A stretch of 64,000 nt of DNA, taken from Candidatus Omnitrophota bacterium (GTDB lineage: Bacteria; Omnitrophota; Gorgyraeia; Pluralincolimonadales; Pluralincolimonadaceae). A program made the position numbers and the translations under genes. The notes beneath the pieces were generated by a model that worked only from the letters and a program-made list of their open reading frames with translations, had not been told where the DNA came from and made no database searches. Positions 1 through 64,000 of this stretch are shown piece by piece. The stretch spans positions 77,173 through 141,172 of the forward strand of contig JBAZJG010000001.1 of NCBI GenBank assembly GCA_041651455.1. The letters run 5' to 3'. Positions within the stretch are counted from its first letter, which is position 1. The number at the start of each line of letters is the position of its first letter.

Positions 1-3000
1 GCAACTAATGCTTTAGATGATATGAGAACTGCACAAAATTTATTGAAGGAAGTGGAGGAGTTTCTCGGTGTGGGAGTAGTGGCGGTATTGGCAGACGCTG
101 GGGGAGGTAAGACACAAATGTCGGCTCAAATTACTGCGCCTCAAACCGATAGACCTGCTGGTATTCTCCTCCATGGCAGAAATCTCCATAGAGGGCAAAC
201 ACTTAATGACCTTGCACACCATTTTTCCATTAATGGCGTGTCCCTTAACAGTATGGAAAATTTGTTGGCAGCATTGGATGCTGCTGGTAAACGTGCAAGA
301 TGTCGCCTTCCAGTAATAATCGATGGACTTAACGAAGCAGAAAATCCTAGAGACTGGAAAGCACCGTTAGCTAGTCTTGGGGTAACTATGAAACGTTACC
401 CTAATGTTCTGGTGGTTTGCACACTACGTACAGGAGAACGTCGCAGAGATGAACAGCAATGGCAGCCACGACTACAAACAAATAATAGAGAGTCGTTTGC
501 AATTATGGCGCTTCCTGATGAGATGCGAAGAGTCGAGAGTGAAGGGTATGGCGAAGATGTTTATGAAGCTGTCGAGAAATATTTCCGATTTTTTAAAATC
601 AATCCCGGGGATGCCGAGATTCCTTTTGATCTCTTCCAGCATCAGCTTACGTTAAGAATATTTTGTGAAGTTACTAATCCCAGGCAGGAATCTGAAGTAA
701 GAGTTGATTATTTTCAGGCACTCTTGTCGCCACTTTTTGAAAAATATGTCACAAATGCTTGCATCCGTATTTCGGAAATGACTAATCTTAAACGTTCGTA
801 TAGTATTGATGAGTTAAGATCAGTTATCTTTAAACTTGGGGTTGAAATGTGGACCGCCCAACATCGAGAAATTAGCGAAAATCATTTTAGAAATACCGTG
901 TTAGATGCTCCGGATTGGGATAGCAGCGTTGTTAATCTATTCGTGCAAGAGGGGATTATTTTCCGAAATCCGGGAGATACTCCGGATGATTTCTTAATCA
1001 CACCTGCTCATGATGCACTTGGTGGGTATCTAATTGCCAAATCTTTACTTGAGAAGTACCAAAATGACACAACGTTCGAATGGCTTAAGAAACAAGATAC
1101 CATCGCTTTATTTAGCAGTGATAACAGTCATCCGTTAGCAGTGGACATTTTTAAATCGTTAGTTTCACTGACTCCGCGATATTTTCATGGTAGCAATCTC
1201 TGGAGAAAAACTTCAGTCTTTTCTGATGCAGCTTTGAGATTTACAGTAGATATTGAACCAACATACATCGATCAGGATACTACTGAGGCCTTGCTTAAAC
1301 TCTTGAAGGATGAACCTAAGAGGCGAAACTTTCTGTTTTCTCGAATTCGAAGAACTAGAAGTGCTGTCAATCATCCGTTAAATGTCAATTTTCTAGATTC
1401 TGCCCTTAAATTAATGTCTATTAACGAAAGAGATTTAAGTTGGACCGAGTGGATAAGAGAAACTCGAGCGGAGAAATTTAAGGATTTGCTCGCGATGGAG
1501 TTACGTTGGAAGCAAGACTTAAGTATGCGAACTCCAGCAGATCAACTTCGTGCAAAATGGATAATGTGGCTTTTGACTTCTACTGACCACGAACTCCGAG
1601 ACATAGCTACGCGCGCTCTTTATTGGTTCGGACGTGGAAATCCTGAATCACTTTTTGCGGAGAGTTTAAATTCACTTAATATTAATGATCCATACGTTCC
1701 GGAACGAATGCTTGCGGCTAGTTATGGTGTCATGATGGCTAAACAAGTCGATTTGACTAACCAGGCATTTGTAAATACTATTTTGCCTAAATATGCGCGC
1801 AATCTTTACGATTCGATATTTGCAAAGGGCGCATCTTTTAGCACAACTCATCTCTTGATGCGTGAGTATGCAACTAGGGTCATTGAAGTTGCAGTATTAC
1901 ATAATCCGAAACTTTTTAACGCAGAAGAGATCAGGAGAACTCAATCGCCATTCTTGGATGGCGGAATTCGCGAATGGGGAGAGAATACAACTTTGAAGGA
2001 AAGTCACGGGGGAGACTCGCCGTTTCGAATGGATTTCGAAAACTACACGATTGGTAGTTTGGTACGAGAACGCAGTAATTACGACTACAAGCATGAAGGC
2101 TATCAAGAAATACGAGCGAAAATTTTGTGGAGAATCGAGCAACTGGGATGGTCTAGTAATCAATTTAAAAATGTAGATGATTCTATCGCTAGTAGCCAAC
2201 ATTGGGGACGAACAAGTCATGATGCAAAGAAAATTGATCGTTATGGAAAAAAGTATTCTTGGATAGCTTTTTTTGAAATGTCTGGATTCTTGAATGATAA
2301 AAGCATTTTGGAAGATTGGCGAGAACGTACCTCTTCTGTAGACATTGATCCCAGTTTCCCTGAGCGCGTTATTAAGGAACGTTTTATTAAGGCTGATTTC
2401 CTTGGTGATCAGCAAATGGACACGAAAGAGTGGATTGCCAATGGTCCGTTACCAGATGTGGGGCCTTGTTTCCGTGTAGCTAAAGTTCAATCTTTAAAAG
2501 GACCCTGGGTCGCTTTGGATGGATTCGTTGTTCAAGAAGACAAAAAGCGCGGTCGAAGAATATTCTGCTTTATTCGTAGCCTTATCGTTGCTAATCGAGA
2601 TGCTCGATCCATACTAAATTATTTGCGTAAGCAAAACATGGGCGGGCGTTGGTTACCGGAAAAACCATCTGTGATTTATACATTCGCTGGAGAAATACCT
2701 TGGTGCGAGACTTTCCCGAAGAACGGGGCTTGTGAAATGTCATTTGTAACAAAAGAAAAAAAAGTGAAAGTTTTGCAGTCCAATCCGGAGTTATATTTAG
2801 ATGGGAAAAAGTTGGGATTGACTCAAATAGAATTGATCCAACATCGTTTATTCGGAACGATTAATGAAAAAGAGAAAATCTCAAATGACTTAAGTGACGA
2901 AGATATCGAGCGCGTTGAAGTTCGAGAAAGCCAGGTCGAAGTCGAGGAGATAAAAAAAGAATTTAAGAAATTCAATGTTTTAATTCCTGTTTGCGATTTT

Positions 3001-3360
3001 GGATGGGAAGGATATCAAACTGAAGCAAGTGATGCGGGGCATGCTACTACGTTAGCCAAGGAAATAGCTTTTGATTTAGAGTTAATTGGACAACCACAGA
3101 CGTTTGATCTATTTACGAAAGATGGTAAGCGTAGCACGCTTAATGTTTCTGACCAGAGCGGCGATTACAATAATCATCAATCTATGTTTTTTATCCGGGA
3201 AGATTTGCTTAAAACATATCTTAAGAAAAATAATTCTACGATGATTTGGGCAGTTTGGGGAGAACGAGAGTATTCCTATGACCAGCTTGAGAAACTCCGG
3301 AATGATCCAAATCGTCCGGCACAGACATATGCTGTGTATAGTTTCATAAAAAAGTATTGA
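1..3360 (+). CDS. NACHT/STAND-family P-loop NTPase, 5'-truncated. The reading frame is open to the window start with no in-frame stop upstream of the ATG at 22. The product is longer than 1112 aa; the C-terminal repeat/sensor region is unassigned.
   Basis: Walker A ADAGGGKTQ near the visible N-terminus and the NACHT-type Walker B PVIIDGLNEAEN are both present. The protein is large and multidomain, and the segment is strongly AT-rich compared with everything downstream. Confidence 0.5.
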   Translation, partial: ATNALDDMRTAQNLLKEVEEFLGVGVVAVLADAGGGKTQMSAQITAPQTDRPAGILLHGRNLHRGQTLNDLAHHFSINGVSLNSMENLLAALDAAGKRARCRLPVIIDGLNEAENPRDWKAPLASLGVTMKRYPNVLVVCTLRTGERRRDEQQWQPRLQTNNRESFAIMALPDEMRRVESEGYGEDVYEAVEKYFRFFKINPGDAEIPFDLFQHQLTLRIFCEVTNPRQESEVRVDYFQALLSPLFEKYVTNACIRISEMTNLKRSYSIDELRSVIFKLGVEMWTAQHREISENHFRNTVLDAPDWDSSVVNLFVQEGIIFRNPGDTPDDFLITPAHDALGGYLIAKSLLEKYQNDTTFEWLKKQDTIALFSSDNSHPLAVDIFKSLVSLTPRYFHGSNLWRKTSVFSDAALRFTVDIEPTYIDQDTTEALLKLLKDEPKRRNFLFSRIRRTRSAVNHPLNVNFLDSALKLMSINERDLSWTEWIRETRAEKFKDLLAMELRWKQDLSMRTPADQLRAKWIMWLLTSTDHELRDIATRALYWFGRGNPESLFAESLNSLNINDPYVPERMLAASYGVMMAKQVDLTNQAFVNTILPKYARNLYDSIFAKGASFSTTHLLMREYATRVIEVAVLHNPKLFNAEEIRRTQSPFLDGGIREWGENTTLKESHGGDSPFRMDFENYTIGSLVRERSNYDYKHEGYQEIRAKILWRIEQLGWSSNQFKNVDDSIASSQHWGRTSHDAKKIDRYGKKYSWIAFFEMSGFLNDKSILEDWRERTSSVDIDPSFPERVIKERFIKADFLGDQQMDTKEWIANGPLPDVGPCFRVAKVQSLKGPWVALDGFVVQEDKKRGRRIFCFIRSLIVANRDARSILNYLRKQNMGGRWLPEKPSVIYTFAGEIPWCETFPKNGACEMSFVTKEKKVKVLQSNPELYLDGKKLGLTQIELIQHRLFGTINEKEKISNDLSDEDIERVEVRESQVEVEEIKKEFKKFNVLIPVCDFGWEGYQTEASDAGHATTLAKEIAFDLELIGQPQTFDLFTKDGKRSTLNVSDQSGDYNNHQSMFFIREDLLKTYLKKNNSTMIWAVWGEREYSYDQLEKLRNDPNRPAQTYAVYSFIKKY

Positions 3361-3482
3361 TTCTACGGGGAAAACTAAAGGCGCCATTTTTTTATAAAGA
3401 GCCGATGAACGAATAAGATGTTTTGGTCGTTTTTTAACCGAAGGTTATGAAAAACAGAGATGCGCAAAATCATTGAAAACAT

Positions 3483-5519
3483 ATGAACGATAATCAGATA
3501 CAAAGAAATAAAATATTTCTAGTTACCTTCGGCTGCCAGATGAATTTCCGGGATTCGGAGGAGATAGCCGGTTTATTCATGAAGAAGGGGTATGCCCTTG
3601 CGGATTCCCCGGAAGAGGCGGATGTCGCTATATTCAATACCTGCTCGGTCAGGAAGCATGCCGAGGACCGCGCGATAAGCAACATAGGCGAGCTGAAGGC
3701 GCTGAAGAAGAAGCGCCCCGGCATGGTCATAGGCGTAGTCGGTTGCATGGCGAAGGCGCAGGGCGACAAAATAATCGAGAGGCTGCCGATAGTCGATTTT
3801 ATCGCCGGCCCCGCCAACATCTATGATATCCCCGGCATAGCCGAAGGCATACTCGCGGAGAGGAAAGAAGCCGTCATTGCGACGGATAAGAACGCGCGGC
3901 CGTACGTCGGCAACATAGCCTACCATACAAAGGGCATTTCGGCCCTCGTTACGATAATGGAGGGCTGCAATAATTTCTGTTCTTACTGCATCGTGCCATA
4001 CGTAAGGGGGCGCGAGGTCAGCAGGCCGTCCGGCGATGTCATTGAAGAGATCAGGGCGCTCGCGGAGTGCGGCTACAAAGAGGTCACATTGCTTGGGCAG
4101 AACGTGAATTCGTATACGGATTTCACGGGATTGCTCAAAGAGATAAACGGTGTAACGGGCATCGAGCGGATACGGTTCCTGACGAGCCATCCGAAGGATG
4201 CGGGGGAGGATCTCTTCAGGGCGATGCGCGACCTGCCGAAGGTATGTGAGCATCTTCATTTGCCCTTGCAGTCCGGTTCTGATAGAATACTTAAGTCGAT
4301 GAACAGGGGATATACGTCATCTGATTATCTTAAGAAGGTCGAGATGCTGCGCAAACATGTCCCCGATTGCGCGATAACAACAGATGTCATAGTGGGGTAC
4401 CCCGGCGAGTCCGATGAGGATTTCGGGAAGACCAAAAAGCTTATCGAGGATATAGGGTTCAACTCGGCATTCATATTCAAGTATTCGCCGCGGCCTCCGG
4501 CGAAGGCGAGCGGCCTCGAGGATGATGTCCCGAAGAAAACGAAGGAAGAACGCAACCAGGCGCTTCTCAGGCTGCGCGATAAGATATCTGACGCGAAGGA
4601 CAGGGAGTTCGTAGGCAGGCAGACGGAGGTCCTTGTCGAGAGCATATGCAGAAAGGAAAAGCATAAAGTGACGGGCAGGAACAGGCAGAACATAAAGGCG
4701 GTCTTCGAAGGCGGCAGGGAGCTGATAGGGACGCTAAAAAATGTAAAGGTAAGCTCGGTCGTCGGGCATACGCTCGCGGGCGGCGCGCTGATGTTCATGG
4801 TATTATTCGCGGCAGCCGCGGCAGCGGCGCCCGTTTTCGCGGAGACGGTCGAGGAATATTTCGTCGGCGGCGATTACGAGAATACGGTACGAGAAGGCGT
4901 AAAGCAGGTCGGCAATTCAAAGGAACAGGATAAGCTCTATTATATGATAGGCACAAGCCTGAACAAGATCGGCAGGTATGACCTCGCGAGGAAGAACTTC
5001 AACCAGCTCGTGAGCGCATTTCCCCGCAGCAGGTTCTGCCCGCTGGCACAGCTCGGTATCGCGGACAGCTATTACCTTACCGGGGATTATAAGAACGCGT
5101 TCACGGAGTATGAAAAATATATGACGAAATACCCTAACGCCGGGGGCGGCGCGACAGCGTATTTCAGGCTCGCGAAGAGCGCGCAGAAGGAAGGCAAATG
5201 GCAGGCCGCGCGCAACTATTACCAGAAAGTGAAAAGCGAATTCCCGATGAGTTTCGAGGCGCAGATGGCCGCGCAGGCCCTAGGCGATGAGATACTCTTC
5301 TTTACCGTGCAGGTCGGATCCTTCAACAAGAAGTCGAACGCCCTGAAGCTCTGCGATGAGCTTGTGAAAAAAGGGTACGAGGCGTCGATAGTGAAGCCGG
5401 AACAGCCGGGTGAGGGGTCCTACAAGGTCCGCGTAGGAAAGCTCGACGCGAGGGAAGGGGCGGAAGAACTCGCGAAGAGACTGCGCGCCGAGGGCCTGCC
5501 CACCAAAGTCCTGCCTTAA
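3483..5519 (+). CDS. miaB: tRNA-i6A37 methylthiotransferase MiaB. It is fused in-frame, with no stop codon, to a signal-peptide/TPR/SPOR-domain module that begins at ATG 4791.
   Basis: The N-terminal 436 aa have the MTTase N domain, radical-SAM motif CNNFCSYC, and the TRAM ending ...GTLKNVKVSSVVGHTLAGGAL. The next residue starts MFMVLFAAAAAAAPVFA-ETV, a signal-peptide-like stretch with an AxA site. TPR-like repeats follow, then a SPOR-type motif (FTVQVGSF...YKVRVGKL). Confidence 0.85.
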   Translation: MNDNQIQRNKIFLVTFGCQMNFRDSEEIAGLFMKKGYALADSPEEADVAIFNTCSVRKHAEDRAISNIGELKALKKKRPGMVIGVVGCMAKAQGDKIIERLPIVDFIAGPANIYDIPGIAEGILAERKEAVIATDKNARPYVGNIAYHTKGISALVTIMEGCNNFCSYCIVPYVRGREVSRPSGDVIEEIRALAECGYKEVTLLGQNVNSYTDFTGLLKEINGVTGIERIRFLTSHPKDAGEDLFRAMRDLPKVCEHLHLPLQSGSDRILKSMNRGYTSSDYLKKVEMLRKHVPDCAITTDVIVGYPGESDEDFGKTKKLIEDIGFNSAFIFKYSPRPPAKASGLEDDVPKKTKEERNQALLRLRDKISDAKDREFVGRQTEVLVESICRKEKHKVTGRNRQNIKAVFEGGRELIGTLKNVKVSSVVGHTLAGGALMFMVLFAAAAAAAPVFAETVEEYFVGGDYENTVREGVKQVGNSKEQDKLYYMIGTSLNKIGRYDLARKNFNQLVSAFPRSRFCPLAQLGIADSYYLTGDYKNAFTEYEKYMTKYPNAGGGATAYFRLAKSAQKEGKWQAARNYYQKVKSEFPMSFEAQMAAQALGDEILFFTVQVGSFNKKSNALKLCDELVKKGYEASIVKPEQPGEGSYKVRVGKLDAREGAEELAKRLRAEGLPTKVLP

Positions 5520-5520
5520 T

Positions 5521-6438
5521 ATGTCGAATAAGCTGGTGTTCATCGTAGGCCCCACGGCGATAGGCAAGACCGGCATATCGTTCGAGCTCGCTAAGCTGGT
5601 AGAATGCGAGATAATATCGTGCGATTCGATGCAGGTCTACCGGGGCATGAACGTCGGCACGTCCAAACCGGCGAAGGTCCTGCTTAGTTCCATACCGCAT
5701 CATCTCGTCGATATAATAGAGCCGTCCGAGGAGTTCTCGGTCGCGCAGTTCCGCGCGCTGGCGGTAAAAGCCATAGAAGACATAATATCCCGCCGCAAGA
5801 CGCCTCTCCTGGTCGGCGGCAGCGGCCTCTACGTGAAGGTCCTTATAGACGGCATATTCGAGGCGCCCGTGACCGACAGGGAGCTAAGGCAAAGGCTTGA
5901 GCAGGAGGCGGAGGAATTCGGCGTCGGGCAGCTTTACGCGCGATTGACCCAAGTTGACGCGGAGGCGGCGAAAAAGATCCACGCCAACGACCTGCGGAGG
6001 ATAATCAGGGCGCTGGAGGTCTTCGAGAAAGCGTCGGCGCCGATATCCGAACTCAGGAAGAAGACATCCGGGCTCGGGGATAAATACGACGTAAGGATAT
6101 TCGGGCTCGAGATGGAACGCTCGGCGCTGTATGATAAGATAGACGAAAGGGTCGAGCAGATGTTCTCCGAAGGCCTGGTCAACGAGGCGAGGGCCCTGAT
6201 GGAGGGGAAACTCAGCCTGACCGCGTCGCAGGCGCTCGGGTACAGGGAAGCCTTTGGTTATCTTGCGGGCGACTACGACATTGAGGAAGCCAAAAGATTG
6301 GCTAAGAGGAATACAAGGCATTTCGCGAAAAGGCAGATGACGTGGTTCAAGCGCGACCCGCGCATTGAATGGATAATGCTTGAAAAGGATTTCGATACAG
6401 AGGAGAAAGCAAGGGCGATATGGAAAAAGCTCTCTTAG
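5521..6438 (+). CDS. miaA: tRNA dimethylallyltransferase MiaA
   Basis: The P-loop [11 protein letters not shown] and the motifs [17 protein letters not shown] are present; the size is 305 aa and it lies immediately after miaB. Confidence 0.9.
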
Positions 6439-7682
6439 TAACCGTAGAATTCTTCGACAAGAAATATAAGGACACATGGCGGCTCGACGATATCAATTTC
6501 GAGCTCAGGGAGCTTGTGAGGTCGGCGGGACTGCAGGTCGTAGACCTTATAGAATGCTTCAAGGACAAACCGGTTGCCGGGCATTATATAGGGAAGGGGA
6601 AAGCCGAGGAGATTAGTTCTATCTGCAAGGATAAAGGAGCCGATGTCGTGATATTCGGCGATGACCTGACTTCTTCGCAGCAGCAGAACCTCGAGGAGTC
6701 GATAGGTGTAAAGGTCATTGACAGGACGCAGCTCATACTCGATATTTTCGCGCGAAGGGCCCATTCGACCGAAGGCAAGGTGCAGGTAGAGCTCGCGCAG
6801 CTCGAATACCTGCTGCCGCGCCTCAAGGGAAAGGGCATCATGCTCTCGCGGCTCGGAGGCGGCATAGGCACGAGGGGCCCCGGCGAGCAGAAACTCGAGA
6901 TGGACCGCAGGAAGATAAGGGAGAAGATCTCGAGACTGAAAGACGATCTCTCAAAGATCCACGAACGCAGGGGAGAACTCCGGCGCAGGCGCCATGAGGG
7001 CGAGATCTCGATAATATCGCTGATAGGATATACGAACGCGGGAAAATCGACGTTGTTGAACGCGCTCACGGATTCGGACGTGCTGTCGCAGGACAGGCTC
7101 TTCTCAACGCTGGACCCGACCGCGCGCAGGTTCGTGCTGCCGAACAACCAGAAGGTCGTCTTCGTAGATACGGTCGGTTTCCTGCACAGGCTCCCGCACC
7201 ATCTCATAGAGGCGTTCAAGGCTACGCTGGAAGAGGTTGCCGAAGCGGATATAATAATACATGTCCTCGATGCGTCGAGCCCGATGGTGCATGAGCTCAG
7301 CCAGGCGGTATACGAGGTGCTCGAAGAGCTGGATATACGAGATAAGACGATAATAACTGTGCTGAATAAGTCAGATAAGGTAGAGGACAAAGCGGTCATC
7401 TCGAGGTTACTGCGCGAATTCGACAACTCCATAGCGATATCGGCCCTGAAGAAGGAGAACCTGGAAGAGCTCGTCCAACGGGTCTCGATGATTTTGTTCG
7501 CCTCGCTCGTCTATGTAAAAGCCGTAATCCCGCAATCGGAAGGCAAGCTCCTGAGCCAGATCTACAAGGAATCCAGCATAATAAGCCGCGACTTCAAGGG
7601 TGAGTGCGTCTACCTGGAAGCGGATATGCCGGTCCGTCTAAAAAATTTACTTGACAAAAAAGGCTTTTGTGATAAACTCTAG
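6420..7682 (+). CDS. hflX: GTPase HflX
   Basis: It has the HflX N-domain and the G-domain motifs [19 protein letters not shown] and NKSD, and its start overlaps the miaA end by 19 nt. Confidence 0.9.
7651..7678 (+). promoter_or_regulatory. Sigma70-like promoter (TTGACA-16 nt-TAAACT) lying in the 3' end of hflX, directly upstream of CIRCE
   Basis: TTGACA sits at 7651-7656 and TAAACT at 7673-7678. This position is the one expected for the heat-shock operon promoter. Confidence 0.45.
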
Positions 7683-7709
7683 TTAGCACTCGGGCGAAAT
7701 GAGTGCTAA
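7683..7709 (+). promoter_or_regulatory. CIRCE operator (HrcA binding site), a perfect TTAGCACTC-N9-GAGTGCTAA
   Basis: The sequence ttagcactc gggcgaaat gagtgctaa is an exact match to the CIRCE consensus and sits immediately 5' of hrcA-grpE-dnaK-dnaJ. Confidence 0.9.
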
Positions 7710-8769
7710 TGGGGAAAGCCAAATGGTTGTAACCGATTATATATCAAGGAGAAACAACATCCTCGAGGTGGTTGTCGATTCTTATGTATCGACCGCCGCC
7801 CCGGTCGGCTCACTTGCCGTTTCCAAGAAGCTAAGGGAGCGCCTGAGCCCGGCGACAATCAGGAATATCATGTCCGAACTGGAAGAGGTCGGCTATATAA
7901 TGCATCCGCACACCTCGGCCGGAAGGATACCCACGGACAGGGGATACAGGTATTTCGTCGATTCGATAATGGAGCCGAAGCAGCTGACCCAGGACGAGAA
8001 GGAGTTCGTCGAAGGCGCCTTGAGCCAGGAGGCGGATGAGCTTGAGGACCTTATAAAGAGGGCGGCGCGCATAGTATCGGGGCTGACGGGACAGACATCT
8101 ATGGTCAGCTTCCCGAGGGCGAAGAGAAGGACCTTCAAGAGGATAGAGCTTATCCCCGCGACGAGGACGAAGGTATACGCATTGCTCTTCACGGCGCAGG
8201 GGCTCGTGAAGCACTCGATATTCGAGATACACGAGACGCTCGAGGAGTCGGAACTCTCGAAGGTGTCGAAGTTCCTGAACGACGAGCTCGACGGCCTGCA
8301 GCTGAACGAGATCGCGGACCACCTGCTCAGGAGGGTCATAGGGGAGAACGACCCGTTCCACCACCTGTTCAAGGAGGCGACGGAGCTGCTCAACATGTCG
8401 CATATCCTCGAGGACAGCGGCGAGAGGATATTGCTCGACGGCGCGCACCATATGATGGAGCAGCCGGAGTTCAGGGACTCGGACAAGGTCAAGCGCCTGC
8501 TGAAGATACTCGAGGAAGAGGAAGAGATCCTCGATATAATGGACCAGGACATGAACGAGCAGAACGCAAGGATACATATAGGTTCGGAGAACCCCTACGA
8601 TGACATCAGGGAATGCAGCATAGTGATATCGAATTACAGGATAGGCAACAGGAACGTCGGCAGCATCGGCGTGATAGGGCCGACAAGGATGGACTATACG
8701 AGGGCCGTCCCCGCCGTTGAATTCGTAGGCAACGCGTTCAGCAGGCTCCTTACAAGGCTAAGCGAGTAA
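7699..8769 (+). CDS. hrcA: Heat-inducible transcription repressor HrcA. The true start is probably ATG 7723, because ATG 7699 lies inside CIRCE.
   Basis: The wHTH region PVGSLAVSKKL...SPATIRNIMSELEEVGYI...SAGRIPTDRGYRYFVD is typical of HrcA, and the gene sits at the operon position expected for hrcA. Confidence 0.85.
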   Translation: MSANGESQMVVTDYISRRNNILEVVVDSYVSTAAPVGSLAVSKKLRERLSPATIRNIMSELEEVGYIMHPHTSAGRIPTDRGYRYFVDSIMEPKQLTQDEKEFVEGALSQEADELEDLIKRAARIVSGLTGQTSMVSFPRAKRRTFKRIELIPATRTKVYALLFTAQGLVKHSIFEIHETLEESELSKVSKFLNDELDGLQLNEIADHLLRRVIGENDPFHHLFKEATELLNMSHILEDSGERILLDGAHHMMEQPEFRDSDKVKRLLKILEEEEEILDIMDQDMNEQNARIHIGSENPYDDIRECSIVISNYRIGNRNVGSIGVIGPTRMDYTRAVPAVEFVGNAFSRLLTRLSE

Positions 8770-8772
8770 TAT

Positions 8773-9306
8773 ATGGATGAGCATAAGAAGGTAAAGATAA
8801 CCGAGGAAGAACTGTCCGCGCTGAAAGAGAGCGCGGCAAAGGCGGAAGAATGCGCCGAGAAGATGCTGCGGATGCAGGCGGATTTCGAGAACAGGAAGAA
8901 GAGGCAGGATAAGGAGAAACTGGATTTCCTGAGGTTCGCGAACGAGGGCATCATCACGGAGCTGTTGAGGGTAATGGATGATTTCGAGCGCGCTATCGAC
9001 TCGGCGAAGAATACGAACGACACGAAGGTGCTGCTGCAGGGGATCGAGATGGTCAGGCGCGACTTCGAGGATATACTGAAGGAGAACGGGCTTAAGGTGA
9101 TCGACCCCGCCGGGCAGCCGTTCGACCCGGAGAAGCACGAAGCGGTGGAGCACGTAGAGGATGTGGTTCACCCCGAGAATACCGTGCTCGAGGTCATGAG
9201 GAAAGGGTATGAGCTTAACGGAAAGGTTTTGAGGCCGGCGGCAGTGAAGGTCTCGAACAAGAAGGAAGAAGAAACTACGGAAGAAAAATCAGAGGAGGAA
9301 AAATAA
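8773..9306 (+). CDS. grpE: Nucleotide exchange factor GrpE
   Basis: GrpE-like coiled-coil and C-terminal beta domain are present, and it lies between hrcA and dnaK. Confidence 0.88.
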
Positions 9307-9307
9307 A

Positions 9308-11239
9308 ATGGCAAGAGCGATCGGAATAGACCTCGGTACATCGAACTCGGCTGCGGCGGTGATGGAAGGCGACCGCCCGGCGATAATACCGTCCGCGGAA
9401 GGCGCGGGCGTGGCCAGCGGGAAGGCGTTCCCGTCTTATGTGGCTTTCACGAAGGACGGACAGCGCCTCGTAGGCGAACCCGCGCGCAGGCAGGCCGCCA
9501 TCAACCCGGAAGGCACGATACAGGCCGCGAAGAGGAAGATGGGCACCGACTTCAAGTTCGGCGTATACGGCAAGGATTATACGCCGCAGCAGATATCGGC
9601 GTTCATCCTCCAGAAGATCAAGCAGGACGCGGAGGCATACCTCGGAGACACAGTCAACGAGGCGGTAATAACATGCCCCGCTTATTTCAACGATAACCAG
9701 CGCCAGGCGACGAAAGACGCCGGCGAGATCGCGGGGCTCAAGGTCCTGCGTATAATCAACGAGCCTACGGCCGCATGCCTCGCGTACGGGATCGACAAGG
9801 CCGAAAAAGAGATGAAGATAATGGTCTTCGACCTCGGCGGCGGTACGCTCGATGTCACCATCATGGAAATGTGGTACGACAAGGAGCAGAAGGCGAGCGG
9901 TTTTGAGGTATTGTCCACGAACGGCGATACCCAGCTCGGCGGCACCGACATGGATAACGCGTTGATAGAATACCTCGTCGGGACATTCAAGCGCGAGACC
10001 GGCATCGACCTCAAGAACGACAAGATGGCGGTCCAGAGGTTGCGCGAGGCGGCCGAGAAGGCGAAGGTCGAGCTCTCAAGCACCCTGCAGACCGACATCA
10101 ACCTGCCGTTCATCACGGCCGACGCGGGCGGGCCGAAGCATTTCACTCATACGATAACCCGCGCAAAACTCGACGACCTCGTGTCGCCGATAGTCAACCG
10201 CTGCCGCGCCCCGATGGAGAACGCGGTAAAGGACGCGAAGCTGACGATGAACGACATAGCAAGGGTAATACTCGTCGGCGGCCCGACGCGCATGCCGATA
10301 ATCCAGAAGTTCGTAGAGGATTACGTCGGCAAGAAGATAGAGCGCGGAGTGGACCCGATGGAGTGCGTCGCCCTGGGCGCCGCGATACAGGCGGCCGCGC
10401 TGAAGGGTGAGATAAACGACATACAGCTCTTGGACGTCACACCGCTTTCGCTGGGCATCGAGACGCTAGGTGGTGTTTTTACTAAATTAATCGAAAGAAA
10501 CACTACCATACCGACCAGGCAGAGCCAGACATTCTCTACCGCGGCGGACAACCAGCCGGCAGTCACGGTGCGCGTGCTGCAGGGCGAACGGCCTATGGCC
10601 AACGACAATGTTGAGCTCGGACGCTTCGACCTCGTGGGTATCCCGCCGGCGCCGAGGGGCATGCCTAAGATAGAGGTCACCTTCGATATCGACGCGAACG
10701 GAATTGTCCATGTCAACGCGAAAGACGTAGGCACGGGTAAGGAGCAGTCGATAAAGATCACGGCTCCGAAGAAGCTGTCGAAGGAAGAGATAGACCGCAT
10801 GGTCAAGGAAGCCGAGAAGTTCGCTTCCGAAGACACAAAGAAGAAGGAAGAGATTGAGACCGTAAATCAGGCTGATATGCTGGTTTATCAGACCGAGAAG
10901 CAGCTCAAAGATTACGGCGACAAGGTCAGCCAGCAGGACAGGGCCAATATAGAGACGGGTCTCAACGACCTGAAGCAGGCGATAAAGGACAAGAATGTCG
11001 ACCGCATCAAGAAGTCGATGGAGTCGCTGCAGCAAGCGTCGTATAAACTCGCCGAGGAGATATACAAGGCGAGCTCCCAAAAAGGTCCTCAGGGAGGCCA
11101 GCAGGAAGGTCCGCAGGCGGGCCCCGAGCAGCCGCAGGGCGGCCCGGCCGGAGAGGCAGGCCAGGAAGGCGGCACCAAGAAAGACGACATCATCGACGCC
11201 GAGTTCCGCGCGGATGATGAGGATAAAAAGAAAAGGTAA
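9308..11239 (+). CDS. dnaK: Molecular chaperone DnaK (Hsp70)
   Basis: Hsp70 signatures [23 protein letters not shown] and the Gly/Gln-rich tail are present. Confidence 0.97.
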
Positions 11240-11251
11240 TACATAAGAAAT

Positions 11252-11348
11252 CTTGAAATCCGGGTTTCACTTGGCCTTATTTATTACTCGCAGCATGCGA
11301 TAGCAACTGCGTCATAAACCGGCTCTGCGTGAAACACCGGATTTCAAG
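11252..11348. repeat. Long-range inverted repeat in the dnaK-dnaJ spacer, with a nested inner hairpin
   Basis: The 19-20 nt arms are cttgaaatccgggtttcac at 11252-11270 and gtgaaacaccggatttcaag at 11329-11348. An inner cgcag...ctgcg palindrome lies between them. Confidence 0.6.
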
Positions 11349-11374
11349 TATGCTTATGCATTAACATTTTATTT

Positions 11375-12538
11375 ATGGCAGACAAGCGCGATTACTATGA
11401 AATACTCGGCGTGCAAAAGAGCGCCGGGGCGGATGAGATAAAGGGCGCCTACCGGAAGCTGGCGCTCAAATACCATCCCGACAGGAACCCTGCAGACAAG
11501 AAGGCCGCGGAAGAGAAGTTCAAGGAACTTTCCGAGGCCTATGCTGTTTTATCGGATCCGCAAAAGAGGGCGCAGTACGACCAGTTCGGCCACGAGGGCA
11601 TAGATTCGCGCTACACGCGCGAGGATATCTACCGCGGCGCGGACTTCTCGAGCATATTCGAGGACCTCGGTATGGGAGGCATCGACCTCGAGGATATACT
11701 TGGCGGCATATTCGGCGGCGGCCACGGGATGTTCGGAGGGCAAAGGGCAGGCGCTGGAGGCAGGCGCCGCGGGTCGGACCTTCAGTTCGACCTGGAGATA
11801 AGCTTCATAGAAGCGGCTTTCGGCACTTCGAAAGAGTTCGTGGTGCCGCGCCACGAGATGTGCCAGGCATGCAAGGGCGAAGGCACCGCGCCCGGGTCAT
11901 CCCGCCAGGCGTGCTCAAAGTGCGGAGGAAGGGGCCAGGTACAGTCCTCGCAGGGATTCATGTTCTTCTCGCGGCCGTGCGACAAGTGCGGCGGGGAAGG
12001 AAGCATCATAACGAAGCCGTGCCCTAAATGCAGGGGCGCCGGCAGGACGGTCGTAGACAGGAAGATAACGGTCAAGATACCCGCCGGCATTGAGAGCGGT
12101 ATGCGGCTGCGCGTCGCGGGCGAAGGCGAGGCCGGCCAGCGCGGAGGCCAGCGCGGAGACCTTTACGTCCTCGTTTACGTGAGGCCCCACGAGATCTTCG
12201 AACGCCACGGCAGCGACATATTATGCGAAGTACCGATCTCGATGATAGACGCCGCACTAGGTACAGAAGTCGAGGTCCCTACGCTCAAGAGCAGGGTAAA
12301 AATGAAGGTCCCACCGGGTACCCAGAGCGGCAAGATATTCAGGCTCAGGGGCGAGGGGATAGCGGATGTCCATTCCGGAGTCCGCGGAGACGAGCATGTC
12401 CGTGTGATAGTCGAGACGCCGACGGCGGTCAACGAAGCCCAGAAGCGCATCCTCAGGGAGTTCGCCAAGGCCTCGGGCGAGGAGACCTTCCCCAAAGCCG
12501 CCTCATTCATCAAGAAGATAAAGAGCTTTTTCAGGTGA
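11375..12538 (+). CDS. dnaJ: Molecular chaperone DnaJ
   Basis: The J-domain [14 protein letters not shown], a G/F-rich region and four CxxCxGxG zinc-finger repeats are present. Confidence 0.95.
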
Positions 12539-12626
12539 ACGCCTCCTGCAAAGGCAGGTTCCGCAGGCTCCTGATTTTTTGGTTCCCAGTCATAGCATAT
12601 TGTGTTATAATCTTTATCGGTTCCGC

Positions 12627-12906
12627 GATGGAAAAGCCGCTCCCTGAGACACAGATCCCGCAGCTGGACAAATTCCTGCATGTGGTAGAATTCGGGGGGC
12701 TGTGTTTCCTGTTGATGCGGGCGCTTAAAGGAAGCTTCGCGGAGATGCCCCGCAGGATGGTCTTCATCATCGCGGTATCCTGCACAGTTCTGTACGGCGC
12801 CTCGGACGAAGTCCACCAGCTGTTCGTCCCGGGCAGGGTCAGCAGCATTATCGACTTGTTTTTTGATTCCCTCGGAGCGCTTATAATAGGCCTGATAAAA
12901 AAATGA
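12627..12906 (+). CDS. VanZ-like family membrane protein; start uncertain. The conserved N-terminal TM helix is encoded upstream of the first downstream ATG, 12627, in the same frame.
   Basis: Four predicted TM helices are present, together with the VanZ-type motif ...YGASDEVHQLFVPGRVSSIIDLFFDSLGALI. The only other in-frame ATG, at 12223, would overlap dnaJ by 316 nt. Confidence 0.45.
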
Positions 12907-14207
12907 CGATAATCAAACCGTTCAACGGCTACAGGTACGATACCCGCAAGACGGGAAAGCTTTCGAAGGTTATCACCCCTCCTTATGATGTCATAAACCC
13001 CAAACAGCAGGAAGCGTATTACCGCAAACACCCGGAAAATTTCATCCGCCTAGATCTCGGGAAGAAATACGCGAAGGACGACAGGGATGATAACAGGTAT
13101 ACGAGGGCCGCGAAGGCTCTCGAGGAATGGATAAGCAAAGGGATACTCGCGAAGGACCGCGAACCCTCGATATACGTCTACAGCCAGGAATATACGATAG
13201 GCGGGAGGAGGAAGGCGCGGCTCGGTTTCATCTCGCTCGCAAAGCTCGAGGAGGACCGCACGAAAGGGTTCCTGCCGCACGAGCGCACGTTCAAGGGGCC
13301 TAAGCTCGACAGGCTCAACCTGATGAAAGAGACCGGCGCGAACCTGAGCCCGATATTCTCGATAGTCTTCGACGATAACAATAAGATAATGGGTATACTG
13401 AAGCGCGTCTCGAGAAGCCGGAAGCCGGCGATAGACGTCGCGTTCGAAGGGACTAGGAACAAGGTCTGGCGCATGACGGACCCGGCGCTTATCAGGAAGC
13501 TCGAAGGCCTCATGTCGAAGAAGAAGGCGCTTATCGCGGACGGCCACCACCGCTACGAGGTTGCGCTGGAATACAAAGTCCTGAGCGAAGCGAAGGGCAA
13601 GGCCCCGCAGGACTGCCGCAGCGCCCTGAGCGAAGCGAAGGGTTACGTAATGATGTATTTCGCGACATCCGACCCGAAAGGGCTCGCGATACTTCCCACA
13701 CACCGCATGCTCGAAGGCGTATCAGCCAAAGACCTCCTGAAGAATTCCGGCAAATTAAAAGAATATTTCGATATCATAAAGGTATACGGCAGGAAAGGCA
13801 TGCTCGCGTGCATGAAACGCTGCGGCGGGCACGTAATAGGAGTATTCCTCGGAGGGAAGGACTACCTTTGCCTTAAACTGAACAGGGCGGACGCAAGCTC
13901 GCTCATAAGATCGGAGAACTCCTCCTACTGGAGGAACCTCGACGTGGTAATATTGCACCAGCTTGTCTTCGATAAGGTGCTGGGGCTTAAAGGCGAAAAA
14001 GCTGAAAAGGCGATAACGTTCACGAGGGACCCGGAAGTAGCGTTCAAATGGGCGGCCGGCAGGGGCAAGAGGATATCATTCTTTCTGAACCCGCCGTCGC
14101 TGAAAGATATCTATAACATAGTCAGGTGCCGCGAGCGGATGCCGCATAAGACGACGTATTTCTTCCCGAAGCCGCCGTCGGGCCTCGTCATCAACAGGCT
14201 GGAGTGA
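12903..14207 (+). CDS. DUF1015 family protein
   Basis: The N-terminus PFNGYRYD...VITPPYDVIN matches the DUF1015 signature, and the 434 aa size fits. Confidence 0.55.
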   Translation: MTIIKPFNGYRYDTRKTGKLSKVITPPYDVINPKQQEAYYRKHPENFIRLDLGKKYAKDDRDDNRYTRAAKALEEWISKGILAKDREPSIYVYSQEYTIGGRRKARLGFISLAKLEEDRTKGFLPHERTFKGPKLDRLNLMKETGANLSPIFSIVFDDNNKIMGILKRVSRSRKPAIDVAFEGTRNKVWRMTDPALIRKLEGLMSKKKALIADGHHRYEVALEYKVLSEAKGKAPQDCRSALSEAKGYVMMYFATSDPKGLAILPTHRMLEGVSAKDLLKNSGKLKEYFDIIKVYGRKGMLACMKRCGGHVIGVFLGGKDYLCLKLNRADASSLIRSENSSYWRNLDVVILHQLVFDKVLGLKGEKAEKAITFTRDPEVAFKWAAGRGKRISFFLNPPSLKDIYNIVRCRERMPHKTTYFFPKPPSGLVINRLE

Positions 14208-14208
14208 C

Positions 14209-15045
14209 ATGTTCGGAAAACCCAAATATACGATAGTCAAAGTTGCGAAAAAGAAAGACATCCCCGAAGGACTCTGGACAAAATGCGAGGACTGCGGGGA
14301 TATCATATATAACAAGGCGCTCGAGGAGAACATGAAGGTCTGCCCGAAATGCGATTACCATTTCGTGCTTACCGCCCACGAAAGGATCGCGATGCTCATG
14401 GACGAAGGCAGCTTCGAGGAACGTGATTCCGCCCTGAGGCCGATGGACCCGCTTCTCTTCAAGGGCCCGCGCTCCTACGAGGATAAGCTGAAAGAGGACC
14501 AGATAGCCACGGGCCTTACCGAGGCCTGCATAAGCGGCAGGGGTTCGATCGAAGGCAAGAGGGTCATACTGGTAGTCACGGATTCGCGTTTCATAATGGG
14601 GTCGATGGGATCCGTCGTGGGCGAAAAGATAGCCCGCGCGACGGAGCTCGCGACGAACCTCCGCTTGCCGCTGGTCATAGTATCGGGTTCAGGCGGAGGC
14701 GCAAGGATGTATGAAGGGCTCTTCTCGCTGATGCAGATGGCAAAGACCTCGGCCGCCATCGCGAAACTGCATGAGGCCGGCGTGCCGTATATCTCCGTCC
14801 TGACCAACCCGACGATGGCCGGCATCATGGCAAGCTTCGCGTCGCTCGGGGACGTGATAATAGCAGAGCCGAAGGCGCTTATAGGGTTTACTGGGCCCAG
14901 GGTAATCGAGCAGACGATAAGGCAGAAGCTCCCGCCGGGTTTCCAGCGCTCCGAGTTCCTGCTCGAGCACGGGCTGCTGGACATGATAATGCACCGGAAG
15001 ACCCTTAAACCCGGAATTGCCCAGTTAATAGAGTTCTTGACCTAA
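14209..15045 (+). CDS. accD: Acetyl-CoA carboxylase carboxyltransferase subunit beta (AccD)
   Basis: The N-terminal Zn-ribbon CEDCGDII...CPKCDYH is followed by a carboxyltransferase domain. Confidence 0.9.
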   Translation: MFGKPKYTIVKVAKKKDIPEGLWTKCEDCGDIIYNKALEENMKVCPKCDYHFVLTAHERIAMLMDEGSFEERDSALRPMDPLLFKGPRSYEDKLKEDQIATGLTEACISGRGSIEGKRVILVVTDSRFIMGSMGSVVGEKIARATELATNLRLPLVIVSGSGGGARMYEGLFSLMQMAKTSAAIAKLHEAGVPYISVLTNPTMAGIMASFASLGDVIIAEPKALIGFTGPRVIEQTIRQKLPPGFQRSEFLLEHGLLDMIMHRKTLKPGIAQLIEFLT

Positions 15046-15097
15046 TTTAACTTATGTAGTATCATTGACTTAAATATACTTACTTAAGGAGGTTCAA

Positions 15098-16201
15098 ATG
15101 GCTCAGGTAAGTCTCAGGCATGTCTCAAAGATCTATTCCGGCAACGTCAGGGCTGTCTCGGACGTAACGCTCGGCATAGAGAACAAGGAATTTGTGGTCT
15201 TCGTCGGCCCTTCCGGGTGCGGAAAGTCGACGACATTAAGGATGATAGCGGGCCTCGAGGAGATATCCGAGGGCGAGATATATATAGGCGACAAGCTCGT
15301 CAACGATGTCCCCGCAAAGGACCGCGATATCGCGATGGTCTTCCAGAATTATGCGCTCTATCCGCATATGACGGTATACGAGAACATGGCTTTCGGCCTG
15401 CGCCTTCGTAAGTATTCAAAGGCGGAGATAGACCAGCGCGTCAAGGAAGCCGCCCAGACGCTCGGGATAGCCAAGTACCTCAACAGGAGGCCGAAGGAAC
15501 TCTCCGGCGGCGAGAGGCAGAGGGTGGCCGTAGGGCGCGCGATAGTAAGGAAACCGCTCGTCTTCCTGTTCGATGAGCCGCTTTCGAACCTCGACGCGAA
15601 GATGCGCGTGCAGATGAGGACCGACATAAACAAGCTGCATACGCGCCTGCAGTCGACTATGATCTATGTCACGCACGACCAGACCGAAGCCATGACGCTG
15701 GGCAACCGCATCGTAGTCATGAAGGACGGCGTCGTGCATCAGGTCGCAGACCCCATATCCCTCTACGACAAGCCGGTCAACAAATTTGTAGCGGGCTTCA
15801 TAGGCAGCCCTCCGATGAACTTCCTGAACGGCAGGCTCATCAAGACGGACGGGAAGTTCCATTTCGACGAAGGGACGTTCAGGATAAGGATAGTCGATGA
15901 TATGGTGCCGAAGGTCTCGGCCTATGAAGGGAAAGAGATCATTTTCGGAATCAGGCCGGAGGACATTTATGACAAGCTGTTCGTCCAGGAGGCCGCGCCG
16001 GAGAACACGGTCACGGCAAGGGTCGATGTAGTCGAGCCTATGGGTTCGGAAGTCTACCTGCATATGGCGACTCCAAAACAATCGTTCACAGCGCGCGTCG
16101 GTGGCCACGATAAGCCCGAAGTCAACCACGATATAGACCTCGTGTTCGACATGTGCAAGTTTCATTTCTTCGATAAGGACACCGAGAAAGCGATAGCCTA
16201 G
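15098..16201 (+). CDS. Sugar ABC transporter ATP-binding protein (MalK/UgpC/MsmK family), with no adjacent permease
   Basis: Walker A GPSGCGKST, the signature LSGGERQRVA, a Walker B, and a C-terminal MalK-type regulatory (TOBE) domain are present. A strong RBS aaggagg precedes the ATG. Confidence 0.85.
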   Translation: MAQVSLRHVSKIYSGNVRAVSDVTLGIENKEFVVFVGPSGCGKSTTLRMIAGLEEISEGEIYIGDKLVNDVPAKDRDIAMVFQNYALYPHMTVYENMAFGLRLRKYSKAEIDQRVKEAAQTLGIAKYLNRRPKELSGGERQRVAVGRAIVRKPLVFLFDEPLSNLDAKMRVQMRTDINKLHTRLQSTMIYVTHDQTEAMTLGNRIVVMKDGVVHQVADPISLYDKPVNKFVAGFIGSPPMNFLNGRLIKTDGKFHFDEGTFRIRIVDDMVPKVSAYEGKEIIFGIRPEDIYDKLFVQEAAPENTVTARVDVVEPMGSEVYLHMATPKQSFTARVGGHDKPEVNHDIDLVFDMCKFHFFDKDTEKAIA

Positions 16202-16202
16202 T

Positions 16203-17633
16203 TTGAAAAAAATGAAACTCGTTTCAGGGATACTTGCGATAGCAGGTTTTCTCTTCGCGTCTACTCTTATCGTCTCAGCCTGCCATCAATACCCCATAGA
16301 ATACTGGATATACGGGGTCGTAGGTTCCCTGCTCATACTCGTAAACTTCCTCATACTTGCCGCGTGGTTCGCCTTCGGCGAATGGGGGCTCTGGACGTAT
16401 GTAGCCCTCTCCTCGGTGCTTACCCTTTTCGTCACGCTAGTCACCAACGCAAGGTGGCTCAATATCCAGATACTCGTATTCGTGGCACTCGGAGCGTTCG
16501 TGTCGATATTCAAGAACAGCATGGTCTCGTATATCATGTCCATAGACAGGCAGATAGGCACGCTCGAGGAAGAGCGCAATGCGCTGCAGGCGGAATATTC
16601 GTATATGCAGGGGACGAATGACGCGCTGAAGGAGAAAGTGATCAGGTATGCGACGCTCAAGGACCTCACAAGCAGGCTCAGTTCAACGCTTGCTCTGGAA
16701 GGGGTCATCGATATAGTGATCGAGAACGTATCGGACCTAGTCGAGAAGGCCGATGCCTGCATCCTCTACCTGGTCGATGAGGACGCGCACGAGCTCGCGC
16801 TGAAGGCCGCGCGCAGCAAGGAAGGCACGCTCTCGATAAAATCCAAGAAGGGCGACATCTTCGACATGTGGGTGCTGAAACAGAGGCAGCCACTGCTCGT
16901 CTCCGATACGGACAAGGATTTCAGGTTCAACCTCGACCTCGTCCCCGAAGAGTTCAGGAGGGAGTTCAAGTCGGTCATTGCGGCGCCGCTGATATCGCAA
17001 AAGAAGGTTATAGGCATACTGAGGGTCGAATCGAGGGAAGTCGAGGCGTACGTTTCGGATGACCTGAGGCTGTTGACCACGCTCTCCGACCTCGCCGCGA
17101 TCGCGCTTGAGAACGCGAAGCTCTACCGCCGAATAGAAGAGCTCGCGATCAGCGACGGGCTTACCGGCCTTTATTGCCAGCGCTACTTCAAGGAAAGGCT
17201 GGAAGAGGACATCCTTAAGGCCACAAGGCTCAGGCAGCCGCTCTCGCTTCTCATGGTAGACATAGACGGTTTTAAGTCATATAACGACAAATACGGGCAT
17301 ACTGCCGGCGATATAGTGTTGAAGTCGATAGGCGATATAATGAAATACTCGATAGAGCTCGGAGACCTGGCGGCAAGGTACGGCGGCGAGGAGTTCGTCA
17401 TAATACTTTTCGGGAAGAACAAACAGGATGCGAAATCGCTCGGCGAGGCCATCAGGAAAAAGATAGGGTCGCAGAAGTTCATCCTAAGGCAGGTGGAAAC
17501 GCACGTTACCGTCTCCATAGGATGCGCGACGCTTCCCGAGGATGCGGTGGCAAGGGACGAGTTGATCAGGACCGCGGATGCGGCCCTCTATCAGGCGAAA
17601 TCGGGAGGAGGCGACAAGGTATGCCTGGCGTGA
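16203..17633 (+). CDS. Membrane-anchored GAF-GGDEF diguanylate cyclase
   Basis: There are N-terminal TM helices, a GAF-like domain and a GGDEF domain with the active-site sequence RYGGEEF. Confidence 0.8.
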   Translation: MKKMKLVSGILAIAGFLFASTLIVSACHQYPIEYWIYGVVGSLLILVNFLILAAWFAFGEWGLWTYVALSSVLTLFVTLVTNARWLNIQILVFVALGAFVSIFKNSMVSYIMSIDRQIGTLEEERNALQAEYSYMQGTNDALKEKVIRYATLKDLTSRLSSTLALEGVIDIVIENVSDLVEKADACILYLVDEDAHELALKAARSKEGTLSIKSKKGDIFDMWVLKQRQPLLVSDTDKDFRFNLDLVPEEFRREFKSVIAAPLISQKKVIGILRVESREVEAYVSDDLRLLTTLSDLAAIALENAKLYRRIEELAISDGLTGLYCQRYFKERLEEDILKATRLRQPLSLLMVDIDGFKSYNDKYGHTAGDIVLKSIGDIMKYSIELGDLAARYGGEEFVIILFGKNKQDAKSLGEAIRKKIGSQKFILRQVETHVTVSIGCATLPEDAVARDELIRTADAALYQAKSGGGDKVCLA

Positions 17634-19096
17634 ACGCAAATACGCAGATAGGCCCGCAGCCCAGCCCCCGGAAGCGGCTCTTCTCGGGAAAGGGCATATT
17701 CTTCCTGTTCCTGTTCCTTGCGCTTGTCCGTCCGGCATACAGCCTGATCTTCAGCCAAAAGGCGTCGTTCTTCCTTCTCAACGTGAACCTTTCAGTGATC
17801 GCGATAGTCCCGGTCGCGTTCGAGTTCGGCCTTGTTCCCGCATACATTATATCGGGGTCGGTAAGCGCTGTCACGGTCGTGTCGATGTTCTTCAATAAAG
17901 GCGCGGAGCTGCCGTATCTAGCGTCGATACTTTTCATAAACCTTATCCCGCTGCTCCCCTCGTATTATAACGGGATGTATAACGAGTATTTCAAGAAGAA
18001 GAACTCGATTTTCAGCGAATCCAGGGCATCGTACGAAGAGTTCACGACCGAGCTTAAGGTGCTCAAGGACCTCAATATATCCCTGCAGAACCAGGTCCAC
18101 GACATCCTCGACCTCTACGAAGTGACAAAGAAGATGAGCGCCTCGCTCGAAATGGAAGAGATGCTGAGGATATTCAGGGATGCCGTAAGCAAGATATCGA
18201 AGTTCGTGACCGCGAAGGTCATACTGATAGACGAATCCCAGGAGGTCCCGGTCGCGCGGGTGACATATGAGATACATAACCCCACAACGAAGAGGCCGTC
18301 GTCGGCCGATGTGCACAGCGGGCCGCCCGGCAAATTCGACCAGCTGCTGGCGGAATCCATATCGTCGCGCAAGGAAGTCATATACCTTAAGTCCCCGATA
18401 GAACGCAGCCACCCGTTCAGGGAGTTCCTGGGCGGCGGGGACAAGTCGTTCATAGCGCTGCCTTTGCTTTCCGAAGGTATACCCATAGGCATACTTACCA
18501 TAGAGGGTATAGACGAAGAGCATGCCGAGAGCTTCTCTATCCTCGCGGAGCAGCTATCGCTCGAGCTTAAGAAGATAAGCCTGTACGAGAGGGTGCAGTC
18601 GCTTGCGATAACCGACGGGTTGACCGGCATATACGTCAGGAGGCATTTCCTCGAGAGGTACGCGGAGGATTTCGCTCGCTCGAAGAGGCACAACCTGAAG
18701 CTGTCAGTCCTCATGATAGACCTCGACCATTTCAAGCAGTGCAATGACACGTACGGCCATCTCGTCGGGGATATCGTGCTGAAGGAGATAGCAAAGATAA
18801 TGAAGGATTTCGTCCGCCAGGTGGACCTTATAGGAAGGTATGGCGGCGAGGAGTTCGTGCTCGCGCTGCCCGACACCGACAGGAATTCCGCGATAGCCGT
18901 AGCGGAGAGGATAAGGCAGGAGGTCGAAAGGCACAAGTTCAGGGCGTATGACGAAACGATAGCGATGACCATCAGCGCGGGCGTCGCGACATACCCGGAT
19001 AACGGAGACGATGTCCAGGTCCTGATAGACAAGGCGGACCAGGCCCTTTACAGGGCCAAGGAAGAGGGAAGGAACAGGGTGGTAAGTTGGCCCTGA
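17621..19096 (+). CDS. Membrane-anchored GAF-GGDEF diguanylate cyclase, a tandem paralog. Its start ATG at 17621 overlaps the upstream stop (ATGcctggcgTGA).
   Basis: It has TM helices, a GAF-like region and GGDEF (RYGGEEF). The track ORF begins at 17522, inside the upstream gene. Confidence 0.75.
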   Translation: MPGVNANTQIGPQPSPRKRLFSGKGIFFLFLFLALVRPAYSLIFSQKASFFLLNVNLSVIAIVPVAFEFGLVPAYIISGSVSAVTVVSMFFNKGAELPYLASILFINLIPLLPSYYNGMYNEYFKKKNSIFSESRASYEEFTTELKVLKDLNISLQNQVHDILDLYEVTKKMSASLEMEEMLRIFRDAVSKISKFVTAKVILIDESQEVPVARVTYEIHNPTTKRPSSADVHSGPPGKFDQLLAESISSRKEVIYLKSPIERSHPFREFLGGGDKSFIALPLLSEGIPIGILTIEGIDEEHAESFSILAEQLSLELKKISLYERVQSLAITDGLTGIYVRRHFLERYAEDFARSKRHNLKLSVLMIDLDHFKQCNDTYGHLVGDIVLKEIAKIMKDFVRQVDLIGRYGGEEFVLALPDTDRNSAIAVAERIRQEVERHKFRAYDETIAMTISAGVATYPDNGDDVQVLIDKADQALYRAKEEGRNRVVSWP

Positions 19097-19142
19097 AATA
19101 TATTGAAAAATCACGCGTTTTGAGTTAAGATTAACTCCTCAA

Positions 19143-20060
19143 ATGACGAAATTTGCTATAGGCATAGACCTCGGCGGCACGTATACCAAGCTCGCCCTTG
19201 TAAGCCCAAAAGGAAAGATCGTAGAGAGAGGCAGGCTGTCCACATCGGACCACCCGACCAGGGACGGGTTGCTGCGGGCTATTGCTTCCGAGATAGGTAT
19301 CCTCCTTAAGAGGGCCCGGGTACCCCGAAGCCGCGTAAAGGGAGTGGGAATAGGCGTGCCGGGGCTTGTGGATTTCAGCAAGGGCGTGGTTTACAACCTG
19401 ACCAACGTTAAGGGATGGAAGAACACGCCGGTCAAGAGGCTTCTTGAAAATAAGCTTAAAATACCCGTGCTTGCGGATAACGACGTCAACGTCATGGCGC
19501 TCGGTGAATGCAGGTTCGGCGCCGGCAAGGGAGCCGTTAATGCGGTCTGCATAACGCTCGGTACCGGCGTCGGCGGCGGCGTTATCATAGGCGGCGGGCT
19601 TTACCGCGGATCTACTTTCTCGGCCGGTGAGGTGGGGCATATGCCGCTTAAGGAAGACGGACTAAAGTGCAACTGCGGCGGTTACGGATGCCTTGAAAGA
19701 TATGTGGGCAACAGGCGTATTTCGGAAGAGTACAGGTCGATGAAGAAGGGCACAGCGGCCCTTATGAGCCCCGAGTCGATTAGCATCGCGGCAAAAAAAG
19801 GCGACAAGACGGCGATCGAGCTCTGGGACAGGGTGGGCAAAAGGATCGGAACGACGCTCGCGGGTATAGTGAACCTGCTGAACCCGGAGATGATCATAGT
19901 CGGCGGCGGCGTGGCGGAGGCGGGAGAGCATCTCTTTGGCCCCATGCGCGAGACAGTGAAAAGACGTGCGATGAAGATACCAGGCGGTGCCGTAAAGATA
20001 GTAAAGGCGAAGCTGGGCAACGACGCCGGCGTAATAGGGGCTGCGGCCCTTTTCTTTTAA
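19143..20060 (+). CDS. ROK family sugar kinase (glucokinase-like)
   Basis: The ATP site IGIDLGGTYTKLAL and the ROK Zn motif CNCGGYGCLE are present. Confidence 0.8.
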   Translation: MTKFAIGIDLGGTYTKLALVSPKGKIVERGRLSTSDHPTRDGLLRAIASEIGILLKRARVPRSRVKGVGIGVPGLVDFSKGVVYNLTNVKGWKNTPVKRLLENKLKIPVLADNDVNVMALGECRFGAGKGAVNAVCITLGTGVGGGVIIGGGLYRGSTFSAGEVGHMPLKEDGLKCNCGGYGCLERYVGNRRISEEYRSMKKGTAALMSPESISIAAKKGDKTAIELWDRVGKRIGTTLAGIVNLLNPEMIIVGGGVAEAGEHLFGPMRETVKRRAMKIPGGAVKIVKAKLGNDAGVIGAAALFF

Positions 20061-20085
20061 CAATATAAACGATCGGAAACGGGAA

Positions 20086-22356
20086 TTGCATAATAACAGG
20101 AACCTGGCTGTAATCTTTGTTGTTGCCGTTGCGGCGCTGCTAACATGCGCGTGCGCGAACGCGGAAGGGAAAGGCGGCATGACGCCCCTTGACTTCGATA
20201 AGGACAGCAAGGAGCCGGTCATCATCAACGGCGACACGGTCGAGTATGACGAGGCCGGGAAGACCGCCAGCGCTAACGGCAACGTATCGATAATATACCA
20301 GGACCTGAAGGTCACCTGCAAGAAGGCGATGTTCCATTCCGACACGAAGGAAGTCATCGCGGAAGGCGACGTCATCCTCACGCAGGACAAGAACGTGTTC
20401 AAGGGCGAGAAGGTCGTCTATAACGTAGAGACGAAGACCGGAACCGTCGTAAAACCGAATGTCTTCATAGACCCGACGTTCTACGGCGGCGGCGAGAAGG
20501 CGGAGAAGCTCAGCAAGGAGCATTATTATATCAAGCGCGGTTATGTGACCACCTGCGACAAGGAGCATCCGCACTACAGGGTCCAATCGAGGCAGCTTAA
20601 CGTATACCTGGACGACAGGGTGACCGCCAGCAATATCCTGATGTTCGTCGGGGACGTCCCGATATTCTATTTCCCGTATTACAGCCATTCCCTTAAGGAC
20701 AAGCATCCCGGCGTCACCATCGTCCCCGGCAAGAACGACGACTGGGGATATTTCGTGCTGACCTCATGGCGCTACTACTTCAACGATAACCTCAGGGGCC
20801 GTATACATGTCGACTACAGGGAAAAGAGGGATTTCGCCTACGGCATAACGACGAATTACGGCACCGAGGACTACGGAAGCGGCATCTTCAGGTTCAATTA
20901 TTTCGACGAGAAGAAGGAGCGCATCTGGAGCAGCAGGCCCGAGCAGGAATCCGACTCGCCGAAAGGCAAGAAGATCGAACGCTACCGCGCGCAGATGAGG
21001 CACAAATGGCAGATGGACCCGATAACGCAGGGAGTGTTCGAGTTCAACAAGATGTCCGACGCGAACGTGATCAAGGATTATTACATAAAAGATTACCAGC
21101 GTGACATGGTCAACAGCAATTACGCCTCCGTCATAAGGGCGGACAAATACTATACGACAAGCCTCCTCGCGCAGAAGAGGATGAACCGGTTCGATTCGGT
21201 CGTGGAATACCTGCCGCAGGTCAAGATAGAGTCGACGAGCATAAAGATAGGCAACACAAGTTTCTATTATGACGGCCTTGCCTCGGCCTCGAACCTCAAC
21301 AAGCTCGAGCCGTCGCCGGCAAACTCCGTGGCCACCACGAACAGGTTCGACACGAGCAACAAGCTGTCGTACCAGTCGACGCTCTTCGGATGGCTTTCGG
21401 TGACCCCGTTCACGGGCACAAGGCAGACCTTCTACAGCAGGGACCTGGAGGGCGACCGCAATTTCATGCGCGGGATCTTCTTTACCGGGACCGACGTCAG
21501 CACGCGTTTTTACAAGACGTATGATTATGATTCCAGGATGTTTAACATGGAGATCAATGGCATAAGACATGTGATCGCGCCGAAAGTCTCGTATTCATAT
21601 ACGCATGAGCCAACCGTAAACAGATCCAAACTCGGGCAGTTTGACGAGGTCGACGATATCGGCTTCCAGAACGCGATAATGCCGTCCCTCGAGAACAAGC
21701 TGCAGACGAAACGTATGGTAGGCGGCAAGATGACGACGGTAGACCTCGCGAGGTTCATGGTCAGCACTAGCTATAATTTCGCAACCGAGACCGATAAGGG
21801 CGGCAAGCTCGACAATTACAACCTCAGCTTCGAGTCGAAACCGTATAACTGGATGAGGCTCCTGTCCAACGCGGTATATAACCCGCACAGGTCGAGGTTC
21901 GAATCGTTCAGCTTCAACTTCGCGGGCAACCCCGAGCTAGATTTCGACAACCAGGACCTCAGGCAGGAAGTGTATACAGACATAACGAAGAAGAGATGGG
22001 GCTATGGCGGCGGCTACAGGTGGGATAACGACCTTGGAAGCCTCATAGAGAGCCAGTTCATGTTCAACGTGACGCCGAAGTGGAAGATAACCGCGTATAA
22101 CAGGTTGGACCTCAAGAGGTTCGGCACCACGATCGACGGGACGCCGAAGAAGTTCATCAACAGCATGGCAGAACAGGAATACAGGATCAGCCGCGACCTG
22201 CATTGCTGGATAGGCGATTTCGTATACAACATATCAAGGGACCACGGGCATACGTTCATGGTGATATTCAGGGTAAAGGCGTTCCCTGATGTCCCGGTCG
22301 AATTCGAGCAGAACTATAACCCGCCGATGTTCGGTTCGGCGATGCCCCCGGGCTAA
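20086..22356 (+). CDS. lptD: LPS-assembly outer membrane protein LptD (OstA)
   Basis: A signal peptide, an N-terminal OstA/LptA-like domain (VIINGDTVEYD...GNVSIIYQDLKVTCKKAMFHSDTKEVIAEGDVILTQ) and a large C-terminal beta-barrel region rich in aromatic residues are present. Confidence 0.8.
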   Translation: MHNNRNLAVIFVVAVAALLTCACANAEGKGGMTPLDFDKDSKEPVIINGDTVEYDEAGKTASANGNVSIIYQDLKVTCKKAMFHSDTKEVIAEGDVILTQDKNVFKGEKVVYNVETKTGTVVKPNVFIDPTFYGGGEKAEKLSKEHYYIKRGYVTTCDKEHPHYRVQSRQLNVYLDDRVTASNILMFVGDVPIFYFPYYSHSLKDKHPGVTIVPGKNDDWGYFVLTSWRYYFNDNLRGRIHVDYREKRDFAYGITTNYGTEDYGSGIFRFNYFDEKKERIWSSRPEQESDSPKGKKIERYRAQMRHKWQMDPITQGVFEFNKMSDANVIKDYYIKDYQRDMVNSNYASVIRADKYYTTSLLAQKRMNRFDSVVEYLPQVKIESTSIKIGNTSFYYDGLASASNLNKLEPSPANSVATTNRFDTSNKLSYQSTLFGWLSVTPFTGTRQTFYSRDLEGDRNFMRGIFFTGTDVSTRFYKTYDYDSRMFNMEINGIRHVIAPKVSYSYTHEPTVNRSKLGQFDEVDDIGFQNAIMPSLENKLQTKRMVGGKMTTVDLARFMVSTSYNFATETDKGGKLDNYNLSFESKPYNWMRLLSNAVYNPHRSRFESFSFNFAGNPELDFDNQDLRQEVYTDITKKRWGYGGGYRWDNDLGSLIESQFMFNVTPKWKITAYNRLDLKRFGTTIDGTPKKFINSMAEQEYRISRDLHCWIGDFVYNISRDHGHTFMVIFRVKAFPDVPVEFEQNYNPPMFGSAMPPG

Positions 22357-22372
22357 ATAAGGCAGGAGACCT

Positions 22373-23671
22373 ATGAAGATAACCGTGATAGGGGCAGGAT
22401 ATGTCGGGCTTGTGACGGCGGCGTGCCTTGCCGACCTCGGTAACGAAGTCACGTGCAACGATATCGACAGCGCGAAGATCGCCCAGCTGAACAGGGGCAA
22501 GATACCGATATACGAGCCGGGCCTCGACGACCTCATAAAGAGGAACCGCAGGGAGCACAGGCTTAAGTTCACGACAAACCTGAAAGGATGCGTAGAGTCG
22601 AGCGGGATAATCTTCATCGCGGTCGGCACGCCTCCGAAGGACAGCGGAGAGGCGGACCTAACGTATATAGAGGCCGTAGCCAGGGATATCGCGAAATACA
22701 TGAAGTCGTACCATCTCGTCGTCGAGAAATCAACGACGCCGGTCGAGACGGGGACCTGGATAAAGAAGACGCTCGAGGTGTATGCGCGCAAGAACGTGAA
22801 ATTCGACGTCGCGTCGAACCCGGAGTTCCTCAGGGAGGGCTCGGCGATAGGCGATTTCATGCATCCTGACAGGATAGTCATTGGCGTCGAGAGCAAGAAG
22901 GCGGAGCAGATGCTTACGGATCTCTACAGGCCTCTGGGCGCTGAGATAATCGTGACTAACATAAACAGCGCGGAGATAATCAAGCACGCGTCGAACTCGT
23001 TCCTCGCAACAAAGATATCGTTTATAAATGCCGTCGCGAACATCTGCGAAAAAGCCGGGGCCGATGTAGAGGAGGTCGCGCGGGGCATGGGGCTCGACAA
23101 GAGGATAGGCAGGTCGTTCCTTGACGCCGGCATAGGGTTCGGAGGGTTCTGTTTCCCGAAGGATATCGAAGCGTTCATACATATATCGGAGAAGATAGGG
23201 TATAATTTCGAATTGCTCAAGTCGGTTAAGAGGATAAACGAGGCGCAGAGGACACTGCTCGTTAAGAAGATAGAAAAGGCGGTCTGGAACATAAAAGGCA
23301 AGACGATAGCGATGCTCGGGCTGGCGTTCAAGCCGAACACCGACGATATGAGGTTCGCGCCGTCCTTGACGATAGCGGAGAAGCTCAGGCAGGAAGGTGC
23401 GCACATTAGAGCTTACGACCCGCAGTCGATGGCAAGGGCGAAGAAGCTGCCGGAGTTCAAGGGCGTGAAGTTCTGCGAAGGCCCGTACGAGGCAGTGAAG
23501 GGCGCGGACTGCACGGTCATCGTGACGGAATGGAACGAATTCAAGGAACTCGACCTTAAGAGGGCGAAGAAGCTGATGAGGCAGCCTGTCGTCGTAGACG
23601 GCAGGAACATATACGAGCCGAAGAAGATGAGGGAACTCGGGTTCAGGTACAGCTGCATCGGGAGGGCGTAG
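22373..23671 (+). CDS. ugd: UDP-glucose 6-dehydrogenase (UDP-glucose/GDP-mannose dehydrogenase family)
   Basis: The NAD-binding site MKITVIGAGYVGLV and a catalytic Cys region GFGGFCFPKD are present; 432 aa. Confidence 0.8.
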   Translation: MKITVIGAGYVGLVTAACLADLGNEVTCNDIDSAKIAQLNRGKIPIYEPGLDDLIKRNRREHRLKFTTNLKGCVESSGIIFIAVGTPPKDSGEADLTYIEAVARDIAKYMKSYHLVVEKSTTPVETGTWIKKTLEVYARKNVKFDVASNPEFLREGSAIGDFMHPDRIVIGVESKKAEQMLTDLYRPLGAEIIVTNINSAEIIKHASNSFLATKISFINAVANICEKAGADVEEVARGMGLDKRIGRSFLDAGIGFGGFCFPKDIEAFIHISEKIGYNFELLKSVKRINEAQRTLLVKKIEKAVWNIKGKTIAMLGLAFKPNTDDMRFAPSLTIAEKLRQEGAHIRAYDPQSMARAKKLPEFKGVKFCEGPYEAVKGADCTVIVTEWNEFKELDLKRAKKLMRQPVVVDGRNIYEPKKMRELGFRYSCIGRA

Positions 23672-23674
23672 AAG

Positions 23675-24121
23675 ATGATAGAAGGCGTGAAGATAAAGAA
23701 GCTGAAGGCGATCCCCGACGAGAGGGGCAAGCTCATGGAGATACTGCGCAACGACGACGATATATTCGAGAAGTTCGGCCAGGTATATTTTACGACCGCG
23801 TTCCCGGGCGTCGTCAAGGCGTGGCATTTCCACAAGAAACAGGACGACCATTTCGTCTGCCTGCAGGGGAAGATAAGGTTGGGGCTCTATGACGCGAGGG
23901 AGGGCTCGAAGACGAAGGGCGAGGTGAATGAGTTCATCCTTTCTCTCGAAGACCCTTTCATGGTAAAGATACCTAAGGGCGTGTACCACGGGTTCAAATG
24001 CATCGCGGACACCGAATCTATGATCCTGAACGTGCCCACCATGGCGTATAACCCGAAGGAGCCGGACGAGTTCAGGATCGACGCATACGATAACGACATA
24101 CCGTTCGACTGGAGGAAATGA
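23675..24121 (+). CDS. RmlC-like cupin, either a short-form dTDP-4-dehydrorhamnose 3,5-epimerase or an FdtA/WxcM-like 3,4-ketoisomerase
   Basis: This small cupin has the His motif KAWHFHKKQDDHFVCLQGK. It sits directly upstream of the rmlA/rmlB/rmlD homologs, where an rmlC is otherwise missing. Confidence 0.55.
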   Translation: MIEGVKIKKLKAIPDERGKLMEILRNDDDIFEKFGQVYFTTAFPGVVKAWHFHKKQDDHFVCLQGKIRLGLYDAREGSKTKGEVNEFILSLEDPFMVKIPKGVYHGFKCIADTESMILNVPTMAYNPKEPDEFRIDAYDNDIPFDWRK

Positions 24122-24861
24122 TGGCGCCGCGCGGGGTAATACTCGCGGGAGGCCTCGGAAAAAGGCTCGACCCGCTGACGAGGATCACCAACAAGCACCT
24201 TCTGCCCGTCTATGACAGGCCGATGATATATTACCCGATACAGACGCTCGTCGACGCGGGGATCAGGGACATTCTTATCGTGACCGGCGGCAATAACGCG
24301 GGGGATTTCCTGCGCCTGTTAGGAAACGGCTCCGAGTTCGGGCTTAACCACATCAACTACACGTACCAGAGGGGCGAGGGCGGGATCGCGGAGGCGCTGG
24401 GCCTCGCGAAACATTTCGCGCAGGGAGAGAAGATAGTCGTAATACTCGGCGATAACCTCATCGAGAAGAGCATAAAGAAGCATGTGGATGATTTCATAGG
24501 GCAGGCGGAAGGCGCGAAGATACTCCTTAAGAAGGTCCCGGACCCGCAGAGGTTCGGCGTCGCCGAGATCAAGGGCGGAAGGATAATAAGCATAAAGGAG
24601 AAGCCCCGGAAACCGAGGTCCGACCTTGCCGTTACGGGCATATATATGTACGATCCGAAGGTATTCGATATCATAAGGCCCCTGAAGCCGTCTAAGAGGG
24701 GCGAGCTCGAGATAACCGACGTGAATAACGAGTATATCAGGCTCGGAGAGATGACCTTCGACGTCCTCGACGGGTGGTGGACGGATTGCGGTACCTTCGA
24801 ATCGCTCTTCCGGGCGAACAAGCTTGTCGAAGAGGGCCTGAGAAGGAAAGGCGGCAGATAA
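24118..24861 (+). CDS. rmlA: Glucose-1-phosphate thymidylyltransferase (RmlA-type sugar-1-P nucleotidyltransferase, short form)
   Basis: The motif ILAGGLGKRLDPLTRITNKHLLPVYDRPMIYYPI is present. Confidence 0.75.
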   Translation: MMAPRGVILAGGLGKRLDPLTRITNKHLLPVYDRPMIYYPIQTLVDAGIRDILIVTGGNNAGDFLRLLGNGSEFGLNHINYTYQRGEGGIAEALGLAKHFAQGEKIVVILGDNLIEKSIKKHVDDFIGQAEGAKILLKKVPDPQRFGVAEIKGGRIISIKEKPRKPRSDLAVTGIYMYDPKVFDIIRPLKPSKRGELEITDVNNEYIRLGEMTFDVLDGWWTDCGTFESLFRANKLVEEGLRRKGGR

Positions 24862-25856
24862 TGAGGATACTTGTCACCGGAGGCGCCGGCTTCATCGGCT
24901 CGAACTTCATCAGGTACGTGCTCGGCAGGAACAAGAGCTGCGAGATAACGAACCTCGACAAGCTCAGCTATGCCGGGAACCCCGAGAACCTGAAGGATAT
25001 CGAAGGCAACCCGAACTACACGTTCGTCAAGGGCGACATATGCGACCATGACACCGTCGAGAAGGCGATGGACGGCTGCGATTACGTCGTGAACTTCGCG
25101 GCCGAAAGCCATGTAGACAGGTCGATCCATTCCGCCGACGAGTTCATACGCACGAACATCCTCGGGACTAACATCCTTCTCGAGAAGGCGAGGATGAAGG
25201 GCGTCACGAAGTTCATACAGATATCGACGGACGAGGTCTACGGCTCGATAGAAAACGGTTCATTTACGGAATCAAGCATGCTGGTCACGAACAGCCCCTA
25301 TTCGGCGAGCAAGGCGGCCGCGGAGCATATGTGCCACGCTTATTACGTGACCTTTGGCCTGCCGGTCGTTATAACGCGCAGTTCGAACAATTTCGGGCCT
25401 TACCAGTACCCGGAAAAATTCGTGGCTCTGGGCATAACGAACCTGCTCGAAGGGAAGAAGGTGCCGCTTTACGGAGACGGCAAGAACGTGCGCGACTGGC
25501 TCTTCGTTGAGGACAATTGCGACGGCATCTATTTCGTGCTGAACAAGGGCACGGCAGGGGAGGTATACAACATCGCCGGCGGTTACGAGATGATGAACAT
25601 CGAGATGGTGCACGCGATCCTTAAGGCGATGGGCAAAAATGATTCGATGGTCGAATACGTCAAGGACCGCCTCGGACACGACAGGAGGTATTCCCTCGAC
25701 GATTCCAAATTAAGGGCGATGGGATGGAAGCCCGGCCACACATTCGCGTCGGCGCTGGAGAAGACGGTCAAGTGGTACGGCGACAACCGCGACTGGTGGA
25801 TGAAGATAAAGCACAAGGACACATATAAGAGCTATTATAAGAAGCAATATAAGTGA
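24861..25856 (+). CDS. rmlB: dTDP-glucose 4,6-dehydratase
   Basis: [14 protein letters not shown] and the catalytic YSASKAA are present, and the TAATG overlaps the upstream stop. Confidence 0.88.
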   Translation: MRILVTGGAGFIGSNFIRYVLGRNKSCEITNLDKLSYAGNPENLKDIEGNPNYTFVKGDICDHDTVEKAMDGCDYVVNFAAESHVDRSIHSADEFIRTNILGTNILLEKARMKGVTKFIQISTDEVYGSIENGSFTESSMLVTNSPYSASKAAAEHMCHAYYVTFGLPVVITRSSNNFGPYQYPEKFVALGITNLLEGKKVPLYGDGKNVRDWLFVEDNCDGIYFVLNKGTAGEVYNIAGGYEMMNIEMVHAILKAMGKNDSMVEYVKDRLGHDRRYSLDDSKLRAMGWKPGHTFASALEKTVKWYGDNRDWWMKIKHKDTYKSYYKKQYK

Positions 25857-26725
25857 TGGGATCGAAGGTAATCGTAACCGGCGCTACCGGCATGCTGGGC
25901 CGCGATATCTGCCTGGCGTTCTCGGGGACGAATGAGGTAATAAGCGAGCGCGTTGATATAACCGACAGGGAAGCGTTCCTCGAATACGCGAGGTCTCACG
26001 CGCCGAATGCCATAATCAACACGGCCGCGATAGCCGATGTCGACCGCTGCGAGCGAGAGCCGGCGGAGGCGTTCCGGGTCAATGCGGAAGGCGCGAAGAA
26101 CGTCGCGGATGCCGCTTCGGCGGCAGGGGCGATACTAGTCCATATCAGCACCGATTATGTATTCGACGGAGAGAAGGCCGGGGACCGCGCCTATACGGAA
26201 GAGGACAGGACCGCGCCTTTAAGTGTTTACGGCAAATCGAAGTTAGCCGCGGAAGGATATGTCATTTCGGCCGGGTGCGCGTACGCGATTATCCGCTCAA
26301 GCTGGATGTTCGGCGCCGGAGGCAGGAATTTCGTCGACTCTGTAATTGAGGCGGCGCAGAAGTGCGGCAAGGTAAGGGCGATACAGGAAAAATACGGCGG
26401 ACCTACATATACGGCGGACTTAGCCGAGGCCATACGTGCGCTGTCCGCAAAGATGGCCGCAGGAGCCGCAAAACCGGGAATATATAATATATCGAACGCG
26501 GGCGTGTGCTCGCGTTACCAGTTCGCAAAGGAGATCCTTGAGTTCTGCGGCCTTTCCGCGGAGGTCGTCCCGATAACCGCGAAGGATGCGGGCGGGCCTG
26601 CAATAAGGCCAAGGATGACAGAGCTGGACAATTTGAAGATAGAAGGCGTCCTCGGGTACAGGTTGAGGCATTACAAGGAAGCGTTCAAAGAGTACATAAT
26701 AAGAAAGAGGGGGAATAAGGTCTGA
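25853..26725 (+). CDS. rmlD: dTDP-4-dehydrorhamnose reductase
   Basis: VIVTGATGMLG and YGKSKLAAE are present; the ~290 aa size is typical of RmlD. Confidence 0.82.
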   Translation: MMGSKVIVTGATGMLGRDICLAFSGTNEVISERVDITDREAFLEYARSHAPNAIINTAAIADVDRCEREPAEAFRVNAEGAKNVADAASAAGAILVHISTDYVFDGEKAGDRAYTEEDRTAPLSVYGKSKLAAEGYVISAGCAYAIIRSSWMFGAGGRNFVDSVIEAAQKCGKVRAIQEKYGGPTYTADLAEAIRALSAKMAAGAAKPGIYNISNAGVCSRYQFAKEILEFCGLSAEVVPITAKDAGGPAIRPRMTELDNLKIEGVLGYRLRHYKEAFKEYIIRKRGNKV

Positions 26726-28032
26726 TGGCAACCAAGTTCAAGGACAAGATCAAACAGAAGAAAGCGAAGATCGCGGTCATAGGCCTCGGTTATGTCGGGC
26801 TTCCGCTGGCGGTTGAGTTTGCGAAGGAGGGATTCCACGCCCTCGGTGTCGACCTCGACAGGAGGAAAGTGGATTCGATAAATGCCGGGGATTCGTATAT
26901 CCTTGATATCCCGGGTGATGAGATCAAGCCCCTCGCGAAGAAGGGCATACTGAAGGCAACGACGGATTATTCAAGGCTGAAGGAGGTCGACGCGATCATT
27001 ATATGCGTCCCTACGCCCCTGAGGAAGACGAAAGATCCCGACATGTCGTTCATAGTGTCGGCGGCAGAGGCGATCGCCAAGAACCTCAGGAAAGGGCAGG
27101 TTATCGTGCTCGAGTCGACGACATATCCCGGGACCACCGAAGAAGTGATACTGCCGATGCTCGAGGCCACGGGGCTGAAGGTAGGAAGGGATTTCTCGCT
27201 CGGTTTCTCGCCGGAGAGGATAGACCCGGGCAACCCGAGGTATATGACGCATAATATCCCGAAGGTCGTCAGCGGAATGACCGCCGGGTGCAGGGAGAAC
27301 ATTGCGCTGCTCTATTCGCAGATAGTTGAAAAGGTCGTGACCGTCTCGTCGGTGAAAGTAGCCGAGATGGTGAAATTGCTCGAGAACACGTTCAGGTCGG
27401 TAAATATCGGGCTCGTCAACGAGCTCGCGCTGATGTGCGACAGCCTCAAGGTGGACGTCTGGGAGATCATCGAGGCCGCGAAGACCAAACCGTTCGGGTT
27501 CATGCCTTTTTATCCGGGGCCGGGCCTCGGAGGCCATTGCATACCCATAGACCCGATATACCTGGCGTGGAAGGCGAGGATACAGGGTTTTGAGCCGAGA
27601 TTCATCGACCTCGCCTCGAAGATAAACGCGGACATGCCGGAGCATGTGGCCGAGAGGGTATCACGTTCGCTGAACAGCAGGTTCGGCAAAGCGGTCAAGG
27701 GCGCGAAGGTCCTCGTGGTCGGCCTGTCGTATAAGAAGGACGTGACCGATACAAGGGAGTCGCCGGCATACGAGGTCATCGAGAAGCTGGAGGAACGCGG
27801 AGCATCTATATCGTATTACGACCCCTTCGTTCCGTCGTCTATGATAGGCGGGCATAAGATGAAGTCCGTGGCCCTGACCGCGGCGGAGATAAAGAGGAAC
27901 GACTGCGTAGTTATAGTGACCGACCATTCGAACATCGATTACGATCTCATCTCCGAGAACGCGAAGTTCGTGCTCGATACGCGCAACGCGCTCAGGAATA
28001 TAAGAAAACGCGAGAAAATAGAAAGGCTGTAA
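26725..28032 (+). CDS. UDP-N-acetyl-D-hexosamine 6-dehydrogenase (WbpA/WecC/Cap5O family)
   Basis: The motif IAVIGLGYVGLPLA is present; the 435 aa size matches nucleotide-sugar dehydrogenases. Confidence 0.8.
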   Translation: MATKFKDKIKQKKAKIAVIGLGYVGLPLAVEFAKEGFHALGVDLDRRKVDSINAGDSYILDIPGDEIKPLAKKGILKATTDYSRLKEVDAIIICVPTPLRKTKDPDMSFIVSAAEAIAKNLRKGQVIVLESTTYPGTTEEVILPMLEATGLKVGRDFSLGFSPERIDPGNPRYMTHNIPKVVSGMTAGCRENIALLYSQIVEKVVTVSSVKVAEMVKLLENTFRSVNIGLVNELALMCDSLKVDVWEIIEAAKTKPFGFMPFYPGPGLGGHCIPIDPIYLAWKARIQGFEPRFIDLASKINADMPEHVAERVSRSLNSRFGKAVKGAKVLVVGLSYKKDVTDTRESPAYEVIEKLEERGASISYYDPFVPSSMIGGHKMKSVALTAAEIKRNDCVVIVTDHSNIDYDLISENAKFVLDTRNALRNIRKREKIERL

Positions 28033-28036
28033 ACTG

Positions 28037-28987
28037 ATGGCAAGATACCTTGTGACGGGCGGCGCGGGATTCATCGGCTCGAACATAACCGATGAGCTTG
28101 TCCGGCGTAAGCAGGAGGTCAGGGTCTTCGACGACCTCTCATCCGGAAGTAAGGACAACCTTAAGGCCGTGATGAATGATATAGAGTTCATAGAGGGAGA
28201 TATCAGGGACGCGACGCTGCTGAAGAAAGCGCTAAAAGGATGCGATTATGTCATTCACCAGGGGGCGCTGAGATCAGTCCCGAAGTCGATGACGAACCCC
28301 GGGCTTTATGACGATGTCAACGTTACGGGGACGCTGAACGTGCTGTCCGCAGCGGCCGAGAATAAGGTGAAGAGGCTCGTATTCGCGTCCTCAAGCTCGG
28401 TATACGGGGATTCCGAGAAACTTCCCCAGAGCGAGGACCAGATACCGCAGCCGGTCTCGCCGTACGCCGCGACAAAGCTCGCCGGCGAGCATTACTGCAG
28501 GGTTTTCGCGAAGTCATACGGGCTCGAGACGGTAGCCCTCAGGTATTTCAACGTGTTCGGGCCGCGCCAGTCGCTCGAATCCGAATACGCGGTAGTTATA
28601 CCGAAGTTCATAACATGCATACTCATGGGCGAGCAGCCGCCGGTCCACGGCGACGGGAAACAGAGCAGGGATTTCACGTATGTGGATAATGTCGTCGACG
28701 CGAACCTCACGGCCGCGACCCGCGAGGGGATATCCGGAGAGGTCTTCAATGTCGCCTGCGGGAAGGGATATAACCTGCTCGACCTCATAAGGATAATCAA
28801 CGACATCACGGGCAGGGATGTCCGTCCGAATTTCGAGGCCTCGCGCCCCGGCGACGTAAAACATACCCTTTCCGACATAACCAAGATGAAGAAACTGCTT
28901 AAACTCGACCCGAAGGTGGATTTTGTCCAGGGGCTGAGAAAGACGGTCGAATATTTTAGCGTGAAGCGCGCATCCGGGGGAAAATAA
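28037..28987 (+). CDS. NAD-dependent nucleotide-sugar 4-epimerase (WbpP/Gne/UDP-GlcA epimerase-like SDR)
   Basis: [13 protein letters not shown] and YAATKLAGE are present. Confidence 0.78.
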   Translation: MARYLVTGGAGFIGSNITDELVRRKQEVRVFDDLSSGSKDNLKAVMNDIEFIEGDIRDATLLKKALKGCDYVIHQGALRSVPKSMTNPGLYDDVNVTGTLNVLSAAAENKVKRLVFASSSSVYGDSEKLPQSEDQIPQPVSPYAATKLAGEHYCRVFAKSYGLETVALRYFNVFGPRQSLESEYAVVIPKFITCILMGEQPPVHGDGKQSRDFTYVDNVVDANLTAATREGISGEVFNVACGKGYNLLDLIRIINDITGRDVRPNFEASRPGDVKHTLSDITKMKKLLKLDPKVDFVQGLRKTVEYFSVKRASGGK

Positions 28988-28991
28988 TAAT

Positions 28992-30122
28992 ATGAAAGTT
29001 GCGCTGTTCGAGCTCGTAAGGCAGTATAACGCGCTGAAAGGCGAGATCGATCCCGCGATATCGTCGGTCATAAGTAAGGGCTCATTCATCCTCGGAGAGA
29101 ATGTGTCCGGCCTGGAGCAGGAGGTCGCTTCCTTCTGCGGCGCGAAGTATGCCGCGGGAGTCGCCAACGGGACGGATGCGCTCGAGCTGGCGATAAAAGC
29201 GCTCGGGATAGGCCCCGGGGACGAGGTGATAACTGTGCCGTTCACGTTCATAGCGACGACGGAAGCCATATGCCTTAACGGTGCGACGCCGGTGCTCGTC
29301 GATATCGAGCCGGATACGTTCAATATGGACGCATCGCAGATAGAGAAGAAGATAACGAAGAGGACGAAGGCGGTCATACCGGTCCATCTTTTCGGGCAGG
29401 CATGCGACATGTCGGCCGTTGAGACGGCCTCCAAAAAACACGGGATCAAGGTCATCGAAGATTGCGCGCAGGCGATCGGCGCGGAATATAAGGGGAGGAA
29501 GGTCGGCTCGTTCGGGGATATAGGGTGTTTCAGTTTCTTTCCGAGCAAGAACCTCGGATGCTTCGGCGACGGAGGCATGGTGACTACCTCGGACAAGGAG
29601 ACCGCAGACAAAATAAAGATGCTTCGCGTCCACGGGCAGGCACAGAGGTACCGCCACGAGATAGAGGGCCGCAACAGCAGGCTCGACGAACTTCAGGCCT
29701 CGATACTGCGCGTAAAACTGCGCCACCTCGACGGGTGGAACGAGTCACGCAGGAGGAACGCGGCATATTACGACAAGGCGTTCGCGCCTCTTAAGGCGTC
29801 GGGAAAAGCCGTATTACCCGTCGAAGCCGAAGGGCGAAAGCATGTATATAATATTTATAATATAAGGATCCCGGGCGGGAACAGGGACGGGCTAAGGGAA
29901 GCACTTACCGCGAAGGGAGTCGGCACGGCGGTATACTATCCGATACCGCTGCACCTGCAGCCGGTATATGCGAAATACGGATGGAAGAAAGGTGATTTCC
30001 CTGTGAGCGAGAAGGCCTGCGATGAGGTCCTCGCATTGCCCGTATATCCCGAGCTTGAGAAGGAAGAGCTGGAATATACCGCGCGATGCGTAAAGGAATA
30101 CTTAGCAGGGAGCAGGATATGA
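28992..30122 (+). CDS. DegT/DnrJ/EryC1/StrS family PLP-dependent sugar aminotransferase
   Basis: A DegT-type fold is present, with the lysine region [16 protein letters not shown]. Confidence 0.85.
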
Positions 30123-31051
30123 AGGTACTGATAACGGGCGGCGCGGGATTCATAGGTTCGCACTTGTGTGATCACTTGCTGGCAAAAGGCCATTCGGTAA
30201 TATGCGTCGATAACCTGATAACCGGCAAGATCGAGAACATCGCCCACCTCAGGAACTCGCGCACGGATTTCAAGTTCGTCAGGCATAACGTATCCGAACG
30301 GATGAACATAGGCGGGCCCGTCGATTATGTGCTGCATTTCGCGTCTCCGGCAAGCCCGGTCGATTACCATAAATACCCGATACCTACGTTGAAGGTAGGA
30401 AGCCTGGGTACCCACAATGCCCTCGGTCTGGCAAAGGCCAAAGGGGCAAAATTCCTGCTTGCTTCCACGAGCGAGGTCTACGGCGATCCGCTGGTAAACC
30501 CTCAGCCCGAGTCGTATTGGGGCAATGTCAACCCGATCGGCCCGAGGGGAGTATACGACGAGGCGAAGAGGTTCGCCGAAGCAATGACAATGGCATACCA
30601 CCGCGTTCATGGCGTGGACACGAGGATAGTAAGGATATTCAATACGTACGGCCCGAGGATGAGGAAGAACGACGGAAGGGCTGTCCCGAATTTTATCATG
30701 CAAGCCCTTACGGGAAAGGCACTTACAATATATGGCAAGGGCGCCCAGACGCGCAGTTTTTGTTATGTAGATGACCTTGTAAGGGGCATATATGCCCTAA
30801 TGTTTTCAAGGATCAACGAGCCGGTTAACATCGGTAATCCAAATGAGGTCACCGTACTGGAGATAGCCAAGACCATAATAAAGATAACCGGGAGCAAGTC
30901 GAAGATAACCCACAAAGCGCTTCCCGAGGATGACCCGAAAGTCCGCCGCCCGGATATAAAAAGGGCAAAGAAATTCCTGAAATGGGGCCCTAAAGTGCCC
31001 CTTGAAAAAGGCCTCAGGAATACCATAAGTTACTTCAGAAATAACCGATAA
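30119..31051 (+). CDS. UDP-glucuronate decarboxylase (UXS/ArnA-Cterm-like SDR)
   Basis: The motifs [23 protein letters not shown] and FKFVRHNV are typical of UXS. The start overlaps the upstream stop as ATGA, and the track ORF start at 30086 is rejected. Confidence 0.78.
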
Positions 31052-31079
31052 AAACCCCTTCCGATATCATTATTTCCCC

Positions 31080-31113
31080 TTGACACGACATAGGTTATAA
31101 CGTAAAATATAAT
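31080..31113 (+). promoter_or_regulatory. Putative sigma70-like promoter (TTGACA-17 nt-TAAAAT, with an overlapping TATAAT) for the internal regulatory module
   Basis: TTGACA lies at 31080-31085, TAAAAT at 31103-31108 and tataat at 31108-31113, all within an 81-nt AT-rich intergenic gap. Confidence 0.35.
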
Positions 31114-31132
31114 CGTTCATACCTAGAACGTT

Positions 31133-31744
31133 ATGCCTACTAACGACAGTTTCCAAAGACCAACTGAAGACTTGCGAAATCTTCAGTTGCTGGAGGAGAT
31201 CTCCAGGGATTCCACCGCTTCCCAGAGAAAATTGTCCGAGAAGCTGGGCGTGGCGCTTGGCGTTACCAACGCGTGCCTGAAGAAGATGGCCAAGAAGGGC
31301 TATATAAAAATAAAGGGCATAAACCATAAGCGCATCTCGTATTACCTGACCCCGGAAGGATTCACCGAGAAGACGAGGCTCACCTACCATTTCCTCGAAT
31401 ATACCGTCAGCTACTACATAAACCTCAAGAAGAACCTCTCCGACAAGATGAAACACATATCGGGGCAGGGCGTAAAACGCGCCGTATTCTACGGCGCGGG
31501 CGACGTGATGGAAGTCGCGTTCGTGATATCGCATGAGGCGAATATCGAGCTGCTTGGGATAATCGACGATGACCCGCAGAAACAAGGGACGAAGAAGTTC
31601 AATTACACGATCGGCGGCCCCGGCGCGATAAAGGAGCTTAATCCCGACGCGATAATAGTCACGTCGATACGATACAAGGACAAGATAATGAAGAACATAA
31701 ACGCTGACCAGGACCTGTCGAAGGTCCCGGTCTTTTATTTTTAG
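31133..31744 (+). CDS. Winged-HTH regulator with a C-terminal Rossmann-like domain of the CoA_binding_3 / WcaJ-N-terminal type
   Basis: An N-terminal wHTH region (LSEKLGVALGVTNACLKKMAKKGYI) and a C-terminal VFYGAGDV...LLGIIDDDPQKQG...AIIVT are present, the latter resembling the N-domain of polyprenyl-P sugar transferases and PglD/NeuD. Confidence 0.45.
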   Translation: MPTNDSFQRPTEDLRNLQLLEEISRDSTASQRKLSEKLGVALGVTNACLKKMAKKGYIKIKGINHKRISYYLTPEGFTEKTRLTYHFLEYTVSYYINLKKNLSDKMKHISGQGVKRAVFYGAGDVMEVAFVISHEANIELLGIIDDDPQKQGTKKFNYTIGGPGAIKELNPDAIIVTSIRYKDKIMKNINADQDLSKVPVFYF

Positions 31745-31752
31745 GCGGAGAT

Positions 31753-32262
31753 ATGATAGCCCCGGCGCTCAATTGGTACGCGGTAAGGACGAGGTCGAAC
31801 TACGAGTTCAAGGTAAGCTGCCTGCTCGGAAAGCGTTCCGTCAATACATTCTATCCCACCGTACTGAAATGGAGCAGGAGGAAGGACAGGAAGATGAAGG
31901 TCGCAAGGCCGCTCTTCCCGGGATATCTTTTCGTCGAATGCCCTGCGAACCCGAGAGACTGGCTCGGAATAAAACAGACGGAAGGAGTCGTGAGCATACT
32001 AGGCTCGAAAGCAACGCCGCTTCCTATACCTGACGACCAGATAGAAAGCGTAAGGAAGATAGTCGAGTCGGGCATCGACCCCATACCTCACCCGTATCTC
32101 AAGGAGGGCGAGAGGGTAGTCGTCGTTGACGGGCCGATGAGGGGAGCCGTAGGGATATTCAACAGGTTCAACGATAAGAAGGGTACGCTCGTGATAACGG
32201 TAGACCTGCTCGGCAGGTCATTGGCCGCGGAAGTGGACACAAACGTAGTCGAAAGGCTGTAG
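31753..32262 (+). CDS. NusG-family paralog (UpxY/RfaH/LoaP-like operon-specific antiterminator)
   Basis: The NGN domain WYAVRTRSNYEFKV and the KOW motif GERVVVVDGPMRGAVGIF are present. The protein is 169 aa and sits at the head of a long glycan operon. Confidence 0.7.
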   Translation: MIAPALNWYAVRTRSNYEFKVSCLLGKRSVNTFYPTVLKWSRRKDRKMKVARPLFPGYLFVECPANPRDWLGIKQTEGVVSILGSKATPLPIPDDQIESVRKIVESGIDPIPHPYLKEGERVVVVDGPMRGAVGIFNRFNDKKGTLVITVDLLGRSLAAEVDTNVVERL

Positions 32263-32362
32263 AACAGGCAAAAACAGACAAGAATATGGCGCTAAGTTAC
32301 AAGAATGTAACCGAAAGGGACGGAGTCCGCGTAGTGAAACGAAGTGTCCCGCCGCAGCGGGA

Positions 32363-33481
32363 TTGGAGGCTATCATGATCCGTTTAGCATATCCTGACCT
32401 CTCGTTCAAGGAGGTCTCGGCTGAGTTGAAGAAGGTCATCGATTCCGGATGGCTGACAAAAGGGCCTAAGACCGAAGAGCTCGAGTCCGCCGCGAAAAAA
32501 TACCTGAAGGTGAAAGAGGCGGTGGCGGTAAGTTCGGGCACCGCCGCGCTGCATCTTTCCCTGCTCGCGCTCGGTATAGGCAGGGGCGACGAGGTGATAG
32601 TCCCGGATTTCACGTTCCCCGCCGCGGCGAACGTGGTAGAGATAGTCGGTGCCAGGGCGGTCCTTGCCGACATAGACAGGGATACGCTTAACATAGATAC
32701 GGGCGACATGCGCCGGAAGATAAACAGGAAGACAAAGGCCGTCATACCGGTGCACCAGTTCGGGCATCCGGCAGAGATGGACGAGATAAAGGCCGCGGCC
32801 GGGAAGCGCGGGATCCGCGTGGTGGAGGACGCCGCATGCGCGTTCGGCGCGAAATATAAGGGCAGGATGTGCGGATCTATCGGCGACCTCGGGTGTTTCA
32901 GCTTCCATCCGCGCAAAGTCATATCGACAGGGGAAGGCGGGCTTATAACCACAAACGACGCGAAGCTCGCGAGGTCGTTGAGGAAGTTCAGGGAACACGG
33001 GATGGAACTCTCCGGCAGCGAGAGGATATTCTCGGAAGCGGGGTTCAATTACAGGATATCGGAGATATCATCGGTGCTGGGCATAGCGCAGGTCGGGAAG
33101 GTCGAGAAGATAATAAGCAGGAGGCTTGCGCTTGCAGTAAGATTCAGGAAGGCGATATCCGGGATAGGCGGCTTGCGCGTGGTCCCGGAGAAAGTTCCGG
33201 CCGGATACAGGCATATATACCAGTCCTTCATAATAGCGGTAGACGGCAGGAAGGAAGTGCCGGGCCTTATATCACACCTGAGGAAAAAAGGCATAGAGGC
33301 GACGATCAGCAACATAGTGATACACCGCCAGCCATATTACAGGAAGAAATACGCTTTGAAGGACCGGGATTATCCCGGCTCGGTCTGGGCTTATGAGCAC
33401 TGCATCGCGCTGCCGTTCCATACGAAGATGGGCGACGGCGATATCGGGTATATCTCAAAAATATTAAGGGAGGCGATATGA
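32363..33481 (+). CDS. DegT-family PLP aminotransferase (WbpE-like UDP-3-keto-sugar aminotransferase)
   Basis: A DegT fold is present, with FSFHPRKVISTGEGG. Confidence 0.82.
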   Translation: MEAIMIRLAYPDLSFKEVSAELKKVIDSGWLTKGPKTEELESAAKKYLKVKEAVAVSSGTAALHLSLLALGIGRGDEVIVPDFTFPAAANVVEIVGARAVLADIDRDTLNIDTGDMRRKINRKTKAVIPVHQFGHPAEMDEIKAAAGKRGIRVVEDAACAFGAKYKGRMCGSIGDLGCFSFHPRKVISTGEGGLITTNDAKLARSLRKFREHGMELSGSERIFSEAGFNYRISEISSVLGIAQVGKVEKIISRRLALAVRFRKAISGIGGLRVVPEKVPAGYRHIYQSFIIAVDGRKEVPGLISHLRKKGIEATISNIVIHRQPYYRKKYALKDRDYPGSVWAYEHCIALPFHTKMGDGDIGYISKILREAI

Positions 33482-34479
33482 TAACCCTCGCGCAGGCTGG
33501 TCTTGGAAGGTGGGGACAGAACCACTACCGCGTATTTTCGGGCCTCAAGGATTGCCGCATGAAGATATGCTGCGACAAGAGCAAGGATGTGCTCGACAAG
33601 GTCGCTGGCAAGGAGGCCGTAAAAACGACGGAATACGACAACATAATCAGGGACCCGGAGGTGGACGCGGTAATTATTACTACGCCGTCGGAGACTCACG
33701 CCGGGCTGACGGTTAAGGCGCTCTCCGCCGGGAAGCATGTTTTCGTCGAGAAGCCCCTCGCATTGAAGGTGGAGGATGCGCAGGAGATGCTGAAGGCCGC
33801 GGAAAAGAACAAGAAGGTCCTGATGGTCGGCCACCTGCTGTTATACCATCCCGCCGTAGAGAAGATAAAATCCTACATAGACAAGGGCGAACTCGGCGAC
33901 TTGCATTATATGTATTCAACGAGGGTAAACCTTGGTCAGGTCAGGGCGGAAGAGAACGCGCTATGGAGCCTGACGGCCCACGATATTTCGGTCGCGATAT
34001 ACCTGACGGGAAGGATGCCCATAGAAGTATCGGCTACCGGCAAATGCTACATTAGGGATTTCGTCCAGGACGTCGTCTTTGTCTCGCTCGCCTTCGACGA
34101 CAAGCTTATGGCGCATGTCCACGCAAGCTGGCTCGACCCGCATAAGATAAGGCAGTTCACGGTGGTCGGGTCGAAGAAGATGGTCGTCTTCGATGACATA
34201 GAGGCGACAGAGAAGATAAGGGTCTACGATAAGGGAGTGGACTGGACAAAGAATTACGGGAACTATGACGCGTTCCTTACCGTGCGCCAGGGGGACATCT
34301 ATATCCCGAAAGTAGATATGGTCGAACCGCTGAAGGTCGAATGCAGGCATTTCGTGGATTGCGTAAAAGAAAACAAGAGGCCGCTTACGGACGGAGAGAA
34401 CGGCCTCAAGGTACTCAAGGTCCTTGCGGCGGCACAGGAATCGCTTGAGCAAAACGGGAGGCCCGTAAAAATTGGCTGA
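33478..34479 (+). CDS. Gfo/Idh/MocA family oxidoreductase (WbpB-like UDP-GlcNAcA 3-dehydrogenase)
   Basis: An N-terminal Rossmann fold and the EKPLA motif are present. Confidence 0.75.
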   Translation: MITLAQAGLGRWGQNHYRVFSGLKDCRMKICCDKSKDVLDKVAGKEAVKTTEYDNIIRDPEVDAVIITTPSETHAGLTVKALSAGKHVFVEKPLALKVEDAQEMLKAAEKNKKVLMVGHLLLYHPAVEKIKSYIDKGELGDLHYMYSTRVNLGQVRAEENALWSLTAHDISVAIYLTGRMPIEVSATGKCYIRDFVQDVVFVSLAFDDKLMAHVHASWLDPHKIRQFTVVGSKKMVVFDDIEATEKIRVYDKGVDWTKNYGNYDAFLTVRQGDIYIPKVDMVEPLKVECRHFVDCVKENKRPLTDGENGLKVLKVLAAAQESLEQNGRPVKIG

Positions 34480-35044
34480 GAAAAAATATTTGGTTCATAG
34501 GTCCTCGTATATAGACAAGGGCGTCAAGATCGGCGCCGGCACGAAGATCTGGCATTTCTGCCACGTGCTGGAGGGCTCCGAAATTGGCCGCGGCTGCAAA
34601 ATAGGGCAGAACGTAGTGATAGGCCCCGACGCGCGGATAGGCGATAATGTAAAGATACAGAATAACGTATCCGTCTACAAAGGGGTGGTCCTCGAGGACG
34701 ACGTCTTCTGCGGGCCGTCATGCGTATTCACGAACGTATTCAATCCGCGAAGCGCGGTCCCGCGCATGGACGAGATAAGGCCGACGCTCGTAAGGAAAGG
34801 CGCCTCGATCGGCGCTAACGCGACGGTCGTCTGCGGGATCACGATAGGAAGGAACGCTTTTATCGGCGCGGGCGCAGTGGTGACGAAAAACGTGCCGGAC
34901 TTCGCTCTGGTATACGGGAATCCGGCCAGGCAACGCGGATGGATATGCGAATGCGGAGAGAAACTGGTGTTCAAGGCAGGGTCTGCACGTTGCAAGTCAT
35001 GCGGTAAGAAGTATTTCAAACGCGGCCTTTTGGTTAGAAAATAA
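34472..35044 (+). CDS. Left-handed beta-helix sugar N-acetyltransferase (WbpD/WlbB-like) with a C-terminal Cys4 zinc ribbon
   Basis: Hexapeptide repeats (IGAGTKIW..., IGRGCKIGQNVVIG..., IGDNVKIQNNVSV) are followed by CECGEK...CKSCGKKY. Confidence 0.75.
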   Translation: MAEKKYLVHRSSYIDKGVKIGAGTKIWHFCHVLEGSEIGRGCKIGQNVVIGPDARIGDNVKIQNNVSVYKGVVLEDDVFCGPSCVFTNVFNPRSAVPRMDEIRPTLVRKGASIGANATVVCGITIGRNAFIGAGAVVTKNVPDFALVYGNPARQRGWICECGEKLVFKAGSARCKSCGKKYFKRGLLVRK

Positions 35045-35065
35045 AAAGAGAGGTATTTCGCGTTA

Positions 35066-35950
35066 ATGCCGAATATTACTAAAAATTGGGATGCAGATAA
35101 TAATGTGGTATCGGAAAAGACATACAGCCGTCCGGTAATCATAATCAGACCGCCATCTGGAGCATTCTATCTGGACTTAAGGGAATTATGGTCATATAGA
35201 GAGCTGGCATTTTTCTTCGTATGGCGCGATATTAAGATAAGGTACAAACAAACGATAATGGGGGCGATGTGGGCAGTATTCCAGCCATTCTTTGCAATGG
35301 TGGTATTCACGGTATTTTTCGGGAAACTTGCGAAGATGCCATCGGATGGTATCCCGTATCCGGTATTCGTATATGTGGGACTTCTCTTGTGGAATTATTT
35401 TGCATTCGGACTTGCGCATGCAAGCAACAGCATGATCAGCAATTCTAATATAATCCAAAAGATCTATTTTCCCAGACTGATAATCCCCCTTGCATCATCC
35501 CTTATAGGATTAATAGATTTTGCGGTCGCCTCGGTAATCCTGGCTATGCTAATGGTATATTATAGTTATGTACCCAATTTTAGCGGTTTGGTATATGTGC
35601 CGTTCTTGTTGCTTATTGCATTTTTTAGTTCTCTGGGTATAGGCAGTATTCTTGCGTCACTGAACGTTAAATACAGGGACGTCCAGTATATAATTCCATT
35701 TTTCATCCAAATGATGATGTTCCTTACCCCCGTGATCTATCCCGCGAGTATTGTAGGAAGCAAGTACCGGTGGATCCTTTCGCTTAATCCGATGACCGCA
35801 GTAATAGAAACGGCCAGGGCCGCGATTTTCGGTAATAGTCGTGTTGATATACACTCACTTTGCATATCAGGCGCAGTTAGCCTCTTCTTATTCATATTCG
35901 GTGTTGTTTATTTCAGGAAAACAGAAAGGTATTTCGCGGACATAATCTAA
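35066..35950 (+). CDS. wzm: ABC-2 type polysaccharide export permease (Wzm)
   Basis: Six TM helices and the motifs LDLRELWSYRELAFFFVWRDIKIRYKQT are present. The GC content drops sharply starting at this gene. Confidence 0.8.
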   Translation: MPNITKNWDADNNVVSEKTYSRPVIIIRPPSGAFYLDLRELWSYRELAFFFVWRDIKIRYKQTIMGAMWAVFQPFFAMVVFTVFFGKLAKMPSDGIPYPVFVYVGLLLWNYFAFGLAHASNSMISNSNIIQKIYFPRLIIPLASSLIGLIDFAVASVILAMLMVYYSYVPNFSGLVYVPFLLLIAFFSSLGIGSILASLNVKYRDVQYIIPFFIQMMMFLTPVIYPASIVGSKYRWILSLNPMTAVIETARAAIFGNSRVDIHSLCISGAVSLFLFIFGVVYFRKTERYFADII

Positions 35951-35954
35951 AAAT

Positions 35955-37238
35955 ATGGAAAATAACATTATTGAGATAAAAGGGGTCTCGAAAAGGTACA
36001 AAATTGGCAGAGGAGACAGATATCTGGCGCTTAGAGACAAGCTCACGTATTTTATGAACCCGTTGAATATGTTCAGGAAGGGAAAACGAAAAAGTCCAGG
36101 CGAAGAATTCTACGCGCTTAAGGATGTTAACCTTAACGTAAGGAAAGGCGAGATAGTCGGTATTATCGGAAGGAACGGTGCCGGTAAGACAACATTGCTT
36201 AAAATTATATCGAGGATTACTTATCCATCCGGGGGTGAGATAAAGATATACGGAAGAGTTGCCAGCCTGCTGGAGGTGGGAACGGGATTCCATCCCGAAT
36301 TGACCGGAAGAGAAAACGTATATTTCAACGGGTCCATCCTCGGGATGAAGAAGAGTGAAATAACCAGGAAGTTTGATGAGATCGTGGCATTTGCGGAGGT
36401 CGAGAAATTCATCGATATGCCGGTTAAGCGGTACTCAAGCGGCATGCAGGTAAGGCTTGCGTTTGCAGTTGCGGCCCATCTCGAACCCGAGATCTTGCTT
36501 ATAGACGAGGTGCTATCGGTAGGAGACATAACGTTCCAGAAGAAAAGCCTCGGGAAGATGGAGAATGTGGCGAGAGAAGGCAGGACCGTTCTTTTTGTTA
36601 GCCATAATATGGGAGCGGTGCAGAGGCTGTGCAACCGCGCCGTTTTGCTGAATAACGGTTTGGTGGTTGAGGACGGCGACGTAAACGAAGTTACGGAAAA
36701 ATATATGAGCTACGGCTTGAATAAGGCCGGGGAAAGGATATGGAGCGAAGAGAACTCCCCCGGAGATGATGTTGTTCGGTTGAGAAGAATTTGTGTAATG
36801 AACGCGAAGGGCGAAATTAAAGTGGAGTTCAATACACACGAAGGGATATTTGTTTCGGTTGAATATGCGGTCTTAAAAAACAACTATCCGTTAAATACTC
36901 TTCTCTATTTCCTCGATGAAGAGGGGATTACGAAATTCGTTTCCATGGATAATCTTGATTCCCCATGGAAGGATACGGTAAGGCCCGCAGGATTATACAG
37001 GTGCACATGTGAAGTCCCTCCTGACCTGTTGAACGAAGGCACTATAAGGATAAATGTAATCGTAACAACGAGCCCGTATAACCTACACGCGAGGGACTCT
37101 GATGTGCTCGTCTTCAAGGTTATAGACGACATGAGCAACAGCGGGGTAAGGGGGAATTACCCGCGTGAATGGCCTGCCGCGGTAGTAAGGCCGAGGCTTA
37201 ACTGGAAAGTGGAGATGTTGAACCATGGAAAAGGATAA
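35955..37238 (+). CDS. wzt: Polysaccharide export ABC transporter ATP-binding protein (Wzt) with a C-terminal glycan-binding domain
   Basis: Walker A GRNGAGKTT, the signature YSSGMQVRLAFA and a Walker B are followed by a C-terminal extension of about 180 aa. Confidence 0.85.
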   Translation: MENNIIEIKGVSKRYKIGRGDRYLALRDKLTYFMNPLNMFRKGKRKSPGEEFYALKDVNLNVRKGEIVGIIGRNGAGKTTLLKIISRITYPSGGEIKIYGRVASLLEVGTGFHPELTGRENVYFNGSILGMKKSEITRKFDEIVAFAEVEKFIDMPVKRYSSGMQVRLAFAVAAHLEPEILLIDEVLSVGDITFQKKSLGKMENVAREGRTVLFVSHNMGAVQRLCNRAVLLNNGLVVEDGDVNEVTEKYMSYGLNKAGERIWSEENSPGDDVVRLRRICVMNAKGEIKVEFNTHEGIFVSVEYAVLKNNYPLNTLLYFLDEEGITKFVSMDNLDSPWKDTVRPAGLYRCTCEVPPDLLNEGTIRINVIVTTSPYNLHARDSDVLVFKVIDDMSNSGVRGNYPREWPAAVVRPRLNWKVEMLNHGKG

Positions 37239-37980
37239 GGACTCTATAATATTGGTCACCTGCGGCGATTCGATAAGTATGCCGCGCTCCTTCGACGGTA
37301 TCCGTTGCGGTCATACTTATTCCGAGATAGTAAAGAAGAGTCTACAGGAAAAATATAAGGATAAAGAGGTATTTCTGTTCAACCGAGCGCTGGGAGGGGA
37401 GAGTATAGCTACCCTTTTCAGGATATTCCAGACCGACATACAGTATTTTGGAAAAGACGGAAGAAAGATACTTATATTGAGCGCAGGAATAGTAGATTGC
37501 GCGCTCAGGCCAATACCTCTTTGGTTGAAAAGAAAGATAGGCGTCATGCCTTCCGTTGTAAGAGAACCGATTATAAAATTCCTGCATAATAATAGAGCCA
37601 GGTTATTCGGATTGGGGCTTAAATGGAGGGTGACGTCTCCCGGAAGGTTCAAGCGCATATACTGCAATATACTTGCTGAAGCCTCCAAAGCATTTTCGAA
37701 AGTGTATGTCTTTACCATTATGCCGACGACTAAAAAGACAGAGAAGCATTCGCCCGGACTTACGTCAAGTATCGACCTCTATAACAGTATAATAAGGGAT
37801 ATAGTGAGCGTGCTTGCTCTCCCTAATATAGAGCTGATCGACATTAATGAGATGATAAACGAGGAAAAATATGACGTTGAAGATGTGGTTAACAATTCAG
37901 ACGGAATCCACCTGACCGTAAAAGGGCACAGAGTATTTGCGGATAAAATACTGGAAAGAGAAAAAAATGAGATCTTGTAA
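37225..37980 (+). CDS. SGNH/GDSL hydrolase family protein (candidate glycan esterase/O-acyltransferase)
   Basis: Block I VTCGDSISM and block V SDGIHLT are present. Confidence 0.6.
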   Translation: MEKDKDSIILVTCGDSISMPRSFDGIRCGHTYSEIVKKSLQEKYKDKEVFLFNRALGGESIATLFRIFQTDIQYFGKDGRKILILSAGIVDCALRPIPLWLKRKIGVMPSVVREPIIKFLHNNRARLFGLGLKWRVTSPGRFKRIYCNILAEASKAFSKVYVFTIMPTTKKTEKHSPGLTSSIDLYNSIIRDIVSVLALPNIELIDINEMINEEKYDVEDVVNNSDGIHLTVKGHRVFADKILEREKNEIL

Positions 37981-38968
37981 AGCCAAGACGATACACGAGA
38001 GATTGACAGGTTTTGACAAGTTCAGCCGTTCCCTGGAACCTCCGTTCCCGAAAGACATGCTTATTGAGCTAACAAACGCATGTAACAATAAATGCCTATT
38101 TTGCGCGAACAGGAAAATGACAAGAAAAACAGGTCATATCAGGATAGGTATTCTGGATAAGGTGTTGTCTCAGGCATATGCTCTCGGGTGCCGGAACGTG
38201 GGTTTTTATACTACCGGCGAACCTTTTATATCAAGCAAACTGCCGCAATGTATCTCAATGGCAAAAAAGAAGGGATTTACGTACATTTATTTGACAACGA
38301 ACGGTGTTCTGGCGACTCCCTCGCGCGTACGAGAAGTGATCGAGGCGGGCCTGGACAGCTTGAAGTTCTCGATAAATGCGGGGACAAGAAAGACGTACAA
38401 AGAGATACATGGTAGGGACGATTTTGACAAAGTAATAGCAAACCTTAAATATGCCTCGGAGTACAGGAAGAAAGTGTCCTCGCCTTTGACCATTCATGTT
38501 TCATACGTGATCACACGAAAAAACGAGAGAGAGCAGAATCGGTTCCGTGAATTGGTAACGCCTTTTGCGGATGACGTGTTCTTCCTGAACGTGAGCAACC
38601 AGGGGGGCATGATGCCCGAGATAAAGAAAGATCTTGTGCCTGAAAATCCGAATAGGAAATTTACGTATTCAAAAAAAGTGCCGTGCAGTATGGTATTCAA
38701 CAGGTTGCATATTACCCACGAAGGGTACGTGTCTGCTTGTTGTGTCGATTTCCAGAATTACTTGATAGTGGCAGACCTTAACAAAGTTGACCTATGGAAA
38801 GCTTGGCGTAGCAGGGTATTTAAGAAAATTAGAAGACTTCATCTGGAGAATATGCTACAAGGGACTCAATGTTATAATTGCGTTTACGACAAGCAGGATA
38901 CGGTCAAGCCTTTGTTGCCTGAATACGCTGCGGCACCAGATAACATGTCAAAAAAAGGAAGGATGTAA
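37967..38968 (+). CDS. Radical SAM / SPASM(twitch)-domain protein
   Basis: The motif CNNKCLFC (Cx3Cx2C) is followed by a C-terminal Cys-rich region CSMVF...SACCVDF...CYNC. Confidence 0.72.
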   Translation: MRSCKAKTIHERLTGFDKFSRSLEPPFPKDMLIELTNACNNKCLFCANRKMTRKTGHIRIGILDKVLSQAYALGCRNVGFYTTGEPFISSKLPQCISMAKKKGFTYIYLTTNGVLATPSRVREVIEAGLDSLKFSINAGTRKTYKEIHGRDDFDKVIANLKYASEYRKKVSSPLTIHVSYVITRKNEREQNRFRELVTPFADDVFFLNVSNQGGMMPEIKKDLVPENPNRKFTYSKKVPCSMVFNRLHITHEGYVSACCVDFQNYLIVADLNKVDLWKAWRSRVFKKIRRLHLENMLQGTQCYNCVYDKQDTVKPLLPEYAAAPDNMSKKGRM

Positions 38969-38969
38969 A

Positions 38970-40304
38970 ATGAATATAGATATTATCATACCTGCCTATT
39001 CGGAAACCGGAAAGGTATATAGGATAAACAGCGTTTTGATCAAGGGCAGGCCAATAATAGATTACACGCTTGAAGCCGCCATTAACGCGCCGTATATCAG
39101 GGGTATATATCTGATAACTGATGACAGCAGCATGCTTGAAAGATACGGATCATTAAAAAAGATAAAGGTGGTCATGCATAAGCATGAGGAAAACGGCGAT
39201 AATATAAGACTTAAGACGATACTGTCAAGCGCGCTTAAAAAGATAAAAGGCGCGCGGCCTGATCTGGCGGTGTTGTTATTAACGTCGGCACCCTTAAGAG
39301 ATGCGGGAATATTAGAATCGGCACTCAATTATGCCAGGTCGTTTGAGGAATATGACAGTATCGTCGGCGTGACAAGGTCGAGGAAATCGAGATTCGGCGT
39401 ATTGAACGTAGGCGCCAATGGGAAGACGGATTATAGCCAGGACAGGACATGTATCAGTTATACGGGCAAGGGGCAGCATTACACCGCCGCGGTAAACGGC
39501 GCACTGTATATCGTGAAGACAAATAGGCTTGGAAAGTTGAACGAAATGCTGTTATCTAGTAGAACCTACGGGTTTGAAATGGACGAAGAGGCAGGTAAGG
39601 ATATAGACTCTTCGGCGGATGTGGCGGTAGCAGAAGCTTTTCTTTCAATGAAAGAGGAACGCTTCGGACAGCATGCAAGGGGAAGGTTTAATGTGCAGCG
39701 CCTTTATATTCATGACGACAGGCAGATGGGGATAAACAGGAATGTCCTTGATGCCATGGCATACGAACGCCATTTTATGAGATATCGGAAATTCTTAAAG
39801 CGCATTTCCGCGTCGGATGACGTACTTGACATTGCATGCGGGAGTGGCTACGGCAGTGAAATATTGGCTTCGAAAGCCAGGTCGGTGACCGGAGTGGATT
39901 GCGACCCGGTCACCATAAAATATGCAGGTCGCCATCATAAGAAAAAAAACATAAATTTCAAAACATCGGCGATTGAAAAATTCAATCCCAAACGAAAGTT
40001 CGACAAAATAATCAGCGTGGAGACGATCGAACACCTTACCGACCCAGAGGGATACATGAAGAAAGCCAGGGGATGGCTCAAGCCCGGAGGACAGATATGG
40101 TTGACATGCCCGCTTTCTGGAATATGTCGGCAGGAAACCGAAAATCCTTTCCATATAAGTGAAATAACGTATGAAATGCTTAAGAGGATAATGAGGAAGT
40201 ATTTTAAGACTACAAGCTTCTATCGACTATCCGGAAAGAAAATATTCTCGGGTGACACCCTGAACAATAAGACGGCGTATATAGTCGCGAAAGGAGCTTT
40301 ATAA
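38970..40304 (+). CDS. Bifunctional fusion of an N-terminal cytidylyltransferase-like nucleotidyltransferase with a C-terminal class I SAM methyltransferase
   Basis: The N-terminus IIIPAYSETGKVYRINSVLIKGRPIIDYTLEAA has an NTP-transferase fold. The C-terminus has MTase motif I VLDIACGSGYGSEILA. The track ORF start at 38787 overlaps the upstream gene and is rejected; the chosen ATG at 38970 has the RBS aaggaagga. Confidence 0.6.
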   Translation: MNIDIIIPAYSETGKVYRINSVLIKGRPIIDYTLEAAINAPYIRGIYLITDDSSMLERYGSLKKIKVVMHKHEENGDNIRLKTILSSALKKIKGARPDLAVLLLTSAPLRDAGILESALNYARSFEEYDSIVGVTRSRKSRFGVLNVGANGKTDYSQDRTCISYTGKGQHYTAAVNGALYIVKTNRLGKLNEMLLSSRTYGFEMDEEAGKDIDSSADVAVAEAFLSMKEERFGQHARGRFNVQRLYIHDDRQMGINRNVLDAMAYERHFMRYRKFLKRISASDDVLDIACGSGYGSEILASKARSVTGVDCDPVTIKYAGRHHKKKNINFKTSAIEKFNPKRKFDKIISVETIEHLTDPEGYMKKARGWLKPGGQIWLTCPLSGICRQETENPFHISEITYEMLKRIMRKYFKTTSFYRLSGKKIFSGDTLNNKTAYIVAKGAL

Positions 40305-41638
40305 TGAAGGATATAGTCAAGTCACCTATACGGACTGACGATAATGATATGGTGCTGTCCTTGCCGATGACTGTACATATCGAACTGACATCTTCGTGTT
40401 GTTTCACATGTAGGCACTGCTATAATTTTTGGAGAAAAGAAAAGATCAACCACGTGTTCATGACAGAGGAAGGCCTCGATAAGATATTGGATGAGCTAAT
40501 AAAGAACGGGGTGATGCATGTGATATTTACCGGGGGAGAGCCTTTCATGAACAGGAAGGTGCTGTTGCGTGGTATCAAAAGGCTGAAAAGCGCCGGTTTA
40601 AGTTCGACATGCAATTCAACACTGGCCGTTTTCAACTCGATAGAAGAACTTAAGGAACTGAAGGAGGCCGGATTAGAGCACATTCTGACATCACTCAACT
40701 CATGCAGCGAAGAGACGAACGATTATCTTGTTACTAAGCGCGGCGCTCAATCTAAGATCATCAAAGGGATGCAGAACGCGATCTCAGCCGGGATACGCAT
40801 AAGCGTGAATATGATTATCTCGGAAAGTAATATAAATGATATTTACAGGACAGGCGAACTTGCAAGCAAGCTTGGAGCGAAGAAATTTTTCGGAACGAGG
40901 GTGGTACCCCATCTTTCCGGAAAGATAGAAGACCAGAAGGAATTTCTTATCTACCAAAAAGAAGCCAGGGTCATACTGGATGAGCTTATAAAGGTTCAGA
41001 ATGATTTTGCTATTCAGGTCGGGACGCTCGTCCCATTCCCATATTGCTTTGTATTCAAGGAGGAAGACAGACAAAAGTATGCCCGGTTCTATTCGCACGG
41101 TTGCCCCGCGGGGAATAAGATGATATCCATAAACGCAAACGGGGAAGCGCACGCCTGCGTCCACGAAAAACAGGGTTATGGGAACATATTGGAGATCGGA
41201 TTGAGGTCTGCCTGGAAGAACATGGAAAAATGGAGGTCCGGCGAGTATTTTCCTTCTGTTTGTAAGGAATGCGAGCTATTTGATGAATGCAATGGAGGCT
41301 GTCGCCTTGCTACTTTGGCATACAAGGGGGATATTTCATCGACTGACAACCTGAGGGTAGGATGGGCAAAAGGGAAAAAGAGAGTTGAAGATTCTGGCGA
41401 GCGGATGATATTGAAAGCAAGATACGCCGTTCCGCAAACCCTACGTTTTAGGAAGGAGAACGGGTTCTCGGTGGTAGACCGTTTTGGATCGGAAGTCCTA
41501 TGTGTGAAGGACAGGATCGCGAAAGTCCTGATGGATCATAAACTAAAGAAAACCGCATTTATCCCAGAAGAAGAAGGCATCTTGGACATAGAGACGTTAA
41601 AAACGCTCATAAATGAAAAACTTCTGGTGAAGGCATAA
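40304..41638 (+). CDS. Radical SAM / SPASM-domain protein
   Basis: The motif CCFTCRHC (Cx3Cx2C) is followed by a C-terminal SPASM-like Cys cluster CVHE...CKECELFDECNGGCR. Confidence 0.72.
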   Translation: MKDIVKSPIRTDDNDMVLSLPMTVHIELTSSCCFTCRHCYNFWRKEKINHVFMTEEGLDKILDELIKNGVMHVIFTGGEPFMNRKVLLRGIKRLKSAGLSSTCNSTLAVFNSIEELKELKEAGLEHILTSLNSCSEETNDYLVTKRGAQSKIIKGMQNAISAGIRISVNMIISESNINDIYRTGELASKLGAKKFFGTRVVPHLSGKIEDQKEFLIYQKEARVILDELIKVQNDFAIQVGTLVPFPYCFVFKEEDRQKYARFYSHGCPAGNKMISINANGEAHACVHEKQGYGNILEIGLRSAWKNMEKWRSGEYFPSVCKECELFDECNGGCRLATLAYKGDISSTDNLRVGWAKGKKRVEDSGERMILKARYAVPQTLRFRKENGFSVVDRFGSEVLCVKDRIAKVLMDHKLKKTAFIPEEEGILDIETLKTLINEKLLVKA

Positions 41639-41655
41639 CAAAAGGATATTCAAGA

Positions 41656-42339
41656 ATGAAGATAAAGCATTATGCCCTCATTCCCGCAAAGAAGGATTCA
41701 AGCCGGTGTAAAAACAAAAACTGGAGGAAATTCAGTAAAAATTGCAACCTTGTTGATTACACCGTAAAGTCGGTACCCGGGAACATGTTTGAGAAAATAA
41801 TTGTATCGACAGATAAAATAGACTACCATCCTCCGCGGCATGTATTGAAACACCTGAGAGACAGGAAATTGTCGAGAAAGGGTTCGTGCGTAAAGGACCT
41901 GATACGAATAATTATACGCGAATACGGATTAAGGGATGAGGACTATCTTTGGCTTCTTAATCCTACTTCGCCGTTTAGGGAAAAAACCGACTTTACTAGA
42001 ATTGCGGATTATATTGGCAGGTATAAGCCGGATTCGGTAATCTCGGTTATAGAAATACACCCATTCATATGGAAAGGGGCCAGCCCTTTGTTTGAGACGA
42101 GAGGGAAACGCAGGAATACGGAGAGTTTTAAGGAAAGGTATTCTGTTGAGAACGGCATGTTCTATGTGATGAATATCGGTTATTTCCGTTCTAAAAGGTC
42201 GTGGTATGGAAAGCGGTCAATGCTGTATAAGCGGCACGGTATCCTGTCGTTTGTGGACATCGATACGGAAGAGGAATTTATAGAAGCAAGAAAACTGACC
42301 GGAATAAAGGACTTCAAAAACCGGGGGAAAAGAGAATGA
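41656..42339 (+). CDS. Acylneuraminate/ulosonate cytidylyltransferase family protein (CMP-sugar synthetase)
   Basis: ALIPAKKDSSRCKNKN and NPTSPFR match the NeuA/KdsB/PseF-type motifs. Confidence 0.68.
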   Translation: MKIKHYALIPAKKDSSRCKNKNWRKFSKNCNLVDYTVKSVPGNMFEKIIVSTDKIDYHPPRHVLKHLRDRKLSRKGSCVKDLIRIIIREYGLRDEDYLWLLNPTSPFREKTDFTRIADYIGRYKPDSVISVIEIHPFIWKGASPLFETRGKRRNTESFKERYSVENGMFYVMNIGYFRSKRSWYGKRSMLYKRHGILSFVDIDTEEEFIEARKLTGIKDFKNRGKRE

Positions 42340-43205
42340 TAAGATTTAAGGACCTGAAGGATGTCTACCTTATAGGAGAAATAGGCATAAACCATAATGG
42401 CGACCTTCAGATTGCAAAGAAACTAATTGACGCTGTATACGCATGCGGATGGAAATGTGTGAAGTTTCAGAAGAGGAATCCGGATGTATGTGTTCCAGAA
42501 AGTCAGAAAAATACAAAGCGTGACACGCCTTGGGGAATGATGACATACCTGGAATACAAGAAACGAACGGAGTTCGGCAGGAAAGAATACGATTATATCG
42601 ACAAATATTGTAGGGAAAAACCGTTGAATTGGACGGCGTCAGTTTGGGATCTAGGCAGCTTTAAATTCATGAAGAAGTACGATCTTCCCTTTATTAAGCT
42701 GCCTTCCGCCAAGATAAATGACATGGAACTGGTAGAGGCTGTTGCGAAGTCCGGGATACCGGTGCTTGCATCGACCGGTATGAGCTCATTGGGCGAAATC
42801 GACAAGCTCGTTAGTATCCTTAGGAAATATTCGTGTGAATTCGCTCTTATGCATACGAATTCAAGCTACCCCACCCCGTTAGAAGAGCTTAACCTGAATT
42901 GCATCGTTACGCTTAGAAAAAGGTATGACTGTGTTATAGGTTATAGCGGCCATGAGTATAACGTGGAACCTACCGTTTACGCGTGCGTTCTGGGAGCCAA
43001 GATAATCGAAAGGCATATAACCCTTGATCATACGATGTGGGGGACAGACCAATCATCAAGCCTTGAAGTGGGCGCCATGTACCTCCTCAATAGAAGAGTG
43101 CAGCATATCGATATGATGCTGGGGAGCGGAATCAAGAAGATAAGTGCAAGCGAAAGAAAAATTATCAATAAGCTGAAGCATAACCTTTGCGAAAGGAGAA
43201 AATAA
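42336..43205 (+). CDS. NeuB-family ulosonic acid (sialic-acid-type) synthase, a short form lacking the SAF domain
   Basis: YLIGEIGINHNGDLQIAKKLID is the NeuB signature; 289 aa. Confidence 0.72.
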   Translation: MIRFKDLKDVYLIGEIGINHNGDLQIAKKLIDAVYACGWKCVKFQKRNPDVCVPESQKNTKRDTPWGMMTYLEYKKRTEFGRKEYDYIDKYCREKPLNWTASVWDLGSFKFMKKYDLPFIKLPSAKINDMELVEAVAKSGIPVLASTGMSSLGEIDKLVSILRKYSCEFALMHTNSSYPTPLEELNLNCIVTLRKRYDCVIGYSGHEYNVEPTVYACVLGAKIIERHITLDHTMWGTDQSSSLEVGAMYLLNRRVQHIDMMLGSGIKKISASERKIINKLKHNLCERRK

Positions 43206-43864
43206 TGTTGGGGCCGGATTTCAATAAACAATACGAATATGAGAACAGTTTCTACCTTACAGCGCCCATTAACAGGATTAGCAAATTTGTCACTCATCTT
43301 GATCTTTTCAGGAGGATTTCCGGATTGTCAGGAGAGATCGTGGAATGCGGCGTATTCAAAGGAGTGTCGCTGTCCAGATTGATTAAATTCAGAGCATTGT
43401 TTGAAAATCCGCAAAGTAGAAAGATAATAGCATTTGATACCTTCGGAGATTTTCCGGAAGCAAAATACAAGGCTGATGTCAAAAAAAGGCGACAATTTAT
43501 CTCAGAAGCAGGAAGCAAAAGCATAAGCAGGGATGAATTGATCTGCATCCTGAAAAAGCTGGATCTCTACCAGAACATCGAGCTCGTGGCAGGCAATATA
43601 TTGAAAACGGTGCCGCGCTACGTTTCAAGGAACAGACATCTGAAGATAGCCTTGCTGCATATAGATGTTGATCTGTATGAAGCGACGGATATATGCCTAA
43701 AGGAACTGTACCCGTTGGTCGTAAAGGGCGGGATAGTGGTATTGGATGATTACGGCGCCTTTCCCGGAGCTAATAAAGCCATTGACGATTATTTTGTGAA
43801 TAAGAAGGTCAGAATTAAAAAATACCCTTATTCCAACGCCATATCATATGTGCAAGTCGATTGA
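43205..43864 (+). CDS. TylF/MycF-family SAM-dependent O-methyltransferase
   Basis: IVECGVFKGVSLSRL and the C-terminal VVLDDYG are present, and the TAATG overlaps the upstream stop. Confidence 0.62.
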   Translation: MLGPDFNKQYEYENSFYLTAPINRISKFVTHLDLFRRISGLSGEIVECGVFKGVSLSRLIKFRALFENPQSRKIIAFDTFGDFPEAKYKADVKKRRQFISEAGSKSISRDELICILKKLDLYQNIELVAGNILKTVPRYVSRNRHLKIALLHIDVDLYEATDICLKELYPLVVKGGIVVLDDYGAFPGANKAIDDYFVNKKVRIKKYPYSNAISYVQVD

Positions 43865-44379
43865 GAAAGGGCGGTGATAAAATGAGAATACATAAGTATT
43901 ACGATCTTAAGAAGGTAAAATTGATAGTATATGATTTCGACGGTGTTTTTACCGATAATAAGGTCATTCTTATGGAAGACGGGAAAGAAGGTGTTATAGT
44001 AAACAGGTCGGATGGGCTTGCGGTATCAATCTTCAAGAAAATGGGTATTCCTCAAATTATATTGTCTACCGAAAGAAATCCCATAGTTAAGGCCAGATCG
44101 AGGAAACTTGGCATACCAGCCTTGACCTGCGTTAACGATAAGAAGAAGGATCTCTCTTCATATTGCAGGAAACTCAATATCCCGCTGCATTCCGTGGCTT
44201 ATATCGGTAATGATATCAACGACTATGAAGCGATGTTATGCGTGGGATTCCCGATAGCGCCGGCGGATGCGAACAGCCGCATAAAAGGCATAGCGGAAAT
44301 AGTAACTAAAACACGAGGCGGGGAAGGAGTTGCCCGAGAGTTACTCGATATATTTACCCGCGGAATGGGAGTATGCTGA
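43861..44379 (+). CDS. HAD-IIIA phosphatase of the KdsC family (ulosonate-phosphate phosphatase)
   Basis: IVYDFDGVFTD and GNDINDYEAM are present; the protein is about 165-172 aa. Confidence 0.7.
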   Translation: MRKGGDKMRIHKYYDLKKVKLIVYDFDGVFTDNKVILMEDGKEGVIVNRSDGLAVSIFKKMGIPQIILSTERNPIVKARSRKLGIPALTCVNDKKKDLSSYCRKLNIPLHSVAYIGNDINDYEAMLCVGFPIAPADANSRIKGIAEIVTKTRGGEGVARELLDIFTRGMGVC

Positions 44380-46193
44380 AATACGACATGGGAACAATGA
44401 GGTGTGCGGACGGCTCTTCGTTGATTTATGAAGTCGATAAGACCGCATCAATGATCGCGCTTAGGATATCACAAGAGCTTAAAAAAGATCCGATCTTCGG
44501 AGAATTAGATGAAAGGTTGCCAGGCGGGTGGTCCCTGTTTTATTTTCAGATATTAATAAAAGATAAAATATATCCGTACATACGACAAGCACACGTCATC
44601 CGCTGGTATATCGGAAACGGGATAACCATACCTGATAAAGAGAAGACCGTAACGATACCGCAATGCGGTATACTTACAGTTTTAAAAGATCATTGGGATT
44701 TCGATGATGTACCTATACGGTACGGAAGAGGTCCGCTTTCCGGATGGGATAAGGCGCTGAAAAGAACGGTAAAACGGTACAGGGATGGTTTGCTCAAGAC
44801 CTGGGAAGCGTACATATTCGGTCAGGCAAAGGAAAATGCGAAGCAGGACCTCGCCGGGACCGCCCGCACCATAGCCTGTCATTATGCTGAAGGATTTGAT
44901 CCTAACAGGCGAAATGACTTGAACTGGTATGCCGGTAGCGGGATAGACGCGAAAGACGTTTTGATATACTTTGATTGTCCGGATAATATTACCGGTGGTC
45001 CTATCGGCAAGGAAACTATCGACAAACTTGAAAGCAAAGGTTTTAGATGCGTGGCTCTCAAAAATGGCGTCGTAAATAGCATGCATTCGGCATTTTGTAA
45101 AGTACCATGTATACACCCGGACAGATATCTAAAAGCAGGCCGTGTGCGCAACCCGGTTACGGATTGGCTTGTTGAGGAAGGGAACGATCTCATCCGGAGC
45201 GTAGAATATTGGAGGTCATTTTATAAGGAATTTGGCATAAAAGTGAATTATGTAGCGGAAGAGAACCCGTATGTGAACATTCCGCAAAGGATAGCTTTCG
45301 ATGTTGATGGCGAAAACGGCGGCCTTCTTGCAGGCAAGCAAAGGTCGGAGGTGCCGTTCATATACCGTTACCTGAATGGGTATCACCCCAAGCATATATA
45401 TTTTACGTGGAATAGGAGATCCGCGTTAAACATTGAGCAAAAACATGAGAATGTAGGCAGGATAGTGGTTACCGGTTATCCTTATGGCACGCTGTGTCCG
45501 GCGAAAGATGACGCTTCATTATTGAGATCGAGAGGAGCCAAATTCATAATAGCGCTTTTTGATAATATACACGGTTCCGATTATATATATTCAACCGATG
45601 AAATGAGGCGATATTATGAGGCCTTCCTGTCGTTTATGATTGAGGACGAAACGACCGGGATAATAATAAAATCAAAGAAACCGCTTGTTATCCAAAAACT
45701 GCCTGAGATACACACGCTTCTCGAAAAGGCGGTTGCAACAGGTCGGTGCATAAGGCTTGACAGGGAGATTGGCAGGCTTCCTTTTGACGCATCCAGGAAT
45801 GCCGATCTTGCCGTGGGAGTTGGCATATCATCACCTGTGATAGAAGCGGTGATAGCCGGTTGCAAGGGGGTTCATTATGACATCACGCATTATAAAAAGC
45901 ACGTGTTCTATGAATGGGGATACGAGAAAATTATCTTCGATGATATATTGAGGCTTATTGATGCGATAAAAAGATTCAAGAAAGAGCCGTCATCGGAGCC
46001 GGGACTCGGTGATTGGTCCGGGCATATCGAGGAGCTCGACCCGTTTTGCGACAGGAAAGGAGGAGAACGGATGGGGAGTTATATGAAAATTCTCTTCGAA
46101 TCATTCAGGTCAGGCAAAGGTCGTGTGACTGCCGTAAACGACGCGGACAGGACTTATTCTCGCGAATGGGGCGATTATAAGATTGTAAAATGA
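44373..46193 (+). CDS. Hypothetical 606-aa protein; possibly a glycosyltransferase (candidate capsule-type ulosonate transferase), fold unassigned
   Basis: It is a long ORF with good coding appearance inside the operon, but no motif was recognised with confidence. Confidence 0.3.
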   Translation: MLKYDMGTMRCADGSSLIYEVDKTASMIALRISQELKKDPIFGELDERLPGGWSLFYFQILIKDKIYPYIRQAHVIRWYIGNGITIPDKEKTVTIPQCGILTVLKDHWDFDDVPIRYGRGPLSGWDKALKRTVKRYRDGLLKTWEAYIFGQAKENAKQDLAGTARTIACHYAEGFDPNRRNDLNWYAGSGIDAKDVLIYFDCPDNITGGPIGKETIDKLESKGFRCVALKNGVVNSMHSAFCKVPCIHPDRYLKAGRVRNPVTDWLVEEGNDLIRSVEYWRSFYKEFGIKVNYVAEENPYVNIPQRIAFDVDGENGGLLAGKQRSEVPFIYRYLNGYHPKHIYFTWNRRSALNIEQKHENVGRIVVTGYPYGTLCPAKDDASLLRSRGAKFIIALFDNIHGSDYIYSTDEMRRYYEAFLSFMIEDETTGIIIKSKKPLVIQKLPEIHTLLEKAVATGRCIRLDREIGRLPFDASRNADLAVGVGISSPVIEAVIAGCKGVHYDITHYKKHVFYEWGYEKIIFDDILRLIDAIKRFKKEPSSEPGLGDWSGHIEELDPFCDRKGGERMGSYMKILFESFRSGKGRVTAVNDADRTYSREWGDYKIVK

Positions 46194-46196
46194 GGA

Positions 46197-47375
46197 ATGC
46201 ATATGAAACGGATTAATGTGCTTGTGGTCGGTGCGGGTATGTATGTTTGCGGAAGGGGTACAGAGACATTCGGGACCATCATCCCGTCGCTGAACGAATC
46301 AAACAAGTCCGGCGCTTTAGGAAAGATCTTTATAGCCGGAAGGAGCATCTCCGGAATAAGGGCCGCGAAAAAGAAGATTGCCTCACTAAATAAGGCTATG
46401 GGGACCGCGCCGGACCTATCTTTCTATGCCGACGTCAAGAACGGTCCAAAAGGTTATATAAGGGCAATACAGGAGATGCCGAGGCCGGCCTGCGCCATTA
46501 TCGCGGTTCCAGACAACATCCATAAGGATGTAGCAGAGGCTGCGTTGTTGAATGGTATGCATGTGCTGGTCGTTAAACCGTTTGTTGAAACGGTAAAGGA
46601 TGCGAAGGATCTCGAGAAGACGAGGAAAGAACAAGGGCTTTACGGGGCGGTGGAATTCCATAAAAGATACGATGATGCCAACCTGAAATTAAGGGATGCC
46701 ATATCACAGGGTGCTATAGGAGACCCGTTATATTTCCTTGCTGAATTCAGCCAAAGAAAGAGCATGCCGGAAAAAGTATTCAGAAGATGGGCGGCTTCTA
46801 CGAATATTTTCCAGTACCTTGGGATCCATTATGTGGATATGGTCCACTTTGTCACCAAGGCAAAACCGGTACGGGCAATGGCTACCGGCCAGTCGTATTG
46901 GCTGAGATCAAAAGGCATTGATACGTATGATGCCGTTGAAGCCGTTACCGAGTGGAAACTGGAGAACGGAAAAAGATTCGTTTCGCATATACTTACCAAC
47001 TGGATAGACCCCGAGAAGACATCGGCCATGTCAGACCAGAAGATAAAGGTCATAGGCACGAAAGGAAGGTTCGAGTCAGATCAAAAGGCCCGCGGAGTTA
47101 CTATGATTACCGATAAGAATGGCATAGAAGAGATAAATCCGTATTTTTGCAGCCAGTACGGTCCATATGGGAATGTGAGATTCCGCGGCTACGGAATAGA
47201 CAGTATAAAGACCTTTCTCAACGATTCTATAGCGATAGAGTACGGCAGCAAAACCATTGAAGAGCTTGAAAGGGAAAGGCCTACTTTCAATAACTCGCTT
47301 ATACCCACAATGGTGCTTGAAGCTGTTAATACAAGCTTGAAATGCAACGGTAAATGGGTTGAGATAGCCAGATGA
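46197..47375 (+). CDS. Putative NAD(P)-binding oxidoreductase (Rossmann N-terminus)
   Basis: INVLVVGAGMYVCGRG resembles a dinucleotide-binding fold; the rest is unassigned. Confidence 0.35.
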   Translation: MHMKRINVLVVGAGMYVCGRGTETFGTIIPSLNESNKSGALGKIFIAGRSISGIRAAKKKIASLNKAMGTAPDLSFYADVKNGPKGYIRAIQEMPRPACAIIAVPDNIHKDVAEAALLNGMHVLVVKPFVETVKDAKDLEKTRKEQGLYGAVEFHKRYDDANLKLRDAISQGAIGDPLYFLAEFSQRKSMPEKVFRRWAASTNIFQYLGIHYVDMVHFVTKAKPVRAMATGQSYWLRSKGIDTYDAVEAVTEWKLENGKRFVSHILTNWIDPEKTSAMSDQKIKVIGTKGRFESDQKARGVTMITDKNGIEEINPYFCSQYGPYGNVRFRGYGIDSIKTFLNDSIAIEYGSKTIEELERERPTFNNSLIPTMVLEAVNTSLKCNGKWVEIAR

Positions 47376-48415
47376 AAAAGATGTTCGTTCCGCACGAGCG
47401 GTTATCTGTATTTATAAAGAAGGTACTCCTAAATGCCGGGGTACGCGAAGATGTTGCGTATCATGTCAATGAAGGGTTAGTACAAGCGTCACTAAGGGGG
47501 GTCGATTCGCACGGTATAAGGCTATTTCCGCATTATATGGCGTCGGTAAAAGCGGGCAGGATAAATCCCGATCCCGAATATAAGTTCGAGAGGACCTCGG
47601 CCTCTACCGGAAAGTTCGACGCAGACCACACCTTCGGGCACGCCGCCGGCATAGAGTCGGCAAGGAAGGCGGTAGAGCTCGCCAAGGAAGCGGGGACGGG
47701 CAGCATAGCCGTGTTCAATTCGACCCACTTCGGCGCTGCCGCATATTTCACGCTCGAGATAGCAAAGCAAGGGATGATAGGGTTAAGCTTCACTCATGCG
47801 GATTCGCTGATGAAGACATATGCGGGCAAAAGGGCGTTCCTCGGGACGAACCCGATATCCTTCGCCGCGCCGGTGGAGGGCGAAGAACCGTTCTGCCTCG
47901 ACATGGCCACGACGCTTTATAATTTCAACAAGATAAAGCAGCTGAGGGAGCGCAAGCATCCCGCACCTGAAGGCGTAGGCGCGGATACGGAAGGCAATGA
48001 GACGACGGATGCGGATAAGATATCGATGCTGCTTCCAATGGGCGGATACAAAGGATACGGCCTTAGCCTGATGGTGGAGGTGCTTTGCGGGATACTTACC
48101 GGCATGCCATACGGCCCTAATATATCGAGCATGTTCAAGGCGCCGTTGTCGCAGAAAAGGTTCCTCGGACATTTTATCTGCGCGATGAGGATAGACTGTT
48201 TCCAGGAAGAAAAGGTCTTTAAGCGGCGCATGGCCGAATTGTTGAATGAACTGAGGAATGAGCCTCCCATGGAGAAAGGGGTACCGGTGCAGGTGGCGGG
48301 AGACCCGGAGAAGAAGGCCGCTTCGGAAAGGACGAAAGAAGGGATACCGATGGCCGCGCCGGAAGCGGAGGCCTTCATGAAGCTATCCGCCGAATACGGG
48401 GTGGAATTCATATAG
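47372..48415 (+). CDS. Ldh2-family (malate/L-lactate/sulfolactate dehydrogenase type 2) oxidoreductase
   Basis: PMGGYKGYGLSLMVEVLCGILTG matches the Ldh_2 family. The GC content returns to the high level here. Confidence 0.68.
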   Translation: MKKMFVPHERLSVFIKKVLLNAGVREDVAYHVNEGLVQASLRGVDSHGIRLFPHYMASVKAGRINPDPEYKFERTSASTGKFDADHTFGHAAGIESARKAVELAKEAGTGSIAVFNSTHFGAAAYFTLEIAKQGMIGLSFTHADSLMKTYAGKRAFLGTNPISFAAPVEGEEPFCLDMATTLYNFNKIKQLRERKHPAPEGVGADTEGNETTDADKISMLLPMGGYKGYGLSLMVEVLCGILTGMPYGPNISSMFKAPLSQKRFLGHFICAMRIDCFQEEKVFKRRMAELLNELRNEPPMEKGVPVQVAGDPEKKAASERTKEGIPMAAPEAEAFMKLSAEYGVEFI

Positions 48416-50061
48416 TGGAAAGAGCGGACTTCGCGATAATAGTCCCTCCGGCGGGGGTAAGCAATACGGTGTATCCGCCGTACGGGGCGATGTACATCGC
48501 GAGCGCGGCAAGGAAAGCGGGGCTCGAGGTCCGAATAATCAATGTCGATACCGACAGGATATCGAACGCAGAAGTAATTGAACGGCTGAAGGCGCTCAGG
48601 CCGGGATTCATAGGCATAAGCGGGATAGTCGCGCCGTCATATAAATATATCAAGGGCCTCAGCGCGGATATCAAGGCCGCGATGCCGGAGAGCATACAGA
48701 TACTCGGCGGAGGGTTGTCGAGCGCGGCGGAGACGGTCCTGAATAACATGCCGGTGGATTACGTTGTCGCCGGCGAAGGCGATAGGGCAATAACGGAACT
48801 AATCGGCCGCCTGCGGGACGGGAAGGTACCTTCGGACGTCACGGGGCTTTATTACAGGGAGGGTGGCAAATGCGTATTCACGGGCGCAAGGAGACTCATA
48901 GCGAATATAGATGAATTGCCTTATCCGGCGTTCGACCTGGTCGATATGTCCAGGTATATGCCCGACGGGAAGGAGTTCATAGGGTATTTCATCCAGGATA
49001 TAAAGGACAGAAGGATAACGGATCCCGGCCGTAAGGGCGGGATGGTGACGATACCGACGGGCAGAGGATGCTTCGGGAAGTGCTCATTCTGCTTCAGGGC
49101 ATACCCGGGGCTCAGGACCCATTCCATGAAATATGTATTCGACCTCATAGAATACTGCGCGGAGAAATTCGGCACGAGCTACTTCTCCTTCGGGGACGAA
49201 TGCTTCGCGCCGAACAAGGAACATAACCGGAAATTTATCGAGGAGTACAAGAAGAGGAAACTTGACCTTGTCTTCAGGATACTCGGAATGAGGGTCGACA
49301 CGGTCGACAGGGACATATTGCACGCTTATAAGGATATAGGATGCTGGATGATCGAGTACGGTTTTGAGGCCGGCAACCAGAGGATGCTTAATATTATCGA
49401 TAAGAGGGTCACCGTGGAGCAGAACAGGCAGGTCGCGCTCTGGACCAGGGAGGCGGGGATATATACGTCGCCGACGATCGTCCTCGCGATGCCCGGAGAG
49501 ACGGACAGGACAGTCAACGAATCTATAGGGTTCCTTAAATCGCTGAACCTCGGTTATAAGCAGTACCAATGGTCGTACGCCCTGCCGATACCCGGTGCGC
49601 CGCTATATGATTTTGCGAAACTGTCGGGCGCCATCAGGGACGAAGACGAATATCTCGCCTCGCTTGACGGCAGGGTCGCGGGCGCGGGGGTCTTCCATGT
49701 AAACCTTACCGATGAGCCGGACTCAACGGTCGCCGGATGGGCGGACAGGATAAAGGAAGAAGTCGACGCGGATTATTTCAGGAAGGTATACAGGTTCGGG
49801 GCTATCGCCGCGATAGCGCGCCTTCTTAAGAAGATCCGCCTGCACCTAAGGAGGAAGGACCTGAAGGATGTCATCAAAGGAAAATTGAAGAGCATCTGGC
49901 GGGGGCATCCGGGCGGGCAAACCTCTGCCCCTGTCGCGGCCCCGGCAAGGTTCAGGAAGAGAAGCGATATCGTATTCGAGGACCTGATAAAGGGCATGGA
50001 CGACACGGTCATCAACAGGGAGATGGCGCTTAAGAACATAAATACGAGGCTCGCGCCGTGA
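48415..50061 (+). CDS. B12-binding (class B) radical SAM protein
   Basis: An N-terminal cobalamin-binding Rossmann fold (AIIVPP...YIASAARKAGLEVRIINVD) and a radical-SAM motif CFGKCSFC are present. Confidence 0.75.
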   Translation: MERADFAIIVPPAGVSNTVYPPYGAMYIASAARKAGLEVRIINVDTDRISNAEVIERLKALRPGFIGISGIVAPSYKYIKGLSADIKAAMPESIQILGGGLSSAAETVLNNMPVDYVVAGEGDRAITELIGRLRDGKVPSDVTGLYYREGGKCVFTGARRLIANIDELPYPAFDLVDMSRYMPDGKEFIGYFIQDIKDRRITDPGRKGGMVTIPTGRGCFGKCSFCFRAYPGLRTHSMKYVFDLIEYCAEKFGTSYFSFGDECFAPNKEHNRKFIEEYKKRKLDLVFRILGMRVDTVDRDILHAYKDIGCWMIEYGFEAGNQRMLNIIDKRVTVEQNRQVALWTREAGIYTSPTIVLAMPGETDRTVNESIGFLKSLNLGYKQYQWSYALPIPGAPLYDFAKLSGAIRDEDEYLASLDGRVAGAGVFHVNLTDEPDSTVAGWADRIKEEVDADYFRKVYRFGAIAAIARLLKKIRLHLRRKDLKDVIKGKLKSIWRGHPGGQTSAPVAAPARFRKRSDIVFEDLIKGMDDTVINREMALKNINTRLAP

Positions 50062-51104
50062 TAAGGGAAGCGCTGCTCGGCGCGGATTACAGGTTCGACG
50101 GTGCGCGGCCGCCCGCATCGCTTAGCGGCACGCAGAACGAGGCGAGGGAGCTCTTCCTCAAAGAAATCCACGCGAGGGGAAGATACATCGACGTAGAAAG
50201 ATGCCCTTTCTGCGGGGCGGCGGAGTTCACTAAGATATCGGAAAGGGACGCGAGGGGGCTGCCGTGCGAAGTGGCCGTCTGCGACGCCTGCGGCGGTTGC
50301 TTCAAGAACAGGATATTGGACCCGGAGGCGAACAGGTACCTATACGAGAAGATATCATACAAGCTTAGAGGCAAGGACCGTTCTCCCGGTGCGGTAGAAG
50401 CGCTGTTCAGGAAAAGGATAAAGGAATTCGCATACCCGAGATACGGGTTCATAAGGCATTTCGCCGAACTGGAGCAGGATATGGACCTTATCGCCGAATT
50501 CGGCTGCGGCGACGGAGCGAACCTGGTCCCGTGGAGGAATGACGGTTTCAGCGTGACAGGCATCGAGTTCGACGGCGGAATGGCCGAGTTTGGCAAAAGC
50601 AAGGGGCTCGACCTCGTTCAGGGCGATTTCATGACGCACGACCTCGGAGGGGCGCGGCCGAAGCTTATAATACTGTCGCACCTGCTTGAGCATGTATCGG
50701 ACATGGACGCGGTTTTAAACCGCATTCATTCCGTGCTCGACCCTTACGGATACCTATTCATAGAAGTGCCGGGCGTGAAAGGACAAGGCCTCGGAAGGCC
50801 GTTATCTTCGTTCGATGTTGAGCACAATTACTATTTCGACCTCGAAAGCCTTTCGTCGGCGCTGGGGAAGAACAGGTTCTCCGTGGCTTACGGAGACGAA
50901 TATATAAGGGTGATCTGCAGGCCGTCCGGCGCACAAGCCGCGGTACCGCGGAATAAAAAGTCGGGCGCGCGAAGGATACTGGACCTTTTCAGGGAAGAGG
51001 AATCGGGAAACATCAGGGCTAAGGTCATGAACAGGCTGACCGGCGCGTACTTCAAGGCGTATTATTCGGTATTATCGTCAGGAGTCGGACATGGCAAAGC
51101 GTAA
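50058..51104 (+). CDS. Class I SAM-dependent methyltransferase with an N-terminal Cys4 zinc ribbon
   Basis: CPFCG...CDACGGC is followed by motif I LIAEFGCGDGANL. Confidence 0.62.
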   Translation: MIREALLGADYRFDGARPPASLSGTQNEARELFLKEIHARGRYIDVERCPFCGAAEFTKISERDARGLPCEVAVCDACGGCFKNRILDPEANRYLYEKISYKLRGKDRSPGAVEALFRKRIKEFAYPRYGFIRHFAELEQDMDLIAEFGCGDGANLVPWRNDGFSVTGIEFDGGMAEFGKSKGLDLVQGDFMTHDLGGARPKLIILSHLLEHVSDMDAVLNRIHSVLDPYGYLFIEVPGVKGQGLGRPLSSFDVEHNYYFDLESLSSALGKNRFSVAYGDEYIRVICRPSGAQAAVPRNKKSGARRILDLFREEESGNIRAKVMNRLTGAYFKAYYSVLSSGVGHGKA

Positions 51105-51828
51105 ATGCAGGACGGTCGCAATGATACCCGCGCGCATGGGCAGCACAAGGCTCGCTATGAAGAACCTCGCGTTGATAGGCGGGAAACCGATGATCTACTA
51201 CGCGATAAAGGCGGCGAAGGATTCGGGCGTATTCGACAGGGTGGTCATAAATTCGGAAGACAGCGTATTCGCGAAGATAGCGAAGCGTTACGGCGCGGAA
51301 TTCTACCTGCGCCCGCGGGAATGGGCGACCTCGGCCGCGAAATCCGATTTCGTGGTATATGATTTCGTCAGGAATAATCCGTGCGATGTGGTCGCGTGGG
51401 TAAACCCGACGTCGCCGCTGCAGACGGCGGACGAAGTAAGGGGCGCCATGGAATATTTCGTGAAAGAGAAGCTCGATTCGATGATAACCGTCAAGGACGA
51501 GCAGGTCCATTGCGTATATAAGGGAAAGCCGGTCAATTTCAACCTGAAGGAGGTCTTCGCGCAGACGCAGGATTTGGTCCCGGTACAGCCCTTCGTATAT
51601 TCGGTGATGGCGTGGAAGACGGGAAAGTTCATGAAAGAGTTCGAAAGGAAGGGTTTTGCGTTCTTTTGCGGTAAGACGGGGTATTACCCGGTAAGCAAGC
51701 TAGCGGGCATAATAATCAAAAGGCAGGAAGACCTGATGGCCGCGGACCTTATGCTGCGGTCTATCTCAAAAAAAGGCGGGTACAAGCTGCGCTACGACAA
51801 GCTCGCCGTAAAGGGCAGGAGAGGATAA
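51091..51828 (+). CDS. Acylneuraminate/ulosonate cytidylyltransferase family protein
   Basis: VAMIPARMGSTRLAMKNL and NPTSPLQ are present. Confidence 0.68.
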   Translation: MAKRKCRTVAMIPARMGSTRLAMKNLALIGGKPMIYYAIKAAKDSGVFDRVVINSEDSVFAKIAKRYGAEFYLRPREWATSAAKSDFVVYDFVRNNPCDVVAWVNPTSPLQTADEVRGAMEYFVKEKLDSMITVKDEQVHCVYKGKPVNFNLKEVFAQTQDLVPVQPFVYSVMAWKTGKFMKEFERKGFAFFCGKTGYYPVSKLAGIIIKRQEDLMAADLMLRSISKKGGYKLRYDKLAVKGRRG

Positions 51829-51829
51829 T

Positions 51830-53182
51830 TTGGGAAAGCTCGCTTCTATAATAATCAGGACAAAGAACGAGGAGCGCTGGATAACGCAGTGCCTGCACGG
51901 CGTGTTCGAGCAGGAGTACAAGGATCTCGAGGTCATACTCGTGGATAACGAAAGCGATGACAAGACGCTCGAGAAGGCCGGGCAGTTCAAGCTTGCGAAA
52001 GTCGTGAAATGCACAGAATACCTGCCGGGTAAGGCCCTAAACATCGGAATAAGGGAATCGAAGGGGGATTATATCGTATGCCTCTCGGGCCATTGCATAC
52101 CCGTGAACTCGAAGTGGCTCGGGAACCTGCTTAAGGACCTCGATGACCCCGGGGTGGCAGGCGTATACGGCAGGCAGGAGCCGATGAGCTTCACTCCCGA
52201 TTCCGACAAGCGGGATCTTACGCTCGTCTTCGGGCTCGACAGGAAGGTCCAGCAGAAGGACAGCTTTTTCCACAACGCGAACAGCGCCATGAGGAAAGAG
52301 ACCTGGCGGAAATACCCGTTCGATGAGGCCGTCACGAATATCGAGGACAGGGTCTGGGCGAAAAAGGTCCTCGAACAGGGATACAAGATAATATATGAGC
52401 CGGAGGCGAGTGTATACCATTATCACGGTATACACCAGAACAGCAATGAACAGCGCTGTTCGAACGTCGTGAAGATAATGGAGAAGCTCCACGCGGGATT
52501 CAGCAGGAAGCCGATAGACATGGAGAAGATGGATGTCGCGGCGATAATACCGGTAAAGGGCGCGGCCAGATATATCGGGGATGCGCCGCTCATCGAATAC
52601 ACGATAAAGAGAGCGAAGGAATCGAAATATATAAATAATGTGATAGTCTCCACGGATAACGAAGAGACCGGGCAGTTGGCGAGGAAGCTGGGCGCGAACG
52701 TGCCGTTCATAAGGGACCCTTCGCTCTCGAAAGAGAATATCGACCTCGCGCAGGTCCTGCGGTATACGATGAAGAAGCTCGAAGAGTCGCGCATACTTCC
52801 AGACATCGTCGTCCTGCTGGAAGTCACGTTCCCGTTCAGGCCCGAGGGCCTGCTCGACGACATGATCGCGCAGCTCGCGGAAGGCGGGTTCGACAGCGTC
52901 GTCGCGGCGAAGAAAGAGAACAAGGCTATATGGCAGCAGAAGGACGGTGTGATATCGCAGATAGAGGAAGGCATAACCCCTAGGCAGTTCAAGGAGCCCA
53001 CGTACATTGAGTTGAAGGGTGTCGGCTGCGTGACGCATCCGGAGTTTCTCAGGGAAGGCAAGCTCCTCGGTGAGAAGGTGGGCATCTACGAACTGGACAA
53101 CCCGTATTCGCACCTCGAGGTCAGGAGCGAGGATGATTATAAGCTCGCGTCATCGCTCATAAAGGAGGTATTCGGGAGGTAA
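51830..53182 (+). CDS. Fusion of an N-terminal GT2 glycosyltransferase with a C-terminal cytidylyltransferase-like domain; apparent TTG start
   Basis: The N-terminus SIIIRTKNEERWI...VILVDNESDD matches GT2. The C-terminus AAIIPVKGAARYIGDAPL...EVTFPFRP is cytidylyltransferase-like. A TTG lies at 51830, two nt after the upstream TAA. Confidence 0.55.
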   Translation: MGKLASIIIRTKNEERWITQCLHGVFEQEYKDLEVILVDNESDDKTLEKAGQFKLAKVVKCTEYLPGKALNIGIRESKGDYIVCLSGHCIPVNSKWLGNLLKDLDDPGVAGVYGRQEPMSFTPDSDKRDLTLVFGLDRKVQQKDSFFHNANSAMRKETWRKYPFDEAVTNIEDRVWAKKVLEQGYKIIYEPEASVYHYHGIHQNSNEQRCSNVVKIMEKLHAGFSRKPIDMEKMDVAAIIPVKGAARYIGDAPLIEYTIKRAKESKYINNVIVSTDNEETGQLARKLGANVPFIRDPSLSKENIDLAQVLRYTMKKLEESRILPDIVVLLEVTFPFRPEGLLDDMIAQLAEGGFDSVVAAKKENKAIWQQKDGVISQIEEGITPRQFKEPTYIELKGVGCVTHPEFLREGKLLGEKVGIYELDNPYSHLEVRSEDDYKLASSLIKEVFGR

Positions 53183-55032
53183 TGGCTTTTTCCGGAGTTA
53201 AAAAGCTCGTATTCATCAACGGCATAAACGAGGCCGACGCTTACATGGATGGCCTTCCCGCGGAAGATGCAGCCGGCGATACGCTCCTGATAGCGATGAA
53301 CCCGTCCATCCGTGCGCGCCTGAAGAGGAGAGGGTTCCGCGTCGCCGATACCGCGGATTATTTCACGGCGGATTCCCATGTGAACACGCTGAATAAGTCG
53401 GACGAACTTGTCAAATGGTTCGAGGCGAACGCCCGGTTCGCCGATACCGGGATGGGGGTTAGCGGCGCCTACAGGGATTTTTTCATATACTGGGTAAGGT
53501 TCGCGATGCATTACTGCATCTGGGCAATAGACATGGCATCCGCGGCTATAGAAGCGCATAAGCCGGAGTCGGTATGCGCATACGGCGCGGGTGGCAAGCA
53601 GGCTGTATCGAGTTTGTATATAGAGAACAGCGAAGGTTATTTCGGCCGCCTTGTAAGGGATACCGCGAAGGCGAAAAGCGTAAGATTCATAGACCTCGGG
53701 AACGGGGGCATCGGGCCCCGCAGGGAACAGGGGCCGCGCGCGATATACATGCGGTCGCTGGTAAGGTTCATCCTGCAGAATATAAAGTTCTCTTTATGGG
53801 AGGCCTCGGTATGGGCAAAGAACATATTCCCGGGCAAGAAACCGGTATTCTTCACGACGAGGTTCTATAACCTCGACAAGCTCGCGAAGGAAGCGGTAAA
53901 GGACGGCAGCGGCAAGAGGCCGGAGATACTGAGGGGGCCGGTAATATTCACATACGGCCTGTCCGATGCGGTAATAAAATTGTTCGGCGCCGCCCATTCC
54001 GCCGCGATAATATCGCAGAAGAAGAACTTCGCGGAGCTCGTCGAAAAGATAAGGAAGGACCCATCGGTATTCTCCTATAAGGCGGTATCGTTCGCAGAGC
54101 CCGTTTCAGGGAAGATCGAAGATAATCTGGGCGACCATATAATGGGCCTCATGCTGTGGACCGTGAAACTCAATGATTTTGTCGACAGGTCGAAGGCGTC
54201 ATTGTTCGTCTCCAACGGCAACAGGGCGGACGATGTGATACTGGCTGAATTATGCGCGAGGAAAGGCGTAAGGACGTTGCTGATAAGCCACGGTTCGCAT
54301 GTCCGGCCTAAGAACGTCCCTGAGAGGATAGAATGGGGCGAGCATGGAAGGGCGCTTCTCAGGGCGCCGTTCTCGGATATCGCGCTGCAGACGCCCGTCG
54401 CGGAAGGATACGTCGATGCCTTCAAGACGGAAAGCAGGATGATCAGGACCGGCCCTCTCATATGGGGAAAACCGGTGGAGCGCAGGAAGAGCGGCGTGAG
54501 GACTATCGTGCATGCAGGCACGCCGAAGGCGGCGAACAGCTTAAGGCCGTTCGTCTACGAAACACCCGATGAATACATACGCGGCATATGCGAGCTCGCC
54601 GCGGCTGTGGAGGGGATACCCGATGCGGTGCTTATCGTGCGTTTCAGGCCGTCCTCGGATATAGGGATTGAGGATATCAGGGAACTCGTGCCATTTTCCG
54701 ATAAAGTGAAGCTCAGCACAGACGGGCCTTTTTCGGCAGCGCTCGGGGCGGCGGACCTGCTGGTAAGTTTTTCATCTACGACGATAGAGGAAGCCCTGCA
54801 GAACAGGATACCCGTCCTTCTTTACGGAGGTTCTGGGCGCTATATGCACATAGAAGCTGTCGAGGCGGGAAGCAACGGCGAAATGCCGCGGTCGGCGATA
54901 TACCATGTGAGTAAGGCCGGCGACCTTAGGCCTGCAATAGAGAAGATCCTCGGCCTAGGAACGGACGGTAAACTATTCGACGAATATATATACCCTGAAA
55001 ACGAAAGGCAGCCTCTGGAAGTGCTATTATAA
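53182..55032 (+). CDS. Hypothetical 616-aa protein (candidate glycosyltransferase, unassigned)
   Basis: It is a long in-operon ORF with no confidently recognised motif. Confidence 0.3.
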   Translation: MAFSGVKKLVFINGINEADAYMDGLPAEDAAGDTLLIAMNPSIRARLKRRGFRVADTADYFTADSHVNTLNKSDELVKWFEANARFADTGMGVSGAYRDFFIYWVRFAMHYCIWAIDMASAAIEAHKPESVCAYGAGGKQAVSSLYIENSEGYFGRLVRDTAKAKSVRFIDLGNGGIGPRREQGPRAIYMRSLVRFILQNIKFSLWEASVWAKNIFPGKKPVFFTTRFYNLDKLAKEAVKDGSGKRPEILRGPVIFTYGLSDAVIKLFGAAHSAAIISQKKNFAELVEKIRKDPSVFSYKAVSFAEPVSGKIEDNLGDHIMGLMLWTVKLNDFVDRSKASLFVSNGNRADDVILAELCARKGVRTLLISHGSHVRPKNVPERIEWGEHGRALLRAPFSDIALQTPVAEGYVDAFKTESRMIRTGPLIWGKPVERRKSGVRTIVHAGTPKAANSLRPFVYETPDEYIRGICELAAAVEGIPDAVLIVRFRPSSDIGIEDIRELVPFSDKVKLSTDGPFSAALGAADLLVSFSSTTIEEALQNRIPVLLYGGSGRYMHIEAVEAGSNGEMPRSAIYHVSKAGDLRPAIEKILGLGTDGKLFDEYIYPENERQPLEVLL

Positions 55033-55043
55033 AAGGGCTTTAT

Positions 55044-56768
55044 ATGAAAGACAGCAGAAGACGATATAAAGGTTTCGAAATCCTGGATTGCACCGTCAGG
55101 GACGGCGGTTACCTCAACGATTGGAAGTTCGACAAGGCGCTCGTCAGGGAGGTATACAGGGCCGTTTCGAAAGCGGGTGTGCCCGTCATCGAGATAGGGT
55201 TCAGGGGGACGGATGAGCATTTCGACAGGAAGAAGTACGGCCCCTGGAGGTTCTCGGACGAGTCGTTGCTGCGCGAGACGATCGAAGGGATAGACGGCGC
55301 GAAGCTCGCGCTGATGGGTGACTTCGGCAGGATATCGGCGGACGACTTTGTCCCGCGCGACGAGAGCGTTGTCGATATCGTGAGGATAGCGGCCCATAAG
55401 AACGATATAGCGGAAACTATCAAGACCCTCGGCAGGATAAAGAAGAAGGGTTACAAGACCTCGCTTAACGCGATGGGATACAGCAACTACACGAAATCGG
55501 AACGGAAGAGGTTCATCTCGATGGTCAGGAAGGCGGGCCTCGATTATGTATATGCGGTGGACAGCTACGGTTCGGTCTTCCCGAACGAGATAGAAGGGCT
55601 CATCAGCCCGCTGCTCGGCATACGCGGGACGAAGGTCGGGTTCCATCCGCATAACAGCCTGCAGATGGCGTTCGCGAACACGCTTGAGGCGGTCCGCTGC
55701 GGCGCGGATATAGTCGATTCGACGTTCTACGGCATTGGCCGCGGGGCGGGCAACCTGCCGACCGAAATAATCGTGCTCTATAAGGAGCTTTTAGGCGATA
55801 AGAAATATAACGCGATTCCGGTCCTCAATTGCATAGACAGGTACTTCCTGCCGATGAGGAAGGAGATCGACTGGGGATACCAACTGCCGTTCATGCTCTC
55901 AGGGATGTACAAATGCCACCCGAACTACGCGAGCGGCCTGATAAATTACAGGGAATATACGATAGACGAGATATGCAAGGCGATGGAGGCGATAGAGAAG
56001 AAGAACCCGTTAGGATACAAGCCGGAGATATTAAAGGAGATCATCGAGGACGGGCTTATCGGAAAGCTGAAGGCCTCCTCCGTAGCGAAAAAGGCCGGTA
56101 AGGCCAGGAAAGCCGGGATACCGGTACCGTACGCGGGCAGGCATGAGGGAAGGGATTTCCTGGTACTTGCCAACGGGCCCGGCCTGAAGGATAACAGGGA
56201 GAAGATAGAGGCGTTCATAAGGAAGACGGACCCCGTCATACTCGGCGCGAACAACCTCTCGGGGCTGTTCGTCCCGCATTATCACGCGTTCAACAACAAG
56301 AGGAGGTTCACGGATTACGCCGGTACCGTTTCCGGTAAGTCGAAACTCCTCATAAGCGAATATTTCCCGGAGGAGTTCATAAGGGAATACACGGACAGCG
56401 ACTACGAGAAACTGTATTACAACGATGTCCTGAACGCTCATTTCGGCATCGATGACGGGGTCATCCGTACGAATTGCAGGACGATATCGGTCCTGCTTAT
56501 CGGCGCGGCGATAGTGATGGGCGCCAGGAGGATATTCGTCGCCGGGATGGACGGCTACCTCGGCCCGGGCACCGAAGGCAAGGCCCTTTATTACAACGAG
56601 AAAGACGAGAAGACCGATAAGCAGATGATCATAGAGAGGCACATGTGGTGCCAGAAGTTCCTGGAGGAGATAGAGGCATACCTGCAGAAGAACGGCAGGG
56701 AGGGTATCCATATCATAACGCCCACGACCTACAAGGCGTTCTATAAAAGCGTGGAAAATTACATATGA
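55044..56768 (+). CDS. Two-domain protein: an N-terminal HMGL-like (aldolase/pyruvate carboxyltransferase TIM-barrel) domain and a C-terminal GT42/Maf(DUF115)-like ulosonic-acid transferase-like domain
   Basis: The N-terminus ILDCTVRDGGY has the DTTLRDG-like motif. The C-terminus FLVLANGPGLKDNREKIEAFI resembles the Cst-II/Maf motif (AGNGPSL). Confidence 0.4.
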   Translation: MKDSRRRYKGFEILDCTVRDGGYLNDWKFDKALVREVYRAVSKAGVPVIEIGFRGTDEHFDRKKYGPWRFSDESLLRETIEGIDGAKLALMGDFGRISADDFVPRDESVVDIVRIAAHKNDIAETIKTLGRIKKKGYKTSLNAMGYSNYTKSERKRFISMVRKAGLDYVYAVDSYGSVFPNEIEGLISPLLGIRGTKVGFHPHNSLQMAFANTLEAVRCGADIVDSTFYGIGRGAGNLPTEIIVLYKELLGDKKYNAIPVLNCIDRYFLPMRKEIDWGYQLPFMLSGMYKCHPNYASGLINYREYTIDEICKAMEAIEKKNPLGYKPEILKEIIEDGLIGKLKASSVAKKAGKARKAGIPVPYAGRHEGRDFLVLANGPGLKDNREKIEAFIRKTDPVILGANNLSGLFVPHYHAFNNKRRFTDYAGTVSGKSKLLISEYFPEEFIREYTDSDYEKLYYNDVLNAHFGIDDGVIRTNCRTISVLLIGAAIVMGARRIFVAGMDGYLGPGTEGKALYYNEKDEKTDKQMIIERHMWCQKFLEEIEAYLQKNGREGIHIITPTTYKAFYKSVENYI

Positions 56769-57499
56769 AAATAATCGGGGTAATACCGGCGCGTTTCAAG
56801 TCATCGAGGTTTCCCGGCAAGCCGTTGGCGGATATATGCGGCAAGCCGCTCGTATGGTGGGTATACAAACAGGCCGTGAAGGTAAAGGAACTCGGAAAGG
56901 TCTATGTCGCCACAGATGACAGCAGGATAGCCCGGGAATGCAAAAAGCTCGCGATACCGTATGTGATGACATCGGGCAGGCACCCGACAGGCACGGACAG
57001 GGTCGCCGAGGTCGCGCGGAAGGTCAAAGCGGATATTTACGTGAATATACAGGGGGATGAACCCCTGCTGAAACCCGCTATGATAAGAAGCGCGATAGGA
57101 CCGCTTTTGAAAAAGAATTCCGGATTCGATGTTACGAACCTGATGTCTTTAATACGCAACCCGAAGGAAGTACCGAGCCCGACCGTCCCGAAGGTCGCGG
57201 TGAACGCGAAGGGTGACGCCGTATTCCTCTCGAGGGCGCCGATACCTTATCCGAAGAGGGGCGGCAACGCGCAGTATTATAAGCAGGTCTGCGTATACGG
57301 GTTCAGGAGGAAGGCATTATTGGCGTTCGGCGGGCTCCGGAGGGGGGCTTCCGAGCTTATAGAGGATATCGAGCTTCTGCGTTTCATAGAGAACGGCATA
57401 AAGGTCAGGATGATCGAAGTGAAGAGCGGCAGCATGGCGGTAGATACGCCTGAGGACCTCGAGGCGGTAAAAAAGATAATATGCAAAAGCCGGGCGTAA
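56765..57499 (+). CDS. kdsB: 3-deoxy-manno-octulosonate cytidylyltransferase (CMP-Kdo synthetase)
   Basis: IIGVIPARFKSSRFPGKPL, HPTGTDRVAEV and IQGDEPL are present. Confidence 0.85.
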   Translation: MKIIGVIPARFKSSRFPGKPLADICGKPLVWWVYKQAVKVKELGKVYVATDDSRIARECKKLAIPYVMTSGRHPTGTDRVAEVARKVKADIYVNIQGDEPLLKPAMIRSAIGPLLKKNSGFDVTNLMSLIRNPKEVPSPTVPKVAVNAKGDAVFLSRAPIPYPKRGGNAQYYKQVCVYGFRRKALLAFGGLRRGASELIEDIELLRFIENGIKVRMIEVKSGSMAVDTPEDLEAVKKIICKSRA

Positions 57500-58977
57500 T
57501 ATTCATCAACCCGTCGCTCGCGCAGGACGGGGGCAAATGCGACGAAGTGCTGTTCCCGTTCGCCGCCATCATGCTGCTCGCGACGATCCTCGATAAGTCG
57601 GGATACGATGTCACGATCATCGACGGCAATATGTATACGTCGGCGGAATGCATCGAAAAGGTCCGCGCGGCGGTAAACGAGAACACGGTCTTCGCGGGTT
57701 TTTCCGTGATGACCTCGCAGGTCAAATGGGCTTATGAAGTTGCCGGCGCGCTCAAGAAGTCGCATCCGGCCCTTAAGATAGTGTGGGGAGGGGTGCACGC
57801 GACTTTATACCCGGAACAGACGGTTGCGGACCCGCTCATAGACATCATAGCCGTCAATGAGGCGTGCAGTTCGATAGCGATGCTAGCGGAGGCGCTGAGG
57901 AACGGCGGTGATCTCTCGAACGTGCCCGGCATATATTTCAAGAAGGACGGAAAAACGATAAAGAACGCGCCGTACCTGCCGGATGACATCACGAAGATCC
58001 CGCAGATAGATTTCTCGCTCTTCGATGCGCTCCGCTACGCCAGGAACAACCTGCTCCCGAAGGCATACGACCTCCCGCTCAAGGATGCAGTGATGATGCC
58101 TATAATCACGGGGCTCGGATGCGCCTACAAATGTTCGTTCTGCATAAACGTCATCCTGAACAGGAAATACCGGTATATGGAAGCGAAGGAGATAGTCGAC
58201 AGGATAGAATTCCTGCAGAAGGAATACGGAGCGAACTTCTTCCAGCTGCTCGACGAGGACTTCTTCATAAACAAGAAGAGGACGATGGATTTCATCGAGC
58301 TTGTCGAGAAGAGGGGGCTCAAGTTCTATTTCAGGCCGTGGATGCGCGTATCGTATTTCAGGGACAATTACATTTCGGAAGAGGTCGCGAAACGGCTCGA
58401 GAAGATAGGCATGGTCACGGCGGTGATGGGGGCCGAGTGCGGCTCGCAGGCGATGCTGGATAAGATACATAAGCAGATAAAAGTGGAAGACACGGTGAAC
58501 GCGGCAAGGACTCTCTCGAAGACGAGGATCGTGCCGAGATATTCGATGATGGTAGGGCTTCCCGGCGAGACGAAGGATGACATACTGGCGACCTACCGGC
58601 TCGCGCTGAAATTGAAGGATATAGACCGCAGGTCGGACATACCGATACTCAGTTTTGCCGCATATCCCGGTTCGCCGATATACAGCGAAGCGGTCAGGAA
58701 ATACGACCTGAAGGAGCCCGGCAGTCTTGCGGAATGGGCGGTCCTCGACTTCTCGGGTTTCCTAGGTTTCTATTCCGCGCAGGGCAAGCCGTGGATATTC
58801 GACAGGAAGATATTCGAGAGGATGAACAATTATTACAATATCGGTTTCCAGTTCTCTCCGAGGAAGACATTGCGCAACAAAGTGCTCTACCCGTTGCTGA
58901 GGTCGCTGATCAGGTTCAGGTTCATTACGGGATGGTTCGGGTTCCCTGTCGAGGAGTTCATACTCGGATGCCGTTAA
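57481..58977 (+). CDS. B12-binding (class B) radical SAM protein
   Basis: An N-terminal B12-binding fold and the motif CAYKCSFC are present. Confidence 0.75.
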   Translation: MQKPGVIFINPSLAQDGGKCDEVLFPFAAIMLLATILDKSGYDVTIIDGNMYTSAECIEKVRAAVNENTVFAGFSVMTSQVKWAYEVAGALKKSHPALKIVWGGVHATLYPEQTVADPLIDIIAVNEACSSIAMLAEALRNGGDLSNVPGIYFKKDGKTIKNAPYLPDDITKIPQIDFSLFDALRYARNNLLPKAYDLPLKDAVMMPIITGLGCAYKCSFCINVILNRKYRYMEAKEIVDRIEFLQKEYGANFFQLLDEDFFINKKRTMDFIELVEKRGLKFYFRPWMRVSYFRDNYISEEVAKRLEKIGMVTAVMGAECGSQAMLDKIHKQIKVEDTVNAARTLSKTRIVPRYSMMVGLPGETKDDILATYRLALKLKDIDRRSDIPILSFAAYPGSPIYSEAVRKYDLKEPGSLAEWAVLDFSGFLGFYSAQGKPWIFDRKIFERMNNYYNIGFQFSPRKTLRNKVLYPLLRSLIRFRFITGWFGFPVEEFILGCR

Positions 58978-60404
58978 CCGCTTCCACGAAAAGGTTGGTA
59001 GAGGAATGCGCGGGTTTGAACGCACGGACCGCGGGACGGCTCGGACCCGGGCTCGGATTCCTTGTATGGGCCTCCCCGACGGCATACAGGGACCCGGAAG
59101 ACACAAAACTCTGGCATCCGGTATATCTTGAAAAGCCGGTTGCGTATAAGCTTCCCGCGCTTTGCTACCTGTACCTGCGTTATGCGCTAATAGGGATGAT
59201 AAGGTGCTTCGCTTACAGGGGTTTCTCCTACGCATACAGGGAGAAAAGCGCGCCGGTGCTTATCGTGATGGCTGAGGAGATAACGGACCATTCGCAGGAG
59301 TTCAGGACCGATTATATAATCGAAGATACTTCGCATCAGGAAGATAAACTCGTCTTCTCGCGGACAAAAAACATCGGAAAGAACTATACTGCGCTGGGCT
59401 TATGGAAGAAGATAATGATCGGAGAAAAGCTGGAAATGTCGCTGATAGCCGATTTCATCCAAAGATTACTGGCAGGACGCCTGAGCATTGCATACCTGGA
59501 ATCGCTGGCAATATTCCACAGGTGGGTGATATCTTATTCGTGGTGTTTTCATTATGATTTCTACATGCTGGTGCATAAGGTGTTAAGCCGCGAACCTGCG
59601 GAATACCGTTCGGTATTCGTACCGCATGAGATGCATTTCTATTCGAGGATGGTCTGGAAAGCGGCTAAAGCGCTGGATGTAAAAGGCATTACCGCGCAGC
59701 ACGCGATGATATTGCCCGAGAAGCTGTGGTATTTCCCCGAGGCCGCCGAAGTAAAGGCCGGATGCGCCCTTCCGGATATATTCTATGTTTACAGCGAAGG
59801 GACTAAAGCCCTCCTAGGCAGGTATTACCCGGGCACGGACCTACGCCTTTGCTGCAGCCCGAGGTTCAGGAAATGGAAGGACTCCGGGCGGTTGGACAGG
59901 TCGCGCGCCGATGCGGTAACGTTCGTATGCGGGATAATGGAGTACGACACCGCGATAATCGTGAAGGCTGCAAAGGCATTGCTTGCGGAGGAATATAAGG
60001 ATAAGAGGAAGATCAGGCTTCGGCTGCATCCCGCCGGTATAATAGGCAGGGCGCAGAGGGAATGGATAAAAGCGGCTTCCGGGGCGGTCTCGGTAGAGCT
60101 GTCGAAAGTGCCGCTTAAGGAGGAGTTTGAGCTGTCGAGGCTGATAATAGGTTCGAATTCCGCGGTTCTGCAGGAGGCGGTGCTTTCGGGCGTGCCGGCG
60201 CTCGCCCTCACAAGCGGGGAATATATATGCGCGTCCGTCCTTCCCGATGAAGATAAATGGACCATAGACGTATCGCGGTTATCATGGAAACGGGTAGAAG
60301 AGCAATCCGCCAGGACGCCGGACCAGGACACGACACGCCGGTTCAGGGCAAACATGGGGCTCGATAACCCGGACCTGACCACGGCAACGGTGGCCGCGGC
60401 ATGA
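58968..60404 (+). CDS. Hypothetical 478-aa protein (candidate transferase). The ATG at 58968 overlaps the upstream stop, and the track start at 58734 is rejected.
   Basis: It is an in-operon ORF with no confidently recognised motif. Confidence 0.3.
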   Translation: MPLTASTKRLVEECAGLNARTAGRLGPGLGFLVWASPTAYRDPEDTKLWHPVYLEKPVAYKLPALCYLYLRYALIGMIRCFAYRGFSYAYREKSAPVLIVMAEEITDHSQEFRTDYIIEDTSHQEDKLVFSRTKNIGKNYTALGLWKKIMIGEKLEMSLIADFIQRLLAGRLSIAYLESLAIFHRWVISYSWCFHYDFYMLVHKVLSREPAEYRSVFVPHEMHFYSRMVWKAAKALDVKGITAQHAMILPEKLWYFPEAAEVKAGCALPDIFYVYSEGTKALLGRYYPGTDLRLCCSPRFRKWKDSGRLDRSRADAVTFVCGIMEYDTAIIVKAAKALLAEEYKDKRKIRLRLHPAGIIGRAQREWIKAASGAVSVELSKVPLKEEFELSRLIIGSNSAVLQEAVLSGVPALALTSGEYICASVLPDEDKWTIDVSRLSWKRVEEQSARTPDQDTTRRFRANMGLDNPDLTTATVAAA

Positions 60405-61330
60405 GACCGCTGGTCAGCGTCCAGGTCTGTTGTTACAATTCTGAAAAGTATCTAGCACAGACGCTCGAGAGCGTAGCGGCCCAGACGTTCAAGGGATGGG
60501 AGCTTGTGATCGTAAACGACGGTTCCACGGACGGGACCGAAGCGATAGTGGACGGTTTCGTGAAGAAGGGCCTGCCGATAACCTACCACAGCCAGCCAAA
60601 CAGCGGTTTCGCGGCCGCGAGGAACAGGGCGGTAGGGTTGTCGAAAGGCGATTGGATAGCAATACTCGACCACGACGATGTATGGAAGCCGGAAAAGCTT
60701 GACGTTCAGCTTAAAGCGGCCGAAAAATACCCGAAAGCGAAACTGCACTTCTCCAACTCGGAATGGTTCACCGACGACGGGAAGATAGCGAGGAATACGA
60801 TAGAGGACGGCAGGTTCTGCTCCGGCATAATAAAGGAGCCCTTCACTGCGTTGCTGTCCGAGGGTTGTTTCATAGACAGCGAGACGGCGCTGATAGACAA
60901 AAAGACGCTTGAAGCCCTCGGCGGTTTCAACGAGAAATACAAGTATATCGTGGATTACGACATGTTCCTAAGGATAGCGAAGCAGGACGCTGTCTGCTAT
61001 GAGGATAAGGTGCTTGCGGGATGGCGTATGCACCCGTCGCAGGCGACGAAGAAGCTTGAAGAGGAGATGACGAGGGAGTATATCGACCTTTTTGAGAAGG
61101 CGCTGAAGGAGAGCGGCCTGCCGGCGGAAGTAAAAGAGAAGGTGAAGAAGTCGATAGTTTACCACCTCAGCAACTACTCGCTTCTCATGCTGAAGAAGGA
61201 GGGAAAGAAGGCGTTCCTGCGCACGCTGCTTGGCGGGATAAGGAAGAGGCCGATGAGCCCTCACACGTACCTGAAGACGCTGCATACGTTCTGCAGGGCG
61301 TATATGGGCGAGGACGTATCGTCAAGATGA
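60401..61330 (+). CDS. GT2 family glycosyltransferase
   Basis: VSVQVCCYNSEKYL...LVIVNDGSTDGT and DHDD are present. Confidence 0.75.
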   Translation: MRPLVSVQVCCYNSEKYLAQTLESVAAQTFKGWELVIVNDGSTDGTEAIVDGFVKKGLPITYHSQPNSGFAAARNRAVGLSKGDWIAILDHDDVWKPEKLDVQLKAAEKYPKAKLHFSNSEWFTDDGKIARNTIEDGRFCSGIIKEPFTALLSEGCFIDSETALIDKKTLEALGGFNEKYKYIVDYDMFLRIAKQDAVCYEDKVLAGWRMHPSQATKKLEEEMTREYIDLFEKALKESGLPAEVKEKVKKSIVYHLSNYSLLMLKKEGKKAFLRTLLGGIRKRPMSPHTYLKTLHTFCRAYMGEDVSSR

Positions 61331-62835
61331 AGGTGCTGTTCATAAATTTCAATATCGGCTCCACACCGGGGATCAATAACGGTATCGCATGCCTATCTGC
61401 CGTCCTGAAGGAGAAAGGCCACAGCACGGCCCTGATATTCCTCTGCGAGCAGCTGGGTTACGGCTTCGACCCGGACAGGATAAAGAAGGACATATTGTCC
61501 GAGGCGCCCGATATCATAGGGCTGTCGCTTATAGAGACGCAGCTTAAGTATGCCAGGAAACTGATGGAAGGGCTCAGGGACTATTATAAGGGCATCGTCG
61601 TATGCGGCGGGCCGTACCCGACGATGGACCCGGAAGGCTGCCTCGCGATAGATGGCGTCGACGCCGTATGCGTCGGAGAGGGAGAGGACGCGCTCGCCGA
61701 ACTTGCCGAAGCGGTAGAGTCCGGCAGGAAGTACGACGGCATAAGGAACATATGGGTAAGGAAGGGCAATGCGGTCATAAAGAACAAGCTGCGGCCGTTC
61801 AAGAGCTTGTATGACCTGCCTCCGGACGATAAGGAGCTCTTTGACCTGGACAGTATACTGCCGCTGAAGAATTACCAGCTCGAGACGATGATAGGCAGGG
61901 GCTGCGTATACCAGTGCAGTTACTGCATAAACGACTCTTATGTGAGGAAATACCGCGATCTTTGCGAACGCAAGGTCGGGCTCAACGATTACATAAGGTT
62001 CAAGGACGCCGGCAGGGCGGCCGCGGAGATAAAGGATACTGTTACGAAACATCCGCAGATAAAGAAGATAGCTTTTATAGATGATAATTTCATAACCGAC
62101 GAGAAATACCTCGCCAAATTATGCGGGGAATATAAAAAGACCGTGGACCTGCCTTTCATGTGCAACGTAAACCCCGCATCCTATAACGAAAGGAAGGCGA
62201 GGATACTGAAAGAGTCCGGGTGCGATGACGTGAGGTTCGGCATCGAGAGCGGCAGCGAGCGCGTCAAGAAAGAGGTAATGAAACGCCCCGTCCCGAACAG
62301 GAGCGTATTGGAGGCCTTCAGGATAAATAAAGAGCTGGATATGATGACCAGCTCATTCAATATGATAGGGCTTCCGACGGAGACGAAAGAGGAGGTCCTC
62401 GAGACGCTGAAGCTCAACGCGCGGATAATGCCGGACACGGTGAAGGTCATGACTTTCTACCCGTTCAAGAACACGCCGATTTACGGGTTCTGCGAGGAGC
62501 TCGGGCTTATCGATACGGAAGCGAAGGAAGAGCTAGATAATTACGATACGTTCACGTGCCTGAAGTTTCCCGATGAGTACCGCCTGTTTCTGAGGAAAAT
62601 GCAGGTCTGCTTCAACTGGTACCTGAACAGCATGCTGGGAAATGAGGCGTCCGGGGCGTACAGGGAGCTCGTGGAGAAGGCGGAGGGCATGTCCGGCGCG
62701 GAATGGGACGGCTATGATTTTTGCGCGGAGGACAGGAAGATATCCGATTTTATGAAGGCGAAGAAACTGGCGCATTACACGAAATATATGAACAGGAGCC
62801 TCGCGGTCAAATGGCCGAGCAGGCACCTGGAATGA
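61327..62835 (+). CDS. B12-binding (class B) radical SAM protein
   Basis: An N-terminal B12-binding fold (VLFINFNIGS...CGGPYPT) and the motif CVYQCSYC are present. Confidence 0.75.
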   Translation: MKVLFINFNIGSTPGINNGIACLSAVLKEKGHSTALIFLCEQLGYGFDPDRIKKDILSEAPDIIGLSLIETQLKYARKLMEGLRDYYKGIVVCGGPYPTMDPEGCLAIDGVDAVCVGEGEDALAELAEAVESGRKYDGIRNIWVRKGNAVIKNKLRPFKSLYDLPPDDKELFDLDSILPLKNYQLETMIGRGCVYQCSYCINDSYVRKYRDLCERKVGLNDYIRFKDAGRAAAEIKDTVTKHPQIKKIAFIDDNFITDEKYLAKLCGEYKKTVDLPFMCNVNPASYNERKARILKESGCDDVRFGIESGSERVKKEVMKRPVPNRSVLEAFRINKELDMMTSSFNMIGLPTETKEEVLETLKLNARIMPDTVKVMTFYPFKNTPIYGFCEELGLIDTEAKEELDNYDTFTCLKFPDEYRLFLRKMQVCFNWYLNSMLGNEASGAYRELVEKAEGMSGAEWDGYDFCAEDRKISDFMKAKKLAHYTKYMNRSLAVKWPSRHLE

Positions 62836-62860
62836 GCGCAGAAAAAAAGAGAGGTGCCGA

Positions 62861-63805
62861 ATGAAGATAAGCGTGGTCATACCCGTATATCAGGGAGGCC
62901 GTTCCGTGGGCAGGCTGGTCGATGAGCTTGTCAGGAACCTGCACGGGAAAGACGGCCTCGAAATCGTGCTTGTCAACGACGGTTCCACCGATAACAGCCA
63001 CGAGGAATGCCTTGCGGCGTTCAGGAAGCACATGTCTATAGTCAAATATACGAAGTTAGCGAAAAATTTCGGGGAGCATAACGCGGTCCTTGCGGGATTG
63101 AACGAGGCGTCGGGGGACTATGCAGTGATAATCGACGACGATTTCCAGAACCCGCCCGAAGAGATAAGGAAGATGGTCGATAAGGCCGTAGAGGGCGGTT
63201 ATGACGTCGTCTACAGCTATTACGACAGGAAGCGCCACTCGTTATTAAGGAACCTCGGCAGCAGCTTCAACGACCTCGTCGCGCGGTACCTGCTCGATAA
63301 ACCGAAGGACCTCTACCTCTCGAGCTTCAAATGCCTAAACAGGTTCACCGTGGGCGAGATAATAAAGTACAAGGGGCCGTATCCCTACATAGACGGGCTG
63401 GTGCTCAGGACGACCCGGAACATAGGCAAGGTGCTCGTAAAGCACGACAAGAGGAGGGAGGGCCGCTCCGGTTATACGCTTAGGAGGCTCATAAGGCTAT
63501 GGCTTAACATGTTCGTGAATTTCTCGGTCTATCCGTTGAGGGTCAGTACGTTCATCGGGTTCATATTCTTCCTGATAGGGGCCGTATTGAGCTTGCAGGC
63601 GGTCATCGAGCGGCTGGTCAACCCGTCGGTCCCCATGGGGATAACATCGATATTTGTCGCAATACTAATGTTCTCGGGATTACAGATGCTCATGCTGGGA
63701 GTCATAGGGGAATACCTGGGCAAGCAGTTCATGGCCAATAACCAGACGCCGCAATATGTCATACGGGAAACGCACGCCGCTAAAAAAGAGGAAGGTGGCA
63801 GATGA
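62861..63805 (+). CDS. GT2 polyprenyl-phosphate sugar synthase (ArnC/GtrB/DPM1-like), with two C-terminal TM helices
   Basis: ISVVIPVYQGG...LVNDGSTDNS and DDDFQNPPE are followed by a C-terminal membrane anchor. Confidence 0.75.
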   Translation: MKISVVIPVYQGGRSVGRLVDELVRNLHGKDGLEIVLVNDGSTDNSHEECLAAFRKHMSIVKYTKLAKNFGEHNAVLAGLNEASGDYAVIIDDDFQNPPEEIRKMVDKAVEGGYDVVYSYYDRKRHSLLRNLGSSFNDLVARYLLDKPKDLYLSSFKCLNRFTVGEIIKYKGPYPYIDGLVLRTTRNIGKVLVKHDKRREGRSGYTLRRLIRLWLNMFVNFSVYPLRVSTFIGFIFFLIGAVLSLQAVIERLVNPSVPMGITSIFVAILMFSGLQMLMLGVIGEYLGKQFMANNQTPQYVIRETHAAKKEEGGR

Positions 63806-64000
63806 AAAGACGCATGCCGGACGGGTTCTTCCGCGGAAAGAACGTGCTGATAACCGGGGGTATGGGTTTTGTGGGCAGCAACCTCGCCATAGCTCTCGTA
63901 TCTAAAGGAGCCAAGGTAACGCTTGTCGACTCGATGGTAAGGGATACGGGAGGCAACCTTTTCAACATTAAGGATATCGCCGAGAAAGTCCTCATCAACT
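63802..64000 (+). CDS. NAD-dependent epimerase/dehydratase, 3'-truncated by the window end
   Basis: VLITGGMGFVGSNLA is present, and the ATG at 63802 overlaps the upstream TGA. Confidence 0.65.
   Translation, partial: MKRRMPDGFFRGKNVLITGGMGFVGSNLAIALVSKGAKVTLVDSMVRDTGGNLFNIKDIAEKVLIN

Follow-up and report, generated by a model that had tools for sequence, protein, structure and literature searches.

The 64-kb window, a 64,000-nt stretch of a Candidatus Omnitrophota genome, contains a glycan locus that is split by an internal regulatory module, as proposed in the initial annotation. Nucleotide-sugar genes at 22.4-31 kb precede the module, and an ABC-transporter-type glycan operon follows it. 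In the upstream part, an apparent 447-nt gap at 23671-24118 contains a 148-aa ORF, which we read as rmlC-like. The downstream operon had been described as comprising at least 28 genes over more than 31 kb, and 28 plus-strand ORFs indeed span positions 32375 to 63805, with intergenic gaps of no more than 25 nt. The operon genes encode a DegT aminotransferase, a GFO oxidoreductase, a hexapeptide acetyltransferase, a Wzm/Wzt ABC exporter, radical-SAM and B12-radical-SAM enzymes, methyltransferases, NeuB, four cytidylyltransferases and GT2 glycosyltransferases. The GC content of the operon drops to 0.43-0.47 at 36-48 kb. A search for intrinsic terminators inside the 28-gene operon gave none that were convincing, and either Rho or pausing is the presumed target of antitermination at this operon.

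The module opens with a sigma70-type promoter (31080-31108, plus strand) that matches the consensus at 11 of 12 positions. The -35 hexamer TTGACA (31080-31085) and the -10 hexamer TAAAAT (31103-31108) are separated by a 17-nt spacer, within which the palindrome GTTATAAC occupies 31094-31101; immediately 5' of the promoter is a T-rich stretch. As a pattern match, the promoter occurs about as often as expected by chance (8 sites in 8 kb vs 7.0 expected); both hexamers and their spacing are unchanged in 10 related Omnitrophota loci (L001-L010), which upholds the earlier promoter call. A second palindrome, CGTTC-N7-GAACG (31114-31130), begins approximately at the predicted transcription start (about 31115). 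Its distance from the -10 hexamer is fixed, whereas its distance from the ATG varies from 0 to 28 nt. The exact palindrome was found 14 times in the 1.38 Mb searched, vs 1.3 matches expected, and 11 of these matches are located at module promoters (the window, nine Omnitrophota loci and L021). Of the remaining three, one is carried by an Omnitrophota-type metagenome contig (L153) and two are chance-like (L040 and L077). Near-variants adjoin TTGACA in three other loci (L063, L068 and L075). We infer that the co-encoded Rex-like regulator uses this palindrome as its operator.

This regulator, a 203-aa winged helix-turn-helix (wHTH) protein encoded at 31133-31744 on the plus strand (Pfam HTH_24, 6e-11), had been correctly recognized in the initial annotation. 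The protein consists of an N-terminal wHTH, a long helix (residues 80-111) and a small Rossmann-like C-terminal domain that features YGAG and IIDDD motifs and belongs to the precomputed Pfam family PF22674 (C2185-like_N). In the AlphaFold (AF2) model, the C-terminal domain has a pLDDT of about 90 and the N-terminal half is of low confidence. The best PDB fold matches are Rex-family repressors (Rex and RSP, E = 3e-5, with a TM score of only 0.35), and the fold is also matched by 3nkl, TcaB9 and WbaP nucleotide-sugar domains. A Pfam sequence search detected no Rex domains, and the protein scores 69.3 bits against TIGR04176 (MarR_EPS), under the cutoff of 88, in a match limited to residues 15-104. 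In its predicted architecture, the regulator resembles Rex-family repressors, with a wHTH and a Rossmann-like domain within about 200 aa (fold matches 3wg9 and 5zz5), and shares with Rex and TIGR04176 proteins a promoter overlapped by a presumed palindromic operator and a location in an EPS locus, but belongs by sequence to neither family. In contrast to Rex, its C-terminal domain is of the small NeuD/WbaP/CapD-N type (PF22674), nearer to nucleotide-sugar enzyme domains, and the half-sites of its presumed operator are unlike the Rex box. We infer that the Rossmann-like domain senses a nucleotide or a nucleotide-sugar. Homologs of the regulator are paired with the gene described next in three phylum-level lineages.

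The second gene of the module (31753-32262, plus strand) encodes a 169-aa NusG-like protein. Pfam assigns a NusG NGN domain to residues 7-100 (3e-22) and makes no KOW call; the KOW domain is evident in the AF2 model as a C-terminal beta-barrel (residues 121-168, pLDDT 84.5), and the modelled fold matches both NusG and RfaH. The protein passes the NCBIfam UpxY model NF033644 (108.3 bits, cutoff 100) and fails the equivalog models of NusG (TIGR00922; 67.4 bits, cutoff 135.7) and RfaH (TIGR01955; 80.7 bits, cutoff 144.5), as well as the LoaP model NF033641 (77.2 bits, cutoff 125). Its close homologs are found in Candidatus Omnitrophota MAGs and are named "UpxY family transcription antiterminator" by NCBI, and the family alignment features an invariant basic hairpin, WSRRKDRK. 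The beta-barrel KOW, in this single AF2 prediction, gives no sign of RfaH-type autoinhibition. Judged by these sequence and model scores, the protein is a specialised paralog, as first suggested, and not the housekeeping NusG. The concern that it might group with housekeeping NusG is answered by the scores of 67 vs 135.7 bits. It could still be imagined that the 169-aa protein is the housekeeping NusG of the organism, displaced from secE-nusG-rplK, and that the module has no operon-specific role. The family profile does score E. coli NusG (79 bits) above RfaH (61 bits) among PDB sequences, and the KOW domain is predicted as a normal beta-barrel. We consider this reading hardly credible, as the protein falls far short of the NusG equivalog cutoff and exceeds that of the UpxY family, homologs carry the UpxY family name, and the family occupies polysaccharide loci in several phyla, beside a conserved leader motif.

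The next gene, DegT, starts at ATG 32375, preceded by a GGAGG Shine-Dalgarno sequence at 32365-32369; this start is backed by homologous N-termini (MIRLAYPD) and by the public gene call (368 aa). Consequently, the leader between the paralog stop codon and the DegT start codon is 112 nt long (32263-32374, plus strand), rather than the 100 nt (32263-32362) originally proposed on the basis of a TTG start. The small GC hairpin reported in the leader exists (cccgc-cgca-gcggg, 32348-32361; tCCCGC-cgca-GCGGGa with its flanking pair, 32347-32362, plus strand) but is not conserved. It lies in a variable part of the leader and is found only in the window and in a 96%-identical relative (L001), being absent or replaced in the other loci. 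The leader RNA as a whole folds no better than shuffled sequence (z = -1.05).

The conserved portion of the leader is an ops-like element at 32296-32329, approximately 45-65 nt beyond the paralog stop codon. It is composed of a hairpin GTTACA-agaa-TGTAAC (32296-32311, plus strand), a block TGTAACCGAAAGGG, a mini-hairpin ACGGAGT of the GCGNAGC class (32320-32326) and a C-G step. The core, A-TGTAACCGAAAGGG-ACGGAGT-CCG (32305-32329, plus strand), corresponds to the 25-nt consensus A-TGTAACCGA-NR-GGGCGRAGC-TnTR and has no other match in the 64-kb window; written as an oligonucleotide, the non-template strand of the site is GAAAGGGACGGAGTCCGCG. An RNA polymerase pause is predicted at about C32328/G32329. 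Positions outside the search pattern are also conserved (T21 0.78, T23 0.84, R24 0.87) and, together with G13 and G14, fit the consensus elemental pause (GG at -11/-10, and TG-Y followed by G).

The GTTACA-agaa-TGTAAC hairpin is a candidate pause hairpin or upstream-duplex recognition block. It is present in the window and in L001-L007, and compensatory variants occur in L062 (CGATTACA/TGTAATCG), L014, L021 and L026. In the window, the hairpin ends 17 nt before the predicted pause, whereas classical pause hairpins lie nearer to the pause, at -11 to -14. In a set of 131 instances, sequences upstream of the core are more complementary to it than are controls (mean stem 5.9 vs 5.0, p = 7e-7). The mini-hairpin is paired in 96.6% of cells. 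Its covariation amounts to one event, a single compensatory G:C to A:T change carried by the window copy; the outer pair is mostly G-T, and the shuffle control is moderately exceeded (16/500).

The initial annotation had noted that no canonical ops is present, which is correct: the 12-nt ops GGCGGTAGnnTG has no exact match, the leader carrying GGGACGGAGTCCG instead, and the two one-mismatch hits in the window are both inside coding regions (3.7 expected). It had also spoken of only weak resemblances to ops, a view superseded by the strongly conserved opsX-type site at 32296-32329. Taken alone, the 7-mer GCGNAGC shows no enrichment (39 matches in the window, 48.7 expected), and the significance of the site comes from the 25-nt motif and its conservation, not from the 7-mer.

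The search of related loci for a conserved leader motif, recommended at the outset, recovered the 25-nt core in about 31 loci across phyla, including Omnitrophota, Nitrospinota, Nitrospirae and Desulfobacterota-type MAGs; in all, the core motif is found in five phylum-level groups. All 31 nhmmer hits at E < 0.02 lie on the strand of the paralog, and the window copy is the most deviant of the set (E = 0.007). Most core hits are located 40-260 nt past the paralog stop codon, while two lie directly upstream of the paralog gene, as in Bacteroides. In Omnitrophota, 10 loci retain the promoter, both non-coding elements and the pairing of the wHTH and paralog genes, including loci in which a different gene follows. 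An independent metagenome scan identified the motif in at least 120 contigs. It is intergenic in 79% of cases, compared with 34% of random positions, and the genes that follow are enriched in sugar epimerases/dehydratases, Poly_export, Polysacc_synt_2 and NusG. A NusG-like gene occurs in only about 15% of these contigs (within the contig DNA examined), so that the link between motif and paralog rests on the 30-odd linked loci. No relevant Rfam family, JUMPStart included, matched the whole window (at gathering thresholds), the module (E <= 10) or 14 motif-bearing loci. Searches of the accessible literature with the motif strings and the NusG-paralog topic returned no description of the element, the strings giving unrelated primer matches.

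A strand-specific, intergenic motif located 5' of operons, most metagenome copies of which have no adjacent paralog, might be a promoter or a transcription-factor site for the downstream operon. For instance, TGTAAC resembles the AAC-type -35 elements of ECF sigma factors. The positions of start codons decide against this. In L004, the start codon lies 2 nt after the GGAGCT of the motif, and starts are found within a few nt in several other loci; the motif is thus inside the transcript and cannot be the promoter of the L004 gene, as a transcript starting after it could not include these start codons. Moreover, conservation within the motif is highest in what would have to be the spacer, AAC is separated from the conserved TnT by 14 nt whereas ECF promoters typically have a spacing of 16-17 nt, and in Omnitrophota a conserved upstream ORF (uORF) is read through the motif. 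On the L004 overlap we rejected the promoter reading, which we regard as very unlikely.

The uORF (32286-32378, plus strand; 30 codons) encodes MALSYKNVTERDGVRVVKRSVPPQRDWRLS, has no Shine-Dalgarno sequence and runs through the ops-like core to a TGA that overlaps the DegT ATG (ATGA). The uORF start is 42 nt upstream of the predicted pause. The position of the ATG is conserved, exactly 20 nt 5' of TGTAACC, in 9 of 10 Omnitrophota loci; in 8 of those 9 the uORF stop overlaps the start of the next gene, and uORF length varies from 14 to 39 codons. The invariant ATG, a frame open to the start of the next gene in 8-9 loci and the spacing of the variable positions 10, 22 and 25 in multiples of three would suit a motif conserved as a small leader peptide rather than as a nucleic-acid signal. 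This is highly improbable. The uORF is Omnitrophota-specific: in other phyla no uORF covers the motif and in-frame stops occur (e.g., L019), which led us to reject the uORF as the cause of the cross-phylum conservation. In addition, an in-frame upstream ATG is found in 32 of 116 instances for the frame of the uORF vs 33 of 116 for the other open frame, the peptide is not conserved past the motif, and, in the genome-derived set, third-codon positions within the motif are no less invariant than the remaining positions.

A nucleic-acid signal may act as DNA or as RNA. In the latter case, a hairpin or sequence in the nascent RNA would be recognised either by the paralog, in the manner proposed for LoaP, or by a different RNA-binding regulator, with the same or a similar outcome (translational control or processive antitermination). 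In favour of this reading, the outer pair of the mini-hairpin is G-U in most copies and A-U or G-C in variants, a pattern characteristic of RNA helices. Complementarity between the core and the sequence upstream of it is enriched in two registers, and LoaP is reported, as cited in PMC11685472, to use a leader RNA hairpin. On the other hand, the primary sequence itself, and not just its capacity to pair, is near-invariant across phyla, the GCG-N-AGC core agrees with the hairpins that ops and opsX form in non-template DNA, and no Rfam family matches. Bacteroides class-1 UpxY, furthermore, recognised upstream DNA and not hairpin RNA (PMC11685472). A CsrA-type GGA hairpin was rejected, as a GAA loop is present in 23% of the copies from metagenomes and in about 40% of those from genome loci. 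Taken together, an RNA-borne signal seems unlikely, and we favour a site displayed by the non-template DNA strand.

On this basis, the module is probably a two-tier control cassette, acting on initiation and on elongation, for the long glycan operon of this Candidatus Omnitrophota genome. In the first tier, the two regulatory genes (wHTH and NusG paralog) and the operon that follows would all be transcribed from one sigma70-type promoter, and the palindrome at +1 would be bound by the co-encoded Rex-like regulator in response to a nucleotide or a nucleotide-sugar. In the second tier, RNA polymerase would meet the upstream block and hairpin (GTTACA..TGTAACCGA), the G run, the mini-hairpin and the pyrimidine-G step, and would pause near 32328. 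The non-template strand would then display the mini-hairpin, and the NGN domain of the UpxY-family paralog would bind both the hairpin and the adjacent upstream DNA. The paralog would replace housekeeping NusG, and the resulting complex would resist Rho-dependent termination and pausing throughout the 28 genes of the operon, which span 31 kb and are partly low in GC. In Omnitrophota, the uORF lacking a Shine-Dalgarno sequence may, speculatively, allow the loaded factor to set up transcription-translation coupling from the outset.

The parallel originally drawn with UpxY/UpxZ and RfaH/ops holds, more strongly than was first apparent, for the UpxY family model and the ops-like site, and does not extend to UpxZ: the wHTH protein, Rex-like and with its own presumed operator, is no UpxZ analogue. 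In Bacteroides, UpxY is recruited at opsX sites of approximately 40 bp, which combine upstream duplex DNA with a pause hairpin in the RNA and a hairpin in the non-template strand (5'-YGCGNAGCR), while the E. coli ops carries GCGGTAGC (PMC11685472). The predicted architecture of the window site, a pause hairpin followed by a YGCGNAGCR-type non-template hairpin, matches that of the published Bacteroides opsX. Both systems feature a protein that passes the UpxY model and whose gene is part of the polysaccharide locus under its presumed control, and a leader site of about 35-40 nt with an upstream hairpin/duplex block, a GCG-N-AGC mini-hairpin and a pause-like step. Both proteins also have a basic NGN beta-hairpin, WSRRKDRK in the window and YKRR[R/K]R in class-1 UpxY (Saba et al. 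2024, PMC11685472). In contrast to the Bacteroides site, which maps to the 5' leader upstream of the gene, the window site is downstream of the paralog gene; the Bacteroides-style order is found in two relatives (L028 and L062) and in six metagenome loci. Beside the paralog, no UpxZ was detected (Pfam and NCBIfam on the wHTH neighbour; Pfam on the DegT gene, which gave aminotransferase families only), its place being taken by the wHTH-Rossmann DNA-binding regulator with its own presumed operator. Further differences are that the window has no invertible promoter, that one near-invariant site sequence recurs across phyla in place of the many locus-specific variants of Bacteroides, and that an Omnitrophota-specific uORF overlays the window site.

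RfaH/ops (JUMPStart) likewise combines a specialised NusG paralog with long, partly low-GC surface-polysaccharide operons. The core GGCGR-AGCTGT equals ops (GGCGGTAGCGTG) minus one loop base, with the same predicted GG start at -10/-11, and most metagenome copies of the motif are unlinked to a paralog gene, as ops is to rfaH. The window paralog, however, fails the RfaH cutoff, has a KOW domain predicted as a beta-barrel and not as an alpha-hairpin, and is encoded in cis, ahead of its presumed target; the site lacks the canonical 12-mer ops and is longer, with about 25 conserved nt plus the hairpin. LoaP, of antibiotic clusters in Firmicutes and Actinobacteria, is similarly a NusG paralog beside a long biosynthetic operon, and a leader hairpin has been implicated in its recruitment, according to the citation noted above. 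In contrast, the window paralog fails the LoaP model (77 vs 125 bits), its target is a glycan operon and not a polyketide cluster, and the conserved core resembles an ops-type non-template hairpin rather than an RNA stem-loop alone.

To our knowledge, the way in which specialised NusG paralogs locate their operons is established in only two cases, E. coli RfaH and, since 2024, Bacteroides UpxY. The window and its roughly 30 relatives suggest that the display of GCG-N-AGC by a paused polymerase, beside a specific upstream block, is also used in Omnitrophota, Nitrospinota, Nitrospirae and Desulfobacterota. In these phyla, which have been little studied and are mostly uncultured, polysaccharide operons appear to be marked by one site that hardly varies. 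If true, the site would provide a sequence tag with which to predict the regulon of these factors straight from metagenomes, an evolutionary bridge between ops and opsX, and a small, transferable cassette, made up of the sensor-regulator, the elongation factor and its loading site, with which very long operons could be expressed. A more far-reaching version, to be entertained only tentatively, would make the 25-nt element an ancient recruitment code common to the phyla and to a large UpxY-like clade, the missing link between ops and opsX, and, in Omnitrophota, a launcher of coupling: the freshly loaded paralog would hand a pioneer ribosome to the mRNA, and the ATGA overlap would pass this ribosome to the first of the 28 genes. 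The conserved uORF makes ribosome loading by such factors a concretely testable idea.

A second conserved element, CCCGCCTG, was noticed downstream of Syntrophales paralogs. It was rejected as a leader motif, since it reads as conserved coding sequence on the opposite strand, most likely that of a convergent gene.

The NusG-like ORF located on the plus strand at 31753-32262 encodes a 169-aa protein that features a NusG NGN domain (3e-22) and, in the AlphaFold model (pLDDT 84.5), an NGN domain followed by a beta-barrel KOW domain, the arrangement proposed in the initial annotation. NusG and RfaH are its fold matches in the PDB. The protein passes the cutoff of the NCBIfam UpxY-family model (108.3 bits, cutoff 100) but fails those of the housekeeping NusG (67 bits, cutoff 135.7), RfaH (80.7 bits, cutoff 144.5) and LoaP (77 bits, cutoff 125) models, and is hence a specialised paralog, as had been claimed, and not housekeeping NusG. 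The closest homologs (70-92% identity) are found in Candidatus Omnitrophota MAGs and already bear the NCBI name "UpxY family transcription antiterminator"; the paralog is a new member of a known family, so named in databases beforehand. Homologs of 45-55% identity occur in Nitrospinota and anammox bacteria, and the basic hairpin WSRRKDRK is invariant in the family alignment. The module is a UpxY-family elongation-factor cassette equipped with a real, conserved ops-like site which, judging from its sequence, would serve to load the factor; we infer the steps of pausing, binding and antitermination, the ligand of the regulator and the translation of the uORF. The interpretation given in the initial annotation is supported and sharpened.

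Scanning the paralog alignment against the genome collection yielded 80 loci. The search for a conserved leader motif in related loci, which had been suggested as a check, identified element B, the Omnitrophota form of which is AAGTTACAnGnATGTAACCGAARGGGGCGRAGC. The element is retained even where the downstream gene differs. Pattern and profile searches located copies in many delta-type MAGs as well as in Nitrospinota (L011-13), Nitrospirae (L014) and Desulfovibrionales (L021). All 31 nhmmer matches at E < 0.02 share the strand of the paralog gene, most of them 40-260 nt past its stop codon and some 2-5 kb downstream; in two loci (L028 and L062), element B is immediately upstream of the paralog. 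The window carries exactly one copy. Positions T21 (0.78), T23 (0.84) and R24 (0.87) are conserved beyond the search pattern, after which conservation decays to background, and the extended consensus reads A-TGTAACCGA-NR-GGGCGRAGC-TnTR. No Rfam family matches element B, and no description of the motif was found in the searchable literature.

A metagenome scan with the pattern TGTAACCRANRGGGCGRAGC identified at least 120 contigs. Among the matches listed, 21% of the motifs are inside long stop-free stretches, compared with 66% of random positions, and are therefore mostly intergenic; sugar epimerases/dehydratases, Poly_export/SLBB, Polysacc_synt_2 and NusG are over-represented among the first ORFs downstream. 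Within the stretches of DNA examined, a NusG-like gene is visible on just 18 of the 120 contigs listed, which suggests that element B may also mark loci unlinked to the gene of the factor, as ops does in E. coli. In some metagenome contigs (L196, ~610-680; L161, ~1280-1345), a second partial core (…GAGAGGGCGAAGCT…) lies 20-40 nt from the full one, and these double cores look like tandem ops-like sites. About 20 Syntrophales-type loci (L034-L079) share a conserved stretch with CCCGCCTG 100-200 nt past the paralog stop. This stretch was rejected as a leader motif, since it reads as conserved coding sequence on the opposite strand, and is most likely a convergent gene; several of these loci carry an ops-like core 4-5 kb further downstream.

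UpxY proteins of Bacteroides are recruited while RNA polymerase is paused at opsX sites of ~40 bp. Three features make up such a site: a pause hairpin in the nascent RNA, a sequence-specific upstream DNA duplex, and a hairpin of the non-template strand, 5'-YGCGNAGCR; in E. coli, GCGGTAGC is part of ops (Saba et al. 2024, PMC11685472). Element B shares the architecture of opsX, and corresponds to ops minus one loop base (GGCGR-AGCTGT vs GGCGGTAGCGTG). Upstream sequences are complementary to the core above control levels (mean best stem 5.9 vs 5.0, p = 7e-7), in two registers, GGTTACA..TGTAACC and CCCTCGG..CCGAGGG. The window uses the first register, in which 32296-32301 pairs with 32306-32311, ending 17 nt before the predicted pause. 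Elemental pause signals feature GG at -11/-10 and T-3 G-2 Y-1 G+1. The consensus of element B would match this signal if T23 is the RNA 3' end; the equivalent pause-like step in the window is C32328|G32329, with GG at -11/-10.

The core GCGRAGC may fold into a stem of 2-3 bp capped by a GNA loop, and the stem positions pair in 96.6% of cells. At the outer pair, the combination is G-T in 17 cases, A-T in 5, G-C in 4 and other in 3, and the window variant ACGGAGT is the sole compensatory change (G:C to A:T). Covariation of the mini-hairpin is thin, and insufficient alone to carry the argument. The G-U-rich outer pair is also compatible with element B being read as RNA instead of non-template DNA, which is possible. 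A promoter for the downstream genes would place the best-conserved part of the element in the spacer; moreover, in the Omnitrophota locus L004 a conserved start codon lies 2 nt past GGAGCT, so that the motif is inside the transcript and the promoter reading is excluded for this locus. Copies with a GAA loop exclude a CsrA-type site, and the leader-peptide reading fails outside Omnitrophota.

The leader containing the ops-like site had been assigned 100 nt. The downstream DegT gene starts at ATG 32375 on the plus strand, preceded by GGAGG at 32365-32369, and the leader is therefore 112 nt long. TTG 32363 was rejected as the start, as homologous loci begin MIRLAYPD at the equivalent ATG and the publicly annotated gene encodes 368 aa. 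The GC hairpin noted earlier exists (32347-32362), but its conservation is limited to the window and one 96%-identical relative; folding of the entire leader does not surpass that of shuffled sequence (z = -1.05). In related loci (L002, 2030-2137; L003, 6580-6620), the part of the leader that separates the ops-like core from the start codon is hypervariable. For instance, L002 has a ~36-nt GC-rich unit (GTCCTATTGCGATTGCTTGCTGAGGACTGC...) in two tandem copies, while L004 and L005 have no such unit, and the core abuts the start codon.

In 9 of the 10 Omnitrophota loci, an ATG lies exactly 20 nt upstream of TGTAACC and opens a uORF of 14-39 codons that reads through the ops-like site. Despite leader indels, its stop coincides in 8 loci with the start of the first biosynthetic gene (ATGA, TAATG or TTGA). 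In the window, the uORF (MALSYKNVTERDGVRVVKRSVPPQRDWRLS*; 30 codons, 32286-32378, plus strand) lacks a Shine-Dalgarno sequence, and its TGA overlaps the DegT ATG. Conservation of the uORF start and of the stop-start overlap is confined to Omnitrophota. By analogy, and speculatively, the loaded paralog may be able to establish coupling by means of the uORF, and the overlapping operon genes could then propagate it.

The predicted wHTH regulator is encoded by a 203-aa ORF on the plus strand (31133-31744), the N-terminal region of which is a winged helix (Pfam HTH_24, 6e-11); in the precomputed Pfam annotation, HTH_24 is accompanied by PF22674 (C2185-like_N). The structural model comprises a low-confidence wHTH, a long helix and a small, confidently modelled Rossmann-like C-domain. 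Rex-family repressors are the best PDB fold matches of the whole protein, and nucleotide-sugar enzyme domains (3nkl, TcaB9/KijD1, WbaP) those of the C-domain alone. The protein was rejected as a UpxZ analogue; the suggested parallel with UpxY holds for the paralog. The wHTH-paralog pair is retained in all ten Omnitrophota loci, and wHTH homologs are likewise found alongside the paralog in Nitrospinota and Desulfobacterota-type MAGs.

The sigma70-like promoter anticipated ahead of the module, TTGACA-17-TAAAAT, is present at 31080-31108 on the plus strand and matches 11 of 12 consensus positions. Promoter-like matches occur at chance level (8 in 8 kb vs 7.0 expected); the two hexamers and the 17-nt spacing of this promoter are identical across ten related loci. 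Directly 3' of the -10 hexamer lies element A, a CGTTC-N7-GAACG palindrome (31114-31130), the distance of which to the -10 hexamer is constant in related loci, while that to the start codon varies between 0 and 28 nt. Exact matches to the pattern number 14 in the 1.38 Mb scanned (1.3 expected). Eleven copies are at module promoters (the window, nine Omnitrophota loci and L021), and one is in an Omnitrophota-type metagenome contig (L153); those in L040 and L077 look like chance matches. Near-variants adjoin a TTGACA in the delta-type loci L063, L068 and L075, where the palindrome is within the promoter spacer and hence untranscribed; for this reason, element A is most simply read as a DNA operator, to which the wHTH protein presumably binds. 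The Rex-like partner with its own operator, the uORF, the near-invariance of the ops-like site across phyla and its position after the gene of the factor are new here, as no earlier description of them was found in the searchable literature or in Rfam. The promoter spacer also carries a perfect 8-bp palindrome, GTTATAAC (31094-31101). In the +1 region, CGTTC-N7-GAACG is followed by GTTAT, and ATAACGT...ACGTTAT forms a larger inverted repeat (within 31094-31134) flanking the -10 hexamer on both sides. The predicted TSS near 31115 would give the wHTH mRNA an 18-nt leader without a Shine-Dalgarno sequence.

Housekeeping genes occupy the first 22 kb of the window (miaB-like, miaA, hflX, hrcA-grpE-dnaK-dnaJ, accD, two GGDEF genes and a ROK kinase). 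At the left end, a 1112-aa ORF (22-3360) has a low GC content (0.42) and no Pfam match at E <= 0.001. Polysaccharide production may be linked to c-di-GMP, as two GAF-GGDEF diguanylate cyclase genes lie in succession (16203-19096) a few kb ahead of the glycan locus. A 756-aa ORF (20086-22356), which directly precedes the nucleotide-sugar genes and has only a weak LptD_N-like match (E = 4e-4), could represent an outer-membrane component linked to the transport of glycan or LPS. The 22.4-31 kb interval carries ugd, rmlA, rmlB, rmlD, a second UDP-sugar dehydrogenase, epimerases, DegT and a 148-aa ORF read as a putative rmlC-like gene. Downstream of the module, 28 plus-strand genes form an uninterrupted run with gaps of at most 25 nt, in line with the long operon initially described. 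Since nucleotide-sugar genes precede the module and the 28 genes follow it, the module does split the glycan locus into an upstream precursor part and a long assembly/export operon.

The operon includes DegT, a GFO oxidoreductase, an acetyltransferase and a Wzm/Wzt exporter, as well as radical-SAM and B12-radical-SAM enzymes, methyltransferases, NeuB, four cytidylyltransferases and GT2 transferases. GC drops from ~0.54 to 0.43-0.47 across 36-48 kb. This low-GC island (36000-48000), encoding Wzt, a GDSL esterase, radical-SAM enzymes, methyltransferases, NeuB and a 606-aa ORF without a Pfam match, looks like a horizontally exchanged, serotype-variable block. Within the same operon, the 48415-62835 stretch contains three B12-binding radical-SAM genes (48415, 57481 and 61327), two more radical-SAM/SPASM genes and four cytidylyltransferase domains; the glycan pathway encoded here is unusually modification-rich and relies heavily on CMP-activated sugars.

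Follow-up and report, generated by a model that had tools for sequence, protein, structure and literature searches.

How does a block of aberrant base composition come to lie within a surface-glycan operon of an uncultivated bacterium, and did it enlarge the locus on arrival or take the place of something already there? The locus was analyzed in a window of 64,000 nt from Candidatus Omnitrophota bacterium (GCA_041651455.1 JBAZJG010000001.1:77173-141172), in which all positions are counted. Twelve co-directional genes at 35066-47375 form a block of about 12.5 kb (hereafter, the cassette; Table 1). Their GC content is 0.416-0.468 (mean 0.438) and their GC3 is 0.457-0.556 (mean 0.503), with a GC1 of 0.451, as against 0.500-0.602 (mean 0.548), 0.610-0.786 (mean 0.722) and 0.537 for the remaining 40 genes (3483-63805). 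The latter, which include the housekeeping genes miaB, miaA, hflX, hrcA, grpE, dnaK, dnaJ and accD, were the compositional baseline, so that variance here is window-wide. The ranges of the two sets do not overlap for either GC or GC3, and the cassette mean lies 6.2 SD (GC) and 5.6 SD (GC3) below that of the other genes (Mann-Whitney p ~2e-7). The glycan flanks and the housekeeping genes are alike in codon usage (RSCU r = 0.96), whereas the cassette correlates with the latter at only r = 0.54; amino-acid usage is shifted too, alongside GC1. The drop from wzm to about 47370 that an earlier note had described by eye is thus a significant shift when profiled quantitatively, and the gene content is as that note had it, save for a GFO/IDH/MocA oxidoreductase gene (46197-47375) missing from its list. 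A two-breakpoint maximum-likelihood scan (2*dLL = 432) placed change points after 35004 (support 34932-35037) and 47538 (support 47385-47619); therefore, the low-GC tract reaches slightly into both flanking genes. The window has a second variable region, at 53-60 kb, with normal GC.

Table 1. Features of the cassette and its surroundings (positions in the 64,000-nt window)
Feature	Position	Strand	Basis or remark
Probable operon head	31080..32262	+	promoter-like site, MarR/HTH_24 regulator, UpxY-family NusG paralogue
MarR/HTH_24 regulator	31133-31744	+	
UpxY-family NusG paralogue	31753-32262	+	NF033644 UpxY 108.3 bits, cut-off 100
Left recombination zone	34932..35044	+	last ~25-35 codons of WbpD-like hexapeptide acetyltransferase gene (34472-35044)
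wzm, ABC-2 permease of polysaccharide ABC exporter, 294 aa	35066..35950	+	PF01061 69 bits
wzt, ATPase with predicted C-terminal carbohydrate-binding domain (CBD), 427 aa	35955..37238	+	PF00005 match
SGNH/GDSL hydrolase, 251 aa	37225..37980	+	PF13472 37 bits
Radical SAM/SPASM enzyme 1, 333 aa	37967..38968	+	PF04055 and PF13186 matches
Cytidylyltransferase-like N-terminal domain and class I SAM methyltransferase fusion, 444 aa	38970..40304	+	PF08241 and related, E 2e-16
Radical SAM/SPASM enzyme 2, 444 aa	40304..41638	+	PF04055, PF13353 and PF13186 matches
CMP-ulosonate-type cytidylyltransferase, 227 aa	41656..42339	+	PF02348 32 bits, cut-off 22.6
NeuB-family ulosonate synthase without SAF domain, 289 aa	42336..43205	+	PF03102 215 bits
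TylF-type sugar O-methyltransferase, 225 aa	43187..43864	+	PF05711 77 bits
KdsC/KDN-9-P-phosphatase-like HAD phosphatase, 172 aa	43861..44379	+	best models NF058599, TIGR01670
Conserved GT-B-fold protein, 606 aa	44373..46193	+	AF2 model, Foldseek
GFO/IDH/MocA NAD(P) oxidoreductase, 392 aa, final cassette gene	46197..47375	+	PF22725 and PF01408
Right recombination zone	47372..47540	+	first ~40-55 codons of Ldh_2 gene (47372-48415)
Inter-lineage exchange tract within cassette, 3.4 kb	38900..42350	+	L008 99-100% identical to window

The cassette opens with genes for a polysaccharide exporter. Wzm has five hydrophobic segments (GC3 of the gene, 0.468) and is 93% identical to its counterparts in L008/L010, two contigs of a second cassette-bearing lineage (see below), and 62-77% identical to those in the low-GC contigs L074, L076 and L079. 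The nucleotide-binding domain (NBD) of Wzt matches A. aeolicus Wzt (E 3e-65), and the best PDB relatives of the ATPase are A. aeolicus Wzt, TarH and TagH. An AF2 model of Wzt (pLDDT 87.5) aligns with the full-length protein (7k2t/8dku) over 418-423 columns at 30-32% identity (E 8e-39), a better match than to NBD-only chains. The predicted CBD spans roughly residues 260-427 and gives a weak match to Wzt_C (PF14524; 18.8 bits vs a cut-off of 30.4, profile positions 2-135 of 143); many homologues of Wzt, 52-63% identical, bear PF14524. The SGNH/GDSL protein is probably an O-acyl esterase or transferase, and a homologue (43-48% identical) lies 3′ of wzt in L074, L076, L078 and L079. No Wzx- or Wzy-like polytopic protein was found among the locus genes checked, nor was a WbdD- or WbbB-type terminator homologue identified.

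The nine genes that follow would serve in ulosonate synthesis, tailoring or transfer, several of them with homologues in L003, a relative with a different module at this site. The start of the first radical SAM/SPASM gene is that given by gene callers (the mechanical ORF begins at 37937), and its product is only ~20% identical to the rSAM-SPASM protein of L003; the second has no homologue within the L003 module, which likewise has no TylF-type gene. In the fusion protein, 50% identical to that of L003, the N-terminal domain matches PF02348 weakly (20.8-22.5 bits, under the cut-off of 22.6) and TIGR03584 PseF with E 5e-10; the L003 fusion has a precomputed PF02348 match. The separate cytidylyltransferase (54% identical to L003) is PseF-like (E 4e-11), under the PseF equivalog cut-off. 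For the NeuB-family protein (72% identical to L003), the closest solved relative is 6ncs, likewise of 290 aa, and the score of 223 bits with TIGR03569 (equivalog cut-off 400) lies, as do its others, under the NeuB and PseI equivalog cut-offs; the PF03102 and TIGR03569 scores set it in the family and leave its specificity unassigned. The HAD phosphatase, 59-61% identical to proteins of L003 and L006, scores 104.5 bits with NF058599, the KDN-9-P phosphatase model (cut-off 180), and 97.9 bits with the KdsC subfamily TIGR01670 (cut-off 107). A Pfam search of the 606-aa protein returned no family; its AF2 model (pLDDT 87.7, pTM 0.88) matches UDP-GlcNAc 2-epimerases, GT4 enzymes and the polysialyltransferase 5wcn in the PDB (Foldseek, E 2e-9 to 1e-6), and there is a weak match to TIGR04417 PFTS. 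A nucleotide-sugar transferase is the candidate role for it, a 2-epimerase-like one a further possibility. Its homologues adjoin GFO and Ldh2 genes in all relatives examined; the GFO protein itself (GC3 of the gene, 0.532) is 63-74% identical to those of L003, L006 and L080.

Both joints are seamless, as the earlier note had stated, with a 21-nt spacer after the stop of the hexapeptide acetyltransferase gene (35044) and a 4-nt ATGA overlap at 47372, and its placement of the block within one long operon also holds. Two overlapping sigma-70-like matches lie at 31080-31108 (11/12) and 31085-31113 (10/12), and no strong promoter or terminator on the + strand was found at either joint. Identity and GC break at ~34,965-35,004 and 47,490-47,538, both within the conserved flanking genes. 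At the left, the acetyltransferases of the window, cassette-bearing L010 and L003 are near-identical upstream of the C-terminal tail, which reads EKLVFKAGSARC in the window and L010 and EKIDLKTGHAKC in L003. At the right, the GC content of the recombination zone is 0.44 in the window vs 0.57 in L003 and 0.53 in L010, and nucleotide identity to both is only 62-68% before it climbs to 0.86-0.92; the right breakpoint of the window is not that of L010. There is no tRNA in the 64-kb window, only short, chance-level direct repeats were found at the borders in a search for flanking or att-type repeats, a domain search of the 12 cassette genes gave no integrase, transposase or mobility domain, and no plasmid or phage similarity was found for the block. 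Without integrase, tRNA, border repeats or mobility domains, the block does not fit a classical integrase-mediated genomic island.

Relatives carry other genes at this site. L003 and L080, of ~55% GC and with flanks 84-93% identical to those of the window, have between the hexapeptide acetyltransferase gene and Ldh2 host-composition homologues of six or seven cassette genes, 45-72% identical; wzm, wzt and the SGNH gene are absent from this interval in both. The L003 module comprises the cytidylyltransferase-methyltransferase fusion, a cytidylyltransferase, NeuB, a HAD phosphatase, a GT-B protein of ~600 aa and a GFO oxidoreductase, and identity between window and L003 falls to 45-72% exactly at the GC drop, whereas the flanks hold 84-93%. 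Its codon usage is host-like (RSCU r = 0.93 vs host flanks) and its GC3 (0.57-0.69) is somewhat under that of its own flanks, a lowering by which it may itself be an older import. L080, from the same sample as the ENA contig of the window, is 88-93% identical to the window in the flanks, 50% in the GT-B gene and 63% in the GFO gene, with a module GC3 of 0.68-0.74. At least four module types (window/L008, L003, L080 and L082) lie upstream of Ldh2, and no relative examined has its WbpD-like gene next to Ldh2. In the comparison that the earlier note had proposed, the cassette is present or absent by lineage; those of the examined relatives that lack it have an alternative module, not an empty site.

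A second lineage (L008-L013) has this low-GC cassette too, at the identical site and with the same step in GC, and its position there agrees between JGI, ENA and Logan assemblies; the L008 flanks are within 84-93% amino-acid identity to the window. Yet the downstream flanks of L009, which has the cassette, and of L003, which has the alternative module, are 95.6% identical over 6.3 kb. dS is 0.30-0.61 (0.43) for the cassette vs 0.57-0.89 (0.68) for the flanks (p = 0.0012), and the cassette copies are therefore younger than the lineage split. Within the 3.4 kb tract (dS 0.01-0.02), L008 is ~87% identical to L010; outside it, L008 and L010 are the same (100%) and both are ~83-94% identical to the window. 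The tract, which recurs in the separate assembly L009, appears from this pattern of identity to be a very recent inter-lineage exchange. The joints themselves recur in independent assemblies, the left in one and the right in two: an ENA megahit contig covers both (L001, 100%; L077, 99.99% identical), and a JGI contig from another sample, of a different strain, covers the right joint (99.2% identical, no gaps). A 230 kb NCBI MAG contig also bears cassette proteins.

We consider it very likely that the cassette is an imported allele that replaced a resident host-like module by double crossover, with the cap and export function that we infer for it; the block would then represent one allele at a hypervariable slot, for ulosonic acid plus export, within a long operon for surface glycan that has a UpxY-type antiterminator at its head. 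The earlier note had instead proposed that a 12 kb export-plus-ulosonate module was inserted between formerly adjacent WbpD-like and Ldh2 genes, enlarging the locus. Its claim of horizontal acquisition stands, on foreign composition and a distribution incongruent with the flanks, and the seamless joints would suit an insertion, as would the lack of L003 counterparts for wzm, wzt, the SGNH gene, the second rSAM-SPASM gene and the TylF gene, meaning that the block did add some genes. However, the flanking genes are adjacent in none of the relatives examined, L003 and L080 already bear a homologous ulosonate module of six or seven of these genes at the same place, and both breakpoints sit inside conserved flanking genes, parts of which came with the import; addition to the locus at an empty joint is thus not supported, and simple insertion is distinctly improbable. 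It is improbable as well that the low-GC cassette was resident in this lineage group first, and that the L003 and L080 modules of host composition replaced it later. The site is polymorphic both ways, the cassette is found in two lineages at a dS of ~0.4 and the GC3 of the L003 module is slightly under that of its flanks, all of which this reversed order would accommodate; but a long-resident block is expected to have drifted to host composition, and it is the cassette that departs from the host in codon usage (r = 0.54, as against 0.93 for the L003 module and a GC3 of 0.68-0.74 in L080), with copies that, by dS lower than in the flanks, are younger than the lineage split.

Low GC might also have arisen in place, for example by selection for AT-rich codons tuning the expression of glycan genes, and genes specific to polysaccharides often have the lowest GC in their genome (PMC3715488). 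This is very improbable: GC1 and amino-acid usage are shifted as well, homologues serving the same functions are of host composition in L003 and L080, the fall in identity to 45-72% coincides with the GC drop between flanks at 84-93%, the distribution of the cassette is incongruent with the flanks, and the second variable region has normal GC. The source being a MAG, with breakpoints in conserved genes, at which assemblers can switch from one organism to another, and with the related strain L080 in the same sample, a chimera of 55%-GC and 44%-GC organisms has to be weighed too; it is hardly credible given the recurrence of the joints in independent ENA megahit (both) and JGI (right) assemblies, the 230 kb NCBI MAG contig with cassette proteins and the second lineage, whose JGI, ENA and Logan assemblies place the cassette alike.

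In the allelic replacement that we favour, the source would be a lower-GC lineage (~44-47% GC) with a syntenic locus, most likely another Omnitrophota, and entry would have been by double homologous crossover, at the left within the 3′ part of the WbpD-like acetyltransferase gene and at the right within the 5′ part of Ldh_2; since the import takes in the end of the one gene and the start of the other, the donor would have had the same flanks. A resident host-composition module with the same core chemistry would have been displaced, six or seven genes being traded for diverged homologues, with wzm, wzt, the SGNH gene, at least one radical-SAM/SPASM gene and the TylF-type methyltransferase gene as net arrivals, and the block would continue to be exchanged among related lineages. 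That the cassette would be the incomer is read from composition alone. The donor was not found: beyond the two lineages that bear the cassette, identity peaks at 75% for Wzt and 48% for GT-B, and in GTDB representative genomes and JGI metagenomes Wzt matches do not exceed 51%. The nearest wzm-wzt-SGNH triads (62-77%, 67-75% and 43-48% identical, respectively) lie beside other nonulosonate pathways on Omnitrophota-like contigs (37-50% GC); that of L074 follows an HTH regulator 65% identical to the window's. Such contigs indicate that lower- or intermediate-GC lineages exist. The cassette is probably composite; the loci with the closest relatives of its 5′ triad differ in kind from those with the closest relatives of its 3′ half.

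Functionally, a phosphorylated sugar would be condensed with PEP by the SAF-less NeuB, and the product would lose its phosphate to the KdsC-like phosphatase before the cytidylyltransferase formed the CMP-ulosonate. The two radical-SAM/SPASM proteins, the methyltransferase fusion, the TylF O-methyltransferase, the GFO oxidoreductase and the SGNH enzyme may tailor the sugar, with the GT-B protein as candidate transferase; Wzm/Wzt would export the finished lipid-linked glycan, the CBD of Wzt reading a terminal cap. Since a CBD-type Wzt must match its cap, this would explain why exporter and tailoring genes move as a unit. The roles given to these proteins, the sugar's identity and the cap reading are predictions from sequence, and several equivalog scores lie under the curated cut-offs.

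Phosphorylated-intermediate routes to nonulosonic acids include those of KDN in Bacteroides thetaiotaomicron and of Neu5Ac in vertebrates. As in these, genes of the NeuB-family synthase, putative KdsC-family HAD phosphatase and CMP-transferase types are adjacent in the window, and a SAF domain is missing from the NeuB homologue, as it is from the solved protein 6ncs (290 aa). Unlike them, the window scores are all under equivalog cut-offs, and two rSAM-SPASM enzymes, the cytidylyltransferase-methyltransferase fusion, the TylF methyltransferase and the GFO oxidoreductase are added; a literature search found none of these enzymes in any characterised nonulosonate pathway. A Kdo-capped, Wzt-exported O-antigen is that of K. 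pneumoniae O12. More generally, methyl, methylphosphate and Kdo are caps known to be bound by Wzt proteins of the CBD type (PMC9445017). The exporter of the window, in which an ABC-2 permease is paired with an ATPase whose C terminus is predicted to be a beta-sandwich, resembles A. aeolicus WzmWzt (7k2t, 8dku; PMC9445017) and that of E. coli O9a, and, as in cap-reading systems, methyltransferases and a ulosonate pathway, known kinds of cap chemistry, are co-encoded. It differs from known Wzt in a CBD under the Pfam Wzt_C threshold and in that no WbdD/WbbB-type terminator was identified; its cap, if any, might be a nonulosonate rather than Kdo.

Serotype-specific central regions are swapped by homologous recombination in shared end genes among the galactose-initiated O-antigen clusters of Salmonella enterica (PMC3715488), in Leptospira rfb (PMC9736851) and in surface-polysaccharide loci of Enterobacteriales (PMC7305143). 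The locus studied here shares with O-antigen and capsule clusters the conserved end genes and variable middle, crossovers in shared genes without involvement of mobility genes, a specific segment with GC below that of the genome and falling in blocks toward the specific genes, and alternative modules at one site in close relatives, incongruent with the flanks. It departs from them in its uncultivated Omnitrophota host, in a glycan locus that is otherwise at host GC with one slot foreign, and in the unit exchanged, which pairs an ABC exporter with a ulosonate pathway rather than Wzx/Wzy with glycosyltransferases. By analogy, the event appears to be of a known kind in a new phylum, much like O-antigen serotype switching. 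We also entertain, as an unlikely idea, that the cassette is a self-contained cap-and-reader unit in which a new rSAM-tailored, O-methylated nonulosonic acid ends the chain and the matching Wzt CBD licenses export, an exchangeable module of surface identity among Omnitrophota of differing GC, perhaps under phage or host-contact selection in ultra-small, possibly host-dependent bacteria.

Cassette swapping through crossovers in conserved flanks is well known in enterobacteria and pneumococci. For the curation of MAGs, the present case means that a sharp GC step within a contig can be true biology, not misassembly. The co-inherited gene set for an uncharacterised ulosonic-acid derivative (SAF-less NeuB, phosphatase, two rSAM-SPASM proteins, the fusion and a Pfam-less GT-B family) would, together with the CBD-type Wzt, be a tractable target for enzymology and for the co-evolution of exporter specificity and cap chemistry. 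For the organisms, our results indicate that diversification of surface polysaccharides by the swapping of cassettes of foreign composition also operates in the uncultivated phylum Omnitrophota, and that it is ongoing, as suggested by the 3.4 kb tract near-identical between lineages and by at least three alternative modules in close relatives, of which a single sample contains two.

Base composition steps sharply from 0.53–0.57 GC to 0.41–0.48 GC between 35,001 and 47,000 and then back up (1 kb resolution), and a two-breakpoint likelihood scan placed change points close to both ends of this stretch (2*dLL = 432; see the table). It holds 12 genes (hereafter, the cassette), coding, in order, for Wzm, Wzt (427 aa), an SGNH hydrolase, a first rSAM-SPASM protein, a cytidylyltransferase-like/methyltransferase fusion, a second rSAM-SPASM protein, a cytidylyltransferase, a SAF-less NeuB, a TylF-type O-methyltransferase, a KdsC-like phosphatase, a 606-aa protein without a Pfam family and a GFO/IDH/MocA oxidoreductase; the last was missing from the earlier note, which had the other 11 right. 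The GC and GC3 ranges of these genes do not overlap those of the other 40, and their mean lies lower by 6.2 SD (GC) and 5.6 SD (GC3) when variance is taken window-wide (Mann–Whitney, p ~2e-7). The baseline is credible, as the comparison set includes the housekeeping genes miaB, miaA, hflX, hrcA, grpE, dnaK, dnaJ and accD, whose codon usage agrees closely with that of the glycan flanks (r = 0.96) and much less with that of the cassette (r = 0.54). Thus, both the low-GC stretch claimed in the earlier note, from wzm to about 47370, and the shift in the sliding GC and codon-usage profile by which it was to be checked are confirmed.

Coordinates and composition of the features discussed (window positions)
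Feature	Position	Strand	Details
Avs2-like gene	1–3360	+	GC 0.407, GC3 0.34
Other 40 genes	3483–63805		GC 0.500–0.602, GC3 0.610–0.786, GC1 0.537
Gene for 756-aa protein	20086–22356	+	
Operon head	31080–32262	+	promoter-like site, MarR_EPS-like HTH regulator, UpxY-family NusG paralogue
Best promoter-like match	31080–31108		11/12; weaker overlapping match ends 31113
WbpD-like acetyltransferase gene	34472–35044		
Left change point	after 35004		support 34932–35037
20-nt motif, two copies	35043–35062; 35919–35938		AAAAAGAGAGGTATTTCGCG; copies 90% identical
Cassette, 12 genes	35066–47375	+	GC 0.416–0.468, GC3 0.457–0.556, GC1 0.451
Recent exchange	~38,900–42,350		3.4 kb
Conserved gene block	44373–53182		
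GFO/IDH/MocA oxidoreductase gene	46197–47375	+	twelfth cassette gene
Ldh2 gene	47372–48415		
Right change point	after 47538		support 47385–47619
Strain-level recombination tract	49400–53400		high-GC flank
Second variable region	53182–60404		normal host GC

An assembly artefact and compositional drift in place would each produce such a step without transfer. The joints, however, recur in independent assemblies: an ENA contig (sample ERZ27247363) spans both, with 100% identity to the window across the right joint and 99.99% across the left, and a JGI contig, assembled from a different sample, matches the window at 99.2% identity, gap-free. A metagenome assembly chimera is therefore very unlikely, and we reject it. 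Drift in place is rejected because GC1 is lowered along with GC3 and amino acid usage is altered (FYMINK, 0.336 in the cassette vs. 0.293 elsewhere; GARP, 0.229 vs. 0.264), so that the signal extends beyond synonymous sites, and because homologues in two close 55%-GC relatives, L003 and L080, are at host composition. One part of the high-GC flank (the B12-rSAM, methyltransferase and cytidylyltransferase genes and the beginning of a GT2 fusion) collects 131 of the 163 mismatches that separate the window from the JGI strain, and represents a recombination tract at strain level, beyond the cassette. At NCBI, proteins identical to those of the window go under the name Candidatus Omnitrophota bacterium (MAG).

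What relatives carry between the WbpD-like and Ldh2 genes is the comparison that decides the interpretation. In L003, a 639 kb contig, the flank proteins are 84–93% identical to those of the window (WbpD-like, 88.6%; Ldh2, 90.5%; B12-rSAM, 87%; methyltransferase, 84%; cytidylyltransferase, 85%; GT2 fusion, 92.6%), and between them lies a module with homologues of the cytidylyltransferase-methyltransferase fusion (50%), the cytidylyltransferase (54%), NeuB (72%), the HAD phosphatase (61%), the 606-aa protein (a 601-aa homologue, 45.5%) and the GFO oxidoreductase (63.5%). This module has an extra short-chain dehydrogenase and a B12-rSAM enzyme, neither present in the window, and no counterpart of wzm, wzt or the SGNH and TylF genes; its composition is host-like (GC3 0.57–0.69; RSCU r = 0.93 to the host flanks). 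In L080, from the same sample as the ENA contig of the window, the flanks are 88–93% identical, the GT-B and GFO genes are 50% and 63% identical to those of the cassette (GC3 0.68–0.74), and pyruvate-kinase-like and sulfotransferase-like (Sulfotransfer_3-like) genes lie between GFO and Ldh2 at host GC. This third module variant (L080, 1–4061, and L081) belongs to a 55%-GC relative that co-occurs with window-type contigs in the same samples. At a further locus, L082, the slot upstream of Ldh2 is occupied by a legionaminic-acid-type pathway. The WbpD-like and Ldh2 genes were not neighbours at any of the loci examined. The earlier note had proposed horizontal acquisition of the module by insertion into a pre-existing locus; acquisition stands, the composition being foreign and the distribution incongruent with the flanks, but insertion does not, since relatives hold a homologous module there. 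The event is thus a horizontal replacement.

The order ~600-aa GT-B protein, GFO, Ldh_2 and B12-rSAM, and after these (behind extra genes at some loci) a methyltransferase, a cytidylyltransferase and a GT2-cytidylyltransferase fusion, is conserved in the window and in L003, L006, L007 and L082, and is kept across many Omnitrophota. Judged by the names of its homologues, the ~600-aa protein is also found in Brocadiaceae, Saganbacteria, Margulisiibacteriota, Nitrospirae and Thermodesulfovibrionales (context was inspected in Omnitrophota-like loci only). L006 (GCA_041652795.1, JBAZGQ010000043.1) is labelled Dehalococcoidales at NCBI and has an Omnitrophota-type locus at 53.5% GC, with Ldh2 83% and GFO 74% identical to those of the window; this reflects either a binning error or cross-phylum transfer.

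A comparison across related genomes, as the earlier note had suggested, showed alternative modules in L003, L080 and L082, and the cassette itself in a second lineage (L008–L013; contigs from JGI, ENA and Logan assemblies). There, gene order within the cassette is identical over all that the contigs cover, which is the full set of 12 genes in L008 and L010 and the 3′ part in the shorter ones, and the GC step is repeated (GC3 0.45–0.53 in the cassette, 0.68–0.78 in the flanks). Over 6.3 kb of downstream flank, a stretch that takes in genes missing from the window, cassette-bearing L009 is 95.6% identical to L003, the carrier of the alternative module; module type is thus incongruent with flank relatedness. 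In L010, as in the window, a hexapeptide acetyltransferase gene lies immediately 5′ of wzm. Its last ~25 codons (EKLVFKAGSARC...) are common to both, whereas L003 reads EKIDLKTGHAKC... at this position; further upstream all three are near-identical. At the right-hand joint, GC is 0.44 over the opening ~40 codons of the window Ldh2 gene, nucleotide identity to both L003 and L010 is only 62–68% there vs. 0.86–0.92 further on, and the GC step of L010 lies at the GFO/Ldh2 boundary. The imported tract therefore held pieces of the WbpD-like and Ldh2 genes, implying a syntenic donor locus, and the right crossovers differ between the two cassette-bearing lineages. Between the window and L010, dS is 0.30–0.61 for the 12 cassette genes (median 0.43) and 0.57–0.89 for six flank genes (median 0.68; p = 0.0012); the cassette copies postdate the host split. 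L008 and L010 match each other at 100% outside ~38,900–42,350, where L008 is 99–100% identical to the window, a pattern seen again in the separate assembly L009; this is a very recent exchange.

No tRNA gene was found in the window, border direct or inverted repeats were at chance level, a domain search detected no mobility domains in the cassette genes, and plasmid or phage similarity did not go beyond the ABC ATPase core; homologous recombination is thus the parsimonious route of entry. No donor was found: when GTDB representative genomes and JGI metagenome contigs were scanned with Wzt, full-length identity did not exceed 51%, none of the other cassette genes was co-located, and the source lineage itself was missing from the output of both scans. 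In a large protein database, Wzt relatives are 67–75% identical and lie in different nonulosonate loci, and for the 606-aa protein there is a gap from 83% to 48% identity with no homologue. In this database, the closest relatives outside the cassette make up a conserved triad (wzm, 62–77%; wzt, 67–75%; SGNH, 43–48% identical) on contigs of 37% (L074), 41% (L076), 45% (L079, uniform) and 50% GC (L078). In the first three, the triad adjoins legionaminic-type nonulosonate genes where contigs extend, and in L074 it is preceded by an HTH gene, at the head of that low-GC locus, 65% identical to the HTH regulator of the window. Cassette codon usage is closest to that of the 47%-GC relative L007 (r = 0.82; L079, r = 0.71). 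A mid-GC lineage, as yet unsampled and most likely from within the phylum, was probably the donor, and the cassette is itself probably composite, the nearest relatives of its 3′ half being L003- and L006-type modules.

The cassette and surrounding genes are all on the + strand, close-packed or overlapping. Upstream lie a MarR/HTH_24 regulator, preceded by the best promoter-like match, an UpxY-family NusG paralogue (108.3 bits; cut-off 100) and WbpE-, WbpB- and WbpD-like genes; downstream are Ldh_2, a B12-rSAM enzyme, a methyltransferase, cytidylyltransferases and glycosyltransferases. This arrangement suggests an operon of >30 kb driven by a specialised antiterminator, the NusG paralogue. At the cassette joints, a promoter/terminator scan gave no distinctive signal (counts approximated shuffle expectation). 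The 20-nt motif just 5′ of the wzm and wzt start codons may serve both genes as a ribosome-binding or coupling element, or be due to chance. Directly upstream of the nucleotide-sugar genes, the 756-aa protein, with an N-terminal hydrophobic segment and a weak LptD_N/OstA-like match (21 bits), may be an envelope component.

Full-length A. aeolicus Wzt (7k2t, 8dku) aligned with the predicted Wzt model (pLDDT 87.5) along ~420 columns that take in both the nucleotide-binding domain and the C-terminal beta-sandwich; at E 8e-39, it was a better match than chains with the nucleotide-binding domain alone. Pfam Wzt_C matched weakly (18.8 bits) and is on the precomputed domain lists of many 52–63% identical homologues. 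Wzt proteins with a C-terminal carbohydrate-binding domain (CBD) read a terminal methyl, methylphosphate or Kdo cap that is required for export (PMC9445017). No other polytopic membrane protein was found among the locus genes checked, which fits an ABC-transporter-dependent pathway. Exporter and tailoring genes would travel together because the CBD has to fit the cap. The SAF-less NeuB (best solved relative, 6ncs), the KdsC/KDN-9-P-type phosphatase and the cytidylyltransferase, all with equivalog scores below cut-off, suggest a ulosonate made via a phosphorylated intermediate. The 606-aa protein has a predicted GT-B fold (pLDDT 87.7, pTM 0.88), nearest to UDP-GlcNAc 2-epimerases, GT4 transferases and a polysialyltransferase at ~11% identity, and no PDB sequence match; across 64 aligned sequences (the protein and 63 homologues), Pfam gave only kinase/P-loop NTPase-type domains in one member each, the best being APS kinase.

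Two other regions of the window stand apart. The low-GC gene at its start (RSCU r = −0.53 to host) codes for an Avs2/AVAST type 2-like STAND anti-phage NTPase (PADLOC Avs2, E 4.6e-89; NCBIfam NF041813, 276 bits, below the cut-off of 1000, the ORF being cut by the window start and matching from model position ~348), and is probably a further foreign island. In the second variable region, a 616-aa protein is just 58–67% identical in relatives, and beyond it L003, L009 and L011 have a fused ABC_membrane/ABC_tran exporter; the window has HMGL-like, cytidylyltransferase, B12-rSAM and 556-aa unknown proteins in its place. L009 and L011 possess both exporter types, the window only Wzm/Wzt (in the ~16 kb seen downstream).

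Salmonella O-antigen clusters are a textbook case of internal lower-GC segments in which GC declines toward the genes that define the serotype and which are exchanged by crossing over within shared end genes (PMC3715488); the same is reported for Leptospira (PMC9736851) and Enterobacteriales (PMC7305143). Every testable feature of this kind was found in the window cassette. Our literature search turned up no papers dealing with nonulosonate loci in Omnitrophota or with the tailoring of nonulosonic acids by radical-SAM enzymes. What is new here is the host phylum, the population-level view of several alleles together with a fresh recombination tract, and the uncharacterised chemistry.

Follow-up and report, generated by a model that had tools for sequence, protein, structure and literature searches.

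The known members of the CTP_transf_3 family use 2-ulosonic acids as substrates, and NeuA carrying a C-terminal O-acetylesterase is a bifunctional fusion of such a cytidylyltransferase (CT) with a tailoring enzyme. In fosfomycin biosynthesis (Fom1/Fom3), cytidylylation provides a handle which is recognised by a B12 radical SAM methyltransferase. EpaA, a fusion of CTP_transf_3 with an aldo-keto reductase, directs together with EpaB the conversion of Pse to 8ePse (PMC12053666), a fusion similar to EpaA is known from Moritella (PMC7371886), and mass spectrometry has revealed tailoring at the level of the CMP-sugar (bioRxiv 10.64898/2026.04.20.719630). The 64-kb stretch of DNA analysed here (the window) contains five domains of this type, two of them fused to other enzymes. 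We read the region as the variable part of a Wzm/Wzt surface-polysaccharide locus from an Omnitrophota-like bacterium, and give this explanation, taken jointly with the roles proposed below, about an even chance of being right.

Organisation of the locus

All features described below are on the + strand. The locus type is defined by its export system (35066..37238), composed of the ABC-2 permease Wzm (35066-35950, Pfam ABC2_membrane) and the ATPase Wzt, which has a C-terminal extension (35955-37238, Pfam ABC_tran); both adjoin glycosyltransferase and sugar-precursor genes. According to Pfam and NCBIfam matches, the cluster is a mosaic with three separate acid-sugar modules: NeuB, HAD and CT2 (module A), a GFO/Ldh_2/CT3 cassette (module B), and an HMGL-like aldolase with KdsB (module C). 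A sequence-only reading had suggested that several CMP-activated acids are made, and these three modules make more than one plausible.

Module A (37.2-46.2 kb) is low in GC and recently swapped in. It starts with a GDSL-type esterase/acyltransferase (37225-37980) and a radical SAM/SPASM enzyme (37937-38968), followed by the CT1-methyltransferase fusion (38970..40304), a second radical SAM/SPASM enzyme (40304..41638; Pfam and NCBIfam for all three unfused genes) and the stand-alone NeuA-like CT2 (41656..42339; Pfam, NCBIfam and PDB matches, residue map). Next are a short NeuB-type synthase of 289 aa (42336-43205; NCBIfam NeuB 223 bits, below cut-off), in which no Pfam domain other than NeuB was matched, a TylF-type O-methyltransferase (43187-43864, Pfam) and a KdsC/Kdn-9-P-phosphatase-like HAD (43861-44379; NCBIfam Kdn-9-P phosphatase 104.5 and KdsC 97.9 bits, both below cut-off). 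The module closes with U606 (606 aa, 44373..46193), whose C-terminus weakly matches TIGR04417 (29.6 bits), the ‘polysaccharide biosynthesis PFTS motif protein’ family, and has a motif weakly matching U616 of module B in hhalign. The NeuB-type synthase and the HAD would produce a Kdn-like or Kdo-like ulosonic acid, which CT2 would activate with CTP and which the TylF enzyme, the CT1-fused methyltransferase and the two SPASM radical SAM enzymes would tailor.

Module B (46.2-55.0 kb) is a mobile, widespread cassette consisting of GFO, Ldh_2, CT3, the GT2-CT fusion and a 616-aa GT-B protein, which spans >10 phyla and occurs, for example, in SAR11, anammox bacteria and CPR; no description of it was found in the literature searched. 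The GFO/IDH/MocA oxidoreductase (46197-47375; 35/45 GT2-CT loci) and the Ldh_2-family 2-hydroxyacid dehydrogenase (47372-48415; 34/45) are its redox pair, while a B12-binding radical SAM enzyme (48415-50061; 10/45) and a class I methyltransferase (50058-51104; 9/45) are optional inserts (all by Pfam and NCBIfam). They are followed by CT3 (51091..51828), the GT2-CT4 fusion (51830..53182) and U616, the GT-B-fold protein (53182..55032; structure matches, 28/45 loci). A variant cassette in Prochlorococcus, SAR11 and Rhodospirillaceae loci includes a KdsA-like synthase, and there the partner of GT2-CT is a KdsB-like CT. The two oxidoreductases would form or remodel a keto-acid sugar for activation by CT3, and GT2-CT4 and U616 would process or transfer the activated sugar. 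Among solved structures, U616 comes nearest to NDP-sugar 2-epimerases, one of which is the hydrolysing NeuC; neither sequence membership in Epimerase_2 (NeuC/WecB) nor the catalytic acid/base residues of that family were found. U616 may be no transferase but a hydrolysing epimerase.

From 55.0 kb onwards, module C comprises an HMGL-like (DRE-TIM) aldolase domain with an extension of ~300 aa (55044..56768; Pfam; NCBIfam 123 bits, below cut-off) and CT5 (56765..57499), where the sequence-only reading had placed a KdsB. The latter assignment stands: CT5 is a canonical KdsB (CMP-Kdo synthetase) and alone among the five domains passes a curated family cut-off (NF009905, 288.8 vs 255 bits). It also scores 156.8 bits against TIGR00466 (cut-off 155.2), matches E. 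coli KdsB with 100% probability in hhalign, and has every motif (IPARFKSSRFPGKPL, QGDEP, VDTPEDL) and all catalytic residues. The aldolase resembles 4-hydroxy-2-oxovalerate aldolase, and in several further loci it likewise has a KdsB-like neighbour. The rest of the module and the assembly enzymes (57481..63805; Pfam, gene calls) are a B12-binding radical SAM enzyme (57481-58977), U556 (58734 or about 58968 to 60404), a GT2 (60401-61330), a second B12-binding radical SAM enzyme (61327-62835) and another GT2 (62861-63805). Aldolase and KdsB would lead to CMP-Kdo or a Kdo-like acid, followed by B12-radical-SAM tailoring. CT5 may simply be the housekeeping enzyme for lipid A-core Kdo. However, it lies in an O-polysaccharide/capsule-type locus next to the aldolase and not with kdsA/kdsC/waaA, and KdsB-like genes occur near the GT2-CT cassette in 16/45 loci, so that its sugar may be other than the lipid-A-core Kdo.

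Five domains of the NeuA/KdsB fold

When all stop-to-stop ORFs of both strands were searched with profile HMMs of five CT families, exactly five ORFs with a CTP_transf_3 (NeuA/KdsB-fold) domain were matched, at the coordinates given here, in agreement with the number proposed from sequence alone. The Pfam CTP_transf_3 scores were 160.4 (CT5), 75.7 (CT3), 45.6 (CT4, aa 248-360 of the GT2 fusion), 32.0 (CT2) and 21.1 bits (CT1), the last being 1.5 bits below the cut-off of 22.6. CT1 was nonetheless confirmed by an NCBIfam PseF match that spans the entire domain (aa 6-224, E 3.5e-10) and by the match of its family profile to the N. meningitidis CMP-Neu5Ac synthetase (NmCSS; hhalign, 99.5% probability). 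Against NCBIfam PseF, CT1-CT4 score 40-86 bits, all below the cut-off of 205.7. The family profiles of CT1, CT3, CT4 and CT5 match NmCSS/KdsB with 96-100% probability, whereas CT2, a single sequence, reaches 51% with NmCSS and 96% with the CT1 and CT3 profiles, and its link to the family rests on PDB and NCBIfam matches. Since NTP_transf_3 matches to the five domains are weaker or sub-threshold in Pfam and the better matches are of the NeuA/KdsB type, they are not of the MobA/IspD type, an identity which the sequence-only reading had named as a possible refutation. Related loci of about 21 kb contain two CT-like domains in 23 cases, three in 19 and four in 4; five is the upper end of this pattern and no outlier.

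Catalytic residues

The residues of each family were mapped onto NmCSS and E. coli KdsB. In NmCSS, Arg12 and Lys21 have an important part in catalysis, activity is absent or strongly reduced in R165A and Q166A, and D209A and D211A cripple the enzyme, the mutant with measurable kinetics showing a 15,000-fold lower kcat (PMC2901514). The full catalytic set is kept only by CT5 and by CT2, in which the conservative Arg12 to Lys replacement, conserved in its small subfamily, is the sole change. The CTP loop with Arg12 and Lys21 is present in CT5 and CT3, while CT1 has Tyr and Ile at these positions and CT4 an eight-residue deletion leaving one basic residue. The Mg-binding acidic pair (Asp209/Asp211 in NmCSS, Asp98/Asp225 in KdsB) is kept in CT5, CT2 and CT1, and replaced in CT3 (Ile/Lys) and CT4 (Glu/Arg, invariant). 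The idea that all five are standard activators is not supported by this mapping: loss of conserved Arg, Lys or Asp residues, which the sequence-only reading had named as its refutation, affects three of the five (CT1, CT3, CT4); a standard two-substrate, Mg-dependent site is predicted for CT2 and KdsB only.

CT3 retains the entire CTP loop (IPARMGSTRLAMKN; R12, S15, K21 and N22 at 100% in its family) and the NPTSP motif of NeuA enzymes, but differs from them in having Ile (86%) at Asp209, Lys (95%) at Asp211 (in agreement with the profile alignment to 1eyr) and, family-wide, Thr at Arg165. It is therefore a putative non-standard activator, with the CTP loop but with a Lys at the position that usually holds the catalytic Mg. 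The family-wide Lys of CT3, or Arg of CT4, at Asp211 could replace the metal with cytidylyl transfer being retained.

The fusion proteins

The first fusion joins CT1, a degenerate NeuA-like domain (aa 1-232, 38970..39665; Pfam, NCBIfam PseF, hhalign), to a class I SAM methyltransferase (39666..40304; Pfam Methyltransf_11/25/23, alignment), whose motifs LDIACGSGYGS, ETIEH and NPFH are fully conserved across the family. The start at 38970 is backed by one 444-aa cluster, which is 100% identical. About 24 clusters share the architecture and full-length homologues are present on independent contigs, indicating a real gene and no assembly artefact. The window copy has R12Y, K21I and Q104L and has lost the RRQDQP motif while keeping DID; the family has 78% Arg and 89% Lys at the first two sites, and a second, CT2-like lineage of such fusions has canonical residues. 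Judging by these residues, CT1 is a degenerate copy within an otherwise canonical, rare fusion family, most members of which may indeed ‘activate then methylate’, although several others combine a degenerate CT half with an invariant methyltransferase half. NeuB, HAD and TylF genes neighbour the fusion in the window, where CT2 lies two genes downstream, and in relatives; of two relatives' loci, one has extra stand-alone CTs and none were seen in the other. We found no description of a CT-class I methyltransferase fusion in the literature searched.

In the second fusion, a GT2-fold domain (aa 1-205, 51830..52444; PF00535 89.5 bits) precedes CT4, which has a CMP-ulosonate-synthetase fold (aa 230-450, 52517..53182; Pfam, residue map, AF2/Foldseek). 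The TTG start at 51830 is backed by homologues of 445-471 aa and an upstream AGGAG, both Pfam domains are present in all 120 best matches, and full-length homologues lie on independent contigs, so that the fusion is no assembly artefact. Both fusions proposed from sequence alone are thus real, but ‘unusual’ applies only to the CT-methyltransferase, as GT2-CT homologues number in the thousands; neither a study of this family nor any description of a CT fused to a GT2-fold domain was found in the literature searched. GT2-CT4 itself occurs with 62-96% identity over 120 clusters, in 43 species genomes and >10 phyla, with its invariant residues still in place at 40% identity. The fused domains are accordingly conserved in a manner suggesting functional proteins and no decayed genes.

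The GT2 half has the N-terminal nucleotide-binding Asp of GT-A enzymes (VDN Asp39, invariant) and is matched by PcManGT, TarP and WrtF in Foldseek. The DxD motif is replaced by S-G-H-C, of which S-G-H aligns to D-A-D of 6yv7; S86, H88 and C89 do not vary among 43 sequences, and several further His and Cys residues are invariant or nearly so. This fits a monophosphate (CMP) donor for which a metal would not be needed. CT4 superposes on CMP-NulO synthetases (Foldseek TM 0.70-0.77, normalised to target), but lacks the eight loop residues 14-21 of the NeuA family in 20/20 sequences and has Glu and Arg at the Asp pair. Agreement on the deletion comes from HMMER alignments to 1qwj and 9t4z and from the AF2 model, in which little space separates beta1 from the helix; the model is only moderate (pLDDT 77, pTM 0.48; residues 364-395 poorly defined). 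Loop alignment is ambiguous, the surviving Lys/Arg corresponding to either Arg12 or Lys21. E104 (for Gln104), E209, R211 and Arg165 are at 100% and Gln166 at 80%, and with the two acidic residues and the one basic loop residue CT4 could still accommodate Mg-CTP in a manner not foreseen.

Proposed role of the fused domains

The residues gripping the CTP triphosphate are lost from CT1 and CT4, which most likely bind a sugar that is already CMP-linked. The stand-alone CTs would activate the sugar, and the fused domains would serve as binding modules presenting it to the methyltransferase or the GT2-like domain, in the order ‘recognise, then modify or transfer’ instead of ‘activate, then modify’. 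The substrate channelling originally suggested for the fusions, in which a single polypeptide would activate and then methylate or transfer, is unlikely for these copies, since the fused CTs have lost catalytic residues (Tyr/Ile at Arg12/Lys21 in CT1; loop deletion and Arg at Asp211 in CT4), the GT2 half has no DxD, and a stand-alone CT lies close to either fusion.

The alternative that five active CMP-ulosonate synthetases each serve their own sugar or intermediate, with the fusions channelling the product directly, would account for the homology of all five to NeuA/KdsB, for the canonical consensus of the CT-methyltransferase family and its CT2-like lineage, and for the strong purifying selection on CT3 and CT4, from which it would follow that their odd residues are functional. 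We consider it unlikely: three of the five are without residues whose mutation cripples NmCSS (PMC2901514), these three include both fused window copies, and both fusions have a stand-alone CT as a neighbour in the window. A rather doubtful possibility is that CT3 and CT4 are obligate heterodimer partners sharing a single composite active site, which is docked onto the GT2 domain, CT3 giving the CTP loop and CT4 the Arg165/Gln166 clamp for the sugar carboxylate. Their losses are complementary (R12/K21 with Thr165 in CT3; loopless with Arg165 in CT4), Arg165 in the 1EYR structure presumably reaches in from the partner subunit, and CT3 is present in 37/45 GT2-CT4 loci, directly upstream in 21 and 1 nt apart in the window. 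Yet the Asp209/Asp211 pair is missing from both partners, no CT3 was seen near the fusion in 8/45 loci, and the variant cassette has a KdsB-like CT as partner.

The degenerate CT halves next to invariant methyltransferase halves, as well as the AF2 model of GT2-CT4, with no defined interdomain arrangement, would also suit CT1 and CT4 being structural relics (scaffold or oligomerisation) with no ligand role, only the methyltransferase and GT2 halves mattering. This seems quite improbable given that CT4 keeps invariant pocket-type residues to 40% identity (STD Asp, Arg71, E104, FPFR, PRQ, E-x-R), which exceeds the needs of a scaffold, and that CT1 keeps DID and matches PseF over its length. Finally, we give very little credence to a cassette without ulosonic acids, in which CT3/CT4 would make a CDP-/CMP-linked phospho-alcohol or hydroxy-acid and U616 would be a TagF/TarL-like phosphotransferase adding it to the polymer. 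Against it stand the substrates of known family members, the KdsA-like synthase of the variant cassette, the best structural matches of U616, which are 2-epimerases and not TagF, and the outcome of Pfam scans of the window's listed genes, which revealed neither a PEP mutase nor alditol-phosphate genes.

Comparison with known systems

CT1-CT4 share fold and family with the CMP-Neu5Ac, CMP-Kdn and CMP-Pse synthetases of the NeuA family (1EYR, 1QWJ, 6IFD, 9T4Z, 9FTB), although no characterised close homologue of the four was found. As in ABC-transporter-dependent O-antigen/capsule assembly with Kdo-type residues (WbbB GT99, KpsC/KpsS GT107), Wzm/Wzt are here accompanied by genes for CMP-ulosonate supply. 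The likeness to Fom1/Fom3 lies in cytidylyltransferase-like domains adjoining three B12-binding radical SAM enzymes; as the nucleotidyltransferase family is another one, the substrates would be sugars and not phosphonates, and a PEP mutase is missing, it is an analogy only, by which a CMP handle for tailoring is plausible in the window. With the EpaA-like and NeuA-esterase-like fusions the window shares a NeuA-like domain and a NulO-modifying enzyme in one polypeptide, within a NulO locus. CT1-methyltransferase has this bifunctional CT-tailoring architecture, which implies no homology of the partner domains; the partners here are instead a class I methyltransferase and a GT2-fold domain, and the CT halves in the window have lost catalytic residues.

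Organization of the locus

All long open reading frames (ORFs) of the window are on the + strand. Housekeeping genes come first (miaB-like, miaA, hflX, hrcA-grpE-dnaK-dnaJ and others), followed from about 22 kb by a polysaccharide locus with two UDP-sugar 6-dehydrogenases, RmlA/B/D, aminotransferases, a WbpB/E/D-like set and a NusG/RfaH-like gene. The precursor genes at 22373-35044 resemble RmlA/B/D (no RmlC was seen) and a WbpA/B/E/D set for a 2,3-diacetamido uronic acid, with the NusG/RfaH-like antiterminator at 31753; they likely supply the backbone sugars, and also the regulator, for this polysaccharide. Wzm/Wzt are encoded at 35066-37238, and the region with the five cytidylyltransferase (CT) domains, here CT1 to CT5, comes next, as three groups of acid-sugar genes (modules A to C).

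Module A (37.2-46.2 kb) encodes, in order, a GDSL protein, a radical SAM (rSAM)/SPASM enzyme, CT1 fused to a methyltransferase (CT1-MT), a second rSAM/SPASM enzyme, CT2, a short NeuB, a TylF O-methyltransferase, a HAD protein whose nearest relatives are Kdn-9-P phosphatase and KdsC, and the 606-residue protein U606, which weakly matches the uncharacterised “PFTS motif” polysaccharide family. Its GC content is 42-49%, against 55% elsewhere. A sibling metagenome-assembled genome (MAG) has 94.5% DNA identity to the window only from position 46647 onward, with the breakpoint inside the gene for a GFO enzyme, and the low-GC block (approximately 34000-47000) coincides with this breakpoint, which together indicate that module A, including CT1 and CT2, was exchanged by recombination. 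Both CT1-MT relatives examined are accompanied by a short NeuB, B12-rSAM enzymes and a protein of about 637 residues, and one of them additionally by TylF, HAD and further CTs.

Module B (46.2-55.0 kb) consists of GFO, Ldh_2, B12-rSAM, methyltransferase, CT3, CT4 fused to a GT2 domain (GT2-CT4) and the 616-residue protein U616. Module C, from 55.0 kb, contains an HMGL-like aldolase, CT5 (KdsB, 56765-57499), a B12-rSAM enzyme, the protein U556, two GT2 enzymes and another B12-rSAM enzyme. The HMGL-like protein (55044-56768) combines a domain resembling 4-hydroxy-2-oxovalerate aldolase with an extension of about 300 residues directly 5' of KdsB, an arrangement also seen in other phyla. HMGL-like and KdsB-like genes co-occur in six other loci, as direct neighbours in three of them, and the HMGL-like protein may synthesise a 3-deoxy-ulosonic acid in a pyruvate-dependent reaction. 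In the sibling locus L006 there is a 1.77-kb insertion (13202-14972) between U616 and the HMGL-like gene. U606, U616 and U556 are not detectable paralogues, as BLAST returned nothing and hhalign only 7-28% probability over a common C-terminal motif.

Five radical SAM enzymes are found in the polysaccharide locus, of which three are B12-binding (48415-50061, 57481-58977 and 61327-62835) and two are of the SPASM type (37937-38968 and 40304-41638); such a set suggests that the sugars undergo C-methylation or are tailored by other radical reactions. The ORF at 58734-60404 shares 244 nt with the B12-rSAM gene before it, and the gene call on the source contig begins about 234 nt later (478 residues), so that the real start is probably near 58968.

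Outside the polysaccharide locus, a 1112-residue P-loop protein (22-3360, +) lies in a stretch of 41% GC and was assigned by PADLOC to the Avs2-type antiviral STAND NTPases (E 4.6e-89). The match begins at profile position 348, and the N-terminal effector part is therefore probably upstream of the window. The next protein (3483-5519, +) has an unusual architecture, in which a MiaB/RimO-like radical SAM methylthiotransferase (UPF0004 and Radical_SAM) is combined with TPR repeats and a C-terminal peptidoglycan-binding SPOR domain. Near-identical database proteins carry names that indicate Candidatus Omnitrophota, and one protein with 99% identity is found on a MAG labelled “uncultured Planctomycetia”.

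Family membership and catalytic residues of the CT domains

The sequence-only reading had counted five CT-type domains, and a search of every ORF on both strands with family profiles returned exactly those five. The Pfam CTP_transf_3 scores were 160.4 bits for KdsB, 75.7 for CT3, 45.6 for the C-terminal half of the GT2 fusion and 32.0 for CT2, while the N-terminal half of the methyltransferase fusion (CT1) scored 21.1 against a cut-off of 22.6. The NCBIfam PseF alignment spans the whole domain in CT1 and CT2. The only domain to score above a curated cut-off is CT5, as KdsB. In profile-profile comparisons, the CT1, CT3, CT4 and CT5 families matched the CMP-Neu5Ac synthetase of N. meningitidis (NmCSS) or E. 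coli KdsB with 96-100% probability, and CT2, as a single sequence, matched the CT1 and CT3 profiles with 96%, its PDB matches being of NeuA type. Membership of the MobA/IspD type was rejected, since NTP_transf_3 scores were lower than those of CTP_transf_3 and under the cut-off except for CT5, and since profile comparisons group the CT families with NeuA/KdsB. Because related loci routinely have two to four CT-like domains, five is not as striking a number as it first seemed.

All CT families were aligned with NmCSS and E. coli KdsB (the latter used only as a guide), and residue frequencies were taken at the key positions, given here in NmCSS numbering. In NmCSS, Arg12 and Lys21 are important in catalysis, the R165A and Q166A mutants have lost all or much of their activity, the D209A and D211A mutants are crippled (with a 15,000-fold lower kcat in the mutant with measurable kinetics), and Gln104 mainly affects sugar binding (PMC2901514). 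CT5 keeps the full catalytic set (IPARFKSSRFPGKPL, QGDEP, VDTPEDL). CT2 has a Lys at Arg12, kept across its subfamily, and retains Ser15, Lys21-Asn22, NPTSPF and DIDTEEEF. As judged from these residues, the full functional features of the NeuA/KdsB superfamily are present only in CT5 and probably in CT2, which is probably active.

The remaining three domains, including both fused copies, have lost catalytic residues, the outcome that the sequence-only reading had named as speaking against its proposal. The consensus of the CT1 family is canonical (ARSGSKGIYxKN, PTAPLRT, YRRQDQP, VDIDTPYD); the window copy reads PAYSETGKVYRIN, with Tyr at Arg12 and Ile at Lys21, and RRQDQP is gone while DID is retained. 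Four further members of the family show similar degeneration, and the methyltransferase half of CT1-MT is fully conserved. CT3 has a perfect, 100% conserved CTP loop and Thr at Arg165. When its profile is aligned with 1eyr from end to end, Ile falls at Asp209 and a Lys with 95% conservation at Asp211. CT4 lacks eight residues of the loop in 20 out of 20 aligned sequences (consensus IPV[KR]G, then PL..YT), and the AF2 model of GT2-CT4 has a shortened spacing between strand 1 and the first helix. It also carries an invariant Glu at Gln104 (within LEVTFPFRP) and an invariant Glu-x-Arg at the Asp pair; most of these states hold in 43 homologues, down to 40% identity. Arg165 (100%) and Gln166 (80%) are retained.

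The fused proteins

Both fusions noted from the sequence are genuine, and many independent full-length homologues speak against mis-assembly or read-through. The GT2-CT protein gave 3841 matches at E <= 1e-5 among 8000 candidates scored, and the best 120 are all 445-471 residues long, contain both domains and share 62-96% identity. When one genome per species was scanned, 43 contained it, with hosts among Omnitrophota, Planctomycetota (including Scalindua), CPR (Uhrbacteria, Vogelbacteria), Saganbacteria, Thermodesulfovibrionales, Desulfobacterota, a Desulfotomaculaceae firmicute, Cyanobacteria including Prochlorococcus, Legionellaceae, Sedimenticolaceae and SAR11. Fusions of a CT to a methyltransferase are rare: only about 24 clusters among 5.8 billion sequences span both halves. 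An exhaustive search with CT2 returned eight representatives at E < 1e-30, three of which are CT2-like domains fused to a methyltransferase and thus represent a second lineage with this architecture. No description of either fusion was found in the literature searched.

The AF2 model of GT2-CT4 is of moderate confidence (pLDDT 77, pTM 0.48) and shows a CMP-nonulosonate-synthetase fold (TM 0.70-0.77 to 6ifd, 9t4z, 9ftc and 1eyr) on the C-terminal side of a GT-A domain. In the GT2 half, S-G-H stands opposite D-A-D of the archaeal mannosyltransferase 6yv7, with the Ser, the His and the next Cys invariant. Across 43 homologues, Cys21, His148, His197, His199 and His202 of this half (51830-52444) are invariant or nearly so, a pattern suggestive of a metal site and perhaps of a reaction other than ordinary glycosyl transfer.

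The module B cassette

Module B is a mobile cassette that horizontal transfer has spread to more than ten phyla. Its hosts include SAR11, CPR, Omnitrophota and anammox bacteria, the last represented by Brocadiaceae and Scalindua MAGs. Among 45 non-redundant loci with GT2-CT4, CT3 is present in 37, GFO in 35, Ldh_2 in 34 and U616 in 28, and CT3, GFO and Ldh_2 occur jointly in 30. The gene order is variable (CT3 is immediately upstream of the fusion in 21 of the 45), and the cassette shows 62-70% identity across phyla. Among the 25 loci with full 10-kb flanks, an HMGL-like gene is present in four; NeuB was discarded as an obligatory partner, being within 10 kb in only five.

U616 has no usable Pfam or NCBIfam assignment (one faint, sub-threshold match to Pfam DUF6716), a profile search against the PDB gave nothing at E <= 10, and all its database names are “hypothetical”. 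AF2 modelling with 32 homologues gave a confident structure (pLDDT 90, pTM 0.92) with a GT-B fold. The best Foldseek matches are NeuC and other 2-epimerases, which points to U616 being a glycosyltransferase or else an NDP-sugar hydrolase/epimerase similar to NeuC.

A variant cassette surrounds GT2-CT in loci of Rhodospirillaceae, SAR11 and Prochlorococcus (L040, L042 and L044-L046), where Ldh_2, CT3 and U616 are replaced by a KdsB-like or CT3-like stand-alone CT, another GFO, a KdsA-like DAHP_synth_1 enzyme and a shikimate-dehydrogenase-like protein. The fusion is thereby tied to the chemistry of 3-deoxy-ulosonic acids. The combination of HMGL-like, B12-rSAM and CT genes had suggested a phosphonate or CDP-alcohol pathway, which was rejected in view of the KdsA-like synthase and of Pfam scans of the listed window genes, in which PEP mutase and alditol-phosphate genes were absent.

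Discussion

Bacterial surfaces, phage susceptibility and immune recognition are all shaped by CMP-activated acid sugars (Kdo and the sialic-acid-like nonulosonic acids), whose diversity in environmental bacteria far exceeds what known genetics explains. An example is given by the CMP-linked higher-carbon ulosonic acids recently detected by mass spectrometry without assigned genes, to which the radical SAM set of this locus could be related. What appears to be new here is the presence of conserved, catalytically altered CT-fold domains inside tailoring or transfer proteins, together with a widespread cassette. As the locus shows, counts of “cytidylyltransferase” annotations overestimate the number of activating enzymes. 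The cassette is highly conserved and present in some of the most abundant marine bacteria, no account of the GFO/Ldh_2/CT combination was found in the literature searched, and the cassette is a clear candidate for expression in a heterologous host with profiling of the nucleotide sugars.

That all five CT domains are active sits poorly with the residue losses in three of them. An attractive alternative is a heterodimer of CT3 and CT4 that would share one composite site, the losses in the two being complementary. The fused domains might also be inert scaffolds, a rival to be set beside the many pocket residues that they keep along with the fold. Most plausibly, they are binders of a CMP-linked sugar, and the stand-alone CT found beside each fusion in the window counts as support for this. 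A cassette acting on non-ulosonic substrates is a further rival, against which stands the KdsA-like synthase of the variant.

With the fused domains as binders, activation would be the job of the stand-alone CTs: CT2 would act on the NeuB/HAD product, KdsB on Kdo or a Kdo-like acid made by the aldolase, and CT3 on the acid that GFO and Ldh_2 process, perhaps through a non-standard mechanism assisted by Lys. The fused domains, with the grip on the CTP triphosphate gone, would bind the CMP-linked sugar and hand it to the methyltransferase or to the DxD-less GT2 domain, for which a DxD-bound metal may be dispensable because the donor is a monophosphate. A bolder proposal, which we consider improbable, is that U616, GFO, Ldh_2, CT3 and GT2-CT4 form a new PEP-independent dehydrogenase route to a CMP-activated 2-ulosonic acid. 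The NeuC-like GT-B protein U616 would release an aldose from an NDP-sugar, GFO would oxidise C1 and Ldh_2 would oxidise C2 of the aldonate to give the 2-keto acid, which would be activated by CT3, a CT without the Mg-binding Asp pair, and transferred by the DxD-less GT2 fused to a CT-like “CMP-sugar reader” without the CTP loop.

The binder reading has parallels in known systems. Mass-spectrometric evidence indicates that tailoring takes place on CMP-sugars (bioRxiv 10.64898/2026.04.20.719630), and EpaA is an earlier example in which a CT and a tailoring domain are joined.
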